Source of the DNA: Amphiscolops sp. MND2022
Lineage: Eukaryota
Assembly (NCBI GenBank): GCA_964187785.1
Contig: OZ076411.1
Coordinates: 17,856,001-17,920,000 of the forward strand
Direction: 5' to 3'
Length of the DNA stretch: 64,000 nucleotides
Position numbers and translations under genes: made by a program. Of the stretch, positions 1-64,000 are shown in pieces. Numbering within the stretch: position 1 is the stretch's first letter; every line of letters starts with the position of its first letter. The notes below the pieces were generated by a model. That model saw only the letters and a list, made by a program, of their open reading frames with translations. It was not told the DNA's origin and searched no databases.

Positions 1-1290
1 GTACAAACACTGATAGCTTTTCTTGACCCAATCTACAAACAAGACGACCTAGCTTCTGCATACGAAAAATGGTTATCTTATGAGCGATTCACACGTAAAG
101 AACAAATGTCCATGGAAGAGTATGTTAGCGAGTATCAAAAACTCTACAATAGGATTGCAAAGTTGGGTATTGCTCTGCCATCCACAGTTCAAGGCTTCAA
201 ATTGTTGGATTCGAGTGGTCTCGACGACAGAGACCGTAAATTAGTACTTACAGGGGTAGATTACTCCAAACCCGACACACTTTTCACACAAATGTCTAAA
301 TCGTTAAAGAAGTACTTTGGTAAGGAAGACTTTGGATTTAAACCCTCGATTTCTATCAAAACAGAACCCTCGAGCTCAGAAAATGATGTCCTGTACACTG
401 GATCACGTGGATTCCGAGGTAGAGGTCGTGGATTCCGTGGGAGATCAAATAACCGGAACAGAGGACACTTCACATTTCGCGGACGAGGAAAATACCAGCA
501 AAATGCCAAAAATAAGCTTGACCAGAATGGTGAGCCCATAAGATGTTTCATCTGTGGATCTTGGAATCACCTATCAAACAACTGCCCCGACCAGGAGCAC
601 ACGGAGACGTTTGAAGTAGCAGAAAATGAGAATTCAGAAGACGAAGAATGTGGTGTGGTTCTTTTCACACAGGAAAATGGTTTTTTTGAAGTCTTTACTA
701 CTGACTCGATTAATTGTGCTGTTTTGGACTCAGCATGCTCATCGACAGTTTGTGGAAAACGTTGGCTAAGTGAATTTATGAAGAATCTGAGTGAACTGGA
801 GAAGTCGAAGGTAAAAAGATCAATTGGAGTAAGAAGATTCAAATTTGGAAGTGGGTGTGTGCTAAAATCCATTGCAAATGTAACTTTACCTTGTAAAATT
901 GGAGATATTAACTGTAAAATTCGGACAGATGTTGTAGAATCAAACATACCATTGTTGTTGGGCAAACCGTCCATGAAGAAAGCTGGAGTTTCCATTGATT
1001 TCAGAACAGACTCAGTTACAGCGTTTGATCAATCGCTACAGCTTCTGAAAAGTAAATCTGGACACTACGTCATCCCTATTTACCCAACTCAGGATGTAGA
1101 AGCATTCACGGTCTCCGAAATGAAACAAAACGCTGATAACAAGTACGTCAAATTGCATACTCAATTTGGTCACCCTTCTCCAAAGCGTTTATTTGACATC
1201 TTGCGAAACAGCGGTGATAATACGAAGAATTTGATGAAAATCCTCGAAAACGTGACTAATTTGTGTAAAGCCTGTATATCGCACAAACGA
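1..1290 (+). mobile_element. Ty1/copia-type LTR retrotransposon fragment: gag C-terminus, CCHC zinc knuckle, aspartic protease and integrase Zn-binding (HHCC) domain; runs off the window at the 5' end and is truncated by the array at the 3' end
   Basis: Frame 1 is open from base 1 (VQTLIAFLDPIYKQDD...) through ORF 106-1314. It has an RG-rich tract, CFICGSWNHLSNNC (544-585), protease VLDSACSSTVCG (Asp codon 727-729) and H-x4-H...C-x2-C (LHTQFGH 1153-1173; CKAC 1263-1274). Integrase directly after protease is the Ty1/copia domain order. The last 7 residues of the ORF (FARFLSA) come from the array. Confidence 0.9.
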
Positions 1291-1622
1291 TTTGCTCGGT
1301 TTTTATCTGCTTAGGTTACCAGGATTAGATTTCTTAGGTTTATATTTCTTAGGCTTGTTTCTCAAACTCAAGTTTCTCTGGATTGTCTTTCTTACGATTA
1401 GGTTTCTTAGGATTAGGTTTTCTAACCTTAGTTGTCTTAGGTTCAGGTTTTTAGGCTTAGGTTTTTTAGGCGTAGGTGTCTTAGGCTGAAGTTTTCTTAA
1501 TTAGGTCATTGGTTTAGGTTTCATAGGCCAACTATAACATATTAAATTTTGTTTTTAATATAACAGGATCAGCAGCTCTTCATCTTCGACCCCAACTACA
1601 GCAGGAGAAAGAAATAAACATT

Positions 1623-1693
1623 TTCAAGATAATCTTCAAGAATGTGAACAGTTAATCATCTCTAGTTCAAGATTGTTCAAGAATAATTCAAGA
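1623..1693 (+). repeat. Cluster of five TTCAAGA heptamers in each unit; representative copy shown
   Basis: TTCAAGA at 1623, 1635, 1666, 1676 and 1687, and at the equivalent positions in the other units. Confidence 0.8.
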
Positions 1694-2297
1694 TTCAGCT
1701 TTCAACCTTTCTCACAAGAGTGTGTCAAAAGAAGGATTCCACAAGAGTGAGCCAGAAAGTACGAAATCAAGATTCAGCAGCCACCTTTTTTGAAACATTT
1801 TCTGGTCCACGTTTTCTCATTAGATGAAAACATTGCATGTGTTATTAATATACACAACTACTTTCTCATCAAGAAAAGCTTTAAAACGACCATTTAATGT
1901 GATTGCACCTCGAAACCTGACGAACCATAATCCTTGATAATTATAATGAGCATGTATCCATTGGAACAGACTTCAGAAGGTTTTCATTTTCAAACATCTA
2001 AAATCAAGCTTGACAAAAAAGGCCAAGTATGTGATCATTGGCGACAGCCATTTGAAGCGTGTAAATCACAGTCAAATACAAGGCAACGCAAAAGTTATTG
2101 CCCGCGGAGGGTTGCAAGCTCATCGTATAACTGAGCAATATTTATCCGAATTCAAAGAATATGATGTCTGCTTCCTCATCGTCGGTGGGAACGACGTGAG
2201 CTTTCATCCGACTTATAACCCTCTCCATAAAACAGCCAGACAAACAGCTGATCGATTAATCAGTTGTCAATTTTTATTGAAATTCGTTTCCGAGCCT

Positions 2298-2556
2298 GTT
2301 TCTTAGGTTAGGTTTCTTTTGCTTGGTTTTTATCTGCTTAGGTTACCAGGATTAAATATCTTAGGTTTATATTTCTTAGGCTTATATTTCTCAAGCTCAA
2401 GTTTCTCTGGATTATCTTTCTTACGATTAGGTTTCTTAGGATTAGGTTTTCTAACCTTAGTTGTCTCAGGCTCAGGTTTTTAGGCTTAGGTTTTTTAGGC
2501 TTAGGTTTCTTAGGCTTGAGTTTTCTTAATTAGGTCATTGGTTTAGGTTTCATAGG
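2298..2556 (+). repeat. Degenerate 15-bp minisatellite (consensus TTAGGCTTAGGTTTC, ~16 copies) at the start of every unit; representative copy shown
   Basis: The tract parses as ttaggtttatatttc / ttaggcttatgtttc / tcaagctcaagtttc / tctggattatctttc / ttacgattaggtttc / ttaggattaggtttt etc. Length variants among units are mostly in-register ~15-bp deletions (near 4555, 8520, 41375, 42385, 43525, 48640, 49645, 51670). Confidence 0.85.
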
Positions 2557-5091
2557 CCAACTATAACATATTAAATTTTGTTTTTAATATTACAGGATCA
2601 GCAGCTCTTCATCTTCGACCCCAACTACAGCAGGAGAAAGAAATAAACATTTTCAAGATAATCTTCAAGAATGTGAACAGTTAATCATCTCTAGTTCAAG
2701 ATTGTTCAAGAATAATTCAAGATTCAGCTTTCAACCTTTTTCACAAGAGTGTGTCAAAAGAAGGATTCCACAAGATAAGAGCCAGAAAGTACGAAATCAA
2801 GAGTCAGCAGCCACTTTTTTTGAAACATATTCTGATCCACGTTTTCTCATTAGATGAAAACATTGCATGTGTTATTAATATACACAACTACTTTCTCATC
2901 AAGAAAAGCTTTAAAACGACCATTTAAAGTGATTGCTCCTCGAAACCTGACGAACCATAATCCTTGATAATTATAACGAGCATGTATCCATTGGAACAGA
3001 CGTCAGAAGGTTTTCATTTTCAAACATCTAAAATCAAGCTTAACAAAAAAGGCCAAGTATGTGATCATTGGCGACAGCCATTTGAAGCGTGTAAATCACA
3101 GTCAAATACAAGGCAACGCAAAAGTTATTGCCCGCGGAGGGTTGCAAGCTCATCGTATAACTGAGCAATATTTATCCGAATTCAAAGAATATGATGTCTG
3201 CTTCCTCATCGTCGGTGGGAACGACGTGAGCTTTCATCCGACTTATAACCCTCTCCATAAAACAGCCAGACAAACAGCTGATCGATTAATCAGTTGTCAA
3301 TTTTTATTGAAATTCGTTTCCGAGCCTGTTTCTTAGGTTAGGTTTCTTTTGCTTGGTTTTTATCTGCTTAGGTTACCAGGATTAAATATCTTAGGTTTAT
3401 ATTTCTTAGGCTTATATTTCTCAAGCTCAAGTTTCTCTGGATTATCTTTCTTACGATTAGGTTTCTTAGGATTAGGTTTTCTAACCTTAGTTGTCTCAGG
3501 CTCAGGTTTTTAGGCTTAGGTTTTTTATGCTTAGGTTTCTTAGGCTTGAGTTTTCTTAATTAGGTCATTGGTTTAGGTTTCATAGGCCAACTATAACATA
3601 TTAAATTTTGTTTTTAATATTACAGGATCAGCAGCTCTTCATCTTCGACCCCAACTACAGCAGGAGAAAGAAATAAACATTTTCAAGATAATCTTCAAGA
3701 ATGTGAACAGTTAATCATCTCTAGTTCAAGATTGTTCAAGAATAATTCAAGATTCAGCTTTCAACCTTTTTCACAAGAGTGTGTCAAAAGAAGGATTCCA
3801 CAAGATAAGAGCCAGAAAGTACGAAATCAAGAGTCAGCAGCCACTTTTTTTGAAACATATTCTGATCCACGTTTTCTCATTAGATGAAAACATTGCATGT
3901 GTTATTAATATACACAACTACTTTCTCATCAAGAAAAGCTTTAAAACGACCATTTAAAGTGATTGCTCCTCGAAACCTGACGAACCATAATCCTTGATAA
4001 TTATAACGAGCATGTATCCATTGGAACAGACGTCAGAAGGTTTTCATTTTCAAACATCTAAAATCAAGCTTAACAAAAAAGGCCAAGTATGTGATCATTG
4101 GCGACAGCCATTTGAAGCGTGTAAATCACAGTCAAATACAAGGCAACGCAAAAGTTATTGCCCGCGGAGGGTTGCAAGCTCATCGTATAACTGAGCAATA
4201 TTTATCCGAATTCAAAGAATATGATGTCTGCTTCCTCATCGTCGGTGGGAACGACGTGAGCTTTCATCCGACTTATAACCCTCTCCATAAAACAGCCAGA
4301 CAAACAGCTGATCGATTAATCAGTTGTCAATTTTTATTGAAATTCGTTTTCGAGCCTGTTTCTTAGGTTAGGTTTCTTTTGCTTGGTTTTTATCTGCTTA
4401 GGTTACCAGGATTAAATTTCTTAGGTTTATATTTCTTAGGCTTATGTTTCTCGAACTCAAGTTTCTCTGGATTATCTTTCTTACGATTAGGTTTCTTAGG
4501 ATTAGGTTTTCTAACCTTAGTTGTCTCAGGCTCAGGTTTTTAGGCTTAGGTTTCTTAGGCTTAAGTTTTCTTTATTAGGTCATTGGTTCGGGTTTCATAG
4601 GCCAACTATAACATATTAAATTTTGTTTTTAATATTACAGGATCAGCAGCTCTTCATCTTCGACCCCAACTACAGCAGGAGAAAGAAATAAACATTTTCA
4701 AGATAATCTTCAAGAATGTGAACAGTTAATCATCTCTAGTTCAAGATTGTTCAAGAATAATTCAAGATTCAGCTTTCAGCCTTTCTCACAAGAGTGTGTC
4801 AAAAGAAGGATTCCACAAGAGTGAGCCAGAAAGAACGAAATCAAGATTCAACAGCCACCTTTTTTGAAACATTTTCTGATCCACGTTTTCTCATTAGATG
4901 AAAACATTGCATGTGTTATTAATATACACAACTACTTTCTCATCAAGAAAAGCTTGAAATGACCATTTAAAGTGATTGCACCTCGAAACCTGACGAACCA
5001 TAATCCTTGATAATTATAATGAGCATGTATCCATTGGAACAGACTTCAAAAGTTTTCATTTTCAAACATCTAAAATCAAGCTTAACAAAAA

Positions 5092-5379
5092 ATGGCCAAG
5101 TATGTGATCATTGGCGACAGCCATTTGAAGCGTGTAAATCACAGTCAAATACAAGGCAACGCAAAAATTATTGCCCGTGGAGGGCTGCAAGCTCATCGTA
5201 TAACTGAGCAATATTTATCCGGATTCAAAGAATATGATGTCGGCTTCCTCATCGTCGGTGGGAACGACGTGAGCTTTCATCCGACTTATAACTCTCTCCA
5301 TAAAACAGCCAGACAAACAGCCGATCGATTAATCAGTTGTCAATTTTTATTGAAATTCGTTTCCGAGCCCGTTTCTTAG
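5092..5379 (+). pseudogene. 3'-truncated SGNH/GDSL hydrolase-like ORF (95 aa); representative of the 50 internal copies
   Basis: MAKYVIIGDSH (block I GDS), ARGG (block II Gly) and FLIVGGNDV (block III GxND). The frame stops at the TAG of the first TTAGG of the next unit, so block V (D-x-x-H) is absent. Some copies have stops or frameshifts (units at 13301, 18435, 21519, 23573, 31795, 36917, 44070, 49181) or lack the ATG (units 1-3 and 5). Confidence 0.8.
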
Positions 5380-8300
5380 GTTAGGTTTCTTTTGCTTGGC
5401 TTTTATCTGCTTAGGTTACCGGGATTACATTTCTTAGGTTTATATTTCTTAGGCTTATGTTTCTCAAGCTCAAGTTTCTCTGGATTATCTTTCTTACGAT
5501 TAGGTTTCTTAGGATTAGGTTTTCTAACCTTTGTTGTCTCAGGCTCAGGTTTTTAGGCTTAGGTTTTTTAGGCTTAGGTGTCTTAGGCTTAAGTTTTCTT
5601 ATTTAGGTCATTGGTTTAGGTTTCATAGGCCAACTATAACATATTAAATTTTGTTTTTAATATTACAGGATCAGCAGCTCTTCATCTTCGACCCCAACTA
5701 CAGCAGGAGAAAGAAATAAACATTTTCAAGATAATCTTCAAGAATGTGAACAGTTAATCATCTCTAGTTCAAGATTGTTCAAGAATAATTCAAGATTCAG
5801 CTTTCAACCTTTCTCACAAGAGTGTGTCAAAAGGAGGATTCCACAAGAGTGAGCCAGAAAGTACGAAATCAAGATTCAGCAGCCACCTTTTTTGAAACAT
5901 TTTCTGATCCACGTTTTCTCATTAGATGAAAACATTGCATGTGTTATTAATATACACAACTACTTTCTCATCAAGAAAAGCTTTAAAATGACCATTTAAA
6001 GTGATTGCACCTCAAAATCTGACGAACCATAATCCTTGATAATTATAATGAGTATGTATCCATTGGAACAGACTTCGAAGGTTTTCATTTTCAAACATCT
6101 AAAATCAAGCTTAACAAAAATTGCCAAGTATGTGATCATTGGCGACAGCCATTTGAAGCGTGTAAATCACAGTCGAATACAAGGCAACGCAAAAGTTATT
6201 GCCCGTGGAGGGTTGCAAGCTCATCGTATAACTGAGCAATATTTATCCGAATTCAAAGAATATGATGTCTGCTTCCACATCGTCGGTGGGAACGACGTGA
6301 GCTTTCATCCGACTTATAACCCTCTCCATAAAACGGCCAGACAAACAGCCGATCGATTAATCAGTTGTCAATTTTTATTGAAATTCCTTTTCGAGCCCGT
6401 TTCTTACGTTAGGTTTCTTTTGCTTGGTTTTTATCTGCTTAGGTTACCAGGATTAAATTTCTTAGGTTTATATTTCTTAGGCTTATGTTTCTGAAGCTCA
6501 AGTTTCTCTGGATTATCTTTCTTACGATTAGGTTTCTTAGGATTAGGTTTTCTAACTTTAGTTGTCTCAGGCTCAGGTTTTTAGGCTTAGGTTTTTTAGG
6601 CTTAGGTGTCTTAGGCTTAAGTTTTCTTAATCAGGTCATTGGTTTAGGTTTCATAGGCCAACTATAACATATTAAATTTTGTTTTTAATATTACAGGATC
6701 AGCAGCTCTTCATCTTCGACCCCAACTACAGCAGGAGAAAGAAATAAATATTTTCAAGATAATCTTCAAGAATGTGAACAGTTAATCATCTCTAGTTCAA
6801 GATTGTTCAAGAATAATTCAAGATTCAGCTTTCAACCTTTCTCACAAGAGTGTGTCAAAAGAAGGATTCCACAAGAGTGAGCCAGAAAGTAGGAAATCAA
6901 GATTCAGCAGCCACCTTTTTTGAAACATTTTCTGATCCACGTACTCTCATTAGATGAAAAGATTGCATGTGTTATTAATATACACAACTACTTTCTCATC
7001 AAGAAAAGCTTAAAATGACCATTTAAAGTGATTGCACCTCGAAAACTGACGAACCATAATCCTTGATAATTATAATGAGCATGTATCCATTGGAACAGAC
7101 TTCAAAAGTTTTCATTTTCAAACATCTAAAATCAAGCTTAACAAAAAATGGCCAAGTATGTGATCATTGGCGACAGCCATTTGAAGCGTGTAAATCACAG
7201 TCAAATACAAGGCAACGCAAAAATTATTGCCCGTGGAGGGTTGCAAGCTCATCGTATAACTGAGCAATATTTATCCGAATTCGGAGAATATGATGTCTGC
7301 TTCCTCATCGTCGGTGGGAACGACGTGAGCTTTCATCCGACTTATAACCCTCTCCATAAAACGGCCAGACAAACAGCCGATCGATTAATCAGTTGTCAAT
7401 TTTTATTGCAATTCGTTTCCGAGCCCGTTTTTTAGGTTAGGTATCTTTTGCTTGGTTTTTATCTGCTTAGGTTACCGGGATTAAATTTCTTAGGTTTATA
7501 TTTCTTAGGCTTATGTTTCTCAAGCTCAAGTTTCTCTGGATTATCTTTCTTGCGATTAGGTTTCTTAGGATTAGGTTTTCTAACATTTGTTGTCTCAGGC
7601 TCAGGTTTTTAGGCTTAGGTTTTTTAGGCTTAGGTGTCTTAGGCTTAAGTTTTCTTAATTAGGTCATTGGTTTAGGTTTCATAGGCCAACTATAACATAT
7701 TAAATTTTGTTTTTAATATTACAGGATCAGCAGCTCTTCATCTTCGACCCCAACTACAGCAGGAGAAAGAAATAAACATTTTCAAGATAATCTTCAAGAA
7801 TGTGAACAGTTAATCATCTCTAGTTCAAGATTGTTCAAGAATAATTCAAGATTCAGCTTTCAACCTTTCTCACAAGAGTGTGTCAAAAGAAGGATTTCAC
7901 AGGAGTGAGCCAGAAAGTACGAAATCAAGATTCAACAGCCACCTTTTTTGAAACATTTTCTGGTCCACGTTTTCTCATTAGATGAAAACATTGCATGTGT
8001 TATTAATATACACAACTACTTTCTCATCAAGAAAAGCCTAAAATGACCATTTAGTGTGATTGCACCTCGAAACCTGACGAACCATAATCCTTGATAATTA
8101 TAATGAGCATGTATCCATTGGAACAGACTTCGAAAGTTTTCATTTTCAAACATCTAAATTCAAGCTTAACAAAAAATGGCCAAGTATGTGATCATTGGCG
8201 ACAGCCATTTGAAGCGTGTAAATCACAGTCAAATACAAGGCAACGCAAAAATTATTGCCCGTGAAGGGTTGCAAGCTCATCGTATAACTGAGCAATATTT

Positions 8301-11300
8301 ATCCGAATTCAAAGAATATGATGTCTGCTTCCTCATCGTCGGTGGGAACGACGTGAGCTTTCATCCGACTTATAACCCTCTCCATAAAACGGCCAGACAA
8401 ACAGCCGATCGATTAATCAGTTGTCAATTTTTATTGAAATTCGTTTCCGAGCCCGTTTCTTAGTTAAGGTTTCTTTTGCTTGGTTTTTATCTGCTTAGGT
8501 TACCAGGATTAAATTTCTTAGGCTTATGTTTCTCAAGCTCAAGTTTCTCTGGATTATCTTTCTTACGATTAGGTTTCTTAGGATTAGGTTTTCTAACCTT
8601 AGTTGTCTCAGGCTCAGGTTTTTAGGCTTAGGTTTTTTAGGCTTAGGTGTCTTAGGCTTAAGTTTTCTTAATCAGGTCATTGGTTTAGGTTTCATAGGCC
8701 AACTATAACATATTAAATTTTGTTTTTAATATTACAGGATCAGCAGCTCTTCATCTTCGACCCCAACTACAGCAGGAGAAAGAAATAAACATTTTCAAGA
8801 TAATCTTCAAGAATGTGAACAGTTAATCATCTCTAGTTCAAGATTGTTCAAGAATAATTCAAGATTCAGCTTTCAACCTTTCTCACAAGAGTGTGTCAAA
8901 AGAAGGATTCCACAGGAGTGAGCCAGAAAGTACGAAATCAAGATTCAGCAGCCACCTTTTTTGAAACATTTTCTGGTCCACGTTTTCTCATTAGATGAAA
9001 ACATTGCATGTGTTATTAATATACACAACTACTTTCTCATCAAGAAAAGCTTAAAATGACCATATAAAGTGATTGCACCTCGAAACCTGACGAACCATAA
9101 TCCTTGATAATTATAATGAGCATGTATCCATTGGAACAGACTTCAAAAGTTTTCATTTTCAAACATCTAAAATCAAGCTTAACAAAAAATGGCCAAGTAT
9201 GTGATCATTGGCGACAGCCATTTGAAGCGTGTAAATCACAGTCAAATACAAGGCAACGCAAAAATTATTGCCCGTGGAGGGTTGCAAGCTCATCGTATAA
9301 GTGAGCCATATTTATCCGAATTCGAAGAATATGATGTCTGCTTCCTCATCGTCGGTGGGAACGACGTGAGCTTTCATCCGACTTATAACCCTCTCCATAA
9401 AACGGCCAGACAAACAGCCGATCGATTAATCAGTTGTCAATTTTTATTGAAATTCGTTTCCGAGCCCGTTTCTTAGGTTAGGTTTCTTTTGCTTGGTTTT
9501 TATCTGCTTAGGTTACCGGGATTAAATTTCTTAGGTTTATATTTCTTAGGCTTATGTTTCTCAAGCTCAAGTTTCTCTGGATTATCTTTCTTACGATTAG
9601 GTTTCTTAGGATTAGGTTTTCTAACCTTAGTTGTCTCAGGCTCAGGTTTTTAGGCTTAGGTTTTTTAGGCTTAGGTGTCTTAGGCTTAAGTTTTCTTAAT
9701 CAGGTCATTGGTTTAGGTTTCATAGGCCAACTATAACATATTAAATTTTGTTTTTAATATTACAGGATCAGCAGCTCTTCATCTTCGACCCCAACTACAG
9801 CAGGAGAAAGAAATAAACATTTTCAAGATAATCTTCAAGAATGTGAACAGTTAATCATCTCTAGTTCAAGATTGTTCAAGAATAATTCAAGATTCAGCTT
9901 TCAACCTTTCTCACAAGAGTGTGTCAAAAGAAGGATTCCACAGGAGTGAGCCAGAAAGTACGAAATCAAGATTCAGCAGCCACCTTTTTTGAAACATTTT
10001 CTGGTCCACGTTTTCTCATTAGATGAAAACATTGCATGTGTTATTAATATACACAACTACTTTCTCATCAAGAAAAGCTTAAAATGACCATATAAAGTGA
10101 TTGCACCTCGAAACCTGACGAACCATAATCCTTGATAATTATAATGAGCATGTATCCATTGGAACAGACTTCAAAAGTTTTCATTTTCAAACATCTAAAA
10201 TCAAGCTTAACAAAAAATGGCCAAGTATGTGATCATTGGCGACAGCCATTTGAAGCGTGTAAATCACAGTCAAATACAAGGCAACGCAAAAATTATTGCC
10301 CGTGGAGGGTTGCAAGCTCATCGTATAAGTGAGCCATATTTATCCGAATTCGAAGAATATGATGTCTGCTTCCTCATCGTCGGTGGGAACGACGTGAGCT
10401 TTCATCCGAATTATAACCCTCTCCATAAAACGGCCAGACAAACAGCCGATCGATTAATCAGTTGTCAATTTTTATTGAAATTCGTTTCCGAGCCCGTTTC
10501 TTAGGTTAGGTTTCTTTTGCTTGGTTTTTATCTGCTTAGGTTACCGGGATTAAATTTCTTAGGTTTATATTTCTTAGGCTTATGTTTCTCAAGCTCAAGT
10601 TTCTCTGGATTATCTTTCTTACGATTAGGTTTCTTAGGATTAGGTTTTCTAACATTTGTTGTCTCAGGCTCAGGTTTTTAGGCTTAAATTTTTTAGGCTT
10701 AGGTGTCTTAGGCTTAAGTTTTCTTAATTAGGTCATTGGTTTAGGTTTCATAGGCCAACTATAACATATTAAATTTTGTTTTTAATATTACAGGATCAGC
10801 AGCTCTTCATCTTCGACCCCAACAACAGCAGGAGAAAGAAATGAACATTTTCAAGATAATCTTCAAGAATGTGAACAGTTAATCATCTCTAGTTCAAGAT
10901 TGTTCAAGAATAATTCAAGATTCAGCTTTCAACCTTTCTCACAAGAGTGTGTCAAAAGAAGGATTCCACAGGAGTGAGCCAGAAAGTACGAAATCAAGAC
11001 TCAGCAGCCACCTTTTTTGAAACATTTTCTGGTCCACGTTTTCTCATTAGATGAAAACATTGCATGTGTTATTAATATACACAACTACTTTCTCATCAAG
11101 AAAAGCTCAAAATGACCATATAAAGTGATTGCACCTCGAAACCTGACGAACCATAATCCTTGATAATTATAATGAGCATGTATCCATTGGAACAGACTTC
11201 AAAAGTTTTCATTTTCAAACATCTAAAATCAAGCTTAAGAAAAAATGGCCAATTATGTGATCATTGGCGACAGCCATTTGAAGCGTGTAAATCACAGTCA

Positions 11301-14300
11301 AATACAAGGCAACGCAAAAATTATTGCCCGTGGAGGGTTGCAAGCTCATCGTATAAGTGAGCCATATTTATCCGAATTCGAAGAATATGATGTCTGCTTC
11401 CTCATCGTCGGTGGGAACGAAGTGAGCTTTCATCCGACTTATAACCCTCTCCATAAAACGGCCAGACAAACAGCCGATCGATTAATCAGTTGTCAATTTT
11501 TATTGAAATTCGTATCCGAGCCCGTTTCTTAGGTAAGGTTTCTTTTGCTTGGTTTTTATCTGCTTAGGTTACCGGGATTAAATTTCTTAGGTTTATATTT
11601 CTTAGGCTTATGTTTCTCAAGCTCAAGTTTCTCTGGATTATCTTTCTTACGATTAGGTTTCTTAGGATTAGGTTTTCTAACATTTGTTGTCTCAGGCTCA
11701 GGTTTTTAGGCTTAAATTTTTTAGGCTTAGGTGTCTTAGGCTTAAGTTTTCTTAATTAGGTCATTGGTTTAGGTTTCATAGGCCAACTATAACATATTAA
11801 ATTTTGTTTTTAATATTACAGGATCAGCAGCTCTTCATCTTCGACCCCAACAACAGCAGGAGAAAGAAATGAACATTTTCAAGATAATCTTCAAGAATGT
11901 GAACAGTTAATCATCTCTAGTTCAAGATTGTTCAAGAATAATTCAAGATTCAGCTTTCAACCTTTCTCACAAGAGTGTGTCAAAAGAAGGATTCCACAGG
12001 AGTGAGCCAGAAAGTACGAAATCAAGATTCAGCAGCCCCTTTTTTTAAAACATTTTCTGGTCCACGTTTTCTCATTAGATGAAAACATTGCATGTGTTAT
12101 TAATATACACAACTACTTTCTCATCAAGAAAAGCTTAAAATGACCATATAAAGTGATTGCACCTCGAAACCTGACGAACCATAATCCTTGATAATTATAA
12201 TGAGCATGTATCCATTGGAACAGACTTCAAAAGTTTTCATTTTCAAACATCTAAAATCAAGCTTAACAAAAAATGGCCAAGTATGTGATCATTGACGACA
12301 GCCATTTGAAGCGTGTAAATCACAGTCAAATACAAGGCAACGCAAAAATTATTGCCCGTGGAGGGTTGCAAGCTCATCGTATAAGTGAGCCATATTTATC
12401 CGAATTCGAAGAATATGATGTCTGCTTCCTCATCGTCGGTGGGAACGACGTGAGCTTTCATCCGACTTATAACCCTCTCCATAAAACGGCCAGACAAACA
12501 GCCGATCGATTAATCAGTTGTCAATTTTTATTGAAATTCGTTTCCGAGCCCGTTTCTTAGGTTAGGTTTCTTTTGCTTGGTTTTTATCTGCTTAGGTTAC
12601 CGGGATTAAATTTCTTAGGTTTATATTTCTTAGGCTTATGTTTCTCAAGCTCAAGTTTCTCTGGATTATCTTTCTTACGATTAGGTTTCTTAGGATTAGG
12701 TTTTCTAACATTTGTTGTCTCAGGCTCAGGTTTTTAGGCTTAAATTTTTTAGGCTTAGGTGTCTTAGGCTTAAGTTTTCTTAATTAGGTCATTGGTTTAG
12801 GTTTCATAGGCCAACTAAAACATATTAAATTTTGTTTTTAATATTACAGGATCAGCAGCTCTTCATCTTCGACCCCAACAACAGCAGGAGAAAGAAATGA
12901 ACATTTTCAAGATAATCTTCAAGAATGTGAACAGTTAATCATCTCTAGTTCAAGATTGTTCAAGAATAATTCAAGATTCAGCTTTCAACCTTTCTCACAA
13001 GAGTGTGTCAAAAGAAGGATTCCACAGGAGTGAGCCAGAAAGTACGAAATCAAGATTCAGCAGCCATTTTTTTTGAAACATTTTCTGGTCCACGTTTTCT
13101 CATTAGATGAAAACATTGCATGTGTTATTAATATACACAACTACTTTCTCATCAAGAAAAGCTCAAAATGACCATATAAAGTGATTGCACCTCGAAACCT
13201 GACGAACCATAATCCTTGATAATTATAATGAGCATGTATCCATTGGAACAGACTTCAAAAGTTTTCATTTTCAAACATCTAAAATCAAGCTTAAGAAAAA
13301 ATGGCCAATTATGTGATCATTGGCGACAGCCATTTGAAGCGTGTAAAACACAGTCAAATACAAGGCAACGCAAAAATTATTGCCCACGGAGGGTTGCAAG
13401 GTCATCGTATAACTGAGCAATATTTATCCGAATTCAAAGAATATGATGTCGGCTTCCTCATCGTCGGTGGGAACGACGTGAGCTTTCATCCGACTTATAA
13501 CCCTCTCCATAAAACAGCCAAACAGCCGATCGATTAATCAGTTGTCAATTTTTATTGAAATTCGTTTCCGAGCCCGTTTCTTAGGTTAGGTTTCTTTTGC
13601 TTGGTTTTTATCTGCTTAGGTTACCGGGATTAAATTTCTTAGGTTTATATTTCTTAGGCTTATGTTCCTCAAGCTCAAGTTTCTCTGGATTATCTTTCTT
13701 ACGATTGGGTTTCTTAGGATTAGGTTTTCTAACATTTGTTGTCTCAGGCTCAGGTTTTTAGGCTTAGGTTTTTTAGGCTTAGGTGTCAGGCTTAAGTTTT
13801 CTTAATTAGGTCATTGGTTTAGGTTCCATAGGCCAACTATAACATATTAAATTTTGTTTTTAATATTACAGGATCAGCAGCTCTTCATCTTCAACCCCAA
13901 CAACAGCAGGAGAAAGAAATGAACATTTTCATGATAATCTTCAAGAATGTGAACAGTTAATCATCTCTAGTTCAAGATTGTTCAAGAATATTTCAAGATT
14001 CAGCTTTCAACCTTTCTCACAAGAGTGTGTCAAAAGAAGGATTCCACAGGAGTGAGCCAGAAAGTACGAAATCAAGATTCAGCAGCCACCTTTTTTGAAA
14101 CATTTTCTGGTCCACGTTTTCTCATTAGATGAAAACATTGCATGTGTTATTAATATACACAACTACTTTCTCATCAAGAAAAGCTCAAAATGACCATATA
14201 AAGTGATTGCACCTCGAAACCTGACGAACCATAATCCTTGATAATTATAATGAGCATGTATCCATTGGAACAGACTTCAAAAGTTTTCATTTTCAAACAT

Positions 14301-17300
14301 CTAAAATCAAGCTTAACAAAAAATGGCCAATTATGTGATCATTGGCGACAGCCATTTGAAGCGTGTAAATCAGAGTCAAATACAAGGCAACGCAAAAATT
14401 ATTGCCCGTGGAGGGTTGCAAGGTCATCGTATAACTGAGCAATATTTATCCGAATTCAAAGAATATGATGTCGGCTTCCTCATCGTCGGTGGGAACGACG
14501 TGAGCTTTCATCCGACTTATAACCCTCTCCATAAAACAGCCAGACAAACAGCCGATCGATTAATCAGTTGTCAATTTTTATTGAAATTCGTTTCCGAGCC
14601 CGTTTCTTAGGTTAGGTTTCTTTTGCTTGGTTTTTATCTGCTTATGTTACCGGGATTAAATTTCTTAGGTTTATATTTCTTAGGCTTATGTTTCTCAAGC
14701 TCAAGTTTCTCTGGATTATCTTTCTTACGATTAGGTTTCTTAGGATTAGGTTTTCTAACATTTGTTGTCTCAGGCTCAGGTTTTTAGGCTTAGGTTTTTT
14801 AGGCTTAGGTGTCTTAGGCTTAAGTTTTCTTAATTAGGTCATTGGTTTAGGTTTCATAGGCCAACTATAACATATTAAATTTTGTTTTTAATATTACAGG
14901 ATCGGCAGCTCTTCATCTTCAACCCCAACAACAGCAGGAGAAAGAAATGAACATTTCCATGATAATCTTCAAGAATGTGAACAGTTAATCATCTCTAGTT
15001 CAAGATTGTTCAAGAATATTTCAAGATTCAGCTTTCAACCTTTCTCACAAGAGTGTGTCAAAAGAAGGATTCCACAGGAGTGAGCCAGAAAGTACGAAAT
15101 CAAGATTCAGCAGCCACCTTTTTTGAAACATTTTCTGGTCCACGTTTTCTCATTAGATGAAAACATTGCATGTGTTATTAATATACACAACTGCTTTCTC
15201 ATCAAGAAAAACTCAAAATGACCATATAAAGTGATTGCACCTCGAAACCTGACGAACCATAATCCTTGATAATTATAATGAGCATGTATCCATTGGAACA
15301 GACTTCAAAAGTTTTCATTTTCAAACATCTAAAATCAAGCTTAACAAAAAATGGCCAATTATGTGATCATTGGCGACAGCCATTTGAAGCGTGTAAAACA
15401 CAGTCAAATACAAGGCAACGCAAAAATTATTGCCCGTGGAGGGTTGCAAGGTCATCGTATAACTGAGCAATATTTATCCGAATTCAAAGAATATGATGTC
15501 GGCTTCCTCATCGTCGGTGGGAACGACGTGAGCTTTCATCCGACTTATAACCCTCTCCATAAAACAGCCAGACAAACAGCCGATCGATTAATCAGTTGTC
15601 AATTTTTATTGAAATTCGTTTCCGAGCCCGTTTCTTAGGTTAGGTTTCTTTTGCTTGGTTTTTATCTGCTTATGTTACCGGGATTAAATTTCTTAGGTTT
15701 ATATTTCTTAGGCTTATGTTTCTCAAGCTCAAGTTTCTCTGGATTATCTTTCTTACGATTAGGTTTCTTAGGATTAGGTTTTCTAACATTTGTTGTCTCA
15801 GGCTCAGGTTTTTAGGCTTAGGTTTTTTAGGCTTAGGTGTCTTAGGCTTAAGTTTTCTTAATTAGGTCATTGGTTTAGGTTTCATAGGCCAACTATAACA
15901 TATTAAATTTTGTTTTTAATATTACAGGATCGGCAGCTCTTCATCTTCAACCCCAACAACAGCAGGAGAAAGAAATGAACATTTCCATGATAATCTTCAA
16001 GAATGTGAACAGTTAATCATCTCTAGTTCAAGATTGTTCAAGAATATTTCAAGATTCAGCTTTCAACCTTTCTCACAAGAGTGTGTCAAAAGAAGGATTC
16101 CACAGGAGTGAGCCAGAAAGTACGAAATCAAGATTCAGCAGCCACCTTTTTTGAAACATTTTCTGGTCCACGTTTTCTCATTAGATGAAAACATTGCATG
16201 TGTTATTAATATACACAACTGCTTTCTCATCAAGAAAAACTCAAAATGACCATATAAAGTGATTGCACCTCGAAACCTGACGAACCATAATCCTTGATAA
16301 TTATAATGAGCATGTATCCATTGGAACAGACTTCAAAAGTTTTCATTTTCAAACATCTAAAATCAAGCTTAACAAAAAATGGCCAATTATGTGATCATTG
16401 GCGACAGCCATTTGAAGCGTGTAAAACACAGTCAAATACAAGGCAACGCAAAAATTATTGCCCGTGGAGGGTTGCAAGGTCATCGTATAACTGAGCAATA
16501 TTTATCCGAATTCAAAGAATATGATGTCGGCTTCCTCATCGTCGGTGGGAACGACGTGAGCTTTCATCCGACTTATAACCCTCTCCATAAAACAGCCAGA
16601 CAAACAGCCGATCGATTAATCAGTTGTCAATTTTTATTGAAATTCGTTTCCGAGCCCGTTTCTTAGGTTAGGTTTCTTTTGCTTGGTTTTTATCTGCTTA
16701 GGTTACCGGGATTAAATTTCTTAGGTTTATATTTCTTAGGCTTATGTTTCTCAAGCTCAAGTTTCTCTGGATTATCTTTCTTACGATTAGGTTTCTTAGG
16801 ATTAGGTTTTCTAACCTTTGTTGTCTCAGGCTCAGGTTTTTAGGCTTAGGTTTTTTAGGCTTAGGTGTCTTAGGCTTAAGTTTTCTTAATTAGGTCATTG
16901 GTTTAGGTTTCATAGGCCAACTATAACATATTAAATTTTGTTTTTAATATTACAGGATCAGCAGCTCTTCATCTTCGACCCCAACTACAGCAGGAGAAAG
17001 AAATAAACATTTTCAAGATAATCTTCAAGAATGTGAACAGTTAATCATCTCTAGTTCAAGATTGTTCAAGAATAATTCAAGATTCAGCTTTCAACCTTTC
17101 TCACAAGAGTGTGTCAAAAGAAGGATTCCACAGGAGTGAGCCAGAAAGTACGAAATCAAGATTCAGCAGCCACCTTTTTTGAAACATTTTCTGGTCCACG
17201 TTTTCTCATTAGATGAAAACATTGCATGTGTTATTATTATACACAACTACTTTCTCATCAAGAAAAGCTCAAAATGACCATATAAAGTGATTGCACCTCG

Positions 17301-20300
17301 AAACCTGACGAACCATAATCCTTGATAATTATAATGAGCATGTATCCATTGGAACAGACTTCAAAAGTTTTCATTTTCAAACATCTAAAATCAAGCTTAA
17401 CAAAAAATGGCCAATTATGTGATCATTGGCGACAGCCATTTGAAGCGTGTAAAACACAGTCAAATACAAGGCAACGCAAAAATTATTGCCCGTGGAGGGT
17501 TGCAAGGTCATCGTATAACTGAGCAATATTTATCCGAATTCAAAGAATATGATGTCGGCTTCCTCATCGTCGGTGGGAACGACGTGAGCTTTCATCCGAC
17601 TTATAACCCTCTCCATAAAACAGCCAGACAAACAGCCGATCGATTAATCAGTTGTCAATTTTTATTGAAATTCGTTTCCGAGCCCGTTTCTTAGGTTAGG
17701 TTTCTTTTGCTTGGTTTTTATCTGCTTAGGTTACCGGGATTAAATTTCTTAGGTTTATATTTCTTAGGCTTATGTTTCTCAAGCTCAAGTTTTTCTGGAT
17801 TATCTTTCTTACGATTAGGTTTCTTAGGATTAGGTTTTCTAACCTTTGTTGTCTCAGGCTTAGGTTTTTAGGCTTAGGTTTTTTAGGCTTAGGTGTCTTA
17901 GGCTTAAGTTTTCTTATTTAGGTCATTGGTTTAGGTTTCATAGGCCAACTATAACATATTAAATTTTGTTTTTAATATTACAGGATCAGCAGCTTTTCAT
18001 CTTCGACCCCAACTACAGCAGGAGAAAGAAATGAACATTTTCAAGATAATCTTCAAGAATGTGAACAGTTAATCATCTCTAGTTCAAGATTGTTCAAGAA
18101 TAATTCAAGATTCAGCTTTCAACCTTTCTCACAAGAGTGTGTCAAAAGAAGGATTCCACAGGAGTGAGCCAGAAAGTACGAAATCAAGATTCAGCAGCCA
18201 CCTTTTTTGAAACATTTTCTGGTCCACGTTTTCTCATTAGATGAAAACATTGCATGTGTTATTAATATACACAACTACTTTCTCATCAAGAAAAACTCAA
18301 AATGACCATATAAAGTGATTGCACCTCGAAACCTGACGAACCATAATCCTTGATAATTATAATGAGCATGTATCCATTGGAACAGACTTCAAAAGTTTTC
18401 ATTTTCAAACATCTAAAATCAAGCTTAACAAAAAATGGCCAATTATGTGATCATTGGCGACAGCCATTTGAAGCGTGTAAAACACAGTCAAATACAAGGC
18501 AACGCAAAAATTATTGCCCGTGGAGGGTTGCAAGGTCATCGTATAACTGAGCAATATTTATCCGAATTCAAAGAATATGATGTCGGCTTCCTCATCGTCG
18601 GTGGGAACGACGTGAGCTTTCATCCGACTTAGAACCCTCTCCATAAAACAGCCAGACAAACAGCCGATCGATTAATCAGTTGTCAATTTTTATTGAAATT
18701 CGTTTCCGAGCCCGTTTCTTAGGTTAGGTTTCTTTTGCTTGGTTTTTATCTGCTTAGGTTACCGGGATTAAATTTCTTAGGTTTATATTTCTTAGGCTTA
18801 TGTTTCTCAAGCTCAAGTTTCTCTGGATTATCTTTCTTACGATTAGGTTTCTTAGGATTAGGTTTTCTAACCTTTGTTGTCTCAGGCTCAGGTTTTTAGG
18901 CTTAGGTTTTTTAGGCTTAGGTGTCTTAGGCTTAAGTTTTCTTATTTAGGTCATTGGTTTAGGTTTCATAGGCCAACTATAACATATTAAATTTTGATTT
19001 TAATATTACAGGATCGGCAGCTCTTCATCTTCGACCCCAACTACAGCAGGAGAAAGAAATGAACATTTTCAAGATAATCTTCAAGAATGTGAGCAGTTAA
19101 TCATCTCTAGTTCAAGATTGTTCAAGAATAATTCAAGATTCAGCTTTCAACCTTTCTCACAAGAGTGTGTCAAAAGAAGGATTCCACAGGAGTGAGCCAG
19201 AAAGTACGAAATCAAGATTCAGCAGCCACCTTTTTTGAAACATTTTCTGGTCCACGTTTTCTCATTAGATGAAAACATTGCATGTGTTATTAATACACAC
19301 AACTACTTTCTCATCAAGAAAAGCTCAAAATGACCATATAAAGTGATTGCACCTCGAAACCTGACGAACCATAATCCTTGATAATTATAATGAGCATGTA
19401 TCCATTGGAACAGACTTCAAAAGTTTTCATTTTCAAACATCTAAAATCAAGCTTAACAAAAAATGGCCAAGTATGTGATCATTGGCGACAGCCATTTGAA
19501 GCGTGTAAATCACAGTCGAATACAAGGCAACGCAAAAGTTATTGCCCGTGGAGGGTTGCAAGCTCATCGTATCACTGAGCAATATTTATCCGAATTCAAA
19601 GAATATGATGTCTGCTTCCACATCGTCGGTGGGAACGACGTGAGCTTTCATCCGACTTATAACCCTCTCCATAAAACGGCCAGACAAACAGCCGATCGAT
19701 TAATCAGTTGTCAATTTTTATTGAAATTCGTTTCCGAGCCCGTTTCTTACGTTAGGTTTCTTTTGCTTGGTTTTTATCTGCTTAGGTTACCAGGATTAAA
19801 TTTCTTAGGTTTATATTTCTTAGGCTTATGTTTCTCAAGCTCAAGTTTCTCTGGATTATCTTTCTTACGATTAGGTTTCTTAGGATTAGGTTTTCTAACC
19901 TTAGTTGTCTCAGGCTCAGGTTTTTAGGCTTAGGTTTTTTAGGCTTAGGTGTCTTAGGCTTAAGTTTTCTTAATCAGGTCATTGGTTTAGGTTTCATAGG
20001 CCAACTATAACATATTAAATTTTGTTTTTAATATTACAGGATCAGCAGCTCTTCATCTTCGACCCCAACTACAGCAGGAGAAAGAAATAAATATTTTCAA
20101 GATAATCTTCAAGAATGTGAACAGTTAATCATCTCTAGTTCAAGATTGTTCAAGAATAATTCAAGATTCAGCTTTCAACCTTTCTCACAAGAGTGTGTCA
20201 AAAGAAGGATTCCACAAGAGTGAGCCAGAAAGTAGGAAATCAAGATTCAGCAGCCACCTTTTTTGAAACATTTTCTGATCCACGTACTCTCATTAGATGA

Positions 20301-23300
20301 AAACATTGCATGTGTTATTAATATACACAACTACTTTCTCATCAAGAAAAGCTTAAAATGACCATTTAAAGTGATTGCACCTCGAAACCTGACGAACCAT
20401 AATCCTTGATAATTATAATGAGCATGTATCCATTGGAACAGACTTCAAAAGTTTTCATTTTCAAACATCTAAAATCAAGCTTAACAAAAAATGGCCAAGT
20501 ATGTGATCATTGGCGACAGCCATTTGAAGCGTGTAAATCACAGTCAAATACAAGGCAACGCAAAAATTATTGCCCGTGGAGGGTTGCAAGCTCATCGTAT
20601 AACTGAACAATATTTATCCGAATTCGGAGAATATGATGTCTGCTTCCTCATCGTCGGTGGGAACGACGTGAGCTTTCATCCGACTTATAACTCTCTCCAT
20701 AAAACGGCCAGACAAACAGCCGATCGATTAATCAGTTGTCAATTTTTATTGAAATTCGTTTCCGAGCCCGTTTCTTAGGTTAGGTTTCTTTTGCTTGGTT
20801 TTCATCTGCTTAGGTTACCGGGATTAAATTTCTTAGGTTTATATTTCTTAGGCTTATGTTTCTCAAGCTCAAGTTTCTCTGGATTATCTTTCTTACGATT
20901 AGGTTTCTTAGGATTAGGTTTTCTAACCTTAGTTGTCTCAGGCTCAGGTTTTTAGGCTTAGGTTTTTTAGGCTTAGGTGTCTTAGGCTTAAGTTTTCTTA
21001 ATCAGGTCATTGGTTTAGGTTTCATAGGCCAACTATAACATATTAAATTTTGTTTTTAATATTACAGGATCAGCAGCTCTTCATCTTCGACCCCAACTAC
21101 AGCAGGAGAAAGAAATAAATATTTTCAAGATAATCTTCAAGAATGTGAACAGTTAATCATCTCTAGTTCAAGATTCTTCAAGAATAATTCAAGATTCAGC
21201 TTTCAACCTTTCTCACAAGAGTGTGTCAAAAGAAGGATTCCACAAGAGTGAGCCAGAAAGTAGGAAATCAAGATTCAGCAGCCACCTTTTTTGAAACATT
21301 TTCTGATCCACGTACTCTCATTAGATGAAAACATTGCATGTGTTATTAATATACACAACTACTTTCTCATCAAGAAAAGCTTAAAATGACCATTTAAAGT
21401 GATTGCACCTCGAAACCTGACGAACCATAATCCTTGATAATTATAATGAGCATGTATCCATTGGAACAGACTTCAAAAGTTTTCATTTTCAAACATCTAA
21501 AATCAAGCTTAACAAAAAATGGCCAAGTATGTGATCATTGGCGACAGCCATTTGAAGCGTGTAAATCACAGTCAAATACAAGGCAACGCAAAAATTATTG
21601 CCCGTGGAGGGTTGCAAGCTCATCGTATAACTGAGCAATATTTATCCGAATTCGGAGAATATGATGTCTGCTTCCTCATCGTCGGTGGGAACGACGTGAG
21701 CTTTCATCCGACTTATAACTCTCCATAAAACGGCCAGACAAACAGCCGATCGATTAATCAGTTGTCAATTTTTATTGAAATTCGTTTCCGAGCCCGTTTT
21801 TTAGGTTAGGTTTCTTTTGCTTGGTTTTTATCTGCTTAGGTTACCGGGATTAAATTTCTTAGGTTTATATTTCTTAGGCTTATGTTTCTCAAGCTCAAGT
21901 TTCTCTGGATTATCTTTCTTACGATTAGGTTTCTTAGGATTAGGTTTTCTAAGCTTTGTTGTCTCAGGCTCAGGTTTTTAGGCTTAGGTTTTTTAGGCTT
22001 AGGTGTCTTAGGCTTGAGTTTTCTTAATTAGGTCATTGGTTTAGTTTTCATAGGCCAACTATAACATATTAAATTTTGTTTTAAATATTACAGGATCAGC
22101 AGCTCTTCATCTTCGACCCCAACTACAGCAGGAGAAAGAAATGAACATTTTCAAGATAATCTTCAAGAATGTGAACAGTTAATCATCTCTAGTTCAAGAT
22201 TGTTCAAGAATAATTCAAGATTCAGCTTTCAACCTTTCTCACAAGAGTGTGTCAAAAGAAGGATTTCACAGGAGTGAGCCAGAAAGTACGAAATCAAGAT
22301 TCAGCAGCCACCTTTTTTGAAACATTTTCTGGTCCACGTTTTCTCATTAGATGAAAACATTGCATGTGTTATTAATATACACAACTACTTTCTCATCAAG
22401 AAAAGCTTAAAATGACCATATAAAGTGATTGCACCTCGAAACCTGACGAACCATAATCCTTGATAATTATAATGAGCATGTATCCATTGGAACAGACTTC
22501 AAAAGTTTTCATTTTCAAACATCTAAAATCAAGCTTAACAAAAAATGGCCAAGTATGTGATCATTGGCGACAGCCATTTGAAGCGTGTAAATCACAGTCA
22601 AATACAAGGCAACGCAAAAATTATTGCCCGTGGAGGGTTGCAAGCTCATCGTATAACTGAGCCATATTTATCCGAATTCGAAGAATATGATGTCTGCTTC
22701 CTCATCGTCGGTGGGAACGACGTGAGCTTTCATCCGACTTATAACCCTCTCCATAAAACGGCCAGACAAACAGCCGATCGATTAATCAGTTGTCAATTTT
22801 TATTGAAGTTCGTTTCCGAGCCCGTTTCTTAGGTTAGGTTTCTTTTGCTTGGCTTTTATCTGCTTAGGTTACCGGGATTAAATTTCTTAGGTTTAAATTT
22901 CTTAGGCTTATGTTTCTCAAGCTCAAGTTTCTCTGGATTATCTTTCTTACGATTAGGTTTCTTAGGATTAGGTTTTCTAACATTTGTTGTCTCAGGCTCA
23001 GGTTTTTAGGCTTAGGTTTTTTAGGCTTAGGTGTCTTAGGCTTAAGTTTTCTTAATTAGGTCATTGGTTTAGGTTTCATAGGCCAACTATAACATATTAA
23101 ATTTTGTTTTTAATATTACAGGATCAGCAGCTCTTCATCTTCGACCCCAACAACAGCAGGAGAAAGAAAAGAACATTTTCAAGATAATCTTCAAGAATGT
23201 GAACAGTTAATCATCTCTAGTTCAAGATTGTTCAAGAATAATTCAAGATTCAGCTTTCAACCTTTCTCACAAGAGTGTGTCAAAAGAAGGATTCCACAGG

Positions 23301-26300
23301 AGTGAGCCAGAAAGTACGAAATCAAGATTCAGCAGCCACCTTTTTTGAAACATTTTCTGGTCCACGTTTTCTCATTAGATGAAAACATTGCATGTGTTAT
23401 TAATATACACAACTACTTTCTCATCAAGAAAAGCTCAAAATGACCATATAAAGTGATTGCACCTCGAAACCTGACGAACCATAATCCTTGATAATTATAA
23501 TGAGCATGTATCCATTGGAACAGACTTCAAAAGTTTTCATTTTCAAACATCTAAAATCAAGCTTAACAAAAAATGGCCAATTATGTGATCATTGGCGACA
23601 GCCATTTGAAGCGTGTAAAACACAGTCAAATACAAGGCAACGCAAAAATTATTGCCCGTGGAGGGTTGCAAGGTCATCGTATAACTGAGCAATATTTATC
23701 CGAATTCAAAGAATATGATGTCGGCTTCCTCATCGTCGGTGGGAACGACGTGAGCTTTCATCCGACTTATAACTCTCCATAAAACAGCCAGACAAACAGC
23801 CGATCGATTAATCAGTTGTCAATTTTTATTGAAATTCGTTTCCGAGCCCGTTTTTTAGGTTAGGTTTCTTTTGCTTGGTTTTTATCTGCTTAGGTTACCG
23901 GGATTAAATTTCTTAGGTTTATATTTCTTAGGCTTATGTTTCTCAAGCTCAAGTTTCTCTGGATTATCTTTCTTACGATTAGGTTTCTTAGGATTAGGTT
24001 TTCTAAGCTTTGTTGTCTCAGGCTCAGGTTTTTAGGCTTAGGTTTTTTAGGCTTAGGTGTCTTAGGCTTGAGTTTTCTTAATTAGGTCATTGGTTTAGTT
24101 TTCATAGGCCAACTATAACATATTAAATTTTGTTTTAAATATTACAGGATCAGCAGCTCTTCATCTTCGACCCCAACTACAGCAGGAGAAAGAAATGAAC
24201 ATTTTCAAGATAATCTTCAAGAATGTGAACAGTTAATCATCTCTAGTTCAAGATTGTTCAAGAATAATTAAAGATTCAGCTTTCAACCTTTCTCACAAGA
24301 GTGTGTCAAAAGAAGGATTTCACAGGAGTGAGCCAGAAAGTACGAAATCAAGATTCAGCAGCCACCTTTTTTGAAACATTTTCTGGTCCACGTTTTCTCA
24401 TTAGATGAAAACATTGCATGTGTTATTAATATACACAACTACTTTCTCATCAAGAAAAGCTTAAAATGACCATATAAAGTGATTGCACCTCGAAACCTGA
24501 CGAACCATAATCCTTGATAATTATAATGAGCATGTATCCATTGGAACAGACTTCAAAAGTTTTCATTTTCAAACATCTCAAATCAAGCTTAACAAAAAAT
24601 GGCCAAGTATGTGATCATTGGCGACAGCCATTTGAAGCGTGTAAATCACAGTCAAATACAAGGCAACGCAAAAATTATTGCCCGTGGAGGGTTGCAAGCT
24701 CATCGTAAAACTGAGCCATATTTATCCGAATTCGAAGAATATGATGTCTGCTTCCTCATCGTCGGTGGGAACGACGTGAGCTTTCATCCGACTTATAACC
24801 CTCTCCATAAAACGGCCAGACAAACAGCCGATCGATTAATCAGTTGTCAATTTTTATTGAAATTCGTTTCCGAGCCCGTTTCTTAGGTTAGGTTTCTTTT
24901 GCTTGGTTTTTATCTGCTTAGGTTACCGGGATTAAATTTCTTAGGTTTATATTTCTTAGGCTTATGTTTCTCAAGCTCAAGTTTCTCTGGATTATCTTTC
25001 TTACGATTAGGTTTCTTAGGATTAGGTTTTCTAACATTTGTTGTCTCCGGCTCAGGTTTTTAGGCTTAGGTTTTTTAGGCTTAGGTGTCTTAGGCTTAAG
25101 TTTTCTTAATTAGGTCATTGGTTTAGGTTTCATAGGCCAACTATAACATATTAAATTTTGTTTTTAATATTACAGGATCAGCAGCTCTTCATCTTCGACC
25201 CCAACAACAGCAGGAGAAAGAAAAGAACATTTTCAAGATAATCTTCAAGAATGTGAACAGTTAATCATCTCTAGTTCAAGATTGTTCAAGAATAATTCAA
25301 TATTCAGCTTTCAACCTTTCTCACAAGAGTGTGTCAAAAGAAGGATTCCACAGGAGTGAGCCAGAAAGTACGAAATCAAGATTCAGCAGCCACCTTTTTT
25401 GAAACATTTTCTGGTCCACGTTTTCTCATTAGATGAAAACATTGCATGTGTTATTAATATACACAACTACTTTCTCATCAAGAAAAGCTTAAAATGACCA
25501 TATAAAGTGATTGCACCTCGAAACCTGACGAACCATAATCCTTGATAATTATAATGAGCATGTATCCATTGGAACAGACTTCAAAAGTTTTCATTTTCAA
25601 ACATCTAAAATCAAGCTTAACAAAAAATGGCCAAGTATGTGATCATTGGCGACAGCCATTTGAAGCGTGTAAATCACAGTCAAATACAAGGCAACGCAAA
25701 AATTATTGCCCGTGGAGGGTTGCAAGCTCATCGTATAACTGAGCCATATTTATCCGAATTCGAAGAATATGATGTCTGCTTCCTCATCGTCGGTGGGAAC
25801 GACGTGAGCTTTCATCCGACTTATAACCCTCTCCATAAAACGGCCAGACAAACAGCCGATCGATTAATCAGTTGTCAATTTTTATTGAAATTCGTTTCCG
25901 AGCCCGTTTCTTAGGTTAGGTTTCTTTTGCTTGGTTTTTATCTGCTTAGGTTACCGGGATTAAATTTCTTAGGTTTATATTTCTTAGGCTTATGTTTCTC
26001 AAGCTCAAGTTTCTCTGGATTATCTTTCTTACGATTAGGTTTCTTAGGATTAGGTTTTCTAACATTTGTTGTCTCCGGCTCAGGTTTTTAGGCTTAGGTT
26101 TTTTAGGCTTAGGTGTCTTAGGCTTAAGTTTTCTTAATTAGGTCATTGGTTTAGGTTTCATAGGCCAACTATAACATATTAAATTTTGTTTTTAATATTA
26201 CAGGATCAGCAGCTCTTCATCTTCGACCCCAACAACAGCAGGAGAAAGAAAAGAACATTTTCAAGATAATCTTCAAGAATGTGAACAGTTAATCATCTCT

Positions 26301-29300
26301 AGTTCAAGATTGTTCAAGAATAATTCAATATTCAGCTTTCAACCTTTCTCACAAGAGTGTGTCAAAAGAAGGATTCCACAGGAGTGAGCCAGAAAGTACG
26401 AAATCAAGATTCAGCAGCCACCTTTTTTGAAACATTTTCTGGTCCACGTTTTCTCATTAGATGAAAACATTGCATGTGTTATTAATATACACAACTACTT
26501 TCTCATCAAGAAAAGCTTAAAATGACCATATAAAGTGATTGCACCTCGAAACCTGACGAACCATAATCCTTGATAATTATAATGAGCATGTATCCATTGG
26601 AACAGACTTCAAAAGTTTTCATTTTCAAACGTCTAAAATCAAGCTTAACAAAAAATGGCCAAGTATGTGATCATTGGCGACAGCCATTTGAAGCGTGTAA
26701 ATCACAGTCAAATACAAGGCAACGCAAAAATTATTGCCCGTGGAGGGTTGCAAGCTCATCGTATAACTGAGCCATATTTATCCGAATTCGAAGAATATGA
26801 TGTCTGCTTCCTCATCGTCGGTGGGAACGACGTGAGCTTTCATCCGACTTATAACCCTCTCCATAAGACGGCCAGACAAACAGCCGATCGATTAATCAGT
26901 TGTCAATTTTTATTGAAATTCGTTTCCGAGCCCGTTTCTTAGGTTAGGTTTCTTTTGCTTGGTTTTTATCTGCTTAGGTTACCGGGATTAAATTTCTTAG
27001 GTTTATATTTCTTAGGCTTATGTTTCTCAAGCTCAAGTTTCTCTGGATTATCTTTCTTACGATTAGGTTTCTTAGGATTAGGTTTTCTAACATTTGTTGT
27101 CTCAGGCTCAGGTTTTTAGGCTTAGGTTTTTTAGGCTTAGGTGTCTTAGGCTTAAGTTTTCTTAATTAGGTCATTGGTTTAGGTTTCATAGGCCAACTAT
27201 AACATATTAAATTTTGTTTTTAATATTACAGGATCAGCAGCTCTTCATCTTCGACCCCAACAACAGCAGGAGAAAGAAAAGAACATTTTCAAGATAATCT
27301 TCAAGAATGTGAACAGTTAATCATCTCTAGTTCAAGATTGTTCAAGAATAATTCAATATTCAGCTTTCAACCTTTCTCACAAGAGTGTGTCAAAAGAAGG
27401 ATTCCACAGGAGTGAGCCAGAAAGTACGAAATCAAGATTCAGCAGCCACCTTTTTTGAAACATTTTCTGGTCCACGTTTTCTCATTAGATGAAAACATTG
27501 CATGTGTTATTAATATACACAACTACTTTCTCATCAAGAAAAGCTTAAAATGACCATATAAAGTGATTGCACCTCGAAACCTGACGAACCATAATCCTTG
27601 ATAATTATAATGAGCATGTATCCATTGGAACAGACTTCAAAAGTTTTCATTTTCAAACGTCTAAAATCAAGCTTAACAAAAAATGGCCAAGTATGTGATC
27701 ATTGGCGACAGCCATTTGAAGCGTGTAAATCACAGTCAAATACAAGGCAACGCAAAAATTATTGCCCGTGGAGGGTTGCAAGCTCATCGTATAACTGAGC
27801 CATATTTATCCGAATTCGAAGAATATGATGTCTGCTTCCTCATCGTCGGTGGGAACGACGTGAGCTTTCATCCGACTTATAACCCTCTCCATAAGACGGC
27901 CAGACAAACAGCCGATCGATTAATCAGTTGTCAATTTTTATTGAAATTCGTTTCCGAGCCCGTTTCTTAGGTTAGGTTTCTTTTGCTTGGTTTTTATCTG
28001 CTTAGGTTACCGGGATTAAATTTCTTAGGTTTATATTTCTTAGGCTTATGTTTCTCAAGCTCAAGTTTCTCTGGATTATCTTTCTTACGATTAGGTTTCT
28101 TAGGATTAGGTTTTCTAACATTTGTTGTCTCAGGCTCAGGTTTTTAGGCTTAGGTTTTTTAGGCTTAGGTGTCTTAGGCTTAAGTTTTCTTAATTAGGTC
28201 ATTGGTTTAGGTTTCATAGGCCAACTATAACATATTAAATTTTGTTTTTAATATTACAGGATCAGCAGCTCTTCATCTTCGACCCCAACAACAGCAGGAG
28301 AAAGAAAAGAACATTTTCAAGATAATCTTCAAGAATGTGAACAGTTAATCATCTCTAGTTCAAGATTGTTCAACAATAATTCAAGATTCAGCTTTCAACC
28401 TTTCTCACAAGAGTGTGTCAAAAGAAGGATTCCACAGGAGTGAGCCAGAAAGTACGAAATCAAGATTCAGCAGCCACCTTTTTTGAAACATTTTCTGGTC
28501 CACGTTTTCTCATTAGATGAAAACATTGCATGTGTTATTAATATACACAACTACTTTCTCATCAAGAAAAGCTCAAAATGACCATATAAAGTGATTGCAC
28601 CTCGAAACCTGACGAACCATAATCCTTGATAATTATAATGAGCATGTATCCATTGGAACAGACTTCAAAAGTTTTCATTTTCAAACATCTAAAATCAAGC
28701 TTAACAAAAAATGGCCAATTATGTGATCATTGGCGACAGCCATTTGAAGCGTGTAAAACACAGTCAAATACAAGGCAACGCAAAAATTATTGCCCACGGA
28801 GGGTTGCAAGGTCATCGTATAACTGAGCAATATTTATCCGAATTCAAAGAATATGATGTCGGCTTCCTCATCCTCGGTGGGAACGACGTGAGCTTTCATC
28901 CGACTTATAACCCTCTCCATAAAACAGCCAGACAAACAGCCGATCGATTAATCAGTTGTCAATTTTTATTGAAATTCGTTTCCGAGCCCGTTTCTTAGGT
29001 TAGGTTTCTTTTGCTTGGTTTTTATCTGCTTAGGTTACCGGGATTAAATTTCTTAGGTTTATATTTCTTAGGCTTATGTTCCTCAAGCTCAAGTTTCTCT
29101 GGATTATCTTTCTTACGATTAGGTTTCTTAGGATTAGGTTTTCTAAAATTTGTTGTCTCAGGCTCAGGTTTTTAGGCTTAGGTTTTTTAGGCTTAGGTGT
29201 CTTAGGCTTAAGTTTTCTTAATTAGGTCATTGGTTTAGGTTTCATAGGCCAACTATAACATATTAAATTTTGTTTTTAATCATACAGGATCAGCAGCTCT

Positions 29301-32300
29301 TCATCTTCAACCGCAACAACAGCAGGAGAAAGAAATGAACATTTTCATGATAATCTTCAAGAATGTGAACAGTTAATCATCTCTAGTTCAAGATTGTTCA
29401 AGAATATTTCAAGATTCAGCTTTCAACCTTTCTCACAAGAGTGTGTCAAAAGAAGGATTCCACAGGAGTGAGCCAGAAAGTACGAAATCAAGATTCAGCA
29501 GCCACCTTTTTGAAACATTTTCTGGTCCACGTTTTCTCATTAGATGAAAACATTGCATGTGTTATTAATATACACAACTACCTTCTCATCAAGAAAAGCT
29601 CAAAATGACCATATAAAGTGATTGCACCTCGAAACCTGACGAACCATAATCCTTGATAATTATAATGAGCATGTATCCATTGGAACAGACTTCAAAAGTT
29701 TTCATTTTTCAAACATCTAAAATCAAGCTGAACAAAAAATGGCCAATTATGTGATCATTGGCGACAGCCATTTGAAGCGTGTAAATCACAGTCAAATACA
29801 AGGCAACGCAAAAATTATTGCCCGTGGAGGGTTGCAAGGTCATCGTATAACTGAGCAATATTTATCCGAATTCAAAGAATATGATGTCGGCTTCCTCATC
29901 GTCGGTGGGAACGACGCGAGCTTTCATCCGACTTATAACCCTCTCCATAAAACAGCCAGACAAACAGCCGATCGATTAATCAGTTGTCAATTTTTATTGA
30001 AATTCGTTTCCGAGCCCGTTTCTTAGGTTAGGTTTCTTTTGCTTGGTTTTTATCTGCTTAGGTTACCGGGATTAAATTTCTTAGGTTTATATTTCTTGGG
30101 CTTATGTTTCTCAAGCTCAAGTTTCTCTGGATTATCTTTCTTACGATTAGGTTTCTTAGGATTAGGTTTTCTAACATTTGTTGTCTCAGGCTCAGGTTTT
30201 TAGGCTTAGGTTTTTTAGGCTGAGGTGTCTTAGGCTTAAGTTTTCTTAATTAGGTCATTGGTTTAGGTTTCATAGGCCAACTATAACATATTAAATTTTG
30301 TTTTTAATATTACAGGATCGGCAGCTCTTCATCTTCAACCCCAACAACAGCAGGAGAAAGAAATGAACATTTTCATGATAATCTTCAAGAATGTGAACAG
30401 TTAATCATCTCTAGTTCAAGATTGTTCAAGAATATTTCAAGATTCAGCTTTCAACCTTTCTCACAAGAGTGTGTCAAAAGAAGGATTCCACAGGAGTGAG
30501 CCAGAAAGTACGAAATCAAGATTCAGCAGCCACCTTTTTTGAAACAATTTCTGGTCCACGTTTTCTCATTAGATGAAAACATTGCATGTGTTATTAATAT
30601 ACACAACTACTTTCTCATCAAGAAAAGCTCAAAATGACCATTTAAAGTGATTGCACCTCGAAACCTGACGAACCACAATCCTTGATAATTATAATGAGCA
30701 TGTATCCATTGGAACAGACTTCAAAAGTTTTCATTTTCAAACATCTAAAATCAAGCTTAACAAAAAATGGCCAATTATGTGATCATTGGCGACAGCCATT
30801 TGAAGCGTGTAAAACACAGTCAAATACAAGGCAACGCAAAAATTATTGCCCGTGGAGGGTTGCAAGGTCATCGTATAACTGAGCAATATTTATCCGAATT
30901 CAAAGAATATGATGTCGGCTTCCTCATCGTCGGTGGGAACGACGTGAGCTTTCATCCGACTTATAACCCTCTCCATAAAACAGCCAGACAAACAGCCGAT
31001 CGATTAATCAGTTGTCAATTTTTATTGAAATTCGTTTCCGAGCCCGTTTCTTAGGTTAGGTTTCTTTTGCTTGGTTTTTATCTGCTTAGGTTACCGGGAT
31101 TAAATTTCTTAGGTTTATATTTCTTAGGCTTATGTTTCTCAAGCTCAAGTTTCTCTGGATTATCTTTCTTACGATTAGGTTTCTTAGGATTAGGTTTTCT
31201 AACATTTGTTGTCTCAGGCTCAGGTTTTTAGGCTTAGGTTTTTTAGGCTGAGGTGTCTTAGGCTTAAGTTTTCTTAATTAGGTCATTGGTTTAGGTTTCA
31301 TAGGCCAACTATAACATATTAAATTTTGTTTTTAATATTACAGGATCGGCAGCTCTTCATCTTCAACCCCAACAACAGCAGGAGAAAGAAATGAACATTT
31401 TCATGATAATCTTCAAGAATGTGAACAGTTAATCATCTCTAGTTCAAGATTGTTCAAGAATATTTCAAGATTCAGCTTTCAACCTTTCTCACAAGAGTGT
31501 GTCAAAAGAAGGATTCCACAGGAGTGAGCCAGAAAGTACGAAATCAAGATTCAGCAGCCACCTTTTTTGAAACATTTTCTGGTCCACGTTTTCTCATTAG
31601 ATGAAAACATTGCATGTGTTATTAATATACACAACTACCTTCTCATCAAGAAAAGCTCAAAATGACCATATAAAGTGATTGCACCTCGAAACCTGACGAA
31701 CCATAATCCTTGATAATTATAATGAGCATGTATCCATTGGAACAGACTTCAAAAGTTTTCATTTTCAAACATCTAAAATCAAGCTTAACAAAAAATGGCC
31801 AATTATGTGATCATTGGCGACAGCCATTTGAAGCGTGTAAAACACAGTTAAATACAAGGCAACGCAAAAATTATTGCCCGTGGAGGGTTGCAAGGTCATC
31901 GTATAACTGAGCAATATTTATCCGAATTCAAAGAATATGATGTCGGCTTCCTCATCGTCGGTGGGAACGACGTGAGCTTTCATTCGACTTATAACCCTCT
32001 CCATAAAACAGCCGATCGATTAATCAGTTGTCAATTTTTATTGAAATTCGTTTCCGAGCCCGTTTCTTAGGTTAGGTTTCTTTTGCTTGGTTTTTATCTG
32101 CTTAGGTTACCGGGATTAAATTTCTTAGGTTTATATTTCTTAGGCTTATGTTTCTCAAGCTCAAGTTTCTCTGGATTATCTTTCTTACGATTAGGTTTCT
32201 TAGGATTAGGTTTTCTAACCTTTGTTGTCTCAGGCTCAGGTTTTTAGGCTTAGGTTTTTTAGGCTTAGGTGTCTTAGGCTTAAGTTTTCTTAATTAGGTC

Positions 32301-35300
32301 ATTGGTTTAGGTTTCATAGGCCAACTATAACATATTAAATTTTGTTTTTAATATTACAGGATCAGCAGCTCTTCATCTTCGACCCCAACTACAGCAGGAG
32401 AAAGAAATAAACATTTTCAAGATAATCTTCAAGAATGTGAACAGTTAATCATCTCTAGTTCAAGATTTTTCAAGAATAATTCAAGATTCAGCTTTCAACC
32501 TTTCTCACAAGAGTGTGTCAAAAGAAGGATTCCACAGGAGTGAGCCAGAAAGTACGAAATCAAGATTCAGCAGCCACCTTTTTTGAAACATTTTCTGGTC
32601 CACGTTTTCTCATTAGATGAAAACATTGCATGTGTTATTAATATACACAACTACTTTCTCATCAAGAAAAGCTCAAAATGACCATATAAAGTGATTGCAC
32701 CTCGAAACCTGACGAACCATAATCCTTGATAATTATAATGAGCATGTATCCATTGGAACAGACTTCAAAAGTTTTCATTTTCAAACATCTAAAATCAAGC
32801 TTAACAAAAAATGGCCAATTATGTGATCATTGGCGACAGCCATTTGAAGCGTGTAAAACACAGTCAAATACAAGGCAACGCAAAAATTATTGCCCGTGGA
32901 GGGTTGCAAGGTCATCGTATAACTGAGCAATATTTATCCGAATTCAAAGAATATGATGTCGGCTTCCTCATCGTCGGTGGGAACGACGTGAGCTTTCATC
33001 CGACTTATAACCCTCTCCATAAAACAGCCAGACAAACAGCCGATCGATTAATCAGTTGTCAATTTTTATTGAAATTCGTTTCCGAGCCCGTTTCTTAGGT
33101 TAGGTTTCTTTTGCTTGGTTTTTATCTGCTTAGGTTACCGGGATTAAATTTCTTAGGTTTATATTTCTTAGGCTTATGTTTCTCAAGCTCAAGTTTCTCT
33201 GGATTATCTTTCTTACGATTAGGTTTCTTAGGATTAGGTTTTCTAACCTTTGTTGTCTCAGGCTCAGGTTTTTAGGCTTAGGTTTTTTAGGCTTAGGTGT
33301 CTTAGGCTTAAGTTTTTTTAATTAGGTCATTGGTTTAGGTTTCATAGGCCAACTATAACATATTAAATTTTGTTTTTAATATTACAGGATAAGCAGCTCT
33401 TCATCTTCGACCCCAACTACAGCAGGAGAAAGAAATAAACATTTTCAAGATAATCTTCAAGAATGTGAACAGTTAATCATCTCTAGTTCATGATTTTTCA
33501 AGAATAATTCAAGATTCAGCTTTCAACCTTTCTCACAAGAGTGTGTCAAAAGAAGGATTCCACAGGAGTGAGCCAGAAAGTACGAAATCAAGATTCAGCA
33601 GCCACCTTTTTTGAAAAATTTTCTGGTCCACGTTTTCTCATTAGATGAAAACATTGCATGTGTTATTAATATACACAACTACTTTCTCATCAAGAAAAGC
33701 TCAAAATGACCATATAAAGTGATTGCACCTCGAAACCTGACGAACCATAATCCTTGATAATTATAATGAGCATGTATCCATTGGAACAGACTTCAAAAGT
33801 TTTCATTTTCAAACATCTAAAATCAAGCATAACAAAAAATGGCCAATTATGTGATCATTGGCGACAGCCATTTGAAGCGTGTAAAACACAGTCAAATACA
33901 AGGCAACGCAAAAATTATTGCCCGTGGAGGGTTGCAAGGTCATCGTATAACTGAGCAATATTTATCCGAATTCAAAGAATATGATGTCGGCTTCCTCATC
34001 GTCGGTGGGAACGACGTGAGCTTTCATCCGACTTATAACCCTCTCCATAAAACAGCCAGACAAACAGCCGATCGATTAATCAGTTGTCAATTTTTATTGA
34101 AATTCGTTTCCGAGCCCGTTTCTTAGGTTAGGTTTCTTTTGCTTGGTTTTTATCTGCTTAGGTTACCGGGATTAAATTTCTTAGGTTTATATTTCTTAGG
34201 CTTATGTTTCTCAAGCTCAAGTTTCTCTGGATTATCTTTCTTACGATTAGGTTTCTTAGGATTAGGTTTTCTAACCTTTGTTGTCTCAGGCTCAGGTTTT
34301 TAGGCTTAGGTTTTTTAGGCTTAGGTGTCTTAGGCTTAAGTTTTCTTAATTAGGTCATTGGTTTAGGTTTCATAGGCCAACTATAACATATTAAATTTTG
34401 TTTTTAATATTACAGCATCAGCAGCTCTTCATCTTCGACCCCAACTACAGCAGGAGAAAGAAATAAACATTTTCAAGATAATCTTCAAGAATGTGAACAG
34501 TTAATCATCTCTAGTTCAAGATTGTTCAAGAATAATTCAAGATTCAGCTTTCAACCTTTCTCACAAGAGTGTGTCAAAAGAAGGATTTCACAGGAGTGAG
34601 CCAGAAAGTACGAAATCAAGATTCAGCAGCCACCTTTTTTGAAACATTTTCTGGTCCACGTTTTCTCATTAGATGAAAACAATGCATGTGTTATTAATAT
34701 ACACAACTACTTTCTCATCAAGAAAAGCTCAAAATGACCATATAAAGTGATTGCACCTCGAAACCTGACGAACCATAATCCTTTATAATTATAATGAGCA
34801 TGTATCCATTGGAACAGACTTCAAAAGTTTTCATTTTCAAACATCTAAAATCAAGCTTAACAAAAAATGGCCGATTATGTGATCATTGGCGACAGCCATT
34901 TGAAGCGTGTAAAACACAGTCAAATACTAGGCAACGCAAAAATTATTGCCCGTGGAGGGTTGCAAGGTCATCGTATAACTGAGCAATATTTATCCGAATT
35001 CAAAGAATATGATGTCGGCTTCCTCATCGTCGGTGGGAACGACGTGAGCTTTCATCCGACTTATAACCCTCTCCATAAAACAGCCAGACAAACAGCCGAT
35101 CGATTAATCAGTTGTCAATTTTTATTGAAATTCGTTTCCGAGCCCGTTTCTTAGGTTAGGTTTCTTTTGCTTGGTTTTTATCTGCTTAGGTTACCGGGAT
35201 TAAATTTCTTAGGTTTATATTTCTTAGGCTTATGTTTCTCAAGCTCAAGTTTCTCTGGATTATCTTTCTTACGATTAGGTTTCTTAGGATTAGGTTTTCT

Positions 35301-38300
35301 AACCTTTGTTGTCTCAGGCTCAGGTTTTTAGGCTTAGGTTTTTTAGGCTTAGGTGTCTTAGGCTTAAGTTTTCTTAATTAGGTCATTGGTTTAGGTTTCA
35401 TAGGCCAACTATAACATATTAAATTTTGTTTTTAATATTACAGGATCAGCAGCTCTTCATCTTCGACCCCAACTACAGCAGGAGAAAGAAATAAACATTT
35501 TCAAGATAATCTTCAAGAATGTGAACAGTTAATCATCTCTAGTTCAAGATTTTTCAAGAATAATTCAAGATTCAGCTTTCAACCTTTCTCACAAGAGTGT
35601 GTCAAAAGAAGGATTCCACAGGAGTGAGCCAGAAAGTACGAAATCAAGATTCAGCAGCCACCTTTTTTGAAACATTTTCTGGTCCACGTTTTCTCATTAG
35701 ATGAAAACATTGCATGTGTTATTAATATACACAACTACTTTCTCATCAAGAAAAGCTTAAAATGACCATTTAAAGTGATTGCACCTCGAAACCTGACGAA
35801 CCATAATCCTTGATAATTATAATGAGCATGTATCCATTGGAACAGACTTCGAAAATTTTCATTTTCAAACATCTAAATTCAAGCTTAACAAAAAATGGCC
35901 AAGTATGTGATCATTGGCGACAGCCATTTGAAGCGTGTAAATCACAGTCAAATACAAGGCAACGCAAAAATTATTGCCCGTGGAGGGTTGCAAGCTCATC
36001 GTATAACTGAGCAATATTTATCCGAATTCAAAGAATATGATGTCTGCTTCCTCATCGTCGGTGGGAACGACGTGAGCTTTCATCCGACTTACAACCCTCT
36101 CCATAAAACGGCCAGACAAACAGCCGATCGATTAAGCAGTTGTCAATTTTTATTGAAATTCGTTTTCGAGCCCGTTTCCTAGGTTAGGTTTCTTTTGCTT
36201 GGTTTTTATCTGCTTAGGTTACCAGGATTGAATTTCTTAGGTTTATATTTCTTAGGCTTATGTTTCTCAAGCTCAAGTATCTCTGGATTATCTTTCTTGC
36301 GATTAGGTTTCTTAGGATTAATTTTCTAACCTTAGTTGTCTCAGGCTCAGGTTTTTCGGCTTTGGTTTTTTAGGCTTAGGTGTCTTAGGCTTAAGTTTTC
36401 TTAATCAGGTCATTGGTTTAGGTTTCATAGGCCACTATAACATATTAAATTTTGTTTTTAATATTACAGGATCAGCAGCTCTTCATCTTCGACCCCAACT
36501 ACAGCAGGAGAAAGAAATAAACATTTAAGATAATCTTCAAGAATGTGAACAGGTAATCATCTCTAGTTCAAGATTGTTAAAGAATAATTCAAGATTCAGC
36601 TTTCAACCTTTCTCACAAGAGTGTGTCAAAAGAAGGATTCCACAGGAGTGAGCCAGAAAGTACGAAATCAAGATTCAGCAGCAACCTTTTTTGAAACATT
36701 TTCTGGTCCACGTTTTCTCGTTAGATGAAAACATTGCATGTGTTATTAATATACACAACTACTTTCTCAAGAAAAGCTTTAAAATGACCAATTAAAGTGA
36801 TTGCACCTCAAAACCTGACGAACCATAATCCTTGATAATTATAATGAGCATGTATCAATTGGAACAGACTTCAAAAGTTTTCATTTTCAAACATCTAAAA
36901 TCAAGCTTAACAAAAAATGACCAAGTATGTGATCATTGGCGACAGCCATTTGAAGCGTGTAAATCACAGTCAAATACAAGGCAACGCAAAAATTATTGCC
37001 CGTGGAGGGTTGCAAGCTCATCGTATAACTGAGTAATATTTATCCGAATTCAAAGAATATGATGTCTGCTTCCTCATCGTCGGTGGGAACGACGTGAGCT
37101 TTCATCCGACTTATAACCCTCTCCATAAAACGGCCAGACAAACAGCCGATCGATTAATCAGTTGTCAATTTTTATTGAAATTCGTTTCCGAGCCCGTTTC
37201 TTAGGTTAGGATTCTTTTGCTTGGATTTTATCTGCTTAGGTTACCAGGATTAAATTTCTTAGGTTTATATTTCTTAGGCTTATGTTTCTCAAGCTCAAGT
37301 TTCTCTGGATTATCTTTCTTACGATTAGGTTTCTTAGGATTAGGTTTTCTAACCTTTGTTGTCTCAGGCTCAGGTTTTTAGGCTTAGGTTTTTTAGGCTT
37401 AGGTGTCTTAGGCTTAAGTTTTCTTAATTAGGTCATTGGTTTAGGTTTCATAGGCCAACTATAACATATTAAATTTTGTTTTTAATATTACAGGATCAGC
37501 AGCTCTTCATCTTCGACCCCAACTACAGCAGGAGAAAGAAATAAACATTTTCAAGATAATCTTCAAGAATGTGAACAGGTAATCATCTCTAGTTCAAGAT
37601 TGTTAAAGAATAATTCAAGATTCAGCTTTCAACCTTTCTCACAAGAGTGTGTCAAAAGAAGGATTCCACAGGAGTGAGCCAGAAAGTACGAAATCAAGAT
37701 TCAGCAGCAACCTTTTTTGAAACATTTTCTGGTCCACGTTTTCTCGTTAGATGAAAACATTGCATGTGTTATTAATATACACAACTACTTTCTCAAGAAA
37801 AGCTTTAAAATGACCAAGTAAAGTGATTGCACCTCAAAACCTGACGAACCATAATCCTTGATAATTATAATGAGCATGTATCAATTGGAACAGACTTCAA
37901 AAGTTTTCATTTTCAAACATCTAAAATCAAGCTTAACAAAAAATGACCAAGTATGTGATCATTGGCGACAGCCATTTGAAGCGTGTAAATCACAGTCAAA
38001 TACAAGGCAACGCAAAAATTATTGCCCGTGGAGGGTTGCAAGCTCATCGTATAACTGAGCAATATTTATCCGAATTCAAAGAATATGATGTCTGCTTCCT
38101 CATCGTCGGTGGGAACGACGTGAGCTTTCATCCGACTTATAACCCTCTCCATAAAACGGCCAGACAAACAGCCGATCGATTAATCAGTTGTCAATTTTTA
38201 TTGAAATTCGTTTCCGAGCCCGTTTCTTAGGTTAGGATTCTTTTGCTTGGATTTTATCTGCTTAGGTTACCAGGATTAAATTTCTTAGGTTTATATTTCT

Positions 38301-41300
38301 TAGGCTTATGTTTCTCAAGCTCAAGTTTCTCTGGATTATCTTTCTTACGATTAGGTTTCTTAGGATTAGGTTTTCTAACCTTTGTTGTCTCAGGCTCAGG
38401 TTTTTAGGCTTAGGTTTTTTAGGCTTAGGTGTCTTAGGCTTAAGTTTTCTTAATTAGGTCATTGGTTTAGGTTTCATAGGCCAACTATAACACATAAAAT
38501 TTTGTTTTTAATATTACAGGATCAGCAGCTCTTCATCTTCGACCCCAACTACAGCAGGAGAAAGAAATAAACATTTTCAAGATAATCTTCAAGAATGTGA
38601 ACAGTTAATCATCTCTAGTTCAAGATTGTTAAAGAATAATTCAAGATTCAGCTTTCAACCTTTCTCACAAGAGTGTGTCAAAAGAAGGATTTTACAGGAG
38701 TGAGCCAGAAAGTACGAAATCAAGATTCAGCAGCGACCTTTTTTGAAACATTTTCTGGTCCACGTTTTCTCATTAGATGAAAACATTGCATGTGTTATTA
38801 ATATACACAACTACTTTCTCATCAATAAAAGCTTTAAATGACCATTTAAAGTGATTGCACCTCGAAACCTGACGAACCATAATCCTTGATAATTATAATG
38901 AGCATGTATCCATTGGAACAGACTTCAAAAGTTTTCATTTTCAAACATATAAAATCAAGCTTAACAAAAAATGGCCAAGTATGTGATCATTGGCGACAGC
39001 CATTTGAAGCGTGTAAATCACAGTCAAATACAAGGCAACGCAAAAATTATTGCCCGTGAAGGGTTGCAAGCTCATCGTATAACTGAGCAATATTTATCCG
39101 AATTCAAAGAATATGATGTCTGCTTCCTCATCGTCGGTGGGAACTACGTGAGCTTTCATCCGACTTATAACCCTCTCCATAAAACGGCCAGACAAACAGC
39201 CGATCGACTAATCAGTTGTCAATTTTTATTGAAATTCGTTTCCGAGCCCGTTCCTTAGTTTAGGTTTCTTTTGCTTGGTTTTTATCTGCTTAGGTTACCA
39301 GGATTAAATTTCTTAGGTTTATATTTCATAGGCTTATGTTTCTCAAGCTCAAGTTTCTCTGGATTATCTTTCTTACGATTAGGTTTCTTAGGATTAGGTT
39401 TTCTAACCTTAGTTGTCTCAGGCTCAGGTTTTTAGGCTTAGGTTTTTTAGGCTTAGGTGTCTTTGGCTTAAGTTTTCTTAATCAGGTCATTGGTTTAGGT
39501 TTCATAGGCCAACTATAACATATTAAATTTTGTTTTTCATATTACAGGATCAGCAGCTCTTCATCTTCGACCCCAACTACAGCAGGAGAAAGAAATAAAC
39601 ATTTTCAAGATAATCTACAAGAATGTGAACAGTTAATCATCTCTGGTTCAAGATTGTTCAAGAATAATTCAAGATTCAGCTTTCAACCTTTCTCACAAGA
39701 GTGTGTCAAAAGAAGGATTCCACAAAAGTGAGCCAAAAAGTACGAAATCAAAATTCAGCAGCCACCTTTTTCGAAACATTTTCTGATCCACGTTTTCTCA
39801 TTAGATGAAAACATTGCATGTGTTATTAATATACACAACTACTTTCTCATCAAGAAAAGCTTTAAAATGACCAATTAAAGTGATTGCACCTCAAAACCTG
39901 ACGAACCATAATCCTTGATAATTATAATGAGCATGTATCTATCCATTGGAACAGACTTCAAAAGTTTTCATTTTCAAACATCTAAAATCAAGCTTAACAA
40001 AAAATGGCCAAGTATGTGATCATTGGCGACAGCCATTTGAAGCGTGTAAATCACAGTCAAATACAAGGCAACGCAAAAATTATTGCCCGTGGAGGGTTGC
40101 AAGCTCATCGTATAACTGAGCAATATTTATCCGAATTCAAAGAATATGATGTCTGCTTCCTCATCGTCGGTGGGAACGACGTGAGCTTTCATCCGACTTA
40201 TAACCCTCTCCATAAAACGGCCAGACAAACAGCCGATCGATTAATCAGTTGTCAATTTTTATTGAAATTCGTTTCCGAGCCCGTTTCTTAGGTTAGGTTT
40301 CTTTTGCTTGGTTTTTATCTGCTTAGGTTACCAGGATTAAATTTCTTAGGTTTATATATCTTAGGCTTATGTTTCTCAAGCTCAAGTTTCTCTGGATTAT
40401 CTTTCTTACGATTAGGTTTCTTAGGATTAGGTTTTCTAACCTTAGTTGTCTCAGGCTCAGGTTTTTAGGCTTAGGTTTTTAGGCTGAGGTGTCTTAGGCT
40501 TAAGTTTTCTTAATCAGGTCATTGGTTTAGGTTTCATAGGCCAACTATAACATATTAAATTTTGTTTTTAATATTACAGGATCAGCAGCTCTTCATCTTC
40601 GACCCCAACTACAGCGGGAGAAAGAAATAAACATTTTCAAGATAATCTTCAAGAATGTGAACAGTTAATCATCTCTAGTTCAAGATTGTTCAAGAATAAT
40701 TCAAGATTCAGCTTTCAACCTTTCTCACAAGAGTGTGTCAAAAGAAGGATTCCACAGGAGTGAGCCAGAAAGTACGAAATCAAGATTCAGCAGCCACCTT
40801 TTTTGAAACAATTTCTGGTCCACGTTTTCTCATTAGATGAAAACATTGCATGTGTTATTAATATACACAACTACTTTCTCATCAAGAAAAGCTTAAAATG
40901 ACCATTTAGTGTGATTGCACCTCGAAACCTGACGAACCATAAACCTTGATAATTATAATGAGCATGTATCCATTGGAACAGACTTCAAAAGTTTTCATTT
41001 TCAAACATCTAAAATCAAGCTTAACAAAAAATGGCCAAGTATGTGATCATTGGCGACAGCCATTTGAAGCGTGTAAATCACAGTCAAATACAAGGCAACG
41101 CAAAAATTATTGCCCGTGGAGGGTTGCAAGCTCATCGTATAACTGAGCAATATTTATCCGAATTCAAAGAATATGATGTCTGCTTCCTCATCGTCGGTGG
41201 GAACTACGTGAGCTTTCATCCGACTTATAACCCTCTCCATAAAACGGCCAGACAAACAGCCGATCGATTATTCAGTTGTCAATTTTTATTGAAATTCGTT

Positions 41301-44300
41301 TCCGAGCCCGTTTCTTAGGTTAGGTTTCTTTTGCTTGGTTTTTATCTGCTTAGGTTACCGGGATTAAATTTCTTAGGCTTATGTTTCTCAAGCTCAAGTT
41401 TCTCTGGATTATCTTTCTTACGATTAGGTTTCTTAGGATTAGGTTTTCTAACCTTAGTTGTCTCAGGCTCAGGTTTTTAGGCTTAGGTTTTTAGGCTTAG
41501 GTGTCTTAGGCTTAAGTTTTCTTAATCAGGTCATTGGTTTAGGTTTCATAGGCCAACTATAACATATTAAATTTTGTTTTTAATATTACAGGATCAGCAG
41601 CTCTTCATCTTCGACCCCAACTACAGCGGGAGAAAGAAATAAACATTTTCAAGATAATCTTCAAGAATGTGAACAGTTAATCATCTCTAGTTCAAGATTG
41701 TTCAAGAATAATTCAAGATTCAGCTTTCAACCTTTCTCACAAGAGTGTGTCAAAAGAAGGATTCCACAGGAGTGAGCCAGAAAGTACGAAATCAAGATTC
41801 AGCAGCCACCTTTTTTGAAACAATTTCTGGTCCACGTTTTCTCATTAGATGAAAACATTGCATGTGTTATTAATATACACAACTACTTTCTCATCAAGAA
41901 AAGCCTAAAATGACCATTTAGTGTGATTGCACCTCGAAACCTGACGAACCATAATCCTTGATAATTATAATGAGCATGTATCCATTGGAACAGACTTCGA
42001 AAGTTTTCATTTTCAAACATCTAAATTCAAGCTTAACAAAAAATGGCCAAGTATGTGATCATTGGCGACAGCCATTTGAAGCGTGTAAATCACAGTCAAA
42101 TACAAGGCAACGCAAAAATTATTGCCCGTGAAGGGTTGCAAGCTCATCGTATAACTGAGCAATATTTATCCGAATTCAAAGAATATGATGTCTGCTTCCT
42201 CATCGTCGGTGGGAACGACGTGAGCTTTCATCCGACTTATAACCCTCTCCATAAAACGGCCAGACAAACAGCCGATCGATTAATCAGTTGTCAATTTTTA
42301 TTGAAATTCGTTTCCGAGCCCGTTTCTTAGTTAAGGTTTCTTTTGCTTGGTTTTTATCTGCTTAGGTTACCAGGATTAAATTTCTTAGGCTTATGTTTCT
42401 CAAGCTCAAGTTTCTCTGGATTATCTTTCTTACGATTAGGTTTCTTAGGATTAGGTTTTCTAACCTTAGTTGTCTCAGGCTCAGGTTTTTAGGCTTAGGT
42501 TTTTTAGGCTTAGGTGTCTTAGGCTTAAGTTTTCTTAATCAGGTCATTGGTTTAGGTTTCATAGGCCAACTATAACATATTAAATTTTGTTTTTAATATT
42601 ACAGGATCAGCAGCTCTTCATCTTCGACCCCAACTACAGCAGGAGAAAGAAATAAACATTTTCAAGATAATCTTCAAGAATGTGAACAGTTAATCATCTC
42701 TAGTTCAAGATTGTTCAAGAATAATTCAAGATTCAGCTTTCAACCTTTCTCACAAGAGTGTGTCAAAAGAAGAATTCCACAAGAGTGAGCCAGAAAGTAC
42801 GAAATCAAAATTCAGCAGCCACCTTTTTTGAAACATTTTCTGATCCACGTTTTCTCATTAGATGAAAACATTGCATGTGTTATTAATATACACAACTACT
42901 TTCTCATCAAGAAAAGCTTTAAAATGACCAATTAAAGTGATTGCACCTCAAAACCTGACAAACCATAATCCTTGATAATTATAATGAGCATGTATCCATT
43001 GGAACAGACTTCAAAAGTTTTCATTTTCAAACATCTAAAATCAAGCTTAACAAAAAATGGCCAAGTATGTGATCTATGGCGACAGCCATTTGAAGCGTGT
43101 AAATCACAGTCAAATACAAGGCAACGCAAAAATTATTGCCCGTGGAGGGTTGCAAGCTCATCGTATAACTGAGCAATATTTATCCGAATTCAAAGAATAT
43201 GATGTCTGCTTCCTCATCGTCGGTGGGAACGACGTGAGCTTTCATCCGACTTATAACCCTCTCCATAAAACGGCCAGACAAACAGCCGATCGATTAATCA
43301 GTTGTCATTTTTTATTGAAATTCGTTTCCGAGCCCGTTTCTTAGGTTAGGTTTCTTTTGCTTGGTTTTTATCTGCTTAGGTTACCAGGATTAAATTTCTT
43401 AGGTTTAAATTTCTTAGGCTTATGTTTCTCAAGCTCAAGTTTCTCTGGATTATCTTTCTTACGATTAGGTTTCTTAGGATTAGGTTTCCTAACCTTAGTT
43501 GTCTCAGGCTCAGGTTTTTAGGCTTAGGTGTCTTAGGCTTAAGTTTTCTTAATAAGGTCATTGGTTTAGGTTTCATAGGCCAACTATAACATATTAAATT
43601 TTGTTTTTAATATTACAGGATCAGCAGCTCTTCATCTTCGACCCCAACTACAGCAGGAGAAAGAAATAAACATTTTCAAGATAATCTTCAAGAATGTGAA
43701 CAGTTAATCATCTCTAGTTCAAGATTGTTCAAGAATAATTCAAGATTCAGCTTTCAACCTTTCTCACAAGAGTGTGTCAAAAGAAGGATTCCACAAAAGT
43801 GAGCCAGAAAGTACGAAATCAAGATTCAGCAACCACCTTTTTTGAAACAACTTCTGATCCACGTTTTCTCATTAGATGAAAACATTGCATGTGTTATTAA
43901 TATACACAACTATTTTCTCATCAAGAAAAGCTTAAAATGACCATTTAAAGTGATTGCACCTCGAAACCTGACGAACCATAAACCTTGATAATTATAATGA
44001 GCATGTATCCATTGGAACAGACTTCAAAAGTTTTCATTTTCAAACATCTAAAATCAAGCTTAACAAAAAATGGCCAAGTATGTGATCATTGGCGACAGCC
44101 ATTTGAAGCGTGTAAATCACAGTCAAATACAAGGCAACGCAAAAATTATTGCCCGTGGAGGGTTGCAAGCTCATCGTATAACTGAGCAATATTTATCCGA
44201 ATTCAAAGAATATGATGTCTGCTTCCTCATCGTCGGTGGGAACGACGTGAGCTTTCATCCGACTTATAACCCTCTCCATAAAACGGCCAGACAACCGATC

Positions 44301-47300
44301 GATTATTCAGTTGTCAATTTTTATTGAAATTCGTTTCCGAGCCCGTTTCTTAGGTTAGGTTTCTTTTGCTTGGTTTTTATCTGCTTAGGTTACCGGGATT
44401 AAATTTCTTAGGTTTATATTTCTTAGGCTTATGTTTCTCAAGCTCAAGTTTCTCTGGATTATCTTTCTTACGATTAGGTTTCTTAGGATTAGGTTTTCTA
44501 ACCTTAGTTGTCTCAGGCTCAGGTTTTTAGGCTTAGGTTTTTTAGGCTTAGGTGTCTTTGGCTTAAGTTTTCTTAATCAGGTCATTGGTTTAGGTTTCAT
44601 AGGCCAACTATAACATATTAAATTTTGTTTTTCATATTACAGGATCAGCAGCTCTTCATCTTCGACCCCAACTACAGCAGGAGAAAGAAATAAACATTTT
44701 CAAGATAATCTACAAGAATGTGAACAGTTAATCATCTCTAGTTCAAGATTGTTCAAGAATAATTCAAGATTCAGCTTTCAACCTTTCTCACAAGAGTGTG
44801 TCAAAAGAAGGATTCCACAAGAGTGAGCCAGAAAGAACGAAATCAAGATTCAGCAGCCACCTTTTTTGAAACATTTTCTGATCCACGTTTTCTCATTAGA
44901 TGAAAACATTGCATGTGTTATTAATATACACAACTACTTTCTCATCAAGAAAAGCTTTAAAATGACCAATTAAAGAGATTGCACCTCAAAACCTGACGAA
45001 CCATAATCCTTGATAATTATAATGAGCATGTATCAATTGGAACAGACTTCAAAAGTTTTCATTTTCAAACATCTAAAATCAAGCTTAACAAAAAATGGCC
45101 AAGTATGTGATCATTGGCGACAGCCATTTGAAGCGTGTAAATCACAGTCGAATACAACGCAACGCAAAAATTATTGCCCGTGGAGGGTTGCAAGCTCATC
45201 GTATAACTGAGCAATATTTATCCGAATCCAAAGAATATGATGTCTGCTTCCTCATCGTCGGTGGGAACGACGTGAGCTTTCATCCGACTTATAAACCTCT
45301 CATTAAAACGGCCAGACAAACAGCCGATCGATTAATCAGTTGTCAATTTTTATTGAAATTCGTTTCCGAGCCCGTTTCTTAGGTTAGGTTTCTTTTGCTT
45401 GGTTTTTATCTGCTTAGGTTACCGGGATTAAATTTCTTAGGTTTATATTTCTTGGGCTTATGTTTCTCAAGCTCAAGTTTCTCTGGATTATCTTTCTTAC
45501 GATTAGGTTTCTTAGGATTAGGTTTTCTAACCTTAGTTGTCTCAGGCTCAGGTTTTTAGGCTTAGGTTTTTTAGGCTTAGGTGTCTTTGGCTTAAGTTTT
45601 CTTAATCAGGTCATTGGTTTAGGTTTCATAGGCCAACTATAACATATTAAATTTTGTTTTTCATATTACAGGATCAGCAGCTCTTCATCTTCGACCCCAA
45701 CTACAGCAGGAGAAAGAAATAAACATTTTCAAGATAATCTACAAGAATGTGAACAGTTAATCATCTCTAGTTCAAGATTGTTCAAGAATAATTCAAGATT
45801 CAGCTTTCAACCTTTCTCACAAGAGTGTGTCAAAAGAAGGATTCCACAAGAGTGAGCCAGAAAGAACGAAATCAAGATTCAGCAGCCACCTTTTTTGAAA
45901 CATTTTCTGATCCACGTTTTCTCATTAGATGAAAACATTGCATGTGTTATTAATATACACAACTACTTTCTCATCAAGAAAAGCTTTAAAATGACCAATT
46001 AAAGAGATTGCACCTCAAAACCTGACGAACCATAATCCTTGATAATTATAATGAGCATGTATCAATTGGAACAGACTTCAAAAGTTTTCATTTTCAAACA
46101 TCTGAAATCAAGCTTAACAAAAAATGGCCAAGTATGTGATCATTGGCGACAGCCATTTGAAGCGTGTAAATCACAGTCGAATACAACGCAACGCAAAAAT
46201 TATTGCCCGTGGAGGGTTGCAAGCTCATCGTATAACTGAGCAATATTTATCCGAATCCAAAGAATATGATGTCTGCTTCCTCATCGTCGGTGGGAACGAC
46301 GTGAGCTTTCATCCGACTTATAAACCTCTCATTAAAACGGCCAGACAAACAGCCGATCGATTAATCAGTTGTCAATTTTTATTGAAATTCGTTTCCGAGC
46401 CCGTTTCTTAGGTTAGGTTTCTTTTGCTTGGTTTTTATCTGCTTAGGTTACCGGGATTAAATTTCTTAGGTTTATATTTCTTGGGCTTATGTTTCTCAAG
46501 CTCAAGTTTCTCTGGATTATCTTTCTTACGATTAGGTTTCTTAGGATTAGGTTTTCTAACCTTAGTTGTCTCAGGCTCAGGTTTTTAGGCTTAGGTTTTT
46601 TAGGCTTAGGTGTCTTTGGCTTAAGTTTTCTTAATCAGGTCATTGGTTTAGGTTTCATAGGCCAACTATAACATATTAAATTTTGTTTTTCATATTACAG
46701 GATCAGCAGCTCTTCATCTTCGACCCCAACTACAGCAGGAGAAAGAAATAAACATTTTCAAGATAATCTACAAGAATGTGAACAGTTAATCATCTCTAGT
46801 TCAAGATTGTTCAAGAATAATTCAAGATTCAGCTTTCAACCTTTCTCACAAGAGTGTGTCAAAAGAAGGATTCCACAAGAGTGAGCCAGAAAGAACGAAA
46901 TCAAGATTCAGCAGCCACCTTTTTTGAAACATTTTCTGATCCACGTTTTCTCATTAGATGAAAACATTGCATGTGTTATTAATATACACAACTACTTTCT
47001 CATCAAGAAAAGCTTTAAAATGACCAATTAAAGAGATTGCACCTCAAAACCTGACGAACCATAATCCTTGATAATTATAATGAGCATGTATCAATTGGAA
47101 CAGACTTCAAAAGTTTTCATTTTCAAACATCTAAAATCAAGCTTAACAAAAAATGGCCAAGTATGTGATCATTGGCGACAGCCATTTGAAGCGTGTAAAT
47201 CACAGTCGAATACAAGGCAACGCAAAAATTATTGCCCGTGGAGGGTTGCAAGCTCATCGTATAACTGAGCAATATTTATCCGAATCCAAAGAATATGATG

Positions 47301-50300
47301 TCTGCTTCCTCATCGTCGGTGGGAACGACGTGAGCTTTCATCCGACTTATAAACCTCTCATTAAAACGGCCAGACAAACAGCCGATCGATTAATCAGTTG
47401 TCAATTTTCATTGAAATTCGTTTCCGAGCCCGTTTCTTAGGTTAGGTTTCTTTTGCTTGGTTTTTATCTGCTTAGGTTACCGGGATTAAATTCCTTAGGT
47501 TTATATTTCTTAGGCTTATGTTTCTCAAGCTCAAGATTCTCTGGATTATCTTTCTTACGATTAGGTTTCTTAGGATTAGTTTTTCTAACCTTTGTTGTCT
47601 CAGGCTCAGGTTTTTAGGCTTAGGTTTTTTAGGCTTAGGTGTCTTAGGCTTAATTAGGTCATTGGTTTAGGTTTCATAGGCCAACTATAACATATTAAAT
47701 TTTGTTTTTAATATTACAGGATCAGCAGCTCTTCATCTTCGACCCCAACTACAGCAGGAGAAAGAAATAAACATTTTCAAGATAATCTTCAAGAATGTGA
47801 ACAGTTAATCATCTCTAGTTCAAGATTGTTCAAGAATAATAAAAGATTCAGCTTTCAACCTTTCTCACAAGAGTGTGTCAAAAGAAGGATTCCACAAGAG
47901 TGAGCCAGAAAGAACGAAATCAATATTCAGCAGCCACCTTTTTTGAAACATTTTCTGATCCACGTTTTCTCCTTAGATGAAAATATTGCATGTGTTATCA
48001 ATATACACAACTACTTTCTCATCAAGAAAAGCATAAAATGACCATTTAAAGTGATTGCACCTCGAAACCTGACGAACCATAATCCTTGATAATAATAATG
48101 AGCATGTATCCATTGGAACAGACTTCAAAAGTTTTCATTTTCAAACATCTAAAATCAAGCTTAACAAAAAATGGCCAAGTATGTGATCATTGGCGACAGC
48201 CATTTGAAGCGTGTAAATCACAGTCAAATACAAGGCAACGCAAAAATTATTGCCCGTGGAGGGTTGCAAGCTCATCGTATAACTGAGCAATATTTATCCG
48301 AATTCAAAGAATATGATGTCTGCTTCCTCATCGTCGGTGGGAACGACGTGAGCTTTCATCCGACTTATAACCCTCTCCATAAAACGGCCAGACAAACAGC
48401 CGATCGATTAATCAGTTGTCAATTTTTATTGAAATTCGTTTCCGAGCCCGTTTTTTAGGTTAGGTTTCTTTTGCTTGGTTTTTATCTGCTTAGGTTACCG
48501 GGATTAAATTTCTTGGGTTTATATTTCTTAGGCTTATGTTTCTCAAGCTCAAGTTTCTCTGGATTATCTTTCTTACGATTAGGTTTCTTAGGATTAGGTT
48601 TTCTAACCTTTGTTGTCTCAGGCTCAGGTTTTTAGGCTTAGGTGTCTTAGGCTTAAGTTTTCTTAATTAGGTCATTGGTTTAGGTTTCATAGGCCAACTA
48701 TAACATATTAAATTTTGTTTTTAATATTACAGGATCAGCAGCTCATCTTCGACCCCAACTACAGCAGGAGAAAGAAATAAACATTTTCAAGATAATCTTC
48801 AAGAATGTGAACAGTTAATCATCTCTAGTTCAAGATTGTTCAACAATAATTTAAGATTCAGCTTTCAACCTTTCTCACAAGAGTGTGTCAAAAGAAGGAT
48901 TCCACAAGAGTGAGCCAGAAAGAACGAAATCAAGAATCAGCAGCCACCTTTTTTGAAACATTTTCTGATCCACGTTTTCTCATTAGATGAAAACATTGCA
49001 TGTGTTATTAATATACACAACTACTTTCTCATCAAGAAAAGCTTAAAATGACCATTTAAAGTGATTGCACCTCGAAACCTGACGAACCATAATCCTTGAT
49101 AATTATAATGAGCATGTATCCATTGGAACAGACTTCAAAAGTTTTCATTTTCAAACATCTAAAATCAAGCTTAACAAAAAATGGCCAAGTATGTGATCAA
49201 TGGCGACAGTCATTTGAAGCGTGTAAATCACAGTCAAATACAAGGCAACGCAAAAATTATTGCCCGTGGAGGGTGGCAAGCTCATCGTATAACAGCAATA
49301 TTTATCCGAATTCAAAGAATATGATGTCTGCTTCCTCATCGTCGGTGGGAACGACGTGAGCTTTCATCCGACTTATAACCCTCTCCATAAAACGGCCAGA
49401 CAAACAGCCGATCGATTAATCAGTTGTCAATTTTTATTGAAATTCGTTTCCGAGCCCGTTTCTTAGGTTAGGTTTCTTTTGCTTGGTTTTTATCTGCTTA
49501 GGTTACCGGGATTAAATTTCTTGGGTTTATATTTCTTAGGCTTATGTTTCTCAAGCTCAAGTTTCTCTGGATTATCTTTCTTACGATTAGGTTTCTTAGG
49601 ATTAGGTTTTCTAACCTTTGTTGTCTCAGGCTCAGGTTTTTAGGCGTAGGTGTCTTAGGCTTAAGTTTTCTTAATTAGATCATTGGTTTAGGTTTCATAG
49701 GCCAACTATAACATATTAAATTTTGTTTTTAATATTACAGGATCAGCAGCTCTTCATCTTCGACCCCAACTACAGCAGGAGAAAGAAATAAACATTTTCA
49801 AGATAATCTTCAAGAATGTGAACAGTTAATCATCTCTAGTTCAAGATTGTTCAACAATAATTTAAGATTCAGCTTTCAACCTTTCTCACAAGAGTGTGTC
49901 AAAAGAAGGATTCCACAAGAGTGAGCCAGAAAGAACGAAATCAATATTCAGCAGCCACCTTTTTTGAAACATTTTCTGATCCACGTTTTCTCCTTAGATG
50001 AAAATATTGCATGTGTTATCAATATACACAACTACTTTCTCATCAAGAAAAGCATAAAATGACCATTTAAAGTGATTGCACCTCGAAACCTGACGAACCA
50101 TAATCCTTGATAATAATAATGAGCATGTATCCATTGGAACAGACTTCAAAAGTTTTCATTTTCAAACATCTAAAATCAAGCTTAACAAAAAATGGCCAAG
50201 TATGTGATCATTGGCGACAGCCATTTGAAGCGTGTAAATCACAGTCAAATACAAGGCAACGCAAAAATTATTGCCCGTGGAGGGTTGCAAGCTCATCGTA

Positions 50301-53230
50301 TAACTGAGCAATATTTATCCGAATTCAAAGAATATGATGTCTGCTTCCTCATCGTCGGTGGGAACGACGTGAGCTTTCATCCGACTTATAACCCTCTCCA
50401 TAAAACGGCCAGACAAACAGCCGATCGATTAATCAGTTGTCAATTTTTATTGAAATTCGTTTCCGAGCCCGTTTCTTAGGTTAGGTTTCTTTTGCTTGGT
50501 TTTTATCTGCTTAGGTTACCGGGATTAAATTTCTTGGGTTTATATTTCTTAGGCTTATGTTTCTCAAGCTCAAGTTTCTCTGGATTATCTTTCTTACGAT
50601 TAGGTTTCTTAGGATTAGGTTTTCTAACCTTTGTTGTCTCAGGCTCAGGTTTTTAGGCGTAGGTGTCTTAGGCTTAAGTTTTCTTAATTAGATCATTGGT
50701 TTAGGTTTCATAGGCCAACTATAACATATTAAATTTTGTTTTTAATATTACAGGATCAGCAGCTCTTCATCTTCGACCCCAACTACAGCAGGAGAAAGAA
50801 ATAAACATTTTCAAGATAATCTTCAAGAATGTGAACAGTTAATCATCTCTAGTTCAAGATTGTTCAACAATAATTTAAGATTCAGCTTTCAACCTTTCTC
50901 ACAAGAGTGTGTCAAAAGAAGGATTCCACAAGAGTGAGCCAGAAAGAACGAAATCAATATTCAGCAGCCACCTTTTTTGAAACATTTTCTGATCCACGTT
51001 TTCTCCTTAGATGAAAATATTGCATGTGTTATCAATATACACAACTACTTTCTCATCAAGAAAAGCATAAAATGACCATTTAAAGTGATTGCACCTCGAA
51101 ACCTGACGAACCATAATCCTTGATAATAATAATGAGCATGTATCCATTGGAACAGACTTCAAAAGTTTTCATTTTCAAACATCTAAAATCAAGCTTAACA
51201 AAAAATGGCCAAGTATGTGATCATTGGCGACAGCCATTTGAAGCGTGTAAATCACAGTCAAATACAAGGCAACGCAAAAATTATTGCCCGTGGAGGGTTG
51301 CAAGCTCATCGTATAACTGAGCAATATTTATCCGAATTCAAAGAATATGATGTCTGCTTCCTCATCGTCGGTGGGAACGACGTGAGCTTTCATCCGACTT
51401 ATAACCCTCTCCATAAAACGGCCAGACAAACAGCCGATCGATTAATCAGTTGTCAATTTTTATTGAAATTCGTTTCCGAGCCCGTTTTTTAGGTTAGGTT
51501 TCTTTTGCTTGGTTTTTATCTGCTTAGGTTACCGGGATTAAATTTCTTGGGTTTATATTTCTTAGGCTTATGTTTCTCAAGCTCAAGTTTCTCTGGATTA
51601 TCTTTCTTACGATTAGGTTTCTTAGGATTAGGTTTTCTAACCTTTGTTGTCTCAGGCTCAGGTTTTTAGGCTTAGGTGTCTTAGGCTTAAGTTTTCTTAA
51701 TTAGGTCATTGGTTTAGGTTTCATAGGCCAACTATAACATATTAAATTTTGTTTTTAATATTACAGGATCAGCAGCTCATCTTCGACCCCAACTACAGCA
51801 GGAGAAAGAAATAAACATTTTCAAGATAATCTTCAAGAATGTGAACAGTTAATCATCTCTAGTTCAAGATTGTTCAACAATAATTTAAGATTCAGCTTTC
51901 AACCTTTCTCACAAGAGTGTGTCAAAAGAAGGATTCCACAAGAGTGAGCCAGAAAGAACGAAATCAAGAATCAGCAGCCACCTTTTTTGAAACATTTTCT
52001 GATCCACGTTTTCTCATTAGATGAAAACATTGCATGTGTTATTAATATACACAACTACTTTCTCATCAAGAAAAGCTTAAAATGACCATTTAAAGTGATT
52101 GCACCTCGAAACCTGACGAACCATAATCCTTGATAATTATAATGAGCATGTATCCATTGGAACAGACTTCAAAAGTTTTCATTTTCAAACATCTAAAATC
52201 AAGCTTAACAAAAAATGGCCAAGTATGTGATCAATGGCGACAGTCATTTGAAGCGTGTAAATCACAGTCAAATACAAGGCAACGCAAAAATTATTGCCCG
52301 TGGAGGGTGGCAAGCTCATCGTATAACTGAGCAATATTTATCCGAATTCAAAGAATATGATGTCTGCTTCCTCATCGTCGGTGGGAACGACGTGAGCTTT
52401 CATCCGACTTATAACCCTCTCCATAAAACGGCCAGACAAACAGCCGATCGATTAATCAGTTGTCAATTTTTATTGAAATTCGTTTCCGAGCCCGTTTCTT
52501 AGGTTAGGTTTCTTTTGCTTGGTTTTTATCTGCTTAGGTTACCGGGATTAAATTTCTTGGGTTTATATTTCTTAGGCTTATGTTTCTCAAGCTCAAGTTT
52601 CTCTGGATTATCTTTCTTACGATTAGGTTTCTTAGGATTAGGTTTTCTAACCTTTGTTGTCTCAGGCTCAGGTTTTTAGGCGTAGGTGTCTTAGGCTTAA
52701 GTTTTCTTAATTAGATCATTGGTTTAGGTTTCATAGGCCAACTATAACATATTAAATTTTGTTTTTAATATTACAGGATCAGCAGCTCTTCATCTTCGAC
52801 CCCAACTACAGCAGGAGAAAGAAATAAACATTTTCAAGATAATCTTCAAGAATGTGAACAGTTAATCATCTCTAGTTCAAGATTGTTCAAGAATAATTTA
52901 AGATTCAGCTTTCAACCTTTCTCACGAGAGTGTGTCAAAAGAAGGATTCCACAAGAGTGAGCCAGAAAGAACGAAATCAAGATTCAGCAGCCACCTTTTT
53001 TGAAACATTTTCTGATCCACGTTTTCTCATTAGATGAAAAAACATTGCATGTGTTATTAATATACACAACTACTTTCTCATCAAGAAAAGCTTCAAAATG
53101 ACCAATTAAAGTGATTGCACCTCAAAACCTGACGAACCATAATCCTTGATAATTATAATGAGCATGTATCCATTGGAACAGACTTCAAAAGTTTTCATTT
53201 TCAAACATCTAAAATCAAGCTTAACAAAAA

Positions 53231-53886
53231 ATGGCCAAGTATGTGATCATTGGCGACAGCCATTTGAAGCGTGTAAATCACAGTCAAATACAAGGCAACG
53301 CAAAAATTATTGCCCGTGGAGGGTTGCAAGCTCATCGTATAACTGAGCAATATTTATCCGAATTCAAAGAATATGATGTCTGCTTCCTCATCGTCGGTGG
53401 GAACGACGTGAGCTTTCATCCGACTTATAACCCTCTCCATAAAACGGCCAGACAAACAGCCGATCGATTAATCAGTTGTCAATTTTTATTGAAATTCGTT
53501 TCGGAGCCCAACGTTTTTCAAAAGACTTGCACTTACGTGAATTCCATCTACAACGAACTTTTCTATGCGATATCATTTTTCTGGTTCAAGGCAAAACCTT
53601 TTGAAATAATTGTAATTTGACAACTTTTTTCGAGGTTTACAACGATATTGTGAAAATAACATGGGCGTCACTTGCTATGTATTTGGTGTACACCCCAGAT
53701 ACGACAGTCCGAATATTCCAACTCTCAGGAATTTTCTCTAAGACTCCCTCGGGCCGAACTGTCGGACTATATAAGTCAATCAAATTTTGTCATGTGGACA
53801 GAAAGGACCGAGTGCATCTGAGACCGAACGCATATTTCCTAGTTACTCAAGTGATAAACGAAGCCATTCGAGACATTGAAAACTAA
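53231..53886 (+). pseudogene. Full-length SGNH hydrolase-like gene, split by a frameshift near 53605-53620
   Basis: The last unit reads through into unique sequence (ORF 53231-53620). The overlapping ORF 53617-53886 carries HVDRKDRVHLRPNAYFLVTQVINEAI, which matches SGNH block V (D-x-x-H followed by an amphipathic helix). Confidence 0.72.
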
Positions 53887-54240
53887 TGTAATCACTCACT
53901 AAATTATGAATGTATTTACGTGATGAATAGTACCTTCCAGTTCAAGATAGAAACATTCGGTGTTTTTCAACGTATTTTTTGAAACTGAAAATTCAAATAT
54001 GTTTCGATAATACAATTCAAGATCAAATTTACTGTACCCCCTAATAACTTTCTGGCTATCCAAGAAAAAACAACATTATAAGTAAAATTTTCACTTTAGA
54101 GGAACTAATCACGTGCTGTATAACAGTGTCAAACATTTCAGTTTCTTGTATCGATAACATTCCAAAAACTGCGGGTTTTTACACTAATTTCATGCTTTTG
54201 AACAAATAACAATTTTACATACTCATTTGAAATTTTTTGA

Positions 54241-54857
54241 ATTTGGCGTCTGATCCATTCGAACTTCCGTAAAGTGGCAGAAATTCAGTTACATAGCAAT
54301 GAAATATGTTTAACATCATTTTTAGTTTGAAAAATCATGAAATAGGGAATAATTCAAAGACTACTGAGACTGGTGTCTGGGCCATTTTAGGTAGTAACAG
54401 TACCAGTGTTTCACCTGAAAATTCCATTACATATTTTCTACAACTTTTTAAATACAAGTAAAACTGCAAAGTAAAACAATATAGTAAGTGTTGGTGAAAC
54501 TGGTGTCTGACCTTATGGTGTTAACAGTGCAAGAAAATCAGTTACATTTACAAATAAACATTATTGTTAAATCTTTTTGAGTAAAACAATGCTATATAAA
54601 GTTTGCTTAGACTGCTGAGTGACTTTTTCTGAATGCTCACAGTGGGAGAATAACACTTAAATAGACACGAAACGTTCCTCATTTCTTCTGAGAATCAGAT
54701 AATTGATCATTATAAATGTTACTGAGACTGGTGTCTGACACAACTGGGTGTTAACAGTACCAGAAAGTCCGTTACATTAGCAATTGAACAGAATGCTATC
54801 ATAAGTTTCATTATAGATAATAGGGAGAAAAATTGCTAACTGCAAAGTAAAATTTCA
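54241..54857 (+). repeat. Four degenerate dispersed direct repeats with core (A)CTGGTGTCTG...GGTGTTAACAGTACCAGAAA.TC.GTTACAT
   Basis: ttggcgtctga...cagaaattcagttacat (54243-54293); actgagactggtgtctgg...ggtagtaacagtaccag (54363-54406); gaaactggtgtctgacc...ggtgttaacagtgcaagaaaatcagttacat (54496-54547); actgagactggtgtctgac...ggtgttaacagtaccagaaagtccgttacat (54721-54777). aactgcaaagtaaaa also occurs twice (~54462 and ~54838). Confidence 0.75.
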
Positions 54858-55102
54858 GTGTCATTTCAAAAACGCAAAATATGCCTATAATCAATAATCA
54901 ACTGTCCGTTGAAGAGGCTACGGCGCGAACTGGCGATAAATTGTTCCCAGTAGGATCATCTGATGTCCTAGAGGGCGCTACCACAGATCGACACTACTTC
55001 TTGTTGACGATGCTCCACGAAAAAAGTGCATAAAGACTGTCGTTTTTCAAAAGTACAAACGGCCAACGATCGAAGCACGAAAGTGCCTTCAATAGATTCA
55101 TT

Positions 55103-55693
55103 TTGTTGGGTGTACTCGGCAGCGACAAAGTTGTCGCCATTTTCACGACAAAGCAAACTGACAGTGGTCAACTGCTGCGGTATTGCAACAAACTTGTACC
55201 TGCGGCCGTGTGCCCTCTAATCCATCCGAATGTTGAGACAAATTATATGGGAACACCCTCAGAAACACCCATTATCGCTACTGTGGAGCCGTTAGTCCCA
55301 ATGAACGTCAAGGAGCTGCAAATTGTGGCCTGTCCCCGAGTAGTGTCGTCCGCGGACTTTTTACATTTTCTTATTCATACGAATCACTTACAACTGTCAA
55401 ATGTTGCTGCCGTTACGCCCGTACGCAATGGCCTATTTCGCGACGGGCAACCACGTGCCGATTGTCCCTCTTTAGAGATTGACAACAGAAAGACAGACTG
55501 GGCAATTTCTGCGGACGTCGTGTGTCCAGAGCTTTTCCAATCGGCTGTCATTAGATCGAAGCGACTGATTTCTCCATCGTGTAAAAATGCAGATCCTAAC
55601 AAAAACACTTTTGACGTCCTACATCTGGATGATTCGGTGAAAATGTGCGTCAATCAAGTGAATGCAAAGAGCGGACAGCTCTTGTTCGGGTGA
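55103..55693 (+). CDS. Hypothetical protein (up to 196 aa from TTG); no recognised domain
   Basis: 591-bp open frame with higher GC than its flanks, between the SGNH gene and the Rep/helicase gene. The start codon is uncertain. Confidence 0.4.
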   Translation: MLGVLGSDKVVAIFTTKQTDSGQLLRYCNKLVPAAVCPLIHPNVETNYMGTPSETPIIATVEPLVPMNVKELQIVACPRVVSSADFLHFLIHTNHLQLSNVAAVTPVRNGLFRDGQPRADCPSLEIDNRKTDWAISADVVCPELFQSAVIRSKRLISPSCKNADPNKNTFDVLHLDDSVKMCVNQVNAKSGQLLFG

Positions 55694-58600
55694 GTTGAAC
55701 CCACTGAGATTGCAATGGAGTCGACTAACTACGACTTCGATTTGGACATCGTCTGCATGATTCCAACAAAAATGAGTGAAGTTCTAACAAGTAAATATCA
55801 ATTTTACAGTAAACATACTTTCTATCATAAGTAGAGGTAGATCTATCATGTCTACGTTTTGCAGACTCCTTCACGAAATCTCAGTACCGGTTACCACCAG
55901 CTAGTACTCTTCAGTTACAAGTTCCTTCATCAAGTATGGCAATAAATGTCCCCGAGGATCAACAAGCAATTGGCAAATCAACCTAAATAACAATATGAAA
56001 AGTTGAATACGACTCCTGTAAACAATTGACTTCATCTCAAGCTAATGCCAACTTCTCAAAGACTTTTCCAACACCAGTACCGATTCCAGCAGGCTTTCTG
56101 TTTAAAACACTTTCTATTCGTATAAGTTCTTCAAGATTTGCTACCTGATATTGAGTTTCTCACATTTGTTTCAATAAAATTGCATTTGAAGCTGAATAAA
56201 AAGGCGCCTAATCGAAATGTTTATGCTTATGAATGTTGCATGTTCGTTATGGGTTACAAACATCATAGTTCCTGGATGTTGAATTAAGATTGTCCTTAAA
56301 ACTTCTCTCCTATTTTACCATTGATAACTGATTCCCACTGTTTTCCTAACTACGCTGAATGATTACAATCCGCAATTTTTTATTAAACTGAACATACTGC
56401 AGTGTTTGACTGAAATACGGTTCGCTCTCGTTTTACGGACATAACACTTTGCGCTTGAAGGTAAAATCCACTTGTGCGGCATATGATTAGTAATTGAATT
56501 ACTTCTACAACGCAATGATCACCTGAATTAATGTTAGTGTTTCCCAGTGCTTGTACTAACTCAAGATCAAGATTAATTGTCAAGATTTATTATCAATATA
56601 GTAACAATAGTCAAGATCTGCCGAACAAATCACATCATCATCTGACCACAGTTCAGGTTTCACTTTTTCCATAGTTTTCATTTACAGTTAGATTTTCTGG
56701 AAATGACTATGAAGTGTTGAAATCAGCAGTTTTTAAAAATCTCAAATATCAGCAATAAAACTTTTTACACCTCTAAGTTGATGTAAGATACTTATAATTT
56801 TAAAATCATCGGAAAATAAATTAGCGGTTTTTCCCTAATAGCATTGAATTTTTCAAAGGATTTTAATAGACTGCGATACACTAAACTTAATTAGTTCAGT
56901 ATTTGCTTGCTTTCCTATTTATGAAGTTAGTAAAACTATTGAAAAGTTACGAGGTTGCCCCCAGTGTTTGATGTCTTTGACTATTTTTTTGAAGTTTCCA
57001 AGCTTTGTTATGCATTTCATATTCTAGTAGGTCAGGCAGTAGACAATAACGTATTACATCGATTCCTATTAACAGTAAAAAGGCCCCAGAGGCCGAAGAC
57101 CGAAACGCTCTGGCCCTGGTAACAGAAAATGTCCCCTTTGCCAAAGATTTCTTTCTGATACGACCGATGTTTGTGGTAGATGCACTTCAGTAGAACAGGC
57201 AGACAATCATGAAACTCTTCTTACTCCCTTACCCTCCCACACTTTATCAACTAGACTTCGTACTTTATGCACTGTTCAAGAACAACACAACGGCTCTTTG
57301 TCGTTACTGCTCTCCAGCATCTACCGGCGCTCATACTGCTGACGAATGTCTGAAATGAAACGAATCACATCTTCGCCGCTTCATGTTTTATCCAAAAAAG
57401 ACTGCAAAAACACCGTTTTTGGGTGCAATATTTTATCAAATCATGACGAAACAGTATCTCTGTGTGACCAATGTTCAATTTATTGCACCAATGGTTGTAT
57501 ATCATCATGGAAAGACGTTTGGCCGTGTGTTGTGCTGGACTTCCTCTGTGGAAAATTCAATAGCTTTGCTCGGCAAACGTTTCCACAAGGTCCTACCTTT
57601 GTCCAATCTGCAACAGTATACACACCTATTGGAGGTAGTCGTCGACGATCCAAGCATTTTCGAAGATTTTACAATAAAACTTGTTGAATACAAAATTTTG
57701 GAATCTGAAAAGGAAATAGGTGTACAAAAAGCCCACAACAAATTTTGTTTTCCTAAAGTTCGCTGTCCATTTGGATGTACAGAATTTGTGGGTGAGACAG
57801 GAACTATTCTATTCCAATATCTCCTCAATAAGATGGACATGAAGTTTACCTACAAAGACACTAAATGGAAATCACGACTGAACTCTCCCAGACCAGACTG
57901 GTTACAAGAGTATAACCATAGCGACTTTTTTACAGTAGTCACATGTAACTGTAGATAGTGCCAAAGGGTTGTATATGGCTACATGTAAAATCCACAGCGA
58001 GTAAACAATTTGTTGATTCTCCAGCTAATCCAACTGGAAGGCTGCCAAGTGAGTTTCCAGACTGTTTGGGTCCAGCAACTGTGAATTACAATAGTTACAA
58101 ACCGACGAAACCGAACTATGCAACCCATACGTATTCAATGGGAATTGACAAAGGCAGTTTTGCTGGAATTAGTTCTAGCACAGTTGCAATGAAAAGAAAG
58201 TGGGATGTTGCATTTGGAAAGGACGATGTTTCGCGAGAATCTTTGTCTTGTAACAAGCGCAAGGACATCAAGTTACTCCTACAAAAACAGGTTTCAAAAG
58301 GAGAACTGTCGCAAGACCTACTCGATAGTATCAGCTCAACTGATGTTTTGCCCCATGCCGACCAAATTTTCAACTGTCTTCGGATGACTACATCAGTTCC
58401 GATGAATCAGGCTCTCGCGGAAGAAGATATAGGAAACAGGGATGCTGGCGGATTATTTTCCTGTTTTTGCTCACCTTTTCGACAACTACGGATGCCACCC
58501 TCCTGACTTGAATTTTGCAAAAATTGAACATCTTCATTTCTGGTGTTTTTTGAATCTTTTGTGTTAAAACAACTTTCCATAACGCTTTACTGGAATCAAC

Positions 58601-60072
58601 GAGTATTGCAGAAAAGTTCTTATGCGACGTTTTTTTAATGATGTTCTCTTTTGGGGCTAAGAAGCAGGCTAAACGACAACGTTCCGACTTGGAATCGGTT
58701 TTGGCTACAAGGTTCCAAATTCTTTCATCCAATGATGTGAACAATTTGAAGATAATTCTTTCCGGAATAACGTTTACTAACTGTTAAGACGTTCCACGCG
58801 AAGATGTTGAGCAAACTTGACAACCTGTTGTTCTCAGAAAGTTTTTACGTTCGTGACCAATTCTAGAGTTGCATTAAATGCATGCTGTTTACCTGATCGA
58901 GCAGTATCAAGTGATGGAATTGATACATATGAATTGAGGTCAATTACCCTTTTTGAACAAAATAATGTCAAAACGGTTGAGACACGGTGTAGAGTATTTC
59001 TGTGGGTGGTTGTACTCTAGTACCTCAACATCGCCTTCAAAAGTGGATGTTGCTGATACCGTTGAAAAGGGTCGATATCACATGAATTGGTCCTTCTGCC
59101 ATTACGAGCTGATAGATTCCATTCAATTGCGCAAACACAAGTACCAATATTTGGGGGGGGGGCAGGGAAAATTCATTTGCCAGAATCACCAAATGCCACT
59201 CACAGTTAAGTCCAAACACAACAGCAACCAATGTTCACACGAAACATCATGCAAACGAAAAGCTAAGTGGAAATGCCCGTCTGGTGATTGTCCTTCTGGA
59301 ATTGGTAAGCATTTCAAGACTTCTAGTCTTGCCAGCGACACCTTTATTGTAAAACAAAGCCAAAGTTTAACAACCAATTCTGAAGAAACAACAACCAATG
59401 AGGAAGAAACGGACACATCCACAGACTTTTCGGACCCAGAATCAGATGTGGACGATTTTTCTTTCGTCAACCACACTACTGATGCTGGTCTCACTGGTTC
59501 CACCACGGAATATACTGCTACTGATTTCAGCGATGTTGCGTGTGTCATGGACCAAAACTACAAAACATTGCCAATGCATATACTGCTAAACAGGGACTGT
59601 CATGTACTACAGACGCATCGCTTCAGAAATGATTGTAAAAACATTTCTAAGTTTTAACAAAACATTGTGGCCTCTTCGCGCGGTGAACCAATTCCTCTTG
59701 TTTATCCCGAAGGTGCGCCTTTCCAACACTGTTTTTTCACGAACAAAAAGATAGAACTATAACCGGTGCTGTACCTTCTCCTCTCTTTAGTGAGAAAGTT
59801 AAAAAAATCACAATTTTGAAGATCACAAGGTCCGCCTTGCTGAACCCCAATCTTTTACAATCAACAGATATCCGAAAAATCCAGACTTCATTTGACACTG
59901 TTTTCAACCAACAGCTAAGTTTCTCTGATAAAGGCTTGTCCTCAATCGTGGTTTTCAGGAAGTTTCAACAAAGAGAAACAAGACCAATACACCAGACAAC
60001 TTGAGACTGCAATTTGACAAAGCCGATTCCAGAGTTCACGTGAATGAACCTGCCGCTATGTTATCAGAGAAA

Positions 60073-60852
60073 CCAGCAACTTTCTTCTTGACTTTAACAT
60101 GCAACCAAAGAGAACATTTTGGAGTGAAACCAATTTTCGACGCCTTAGAAACTAAGTATGACTGAAGTAACAAAGAAGGATGGGATAAAGCCGTCCAAGC
60201 AGAAATTGTCTTCCTCACCAGAGCTTGGTATCGGTCCGCTGAGGCTCTCATGCAATATATCGAAAGTCCCCTGGAAAGCCTTTCGGTACAGTAACCAAGA
60301 TATGGTACCAGTACGAATTCCAATCAACCAAAGGAAATTTACCTCAATCCATGCCGTTATTTCGACGGAAGAAAGCCTAGAAGATTTGAAAAGAAAAGTC
60401 GTGTGTGCAAGTAATTCAGCATTTTTTGATTTCAAACTTACTTGGCGAACAGAACAATTTGATTAAAAAAGAAGACCTTCCCGATTTAATGGATCAACTG
60501 ATGCAGATCCAAACACACTGTAATTTCCGATGCCACAAAGAGACAAAAATTGATGGGTCATCAAATTGTAGAGTGCCCCGCTATCCTTTCGCAACACGGT
60601 ACAGTTGGCGAAAGATGGCATCTTTTCACAGCGAAGAAGCTCTAGAAAGGCTTTATCACTTAGATATGGCCGTACCTTCTCCAACGCGTGACAATACCTT
60701 CGAGGTTCGCCCTATACTGCAAGGAGGTAAGTTTGAGTACCACGCTTCTACTGACGAACATCTGTCCCCGTTCAACCCTCTTCTGTTTGTCGTCACAAAA
60801 TCTACAGCTTTGCGATGAGTACCTGTCAGCAAGCTACATTGCAAAGTATGCT
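60073..60852 (+). pseudogene. HUH rolling-circle Rep domain of Helitron type (disrupted)
   Basis: Motif 1 PATFFLTLTCN (60073-60105). Motif 2 YEFQSTKGNLP-[H]IHAVI (60312-60361), with a 1-bp deletion in the first His codon. Then HCNFRC and HLSPFNPLL, and motif 3 YIAKYA (60835-60852). Confidence 0.85.
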
Positions 60853-60954
60853 GCTGGAATTGAAGAGCTGACGCCAGAGTAGATCCTGTGACTTTCATTA
60901 AATTTTATTTCGACAGGCTTGAGAAATATCAAAATTGCAGGCTCGAAAGTCAGG

Positions 60955-60969
60955 CCCTAACCCTAACCC
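60955..60969 (-). repeat. Short perfect telomeric-type tract (CCCTAA)2CCC inside the RepHel gene
   Basis: caggCCCTAACCCTAACCCagg; it places two TAA stops in the otherwise protein-like frame (KVRP*P*PRETTDKK). Confidence 0.55.
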
Positions 60970-62097
60970 AGGGAAACAACTGACAAGAAAACACTTGTGC
61001 AAATCATTCCACAAGTGGAAACCATTTGGTGACCTCTAGGCTTCAATTATGTTAACAACTCTGTTGCCTTTATCCAATTGTGTACAAATGAGAAAACTGA
61101 ACGTGGATCTTTCGTCATAACGAATAGCAAGTCGGGACCGAACGCTTCATTACCTGCTCATATAAAAAAATTGCAATGCCTTCATTTCGCCAGTTTACAG
61201 AGTGGCAACTACTTATACTAAAAGACTCAGAAGAGTCTGGCTTAAGCCATTGTAAAATGCTGTTTTCAGCTGCAGGCCACCCGCCCTTTCCGTTGACAAT
61301 CCGCAAATTTATTTCACTTGGTTTGCCAGGACGCCAGTTAAAAACCCCGAAAAACTACTAACAAACGATGTACAAACCTGCAAACGGATTGATGCGTTCG
61401 GATTCGCAGTACACTTAAGACAGTACTATTTGGATGAATTCTCGTCGTAGTTGCTGAAGTAAGAGCACTGGACACAAACATCTGCATAAATTTAAGAACG
61501 ATTTTTTCTCCATTATTTTCTGCAAAACGATGTCTACTATTTGAAGACAATAGAAAGTCAAAAGGTGCAGTGTGTTACATCTAACATTGTTCCCTCTAAT
61601 CCCTTTAAGTTTTTGACTCACATTCTTTTTTACGGTCATTTTGATACTGAGATAGAACTTTTCAATCAACCAAGCATGCTTGATGTGTACAAACATTGCA
61701 ACCTCATCCCTAATAAAACAACCTACTTTCAACAAGATGTCTTTTCCTTGATAAGGAGATACGTTCTAACCGACATCTACTAGATTTGATCGACATCTAC
61801 TTTCCAGTTACGACATTTTCACAAGTTGTCAACGAAACGCTACCGTCAGTGTTACACACCCAAATTGCGGACAAAGCCCAGGAAGCATACCAAAAGTTCA
61901 ACTCCCAGAAACGTGACAGATGCAATCAAGGTTGTCTGTTCAATGCTGCTCTGGAACTTCTCCGAGGTCACCACGGTGATTTTTTAATCGCTACCCGGAT
62001 GCAATAGTTTTCGTTCAATTTTCCTTTTCCTAAAGCCCCAGGTCAATCCAACGAGTCGTTTGCTTTCCAACAGCAGGTATTTGAAAAAATTATTCGA

Positions 62098-63330
62098 ATG
62101 CTTGAGAATTTTGTTTATGGAAAAGAAGGTTTCGTCAAACATCAAATGTTCTTGGGCCGACCCGGGAGTGGAAAAACTCGTGTGTGTACAATGGTTCTGT
62201 GGAAAGCACTAGCAAGAGGTCTTAACTTCTCCATAACCTGGGTCAAAGGTGAACGTGCGCAACAATTGGGAGGCGAACATGTCCATAAAATGTTCAAATT
62301 TCCCTTAAACAAACTTCTAGTAGCTGAGGTCCTGCCAAGTCACTTTTAAAAGACGTCACTCGGTTTACTGATCTCGAACGTTTAAACGTTCTTTTCATTG
62401 ATGACATTGGTCAATTAAATGCTGAACTATTGACAGCTATGGAGGTTGTCCTCCAAAACGTTCGCAATGACAGAATACCAATGGGCGGGGTTTTCACCAT
62501 CATGACTGGTGACCCAAAACAACTGGAGACGAAAAACCTGAAGGATCACTTGTGAGCTCTCACCTAAAATGTTGACCATTTATGACTTCTATCACTTTTC
62601 CCTTTACGTACGTGCAAATCCTGGACTCTTGCGCCAAATCCTTGGCAGACTAGACAAAAGCAACATTGACTATTCTGAGGCATCTTCAATAGCCGCGTGT
62701 TGTCTATACAAGAGCAGCTGAAAATGATGCTGTTATGCAACATCGAATTTCTATTCAAAGTGATTCCACTTGTCATTCTGTTTCTGTGAAAACCCAAGAC
62801 GAAGAGAGTTCAACAGGATCATCTATTCGGCTACCAGCTACCGCCAACAACTCTAACTACATTGACAATAATTCCATTACACATAAAACTTTATTGTACA
62901 AAGGAGCTTTGTTGCGTTTCACAGACAATCTTCAACAGATCCAGGCTCGACAAGGACAGCTTTGTATTATTTTACAAGTACCGACCGAATCAGTGACTGA
63001 CCTAGAGGTCTACATCGCTCCTCCAGGATGTAGATCGGCAACATCTTTTGATGAAGCAACTTTGGTAGCTTGTGGATGGCAGAAAGCCACTGTCAGTCGA
63101 ATTTAAACGCCTGTTATCAATAACGAAAATATTTTTTTACGCCGTTTCGTTTTCCCTCTGAAAAATTACGTTGCTTCGACTATTCACAAATGTTTGGGAC
63201 ACATTCCCATGCACTGTAACCAAGATTTCGTTAGATGACAGCAACTACAAAATTTGGGAGGAACAGCTACTTGTTCTGTTAAGTCGAGTGACTAATGTAG
63301 ATGACATCACCTCTATTGGACTCAAAGACG
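62098..63330 (+). pseudogene. PIF1-family (SF1B) DNA helicase domain (disrupted)
   Basis: Walker A GRPGSGKT (62155-62178); GGEHVHKMF; Walker B LFIDD(IG) (62391-62405); PMGG...TGDPKQL (to 62525); motif V RRFVFPLKNYVASTIHKCLG (63140-63199); motif VI QLLVLLSRV (63264-63290). Confidence 0.9.
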
Positions 63331-63346
63331 AATCGGAAGAAAAACA

Positions 63347-63856
63347 TTGACTGCAGTAATTCAAAAGCAACCTTGCTGGACAGATTTCATTGACATTTTG
63401 CTCGAGAAAATAATGTCCACTTCAAATCTTCACACTTTCAACTTGACGACTACCTTGTTTGAACCCTGGAATGTTGTGTTACCGGAAGACAACACAGGAA
63501 TTGTGTACCTGCTCTTGAGCACGAAAAGTACCAAGGCTTTCCACATAGGAGAATCAATCAATCTCCACGAGAGTTTGAGGGAATACAGCTGCGGTCGGGG
63601 AACTGAAGCCACTCGCCCAATCAAAAAAAGACCTTGGGCTGTTTTAGCGTTTGCCACTGGTTTCGATACACAAAACAAACGTTTGAACGAACATCAACGC
63701 AAGGAACTCGAATCATCTATTAATTATCGTGCTGAACGTATTGGCCCCAATGTCACATCAAATGCTGTGTTTGAGCTGTTTCGGGAATGTGTAGAACGCT
63801 TTGCAGTCGCATATGGCCTAGAATTGAACGTTGTCCAATGTGGAAAAATTATCTAG
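63347..63856 (+). pseudogene. SLX1-like GIY-YIG endonuclease domain at the C-terminus of RepHel
   Basis: GIVYLLLSTKSTKAFHIGESINLHESLREYSCGRGTEATRPIKKRPWAVLAFATGF matches the SLX1-type pattern (GIY...YIG.T.N...RL..H..G.G...T...RPW....V.GF). The YIG Tyr, the Arg and the His appear substituted. It is joined to helicase motif VI through a frameshift at ~63345. Confidence 0.75.
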
Positions 63857-63886
63857 CTGTTTTGAATTAACGGATACAAGCTTTCT

Positions 63887-63920
63887 GGTTGCCAGAGTCG
63901 CGTTCCGTGACCGGGCAACC
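63887..63920 (+). other. GC-rich hairpin 30 bp after the RepHel stop codon; candidate rolling-circle terminator/subterminal hairpin
   Basis: GGTTGCC-aga-GTCGCG-ttc-CGTGAC-cg-GGCAACC: a 7-bp stem plus a 6-bp stem with one G-T pair. Confidence 0.5.
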
Positions 63921-64000
63921 CTCTACCTTCTCTATCATGTCCTTTTTCCCTGTCGTTCCATTTAACATTTGAGAGTGATGTCTGACCCAATGAAAGGGTA

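What the first reader, a model, noticed from the sequence alone, without database searches (positions are those of the whole stretch)
1291..53509. 52-kb satellite built from half a gene: 51 tandem copies of a truncated SGNH-hydrolase cassette, with the parent locus still attached
Seen: each ~1028-bp unit carries the first 95 codons of an SGNH-like gene, and only the last unit continues into the gene's C-terminus and on to a Helitron-like RepHel gene. The array is therefore a local amplification of the first ~1 kb of the downstream unique region. Established: Helitron-type elements replicate by rolling circle and are known to seed tandem arrays and satellites. Inference: this is a Helitron-arm-derived complex satellite, caught next to its source, in which a coding fragment has become the satellite monomer.
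Basis: partly seen in the sequence, partly recalled or inferred. Interest (0 to 1): 0.8.

Follow-up and report, generated by a model that had tools for sequence, protein, structure and literature searches.

The report
Tandem array from dead Helitron's arm
A real 52-kb run of 51 head-to-tail copies of a 1-kb piece (a minisatellite plus the first exon of an esterase-like gene) has grown out of the front part of a dead rolling-circle transposon that still sits beside it; it is a neat but fairly ordinary case of a young, single-locus repeat array born from a mobile element.

Summary
Window 1291-53508 holds 51 tandem units (1,006-1,033 bp, mostly 1,028). All 50 internal junctions are of one type, and the last unit runs on into unique DNA.

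Each unit holds a degenerate 15-mer minisatellite, about 500 bp, the complete exon 1 of an SGNH-like gene, and the first 31-34 nt of its intron. The "95 codons" are exon 1 plus read-through into intron and the next unit.

A related single-arm copy in the same assembly (L005) has the intact two-exon gene, contiguous across the junction point, followed by an intact OTU-Rep-PIF1 ORF. So the array derives from the element, not the reverse.

The SGNH gene is under purifying selection between element lineages (dN/dS 0.14) but evolves neutrally inside the array (pN/pS 1.08; 9 of 51 copies broken). The attached parent is dead: exon 2 has a stop and a 2-bp deletion, and the Rep-helicase-GIY-YIG gene (57085-63856) has more than 10 frameshifts.

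The units lack the conserved hairpin motif that marks this family's ends. The array is therefore not a concatemer of mini-Helitrons. One non-homologous duplication followed by unequal exchange fits best.

The array occurs at one locus only. A second, 99.6%-identical copy of the locus carries a shorter, reshuffled array.

The parts
1..1290 (+). Left flank: 3'-truncated LTR-retrotransposon-like gag-protease-integrase ORF (Ty1/copia gene order), cut inside the integrase HHCC zinc finger where the array begins
   Evidence: ORF 106-1314. CX2CX4HX4C zinc knuckle with a weak Pfam zf-CCHC hit, E 0.006, below threshold. The protease-like LDSAC and the H..H..C..C motif are read directly from the translation. 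Classification is an inference from motif order.
1291..53508 (+). Tandem array: 51 head-to-tail units, about 1,028 bp each, with a single junction type GAGCC|CGTTTCTTAGG
   Evidence: Mean pairwise substitution divergence is 2.46%, adjacent units 1.5%. Neighbours u14=u15 and u48=u49 are identical, as are u47 and u50 three units apart. Block u12-17 resembles u27-32.
52494..52725 (+). Degenerate 15-mer minisatellite (GTTTCTTAGGCTTAG-like) at the start of each unit (coordinates given for the last unit)
   Evidence: TRF rows in every unit. Homologous to the minisatellite upstream of SGNH in L006 (9465-9596) and L005 (9735-9861).
53231..53477 (+). SGNH-like gene, exon 1 (blocks I GDSH, II ARGG, III GGND), copy in the last unit; the same exon recurs in every unit
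   Evidence: The exon end is set by where window, L005 and L006 stop being alignable as protein (..LISC) and by conserved GT donors (53475 or 53478).
53478..53634 (+). Intron 1 of the SGNH-like gene; the array junction (53508/53509) lies 31-34 nt inside it
   Evidence: Non-triplet indels between window and L005 in this stretch. The reading frame resumes as LQRYC after a conserved ..TTTTTTCGAG acceptor in window and L005; L006 resumes as LQRYC after a different acceptor (..GATAAAG) at the end of an unrelated intron.
53635..53886 (+). SGNH-like gene, exon 2 (strand CYVFGVxPR and block V DRVHL), inactivated here by an in-frame TAA (53739-53741) and a 2-bp deletion (about 53768)
   Evidence: Comparison with the intact exon 2 of L005:10414-10667. 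The same stop is present in the second copy, L001.
53887..57084 (+). Spacer between SGNH and RepHel. The first ~350 bp (53911-54236) is still homologous to L005; the rest is unique with no recognisable domains
57085..63856 (+). Decayed Rep-helicase-GIY-YIG gene of a Helitron-like element. Rep motif FFLTLTCNQ at about 60080, Walker A GRPGSGKT at about 62155, GIY-YIG at about 63497-63683
   Evidence: tblastn colinear with residues 2-2268 of the intact P0004, with at least 12 frame changes. About 47% aa identity to P0166/P0164. GIY-YIG Pfam hit E 3.5e-4. The intact relatives P0004 and P0166 have Helitron_like_N, PIF1 and GIY-YIG above Pfam gathering scores.

Best explanation
The array is a young, single-locus tandem amplification of an internal 5' segment of a dead Helitron-like transposon. 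Intact relatives of this element have the order: conserved hairpin motif, about 0.8 kb, palindromic 114-122-bp repeats, 15-mer minisatellite, two-exon SGNH-like (texim-like) esterase gene, then a 2,300-2,500-aa Rep-PIF1 helicase ORF (N-terminal OTU in L005; C-terminal GIY-YIG in the P0004/P0166 clade). In the window's copy, one non-homologous duplication joined a point 31-34 nt inside SGNH intron 1 to the start of the minisatellite. That created a 1,028-bp repeat. Unequal exchange between misaligned repeats then expanded it to 51 units and keeps reshuffling it. The copies are not selected as coding sequence, and the array has no shown function. Shown: the anatomy, the single junction type, derivation from the element, neutral evolution of the copies, death of the parent, restriction to one locus, and rapid turnover. 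Inferred: the founding event (illegitimate recombination or template switching, possibly favoured by the unstable minisatellite) and expansion by unequal exchange.
For: Anatomy: 51 units share one junction type.

Direction of derivation: L005, a single-arm relative, is 80.7% identical to window 53098-53892 and contiguous across the junction point. It carries an intact exon 1-intron-exon 2 gene followed by an intact 2,531-aa OTU/Helitron_like_N/PIF1 ORF. L006 has the same order.

Selection: dN/dS is 0.14 for exon 1 between window and L005. Inside the array pN/pS is 1.08, variant density in the exon (0.20 per site) is close to that in non-coding parts (0.26), and 9 of 51 ORFs are broken.

No termini in the units: the family's conserved hairpin motif is absent from the window (0 matches at up to 3 mismatches). 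It is present 2.55 kb downstream of the window's RepHel (L002 13155-13177) and in every unit of the arrays around the intact relatives. The unit has no notable inverted repeat.

Turnover: adjacent units are more alike (1.5%) than distant ones (2.5-2.8%), some units are identical, and there is a 15-unit-lag block duplication. A second copy of the locus (ctg184203) has flanks 99.6% identical. Its array is only roughly colinear with the window's, with 19 units matching window u04-u30 at 97.6-99.5%; I estimate about 31 units there against 51.

Single locus: the exon-1 peptide was found on only four contigs of the assembly.
Against: The founding mechanism is not observable. Microhomology at the junction is at most 1-2 nt, which fits several repair routes equally well.

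Other loci of the same element group also carry tandem copies of their 5' segment (L003, L004, L008; two SGNH arms in L005). This recurrence hints at an element-intrinsic process rather than chance duplication.

The left edge of the array abuts a truncated retrotransposon rather than the expected 5' arm, so the locus has been rearranged and part of its history is lost.

Read-level support for the copy number could not be checked.
Confidence: 0.65

Rival explanations
1. Rolling-circle origin. Either the element's own Rep/helicase re-initiated and terminated at a cryptic site in the SGNH intron, or a 1,028-bp excised circle was copied by rolling-circle replication and the concatemer recombined back into the parent. 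Either route gives [unit]n + parent in one burst; later unequal exchange added the local structure.
For: Helitron-type elements can leave tandem and partial tandem copies (Pritham & Feschotte 2007, as cited in bioRxiv 10.1101/2021.06.02.446622). In this genome, intact RepHel-GIY-YIG elements lie within tandem arrays of ~1.3-kb units that repeat their own 5' ~1.1 kb (L003, L004, L008). L005 carries a second, degenerate SGNH arm whose end also falls inside the intron. A single junction type in all 50 junctions fits a burst.
Against: The window's units lack the conserved hairpin motif present in every unit of the other arrays. The junction does not resemble that motif or its CTAG. The element is dead, so it could only have acted early or in trans. 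Unit similarity depends on distance and is block-structured rather than star-like.
Confidence: 0.2
2. Pre-existing satellite. The 1,028-bp repeat was there first, and the Helitron-like element inserted next to it or captured part of it.
For: Arrays of ~1.3-kb units flank other elements of the group on both sides, which could also be read as insertion into a satellite.
Against: The unit contains exon 1 of a gene whose exon 2 lies in the unique part. The whole gene is contiguous, intact and under purifying selection in L005. The unit does not resume within 10 kb to the right of the RepHel gene. The unit is found nowhere else.
Confidence: 0.03
3. Assembly artefact. A short array was expanded by the assembler.
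For: The array (52 kb) is longer than typical accurate long reads, and some neighbouring units are identical.
Against: Units differ by 2.5% on average, with many private variants and length variants that anchor them. A second contig carries an independently assembled array of at least 20 kb with a different unit order. The contig names carry depth tags of 101x and 103x, in line with other contigs (89-109x).
Confidence: 0.04
4. Functional array. It is maintained because it is used, for example as a source of small RNAs against the element family, as a chromatin or centromere-type repeat, or as a multi-copy expressed truncated peptide.
For: None direct. Forty-two of 51 units keep an open 95-codon frame.
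Against: pN/pS is 1.08 and variant density in the exon equals that of non-coding parts. Start codons and frames are lost in many units. Copy number differs greatly between two near-identical copies of the locus. The open frames are explained by the array's youth (2.5% divergence).
Confidence: 0.05

Closest known systems
texim-Helitron association in teleost fish (Tomaszkiewicz et al. 2014, PMC4021074)
   Same: A small SGNH-hydrolase gene lies a few kb upstream of a Helitron coding region and travels with it. The paper also notes the relationship of such SGNH domains to CR1/L2 retrotransposon esterases. Here the best, though weak, fold match of exon 1 is the zebrafish L2 ORF1 esterase 4c1b.
   Different: Orthology to texim was not tested. 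Here the helicase protein carries a C-terminal GIY-YIG domain. The host is an unidentified eukaryote from an ENA assembly. The gene's first exon has been amplified 51-fold.
Satellite-like tandem repeats carried by Helentron / DINE-type non-autonomous elements (C. gigas, PMC7492417; reviews PMC12628747, PMC9659126)
   Same: Tandem repeats that originate inside Helitron-like elements and can expand into arrays.
   Different: Those repeats are short (about 100-200 bp) central repeats. They are spread to many loci by transposition of the carrier. Here the monomer is 1 kb, includes a coding exon, sits at one locus, and was not spread.
Head-to-tail tandem Helitron copies attributed to rolling-circle read-through (Pritham & Feschotte 2007; D. 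pseudoobscura Y, bioRxiv 10.1101/2021.06.02.446622)
   Same: Tandem, often partial, copies of Helitron sequence next to a full element. The ~1.3-kb arrays around L003, L004 and L008 in this genome may be of this kind.
   Different: In the window's array the unit has no element terminus. The junction is intron-to-minisatellite, not 3' end to 5' end.
Helentron / HLE2 elements (Rep-Hel plus AP endonuclease; HELIANO survey, PMC11417382)
   Same: A large Rep-PIF1 helicase protein with an added endonuclease domain and an OTU domain in some members. That survey reported a GIY-YIG domain in one moss HLE2 family.
   Different: The endonuclease here is GIY-YIG, not AP endonuclease. The DUF6570 marker of HLE2 was not detected. 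Placement in HLE1 or HLE2 was not tested.

Membership tests
Helitron-like element (HLE) | Rep (HUH) nuclease domain | tested here: met
   Pfam Helitron_like_N is above the gathering score in the intact relatives P0004 (31.8 bits) and P0166 (31.4 bits). The window copy is colinear with them over this region, 73% identical at P0004 residues 973-1083. The motif FFLTLTCNQ is read in the window at about 60080.
Helitron-like element (HLE) | PIF1-type helicase fused downstream of Rep | tested here: met
   Pfam PIF1 is above gathering in P0004, P0166 and the L005 ORF. The window has GRPGSGKT and VLFIDDIGQL...GDPKQL in order.
Helitron-like element (HLE) | Defined termini (5' TC or TT; 3' hairpin plus CTRR) and insertion without target duplication at AT or TT | tested here: inconclusive
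   A conserved 9-bp-stem hairpin (GGGCATGCC-GA-GGCATGCCC), followed about 55 nt later by GCTAG, occurs 2.3-2.6 kb after the RepHel stop in L002, L003, L004 and L008, and once per flanking unit. Exact ends and target sites could not be fixed.
Helentron (HLE2 subgroup with AP endonuclease) | Apurinic/apyrimidinic (Exo_endo_phos) endonuclease domain | tested here: not met
   No such Pfam hit in P0004, P0166, P0022, P0067, P0017 or the L005 ORF. A GIY-YIG domain sits at the C-terminus of the first five; the L005 ORF gave no GIY-YIG hit.
SGNH/GDSL hydrolase | Blocks I (GDS), II (G), III (GxND) and V (DxxH), in order and with usual spacing | tested here: met
   GDSH at residues 8-11, ARGG at 28-31 and GGND at 56-59 in exon 1. 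DRVHL is near the C-terminus in exon 2 of L005 and the window.
SGNH/GDSL hydrolase | Significant match to a family profile or fold | tested here: inconclusive
   No Pfam or PDB sequence hit for the single exons. Atlas feature neighbours of exon 1 and of exon 2, taken separately, are mostly GDSL/SGNH clusters. The AF2 model of exon 1 (pLDDT 69.6) has as its top PDB match the L2 ORF1 esterase 4c1b (E 0.24), followed by TesA, Alr1529 and PatB1, all above E 0.1. The spliced protein could not be submitted.
Satellite DNA | Long head-to-tail array of one monomer | tested here: met
   51 units over 52.2 kb.
Satellite DNA | High genomic abundance, with arrays at several loci or in heterochromatin | tested here: not met
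   The exon-1 peptide occurs on only four contigs: the two copies of this locus, plus L005 and L006, which have single or double arms. Chromosomal position is unknown.
Head-to-tail Helitron concatemer | Each unit bounded by the element's 5' and 3' ends | tested here: not met
   The hairpin motif is absent from the window. The junction is intron-to-minisatellite.

The most novel reading that the evidence does not exclude
The Rep-PIF1-GIY-YIG elements of this genome may belong to a widespread, scarcely described Helitron-like lineage. At least 68 protein clusters were found in marine and other metagenomes, plus a Styela clava protein. Under this reading, replication of these elements intrinsically lays down in-situ tandem copies of the 5' segment. 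Arrays or duplicated arms are seen at the window locus, L003, L004, L008 and L005. The window's 51-unit array would then be a product of Rep-driven re-initiation with cryptic termination in the SGNH intron. That would be a transposase that manufactures satellites at its own donor site.
Probability: 0.15. Interest if true: 0.75.

Novelty: new member of a known kind. Interest (0 to 1): 0.42.

Why it matters
Satellite repeats are usually met long after their origin is erased. This locus keeps four things together:
- the monomer's source (the parent element, attached);
- an unamplified relative (L005) that shows the ancestral state;
- the single founding junction;
- a second copy of the locus with a different unit count.

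It is therefore a usable natural example for measuring how fast a new array grows and reshuffles, and for asking whether rolling-circle enzymes contribute. It also shows that an SGNH esterase gene is a selected passenger of a Rep-helicase-GIY-YIG transposon group, echoing the texim-Helitron link in fish and the esterase of L2/CR1 retrotransposons. None of this changes current views: arrays derived from transposable elements, and satellites associated with Helitrons, are established.

Tried and rejected
- **Single-exon sequence searches:** Pfam on the SGNH pieces and PDB sequence searches gave nothing.
- **Small-RNA gene array idea:** I considered that the ~1.3-kb flanking units might be a small-RNA gene array targeted by the element. 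Rfam and tRNA scans of L003-L006 and L008 were empty.
- **Unit as 5' plus 3' end:** I considered that the window's unit might be the 5' and 3' ends of the element joined together, as in a non-autonomous copy. The unit does not match anything in the 10 kb to the right of RepHel.
- **Palindromic repeat:** I looked for the 114-bp palindromic repeat of L005/L006 in the window; it is absent.
- **Retrotransposon remainder:** I looked for the rest of the left-flank retrotransposon to the right of the element. No such ORFs occur within 10 kb.
- **Second array's left end:** exact-protein look-ups of the retrotransposon ORF and of the first unit's ORF, meant to locate the left end of the second array, found no record.
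- **ORFs in flanking units:** minus-strand 'genes' called in the flanking units of L008 contain stop codons and were dropped.
- **Spacer and downstream flank:** the spacer 53887-57084 and the downstream flank gave no domain hits.
- **Host organism:** it was not identified.
Full report
**1. The observation**

The window has no N runs, and its autocorrelation peaks sharply at an offset of 1,028 bp (0.646 against a background of about 0.28). BLAST of the last unit against the window returns 51 consecutive plus-strand matches from 1291 to 53509, at 94.7-98.6% identity. The units nearest the right end are the most similar.

I cut the array at the recurring motif that ends in GAGCC. This gives 51 units: the first is 1,006 bp and truncated, and the rest are 1,008-1,033 bp with 1,028 the commonest length. 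All 50 internal junctions are of one type, GAGCC|CGTTTCTTAGG, with only scattered point variants. The 51st reads GAGCC|CAACGTTTTTC and runs into unique DNA.

**2. What a unit contains**

Each unit has the following parts:
- It starts with about 230 bp of a degenerate 15-mer minisatellite (GTTTCTTAGGCTTAG-like).
- About 500 bp follow.
- It ends with an ATG-initiated frame carrying GDSH, ARGG and GGND.

Forty-two units keep the 95-codon frame. Nine are broken by frameshift, stop or deletion, and four of the open ones have lost the ATG.

**3. The surroundings**

Left of the array (1-1290) lies a gag-protease-integrase ORF of an LTR-retrotransposon type. It is cut inside the integrase zinc finger.

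To the right, exon 2 of the SGNH-like gene ends at 53886. Then comes a 3.2-kb spacer, and then 57085-63856. That stretch is colinear with residues 2-2268 of an intact 2,268-aa protein from the same assembly (P0004), but with at least 12 frame changes.

P0004 and the closest intact relative P0166 (about 47% aa identity to the window's remnants) score above Pfam gathering thresholds for Helitron_like_N, PIF1 and GIY-YIG. The window's own C-terminal ORF (63305-63853) has a GIY-YIG hit.

In the representative library this ORF finds 344 proteins. Many are 2,200-3,000 aa long with the match at their C-terminus. A wider search with P0004 found 68 clusters. Most carry PIF1 plus GIY-YIG and come from ENA, JGI and Logan metagenomes; one is a Styela clava protein.

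**4. Where the window comes from, and a second copy**

Exact-protein look-ups place the window on contig ctg183929_103x of ENA assembly ERZ25074608. Locus L002 equals window 53347-64000 plus 9.8 kb further right. A second contig, ctg184203_101x (L001), is 99.6% identical over 20 kb of the unique part.

That contig also carries the array. L007 is 20.3 kb of units, and its right end lies about 8.5 kb from L001 on the same contig. Its 19 complete units match window units u04, u05, u06, u09, u11, u10, u16/31, u18, u21, u24, u30 and u29 at 97.6-99.5%. The order is roughly colinear but not one-to-one, with fewer units over the same stretch. From the coordinates I estimate about 31 units there against 51 here.

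The array is therefore real in two independent contigs and turns over far faster than its flanks. Whether the two contigs are haplotypes or a recent segmental duplicate cannot be told.

**5. The SGNH gene belongs to the element, and the array derives from it**

A search with the 129-aa ORF of the last unit found only seven proteins, all from this assembly and on four contigs: the two arrays, ctg185925 and ctg185838.

On ctg185925 (L005), a 95-aa ORF 75% identical to the window's sits 1.5 kb upstream of an intact 2,531-aa ORF with OTU, Helitron_like_N and PIF1 hits. On ctg185838 (L006), a 52%-identical copy precedes a decayed RepHel.

Window 53098-53892 aligns to L005 9870-10673 at 80.7%, without a break at the array junction.

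The three copies agree as protein up to ..LISC and then diverge. After a conserved acceptor in window and L005 (..TTTTTTCGAG), and a different one in L006, all three resume as LQRYC. Between those points, window and L005 differ by indels that are not multiples of three, and L006 has an unrelated sequence. This is an intron, at window 53478 (or 53475) to 53634.

In L005, exon 2 is open and reads through CYVFGVLPR to DRVHL and a stop.

The unit thus carries the whole of exon 1 plus 31-34 nt of the intron. The '95 codons' are 83 real codons plus read-through.

The window's exon 2 has CAA changed to TAA (53739-53741) and a 2-bp deletion, and L001 shares the stop. Together with the frameshifted RepHel, this shows the attached parent is dead.

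**6. Is it an SGNH hydrolase?**

The four catalytic blocks are present in canonical order. Single exons gave no Pfam or PDB sequence hit.

Language-model feature neighbours of exon 1 and of exon 2, searched separately, are dominated by GDSL/SGNH clusters.

An AlphaFold model of exon 1 (pLDDT 69.6) finds as its best PDB match the esterase domain of the zebrafish L2 retrotransposon ORF1 protein (4c1b; E 0.24, probability 0.66). E. coli TesA, Alr1529 and PatB1 follow. All are SGNH folds, and all are statistically weak.

I treat the assignment as likely but not proven. The spliced protein could not be submitted to the tools.

**7. Selection**

Between the window and L005, exon 1 has dS 0.77, dN 0.107 and dN/dS 0.14. 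The gene was therefore kept functional while the element lineages diverged.

Inside the array, 10 synonymous and 41 non-synonymous variants give pN/pS 1.08. Variant density in the exon (0.20 per site) is close to that elsewhere in the unit (0.26). The copies evolve as non-functional DNA.

**8. How the array was made**

Intact relatives give a reference for what an element end looks like. L003, L004 and L008 hold intact 2,268-2,332-aa ORFs, and on both sides lie tandem ~1.3-kb units that repeat the first ~1.1 kb of the 'long unit'.

Every such unit contains a conserved motif: a perfect 9-bp-stem hairpin (GGGCATGCC-GA-GGCATGCCC), then TTCGACGACGTATGCC, and about 35 nt later GCTAGGTG. The same motif lies 2.3-2.6 kb after the RepHel stop in those loci. 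It also occurs, with a 10-nt deletion in the hairpin, 2.55 kb after the window's RepHel stop (L002 13155-13177, about 66.5 kb in window coordinates) and upstream of the SGNH module in L005. It looks like a Helitron terminal signal, though I could not fix the exact ends.

The motif is absent from the window. So is the 114-122-bp palindromic repeat that precedes the minisatellite in L005 and L006. The unit has no notable inverted repeat.

The window's array is therefore not a head-to-tail series of short elements. It is an amplification of an internal segment, running from the start of the minisatellite to the intron.

The evidence fits one founding non-homologous duplication followed by unequal exchange:
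- All junctions are of a single type.
- Microhomology at the junction is at most 1-2 nt.
- Adjacent units are more alike (1.5%) than distant ones (2.5-2.8%).
- Neighbours u14=u15 and u48=u49 are identical, as are u47 and u50 three units apart.
- There is a block duplication at a 15-unit lag, u12-17 against u27-32.
- The second copy of the locus has a different unit count.

A rolling-circle contribution, by the element's Rep or through an excised circle, is not excluded. It gains some plausibility because tandem 5' segments recur at other loci of this element group, and because L005 has a second, degenerate SGNH arm whose end also falls in the intron. Nothing in the unit points to it directly.

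**9. Other points on the family**

The SGNH module is 80% identical in nucleotides between the window and L005. Their RepHel proteins are only about 30% identical, whereas the window's RepHel is about 47% identical to a clade (P0004, P0166) whose loci lack SGNH. The module has therefore moved between element lineages or been lost repeatedly.

**10. Comparison with what is known**

- An SGNH gene (texim) a few kb upstream of a Helitron coding region is described in teleost fish, with the same suggestion of a role in transposition (PMC4021074).
- Tandem repeats carried by Helentron-type elements, and their growth into satellite-like arrays, are described in oysters and Drosophila (PMC7492417 and reviews).
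- Tandem and partial tandem Helitron copies are attributed to rolling-circle replication.
- A GIY-YIG domain in a Helitron-like element was reported for one moss family (PMC11417382).

The present case is a further example of an array derived from a transposable element. It has three unusual details: the monomer includes a complete coding exon, the source is still attached, and an unamplified relative is available for comparison.

**11. Verdict**

The rolling-circle mechanism and the word 'satellite' are not supported by the evidence available. Interest is moderate. Not done: read-level validation, identification of the host, exact element termini, and placement of the GIY-YIG clade among Helitron-like elements.

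Noticed in passing
L003:1-8194 and 19427-24650; L004:1-5068 and 16372-17441; L008:1-8164 and 19305-26274: Intact 2,268-2,332-aa Rep-PIF1-GIY-YIG ORFs lie within tandem arrays of ~1.3-kb units on both sides, at 75-97% identity. The units repeat the first ~1.1 kb of the 12-kb 'long unit'. Whether these are head-to-tail short elements, or a satellite that the elements target, is open.
   Followed up: partly
L002:13100-13200 (about 66.45-66.55 kb in window coordinates); L008:887-909 and 7 more; L003:876-898 and 3 more; L004:433-455 and 2 more; L005:3091-3113: A conserved hairpin motif (GGGCATGCC-GA-GGCATGCCC, then TTCGACGACGTATGCC, then GCTAGGTG about 35 nt later) occurs once per flanking unit and 2.3-2.6 kb after each RepHel stop. 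It is a likely terminal signal of this element group. The copy beside the window's element has a 10-nt deletion in the hairpin.
   Followed up: partly
L005:8882-9645; L006:9116-9436: A 114-122-bp tandem repeat containing a palindrome (CCAGAC..GTCTGG) lies just upstream of the 15-mer minisatellite. It is 84-94% identical between two elements whose SGNH exons are only about 52% identical as protein. This suggests a conserved cis element. It is absent from the window.
   Followed up: partly
window:53098-54236 against L005:9870-11133: The SGNH module is about 80% identical in nucleotides between elements whose RepHel proteins are only about 30% identical. The window's closest RepHel relatives (L003, L004, L008) have no SGNH gene. 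This points to module exchange or repeated loss.
   Followed up: partly
L005:8373-8791: A second, degenerate partial SGNH arm (promoter region, exon 1 and about 117 nt of intron) lies upstream of the palindromic repeats. It looks like a two-copy version of the same kind of duplication, with a different breakpoint in the same intron.
   Followed up: partly
window:1-1290: Gag-protease-integrase ORF of an LTR-retrotransposon type (Ty1/copia order), truncated in the integrase zinc finger exactly at the array edge. Its remainder is not within 10 kb to the right of the element. The expected 5' arm of the Helitron-like element is missing, so the left edge has been rearranged.
   Followed up: partly
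window:11523-12550 (unit 11): This unit has lost the GDS region through a deletion. The deletion fuses a minisatellite-encoded frame to the SGNH frame; the assembly's gene call P0162 is this chimera.
   Followed up: no
P0067 (NCBI MHA7927462.1): A 2,466-aa PIF1 + GIY-YIG protein of this eukaryotic-looking transposon family is deposited as a Marinobacter MAG protein. This is probably a mis-binned eukaryotic or viral contig.
   Followed up: no
L008:584-1294 and 4676-5218 (minus strand): Genes called on record in the flanking units contain several in-frame stop codons under the standard code. They are probably spurious calls or were made with another code.
   Followed up: partly
L006:1-2392, 2271-3234 and 19197-19828: Further unrelated tandem repeats (periods 344, 369 and 187 bp) surround the decayed SGNH-RepHel element in L006.
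   Followed up: no
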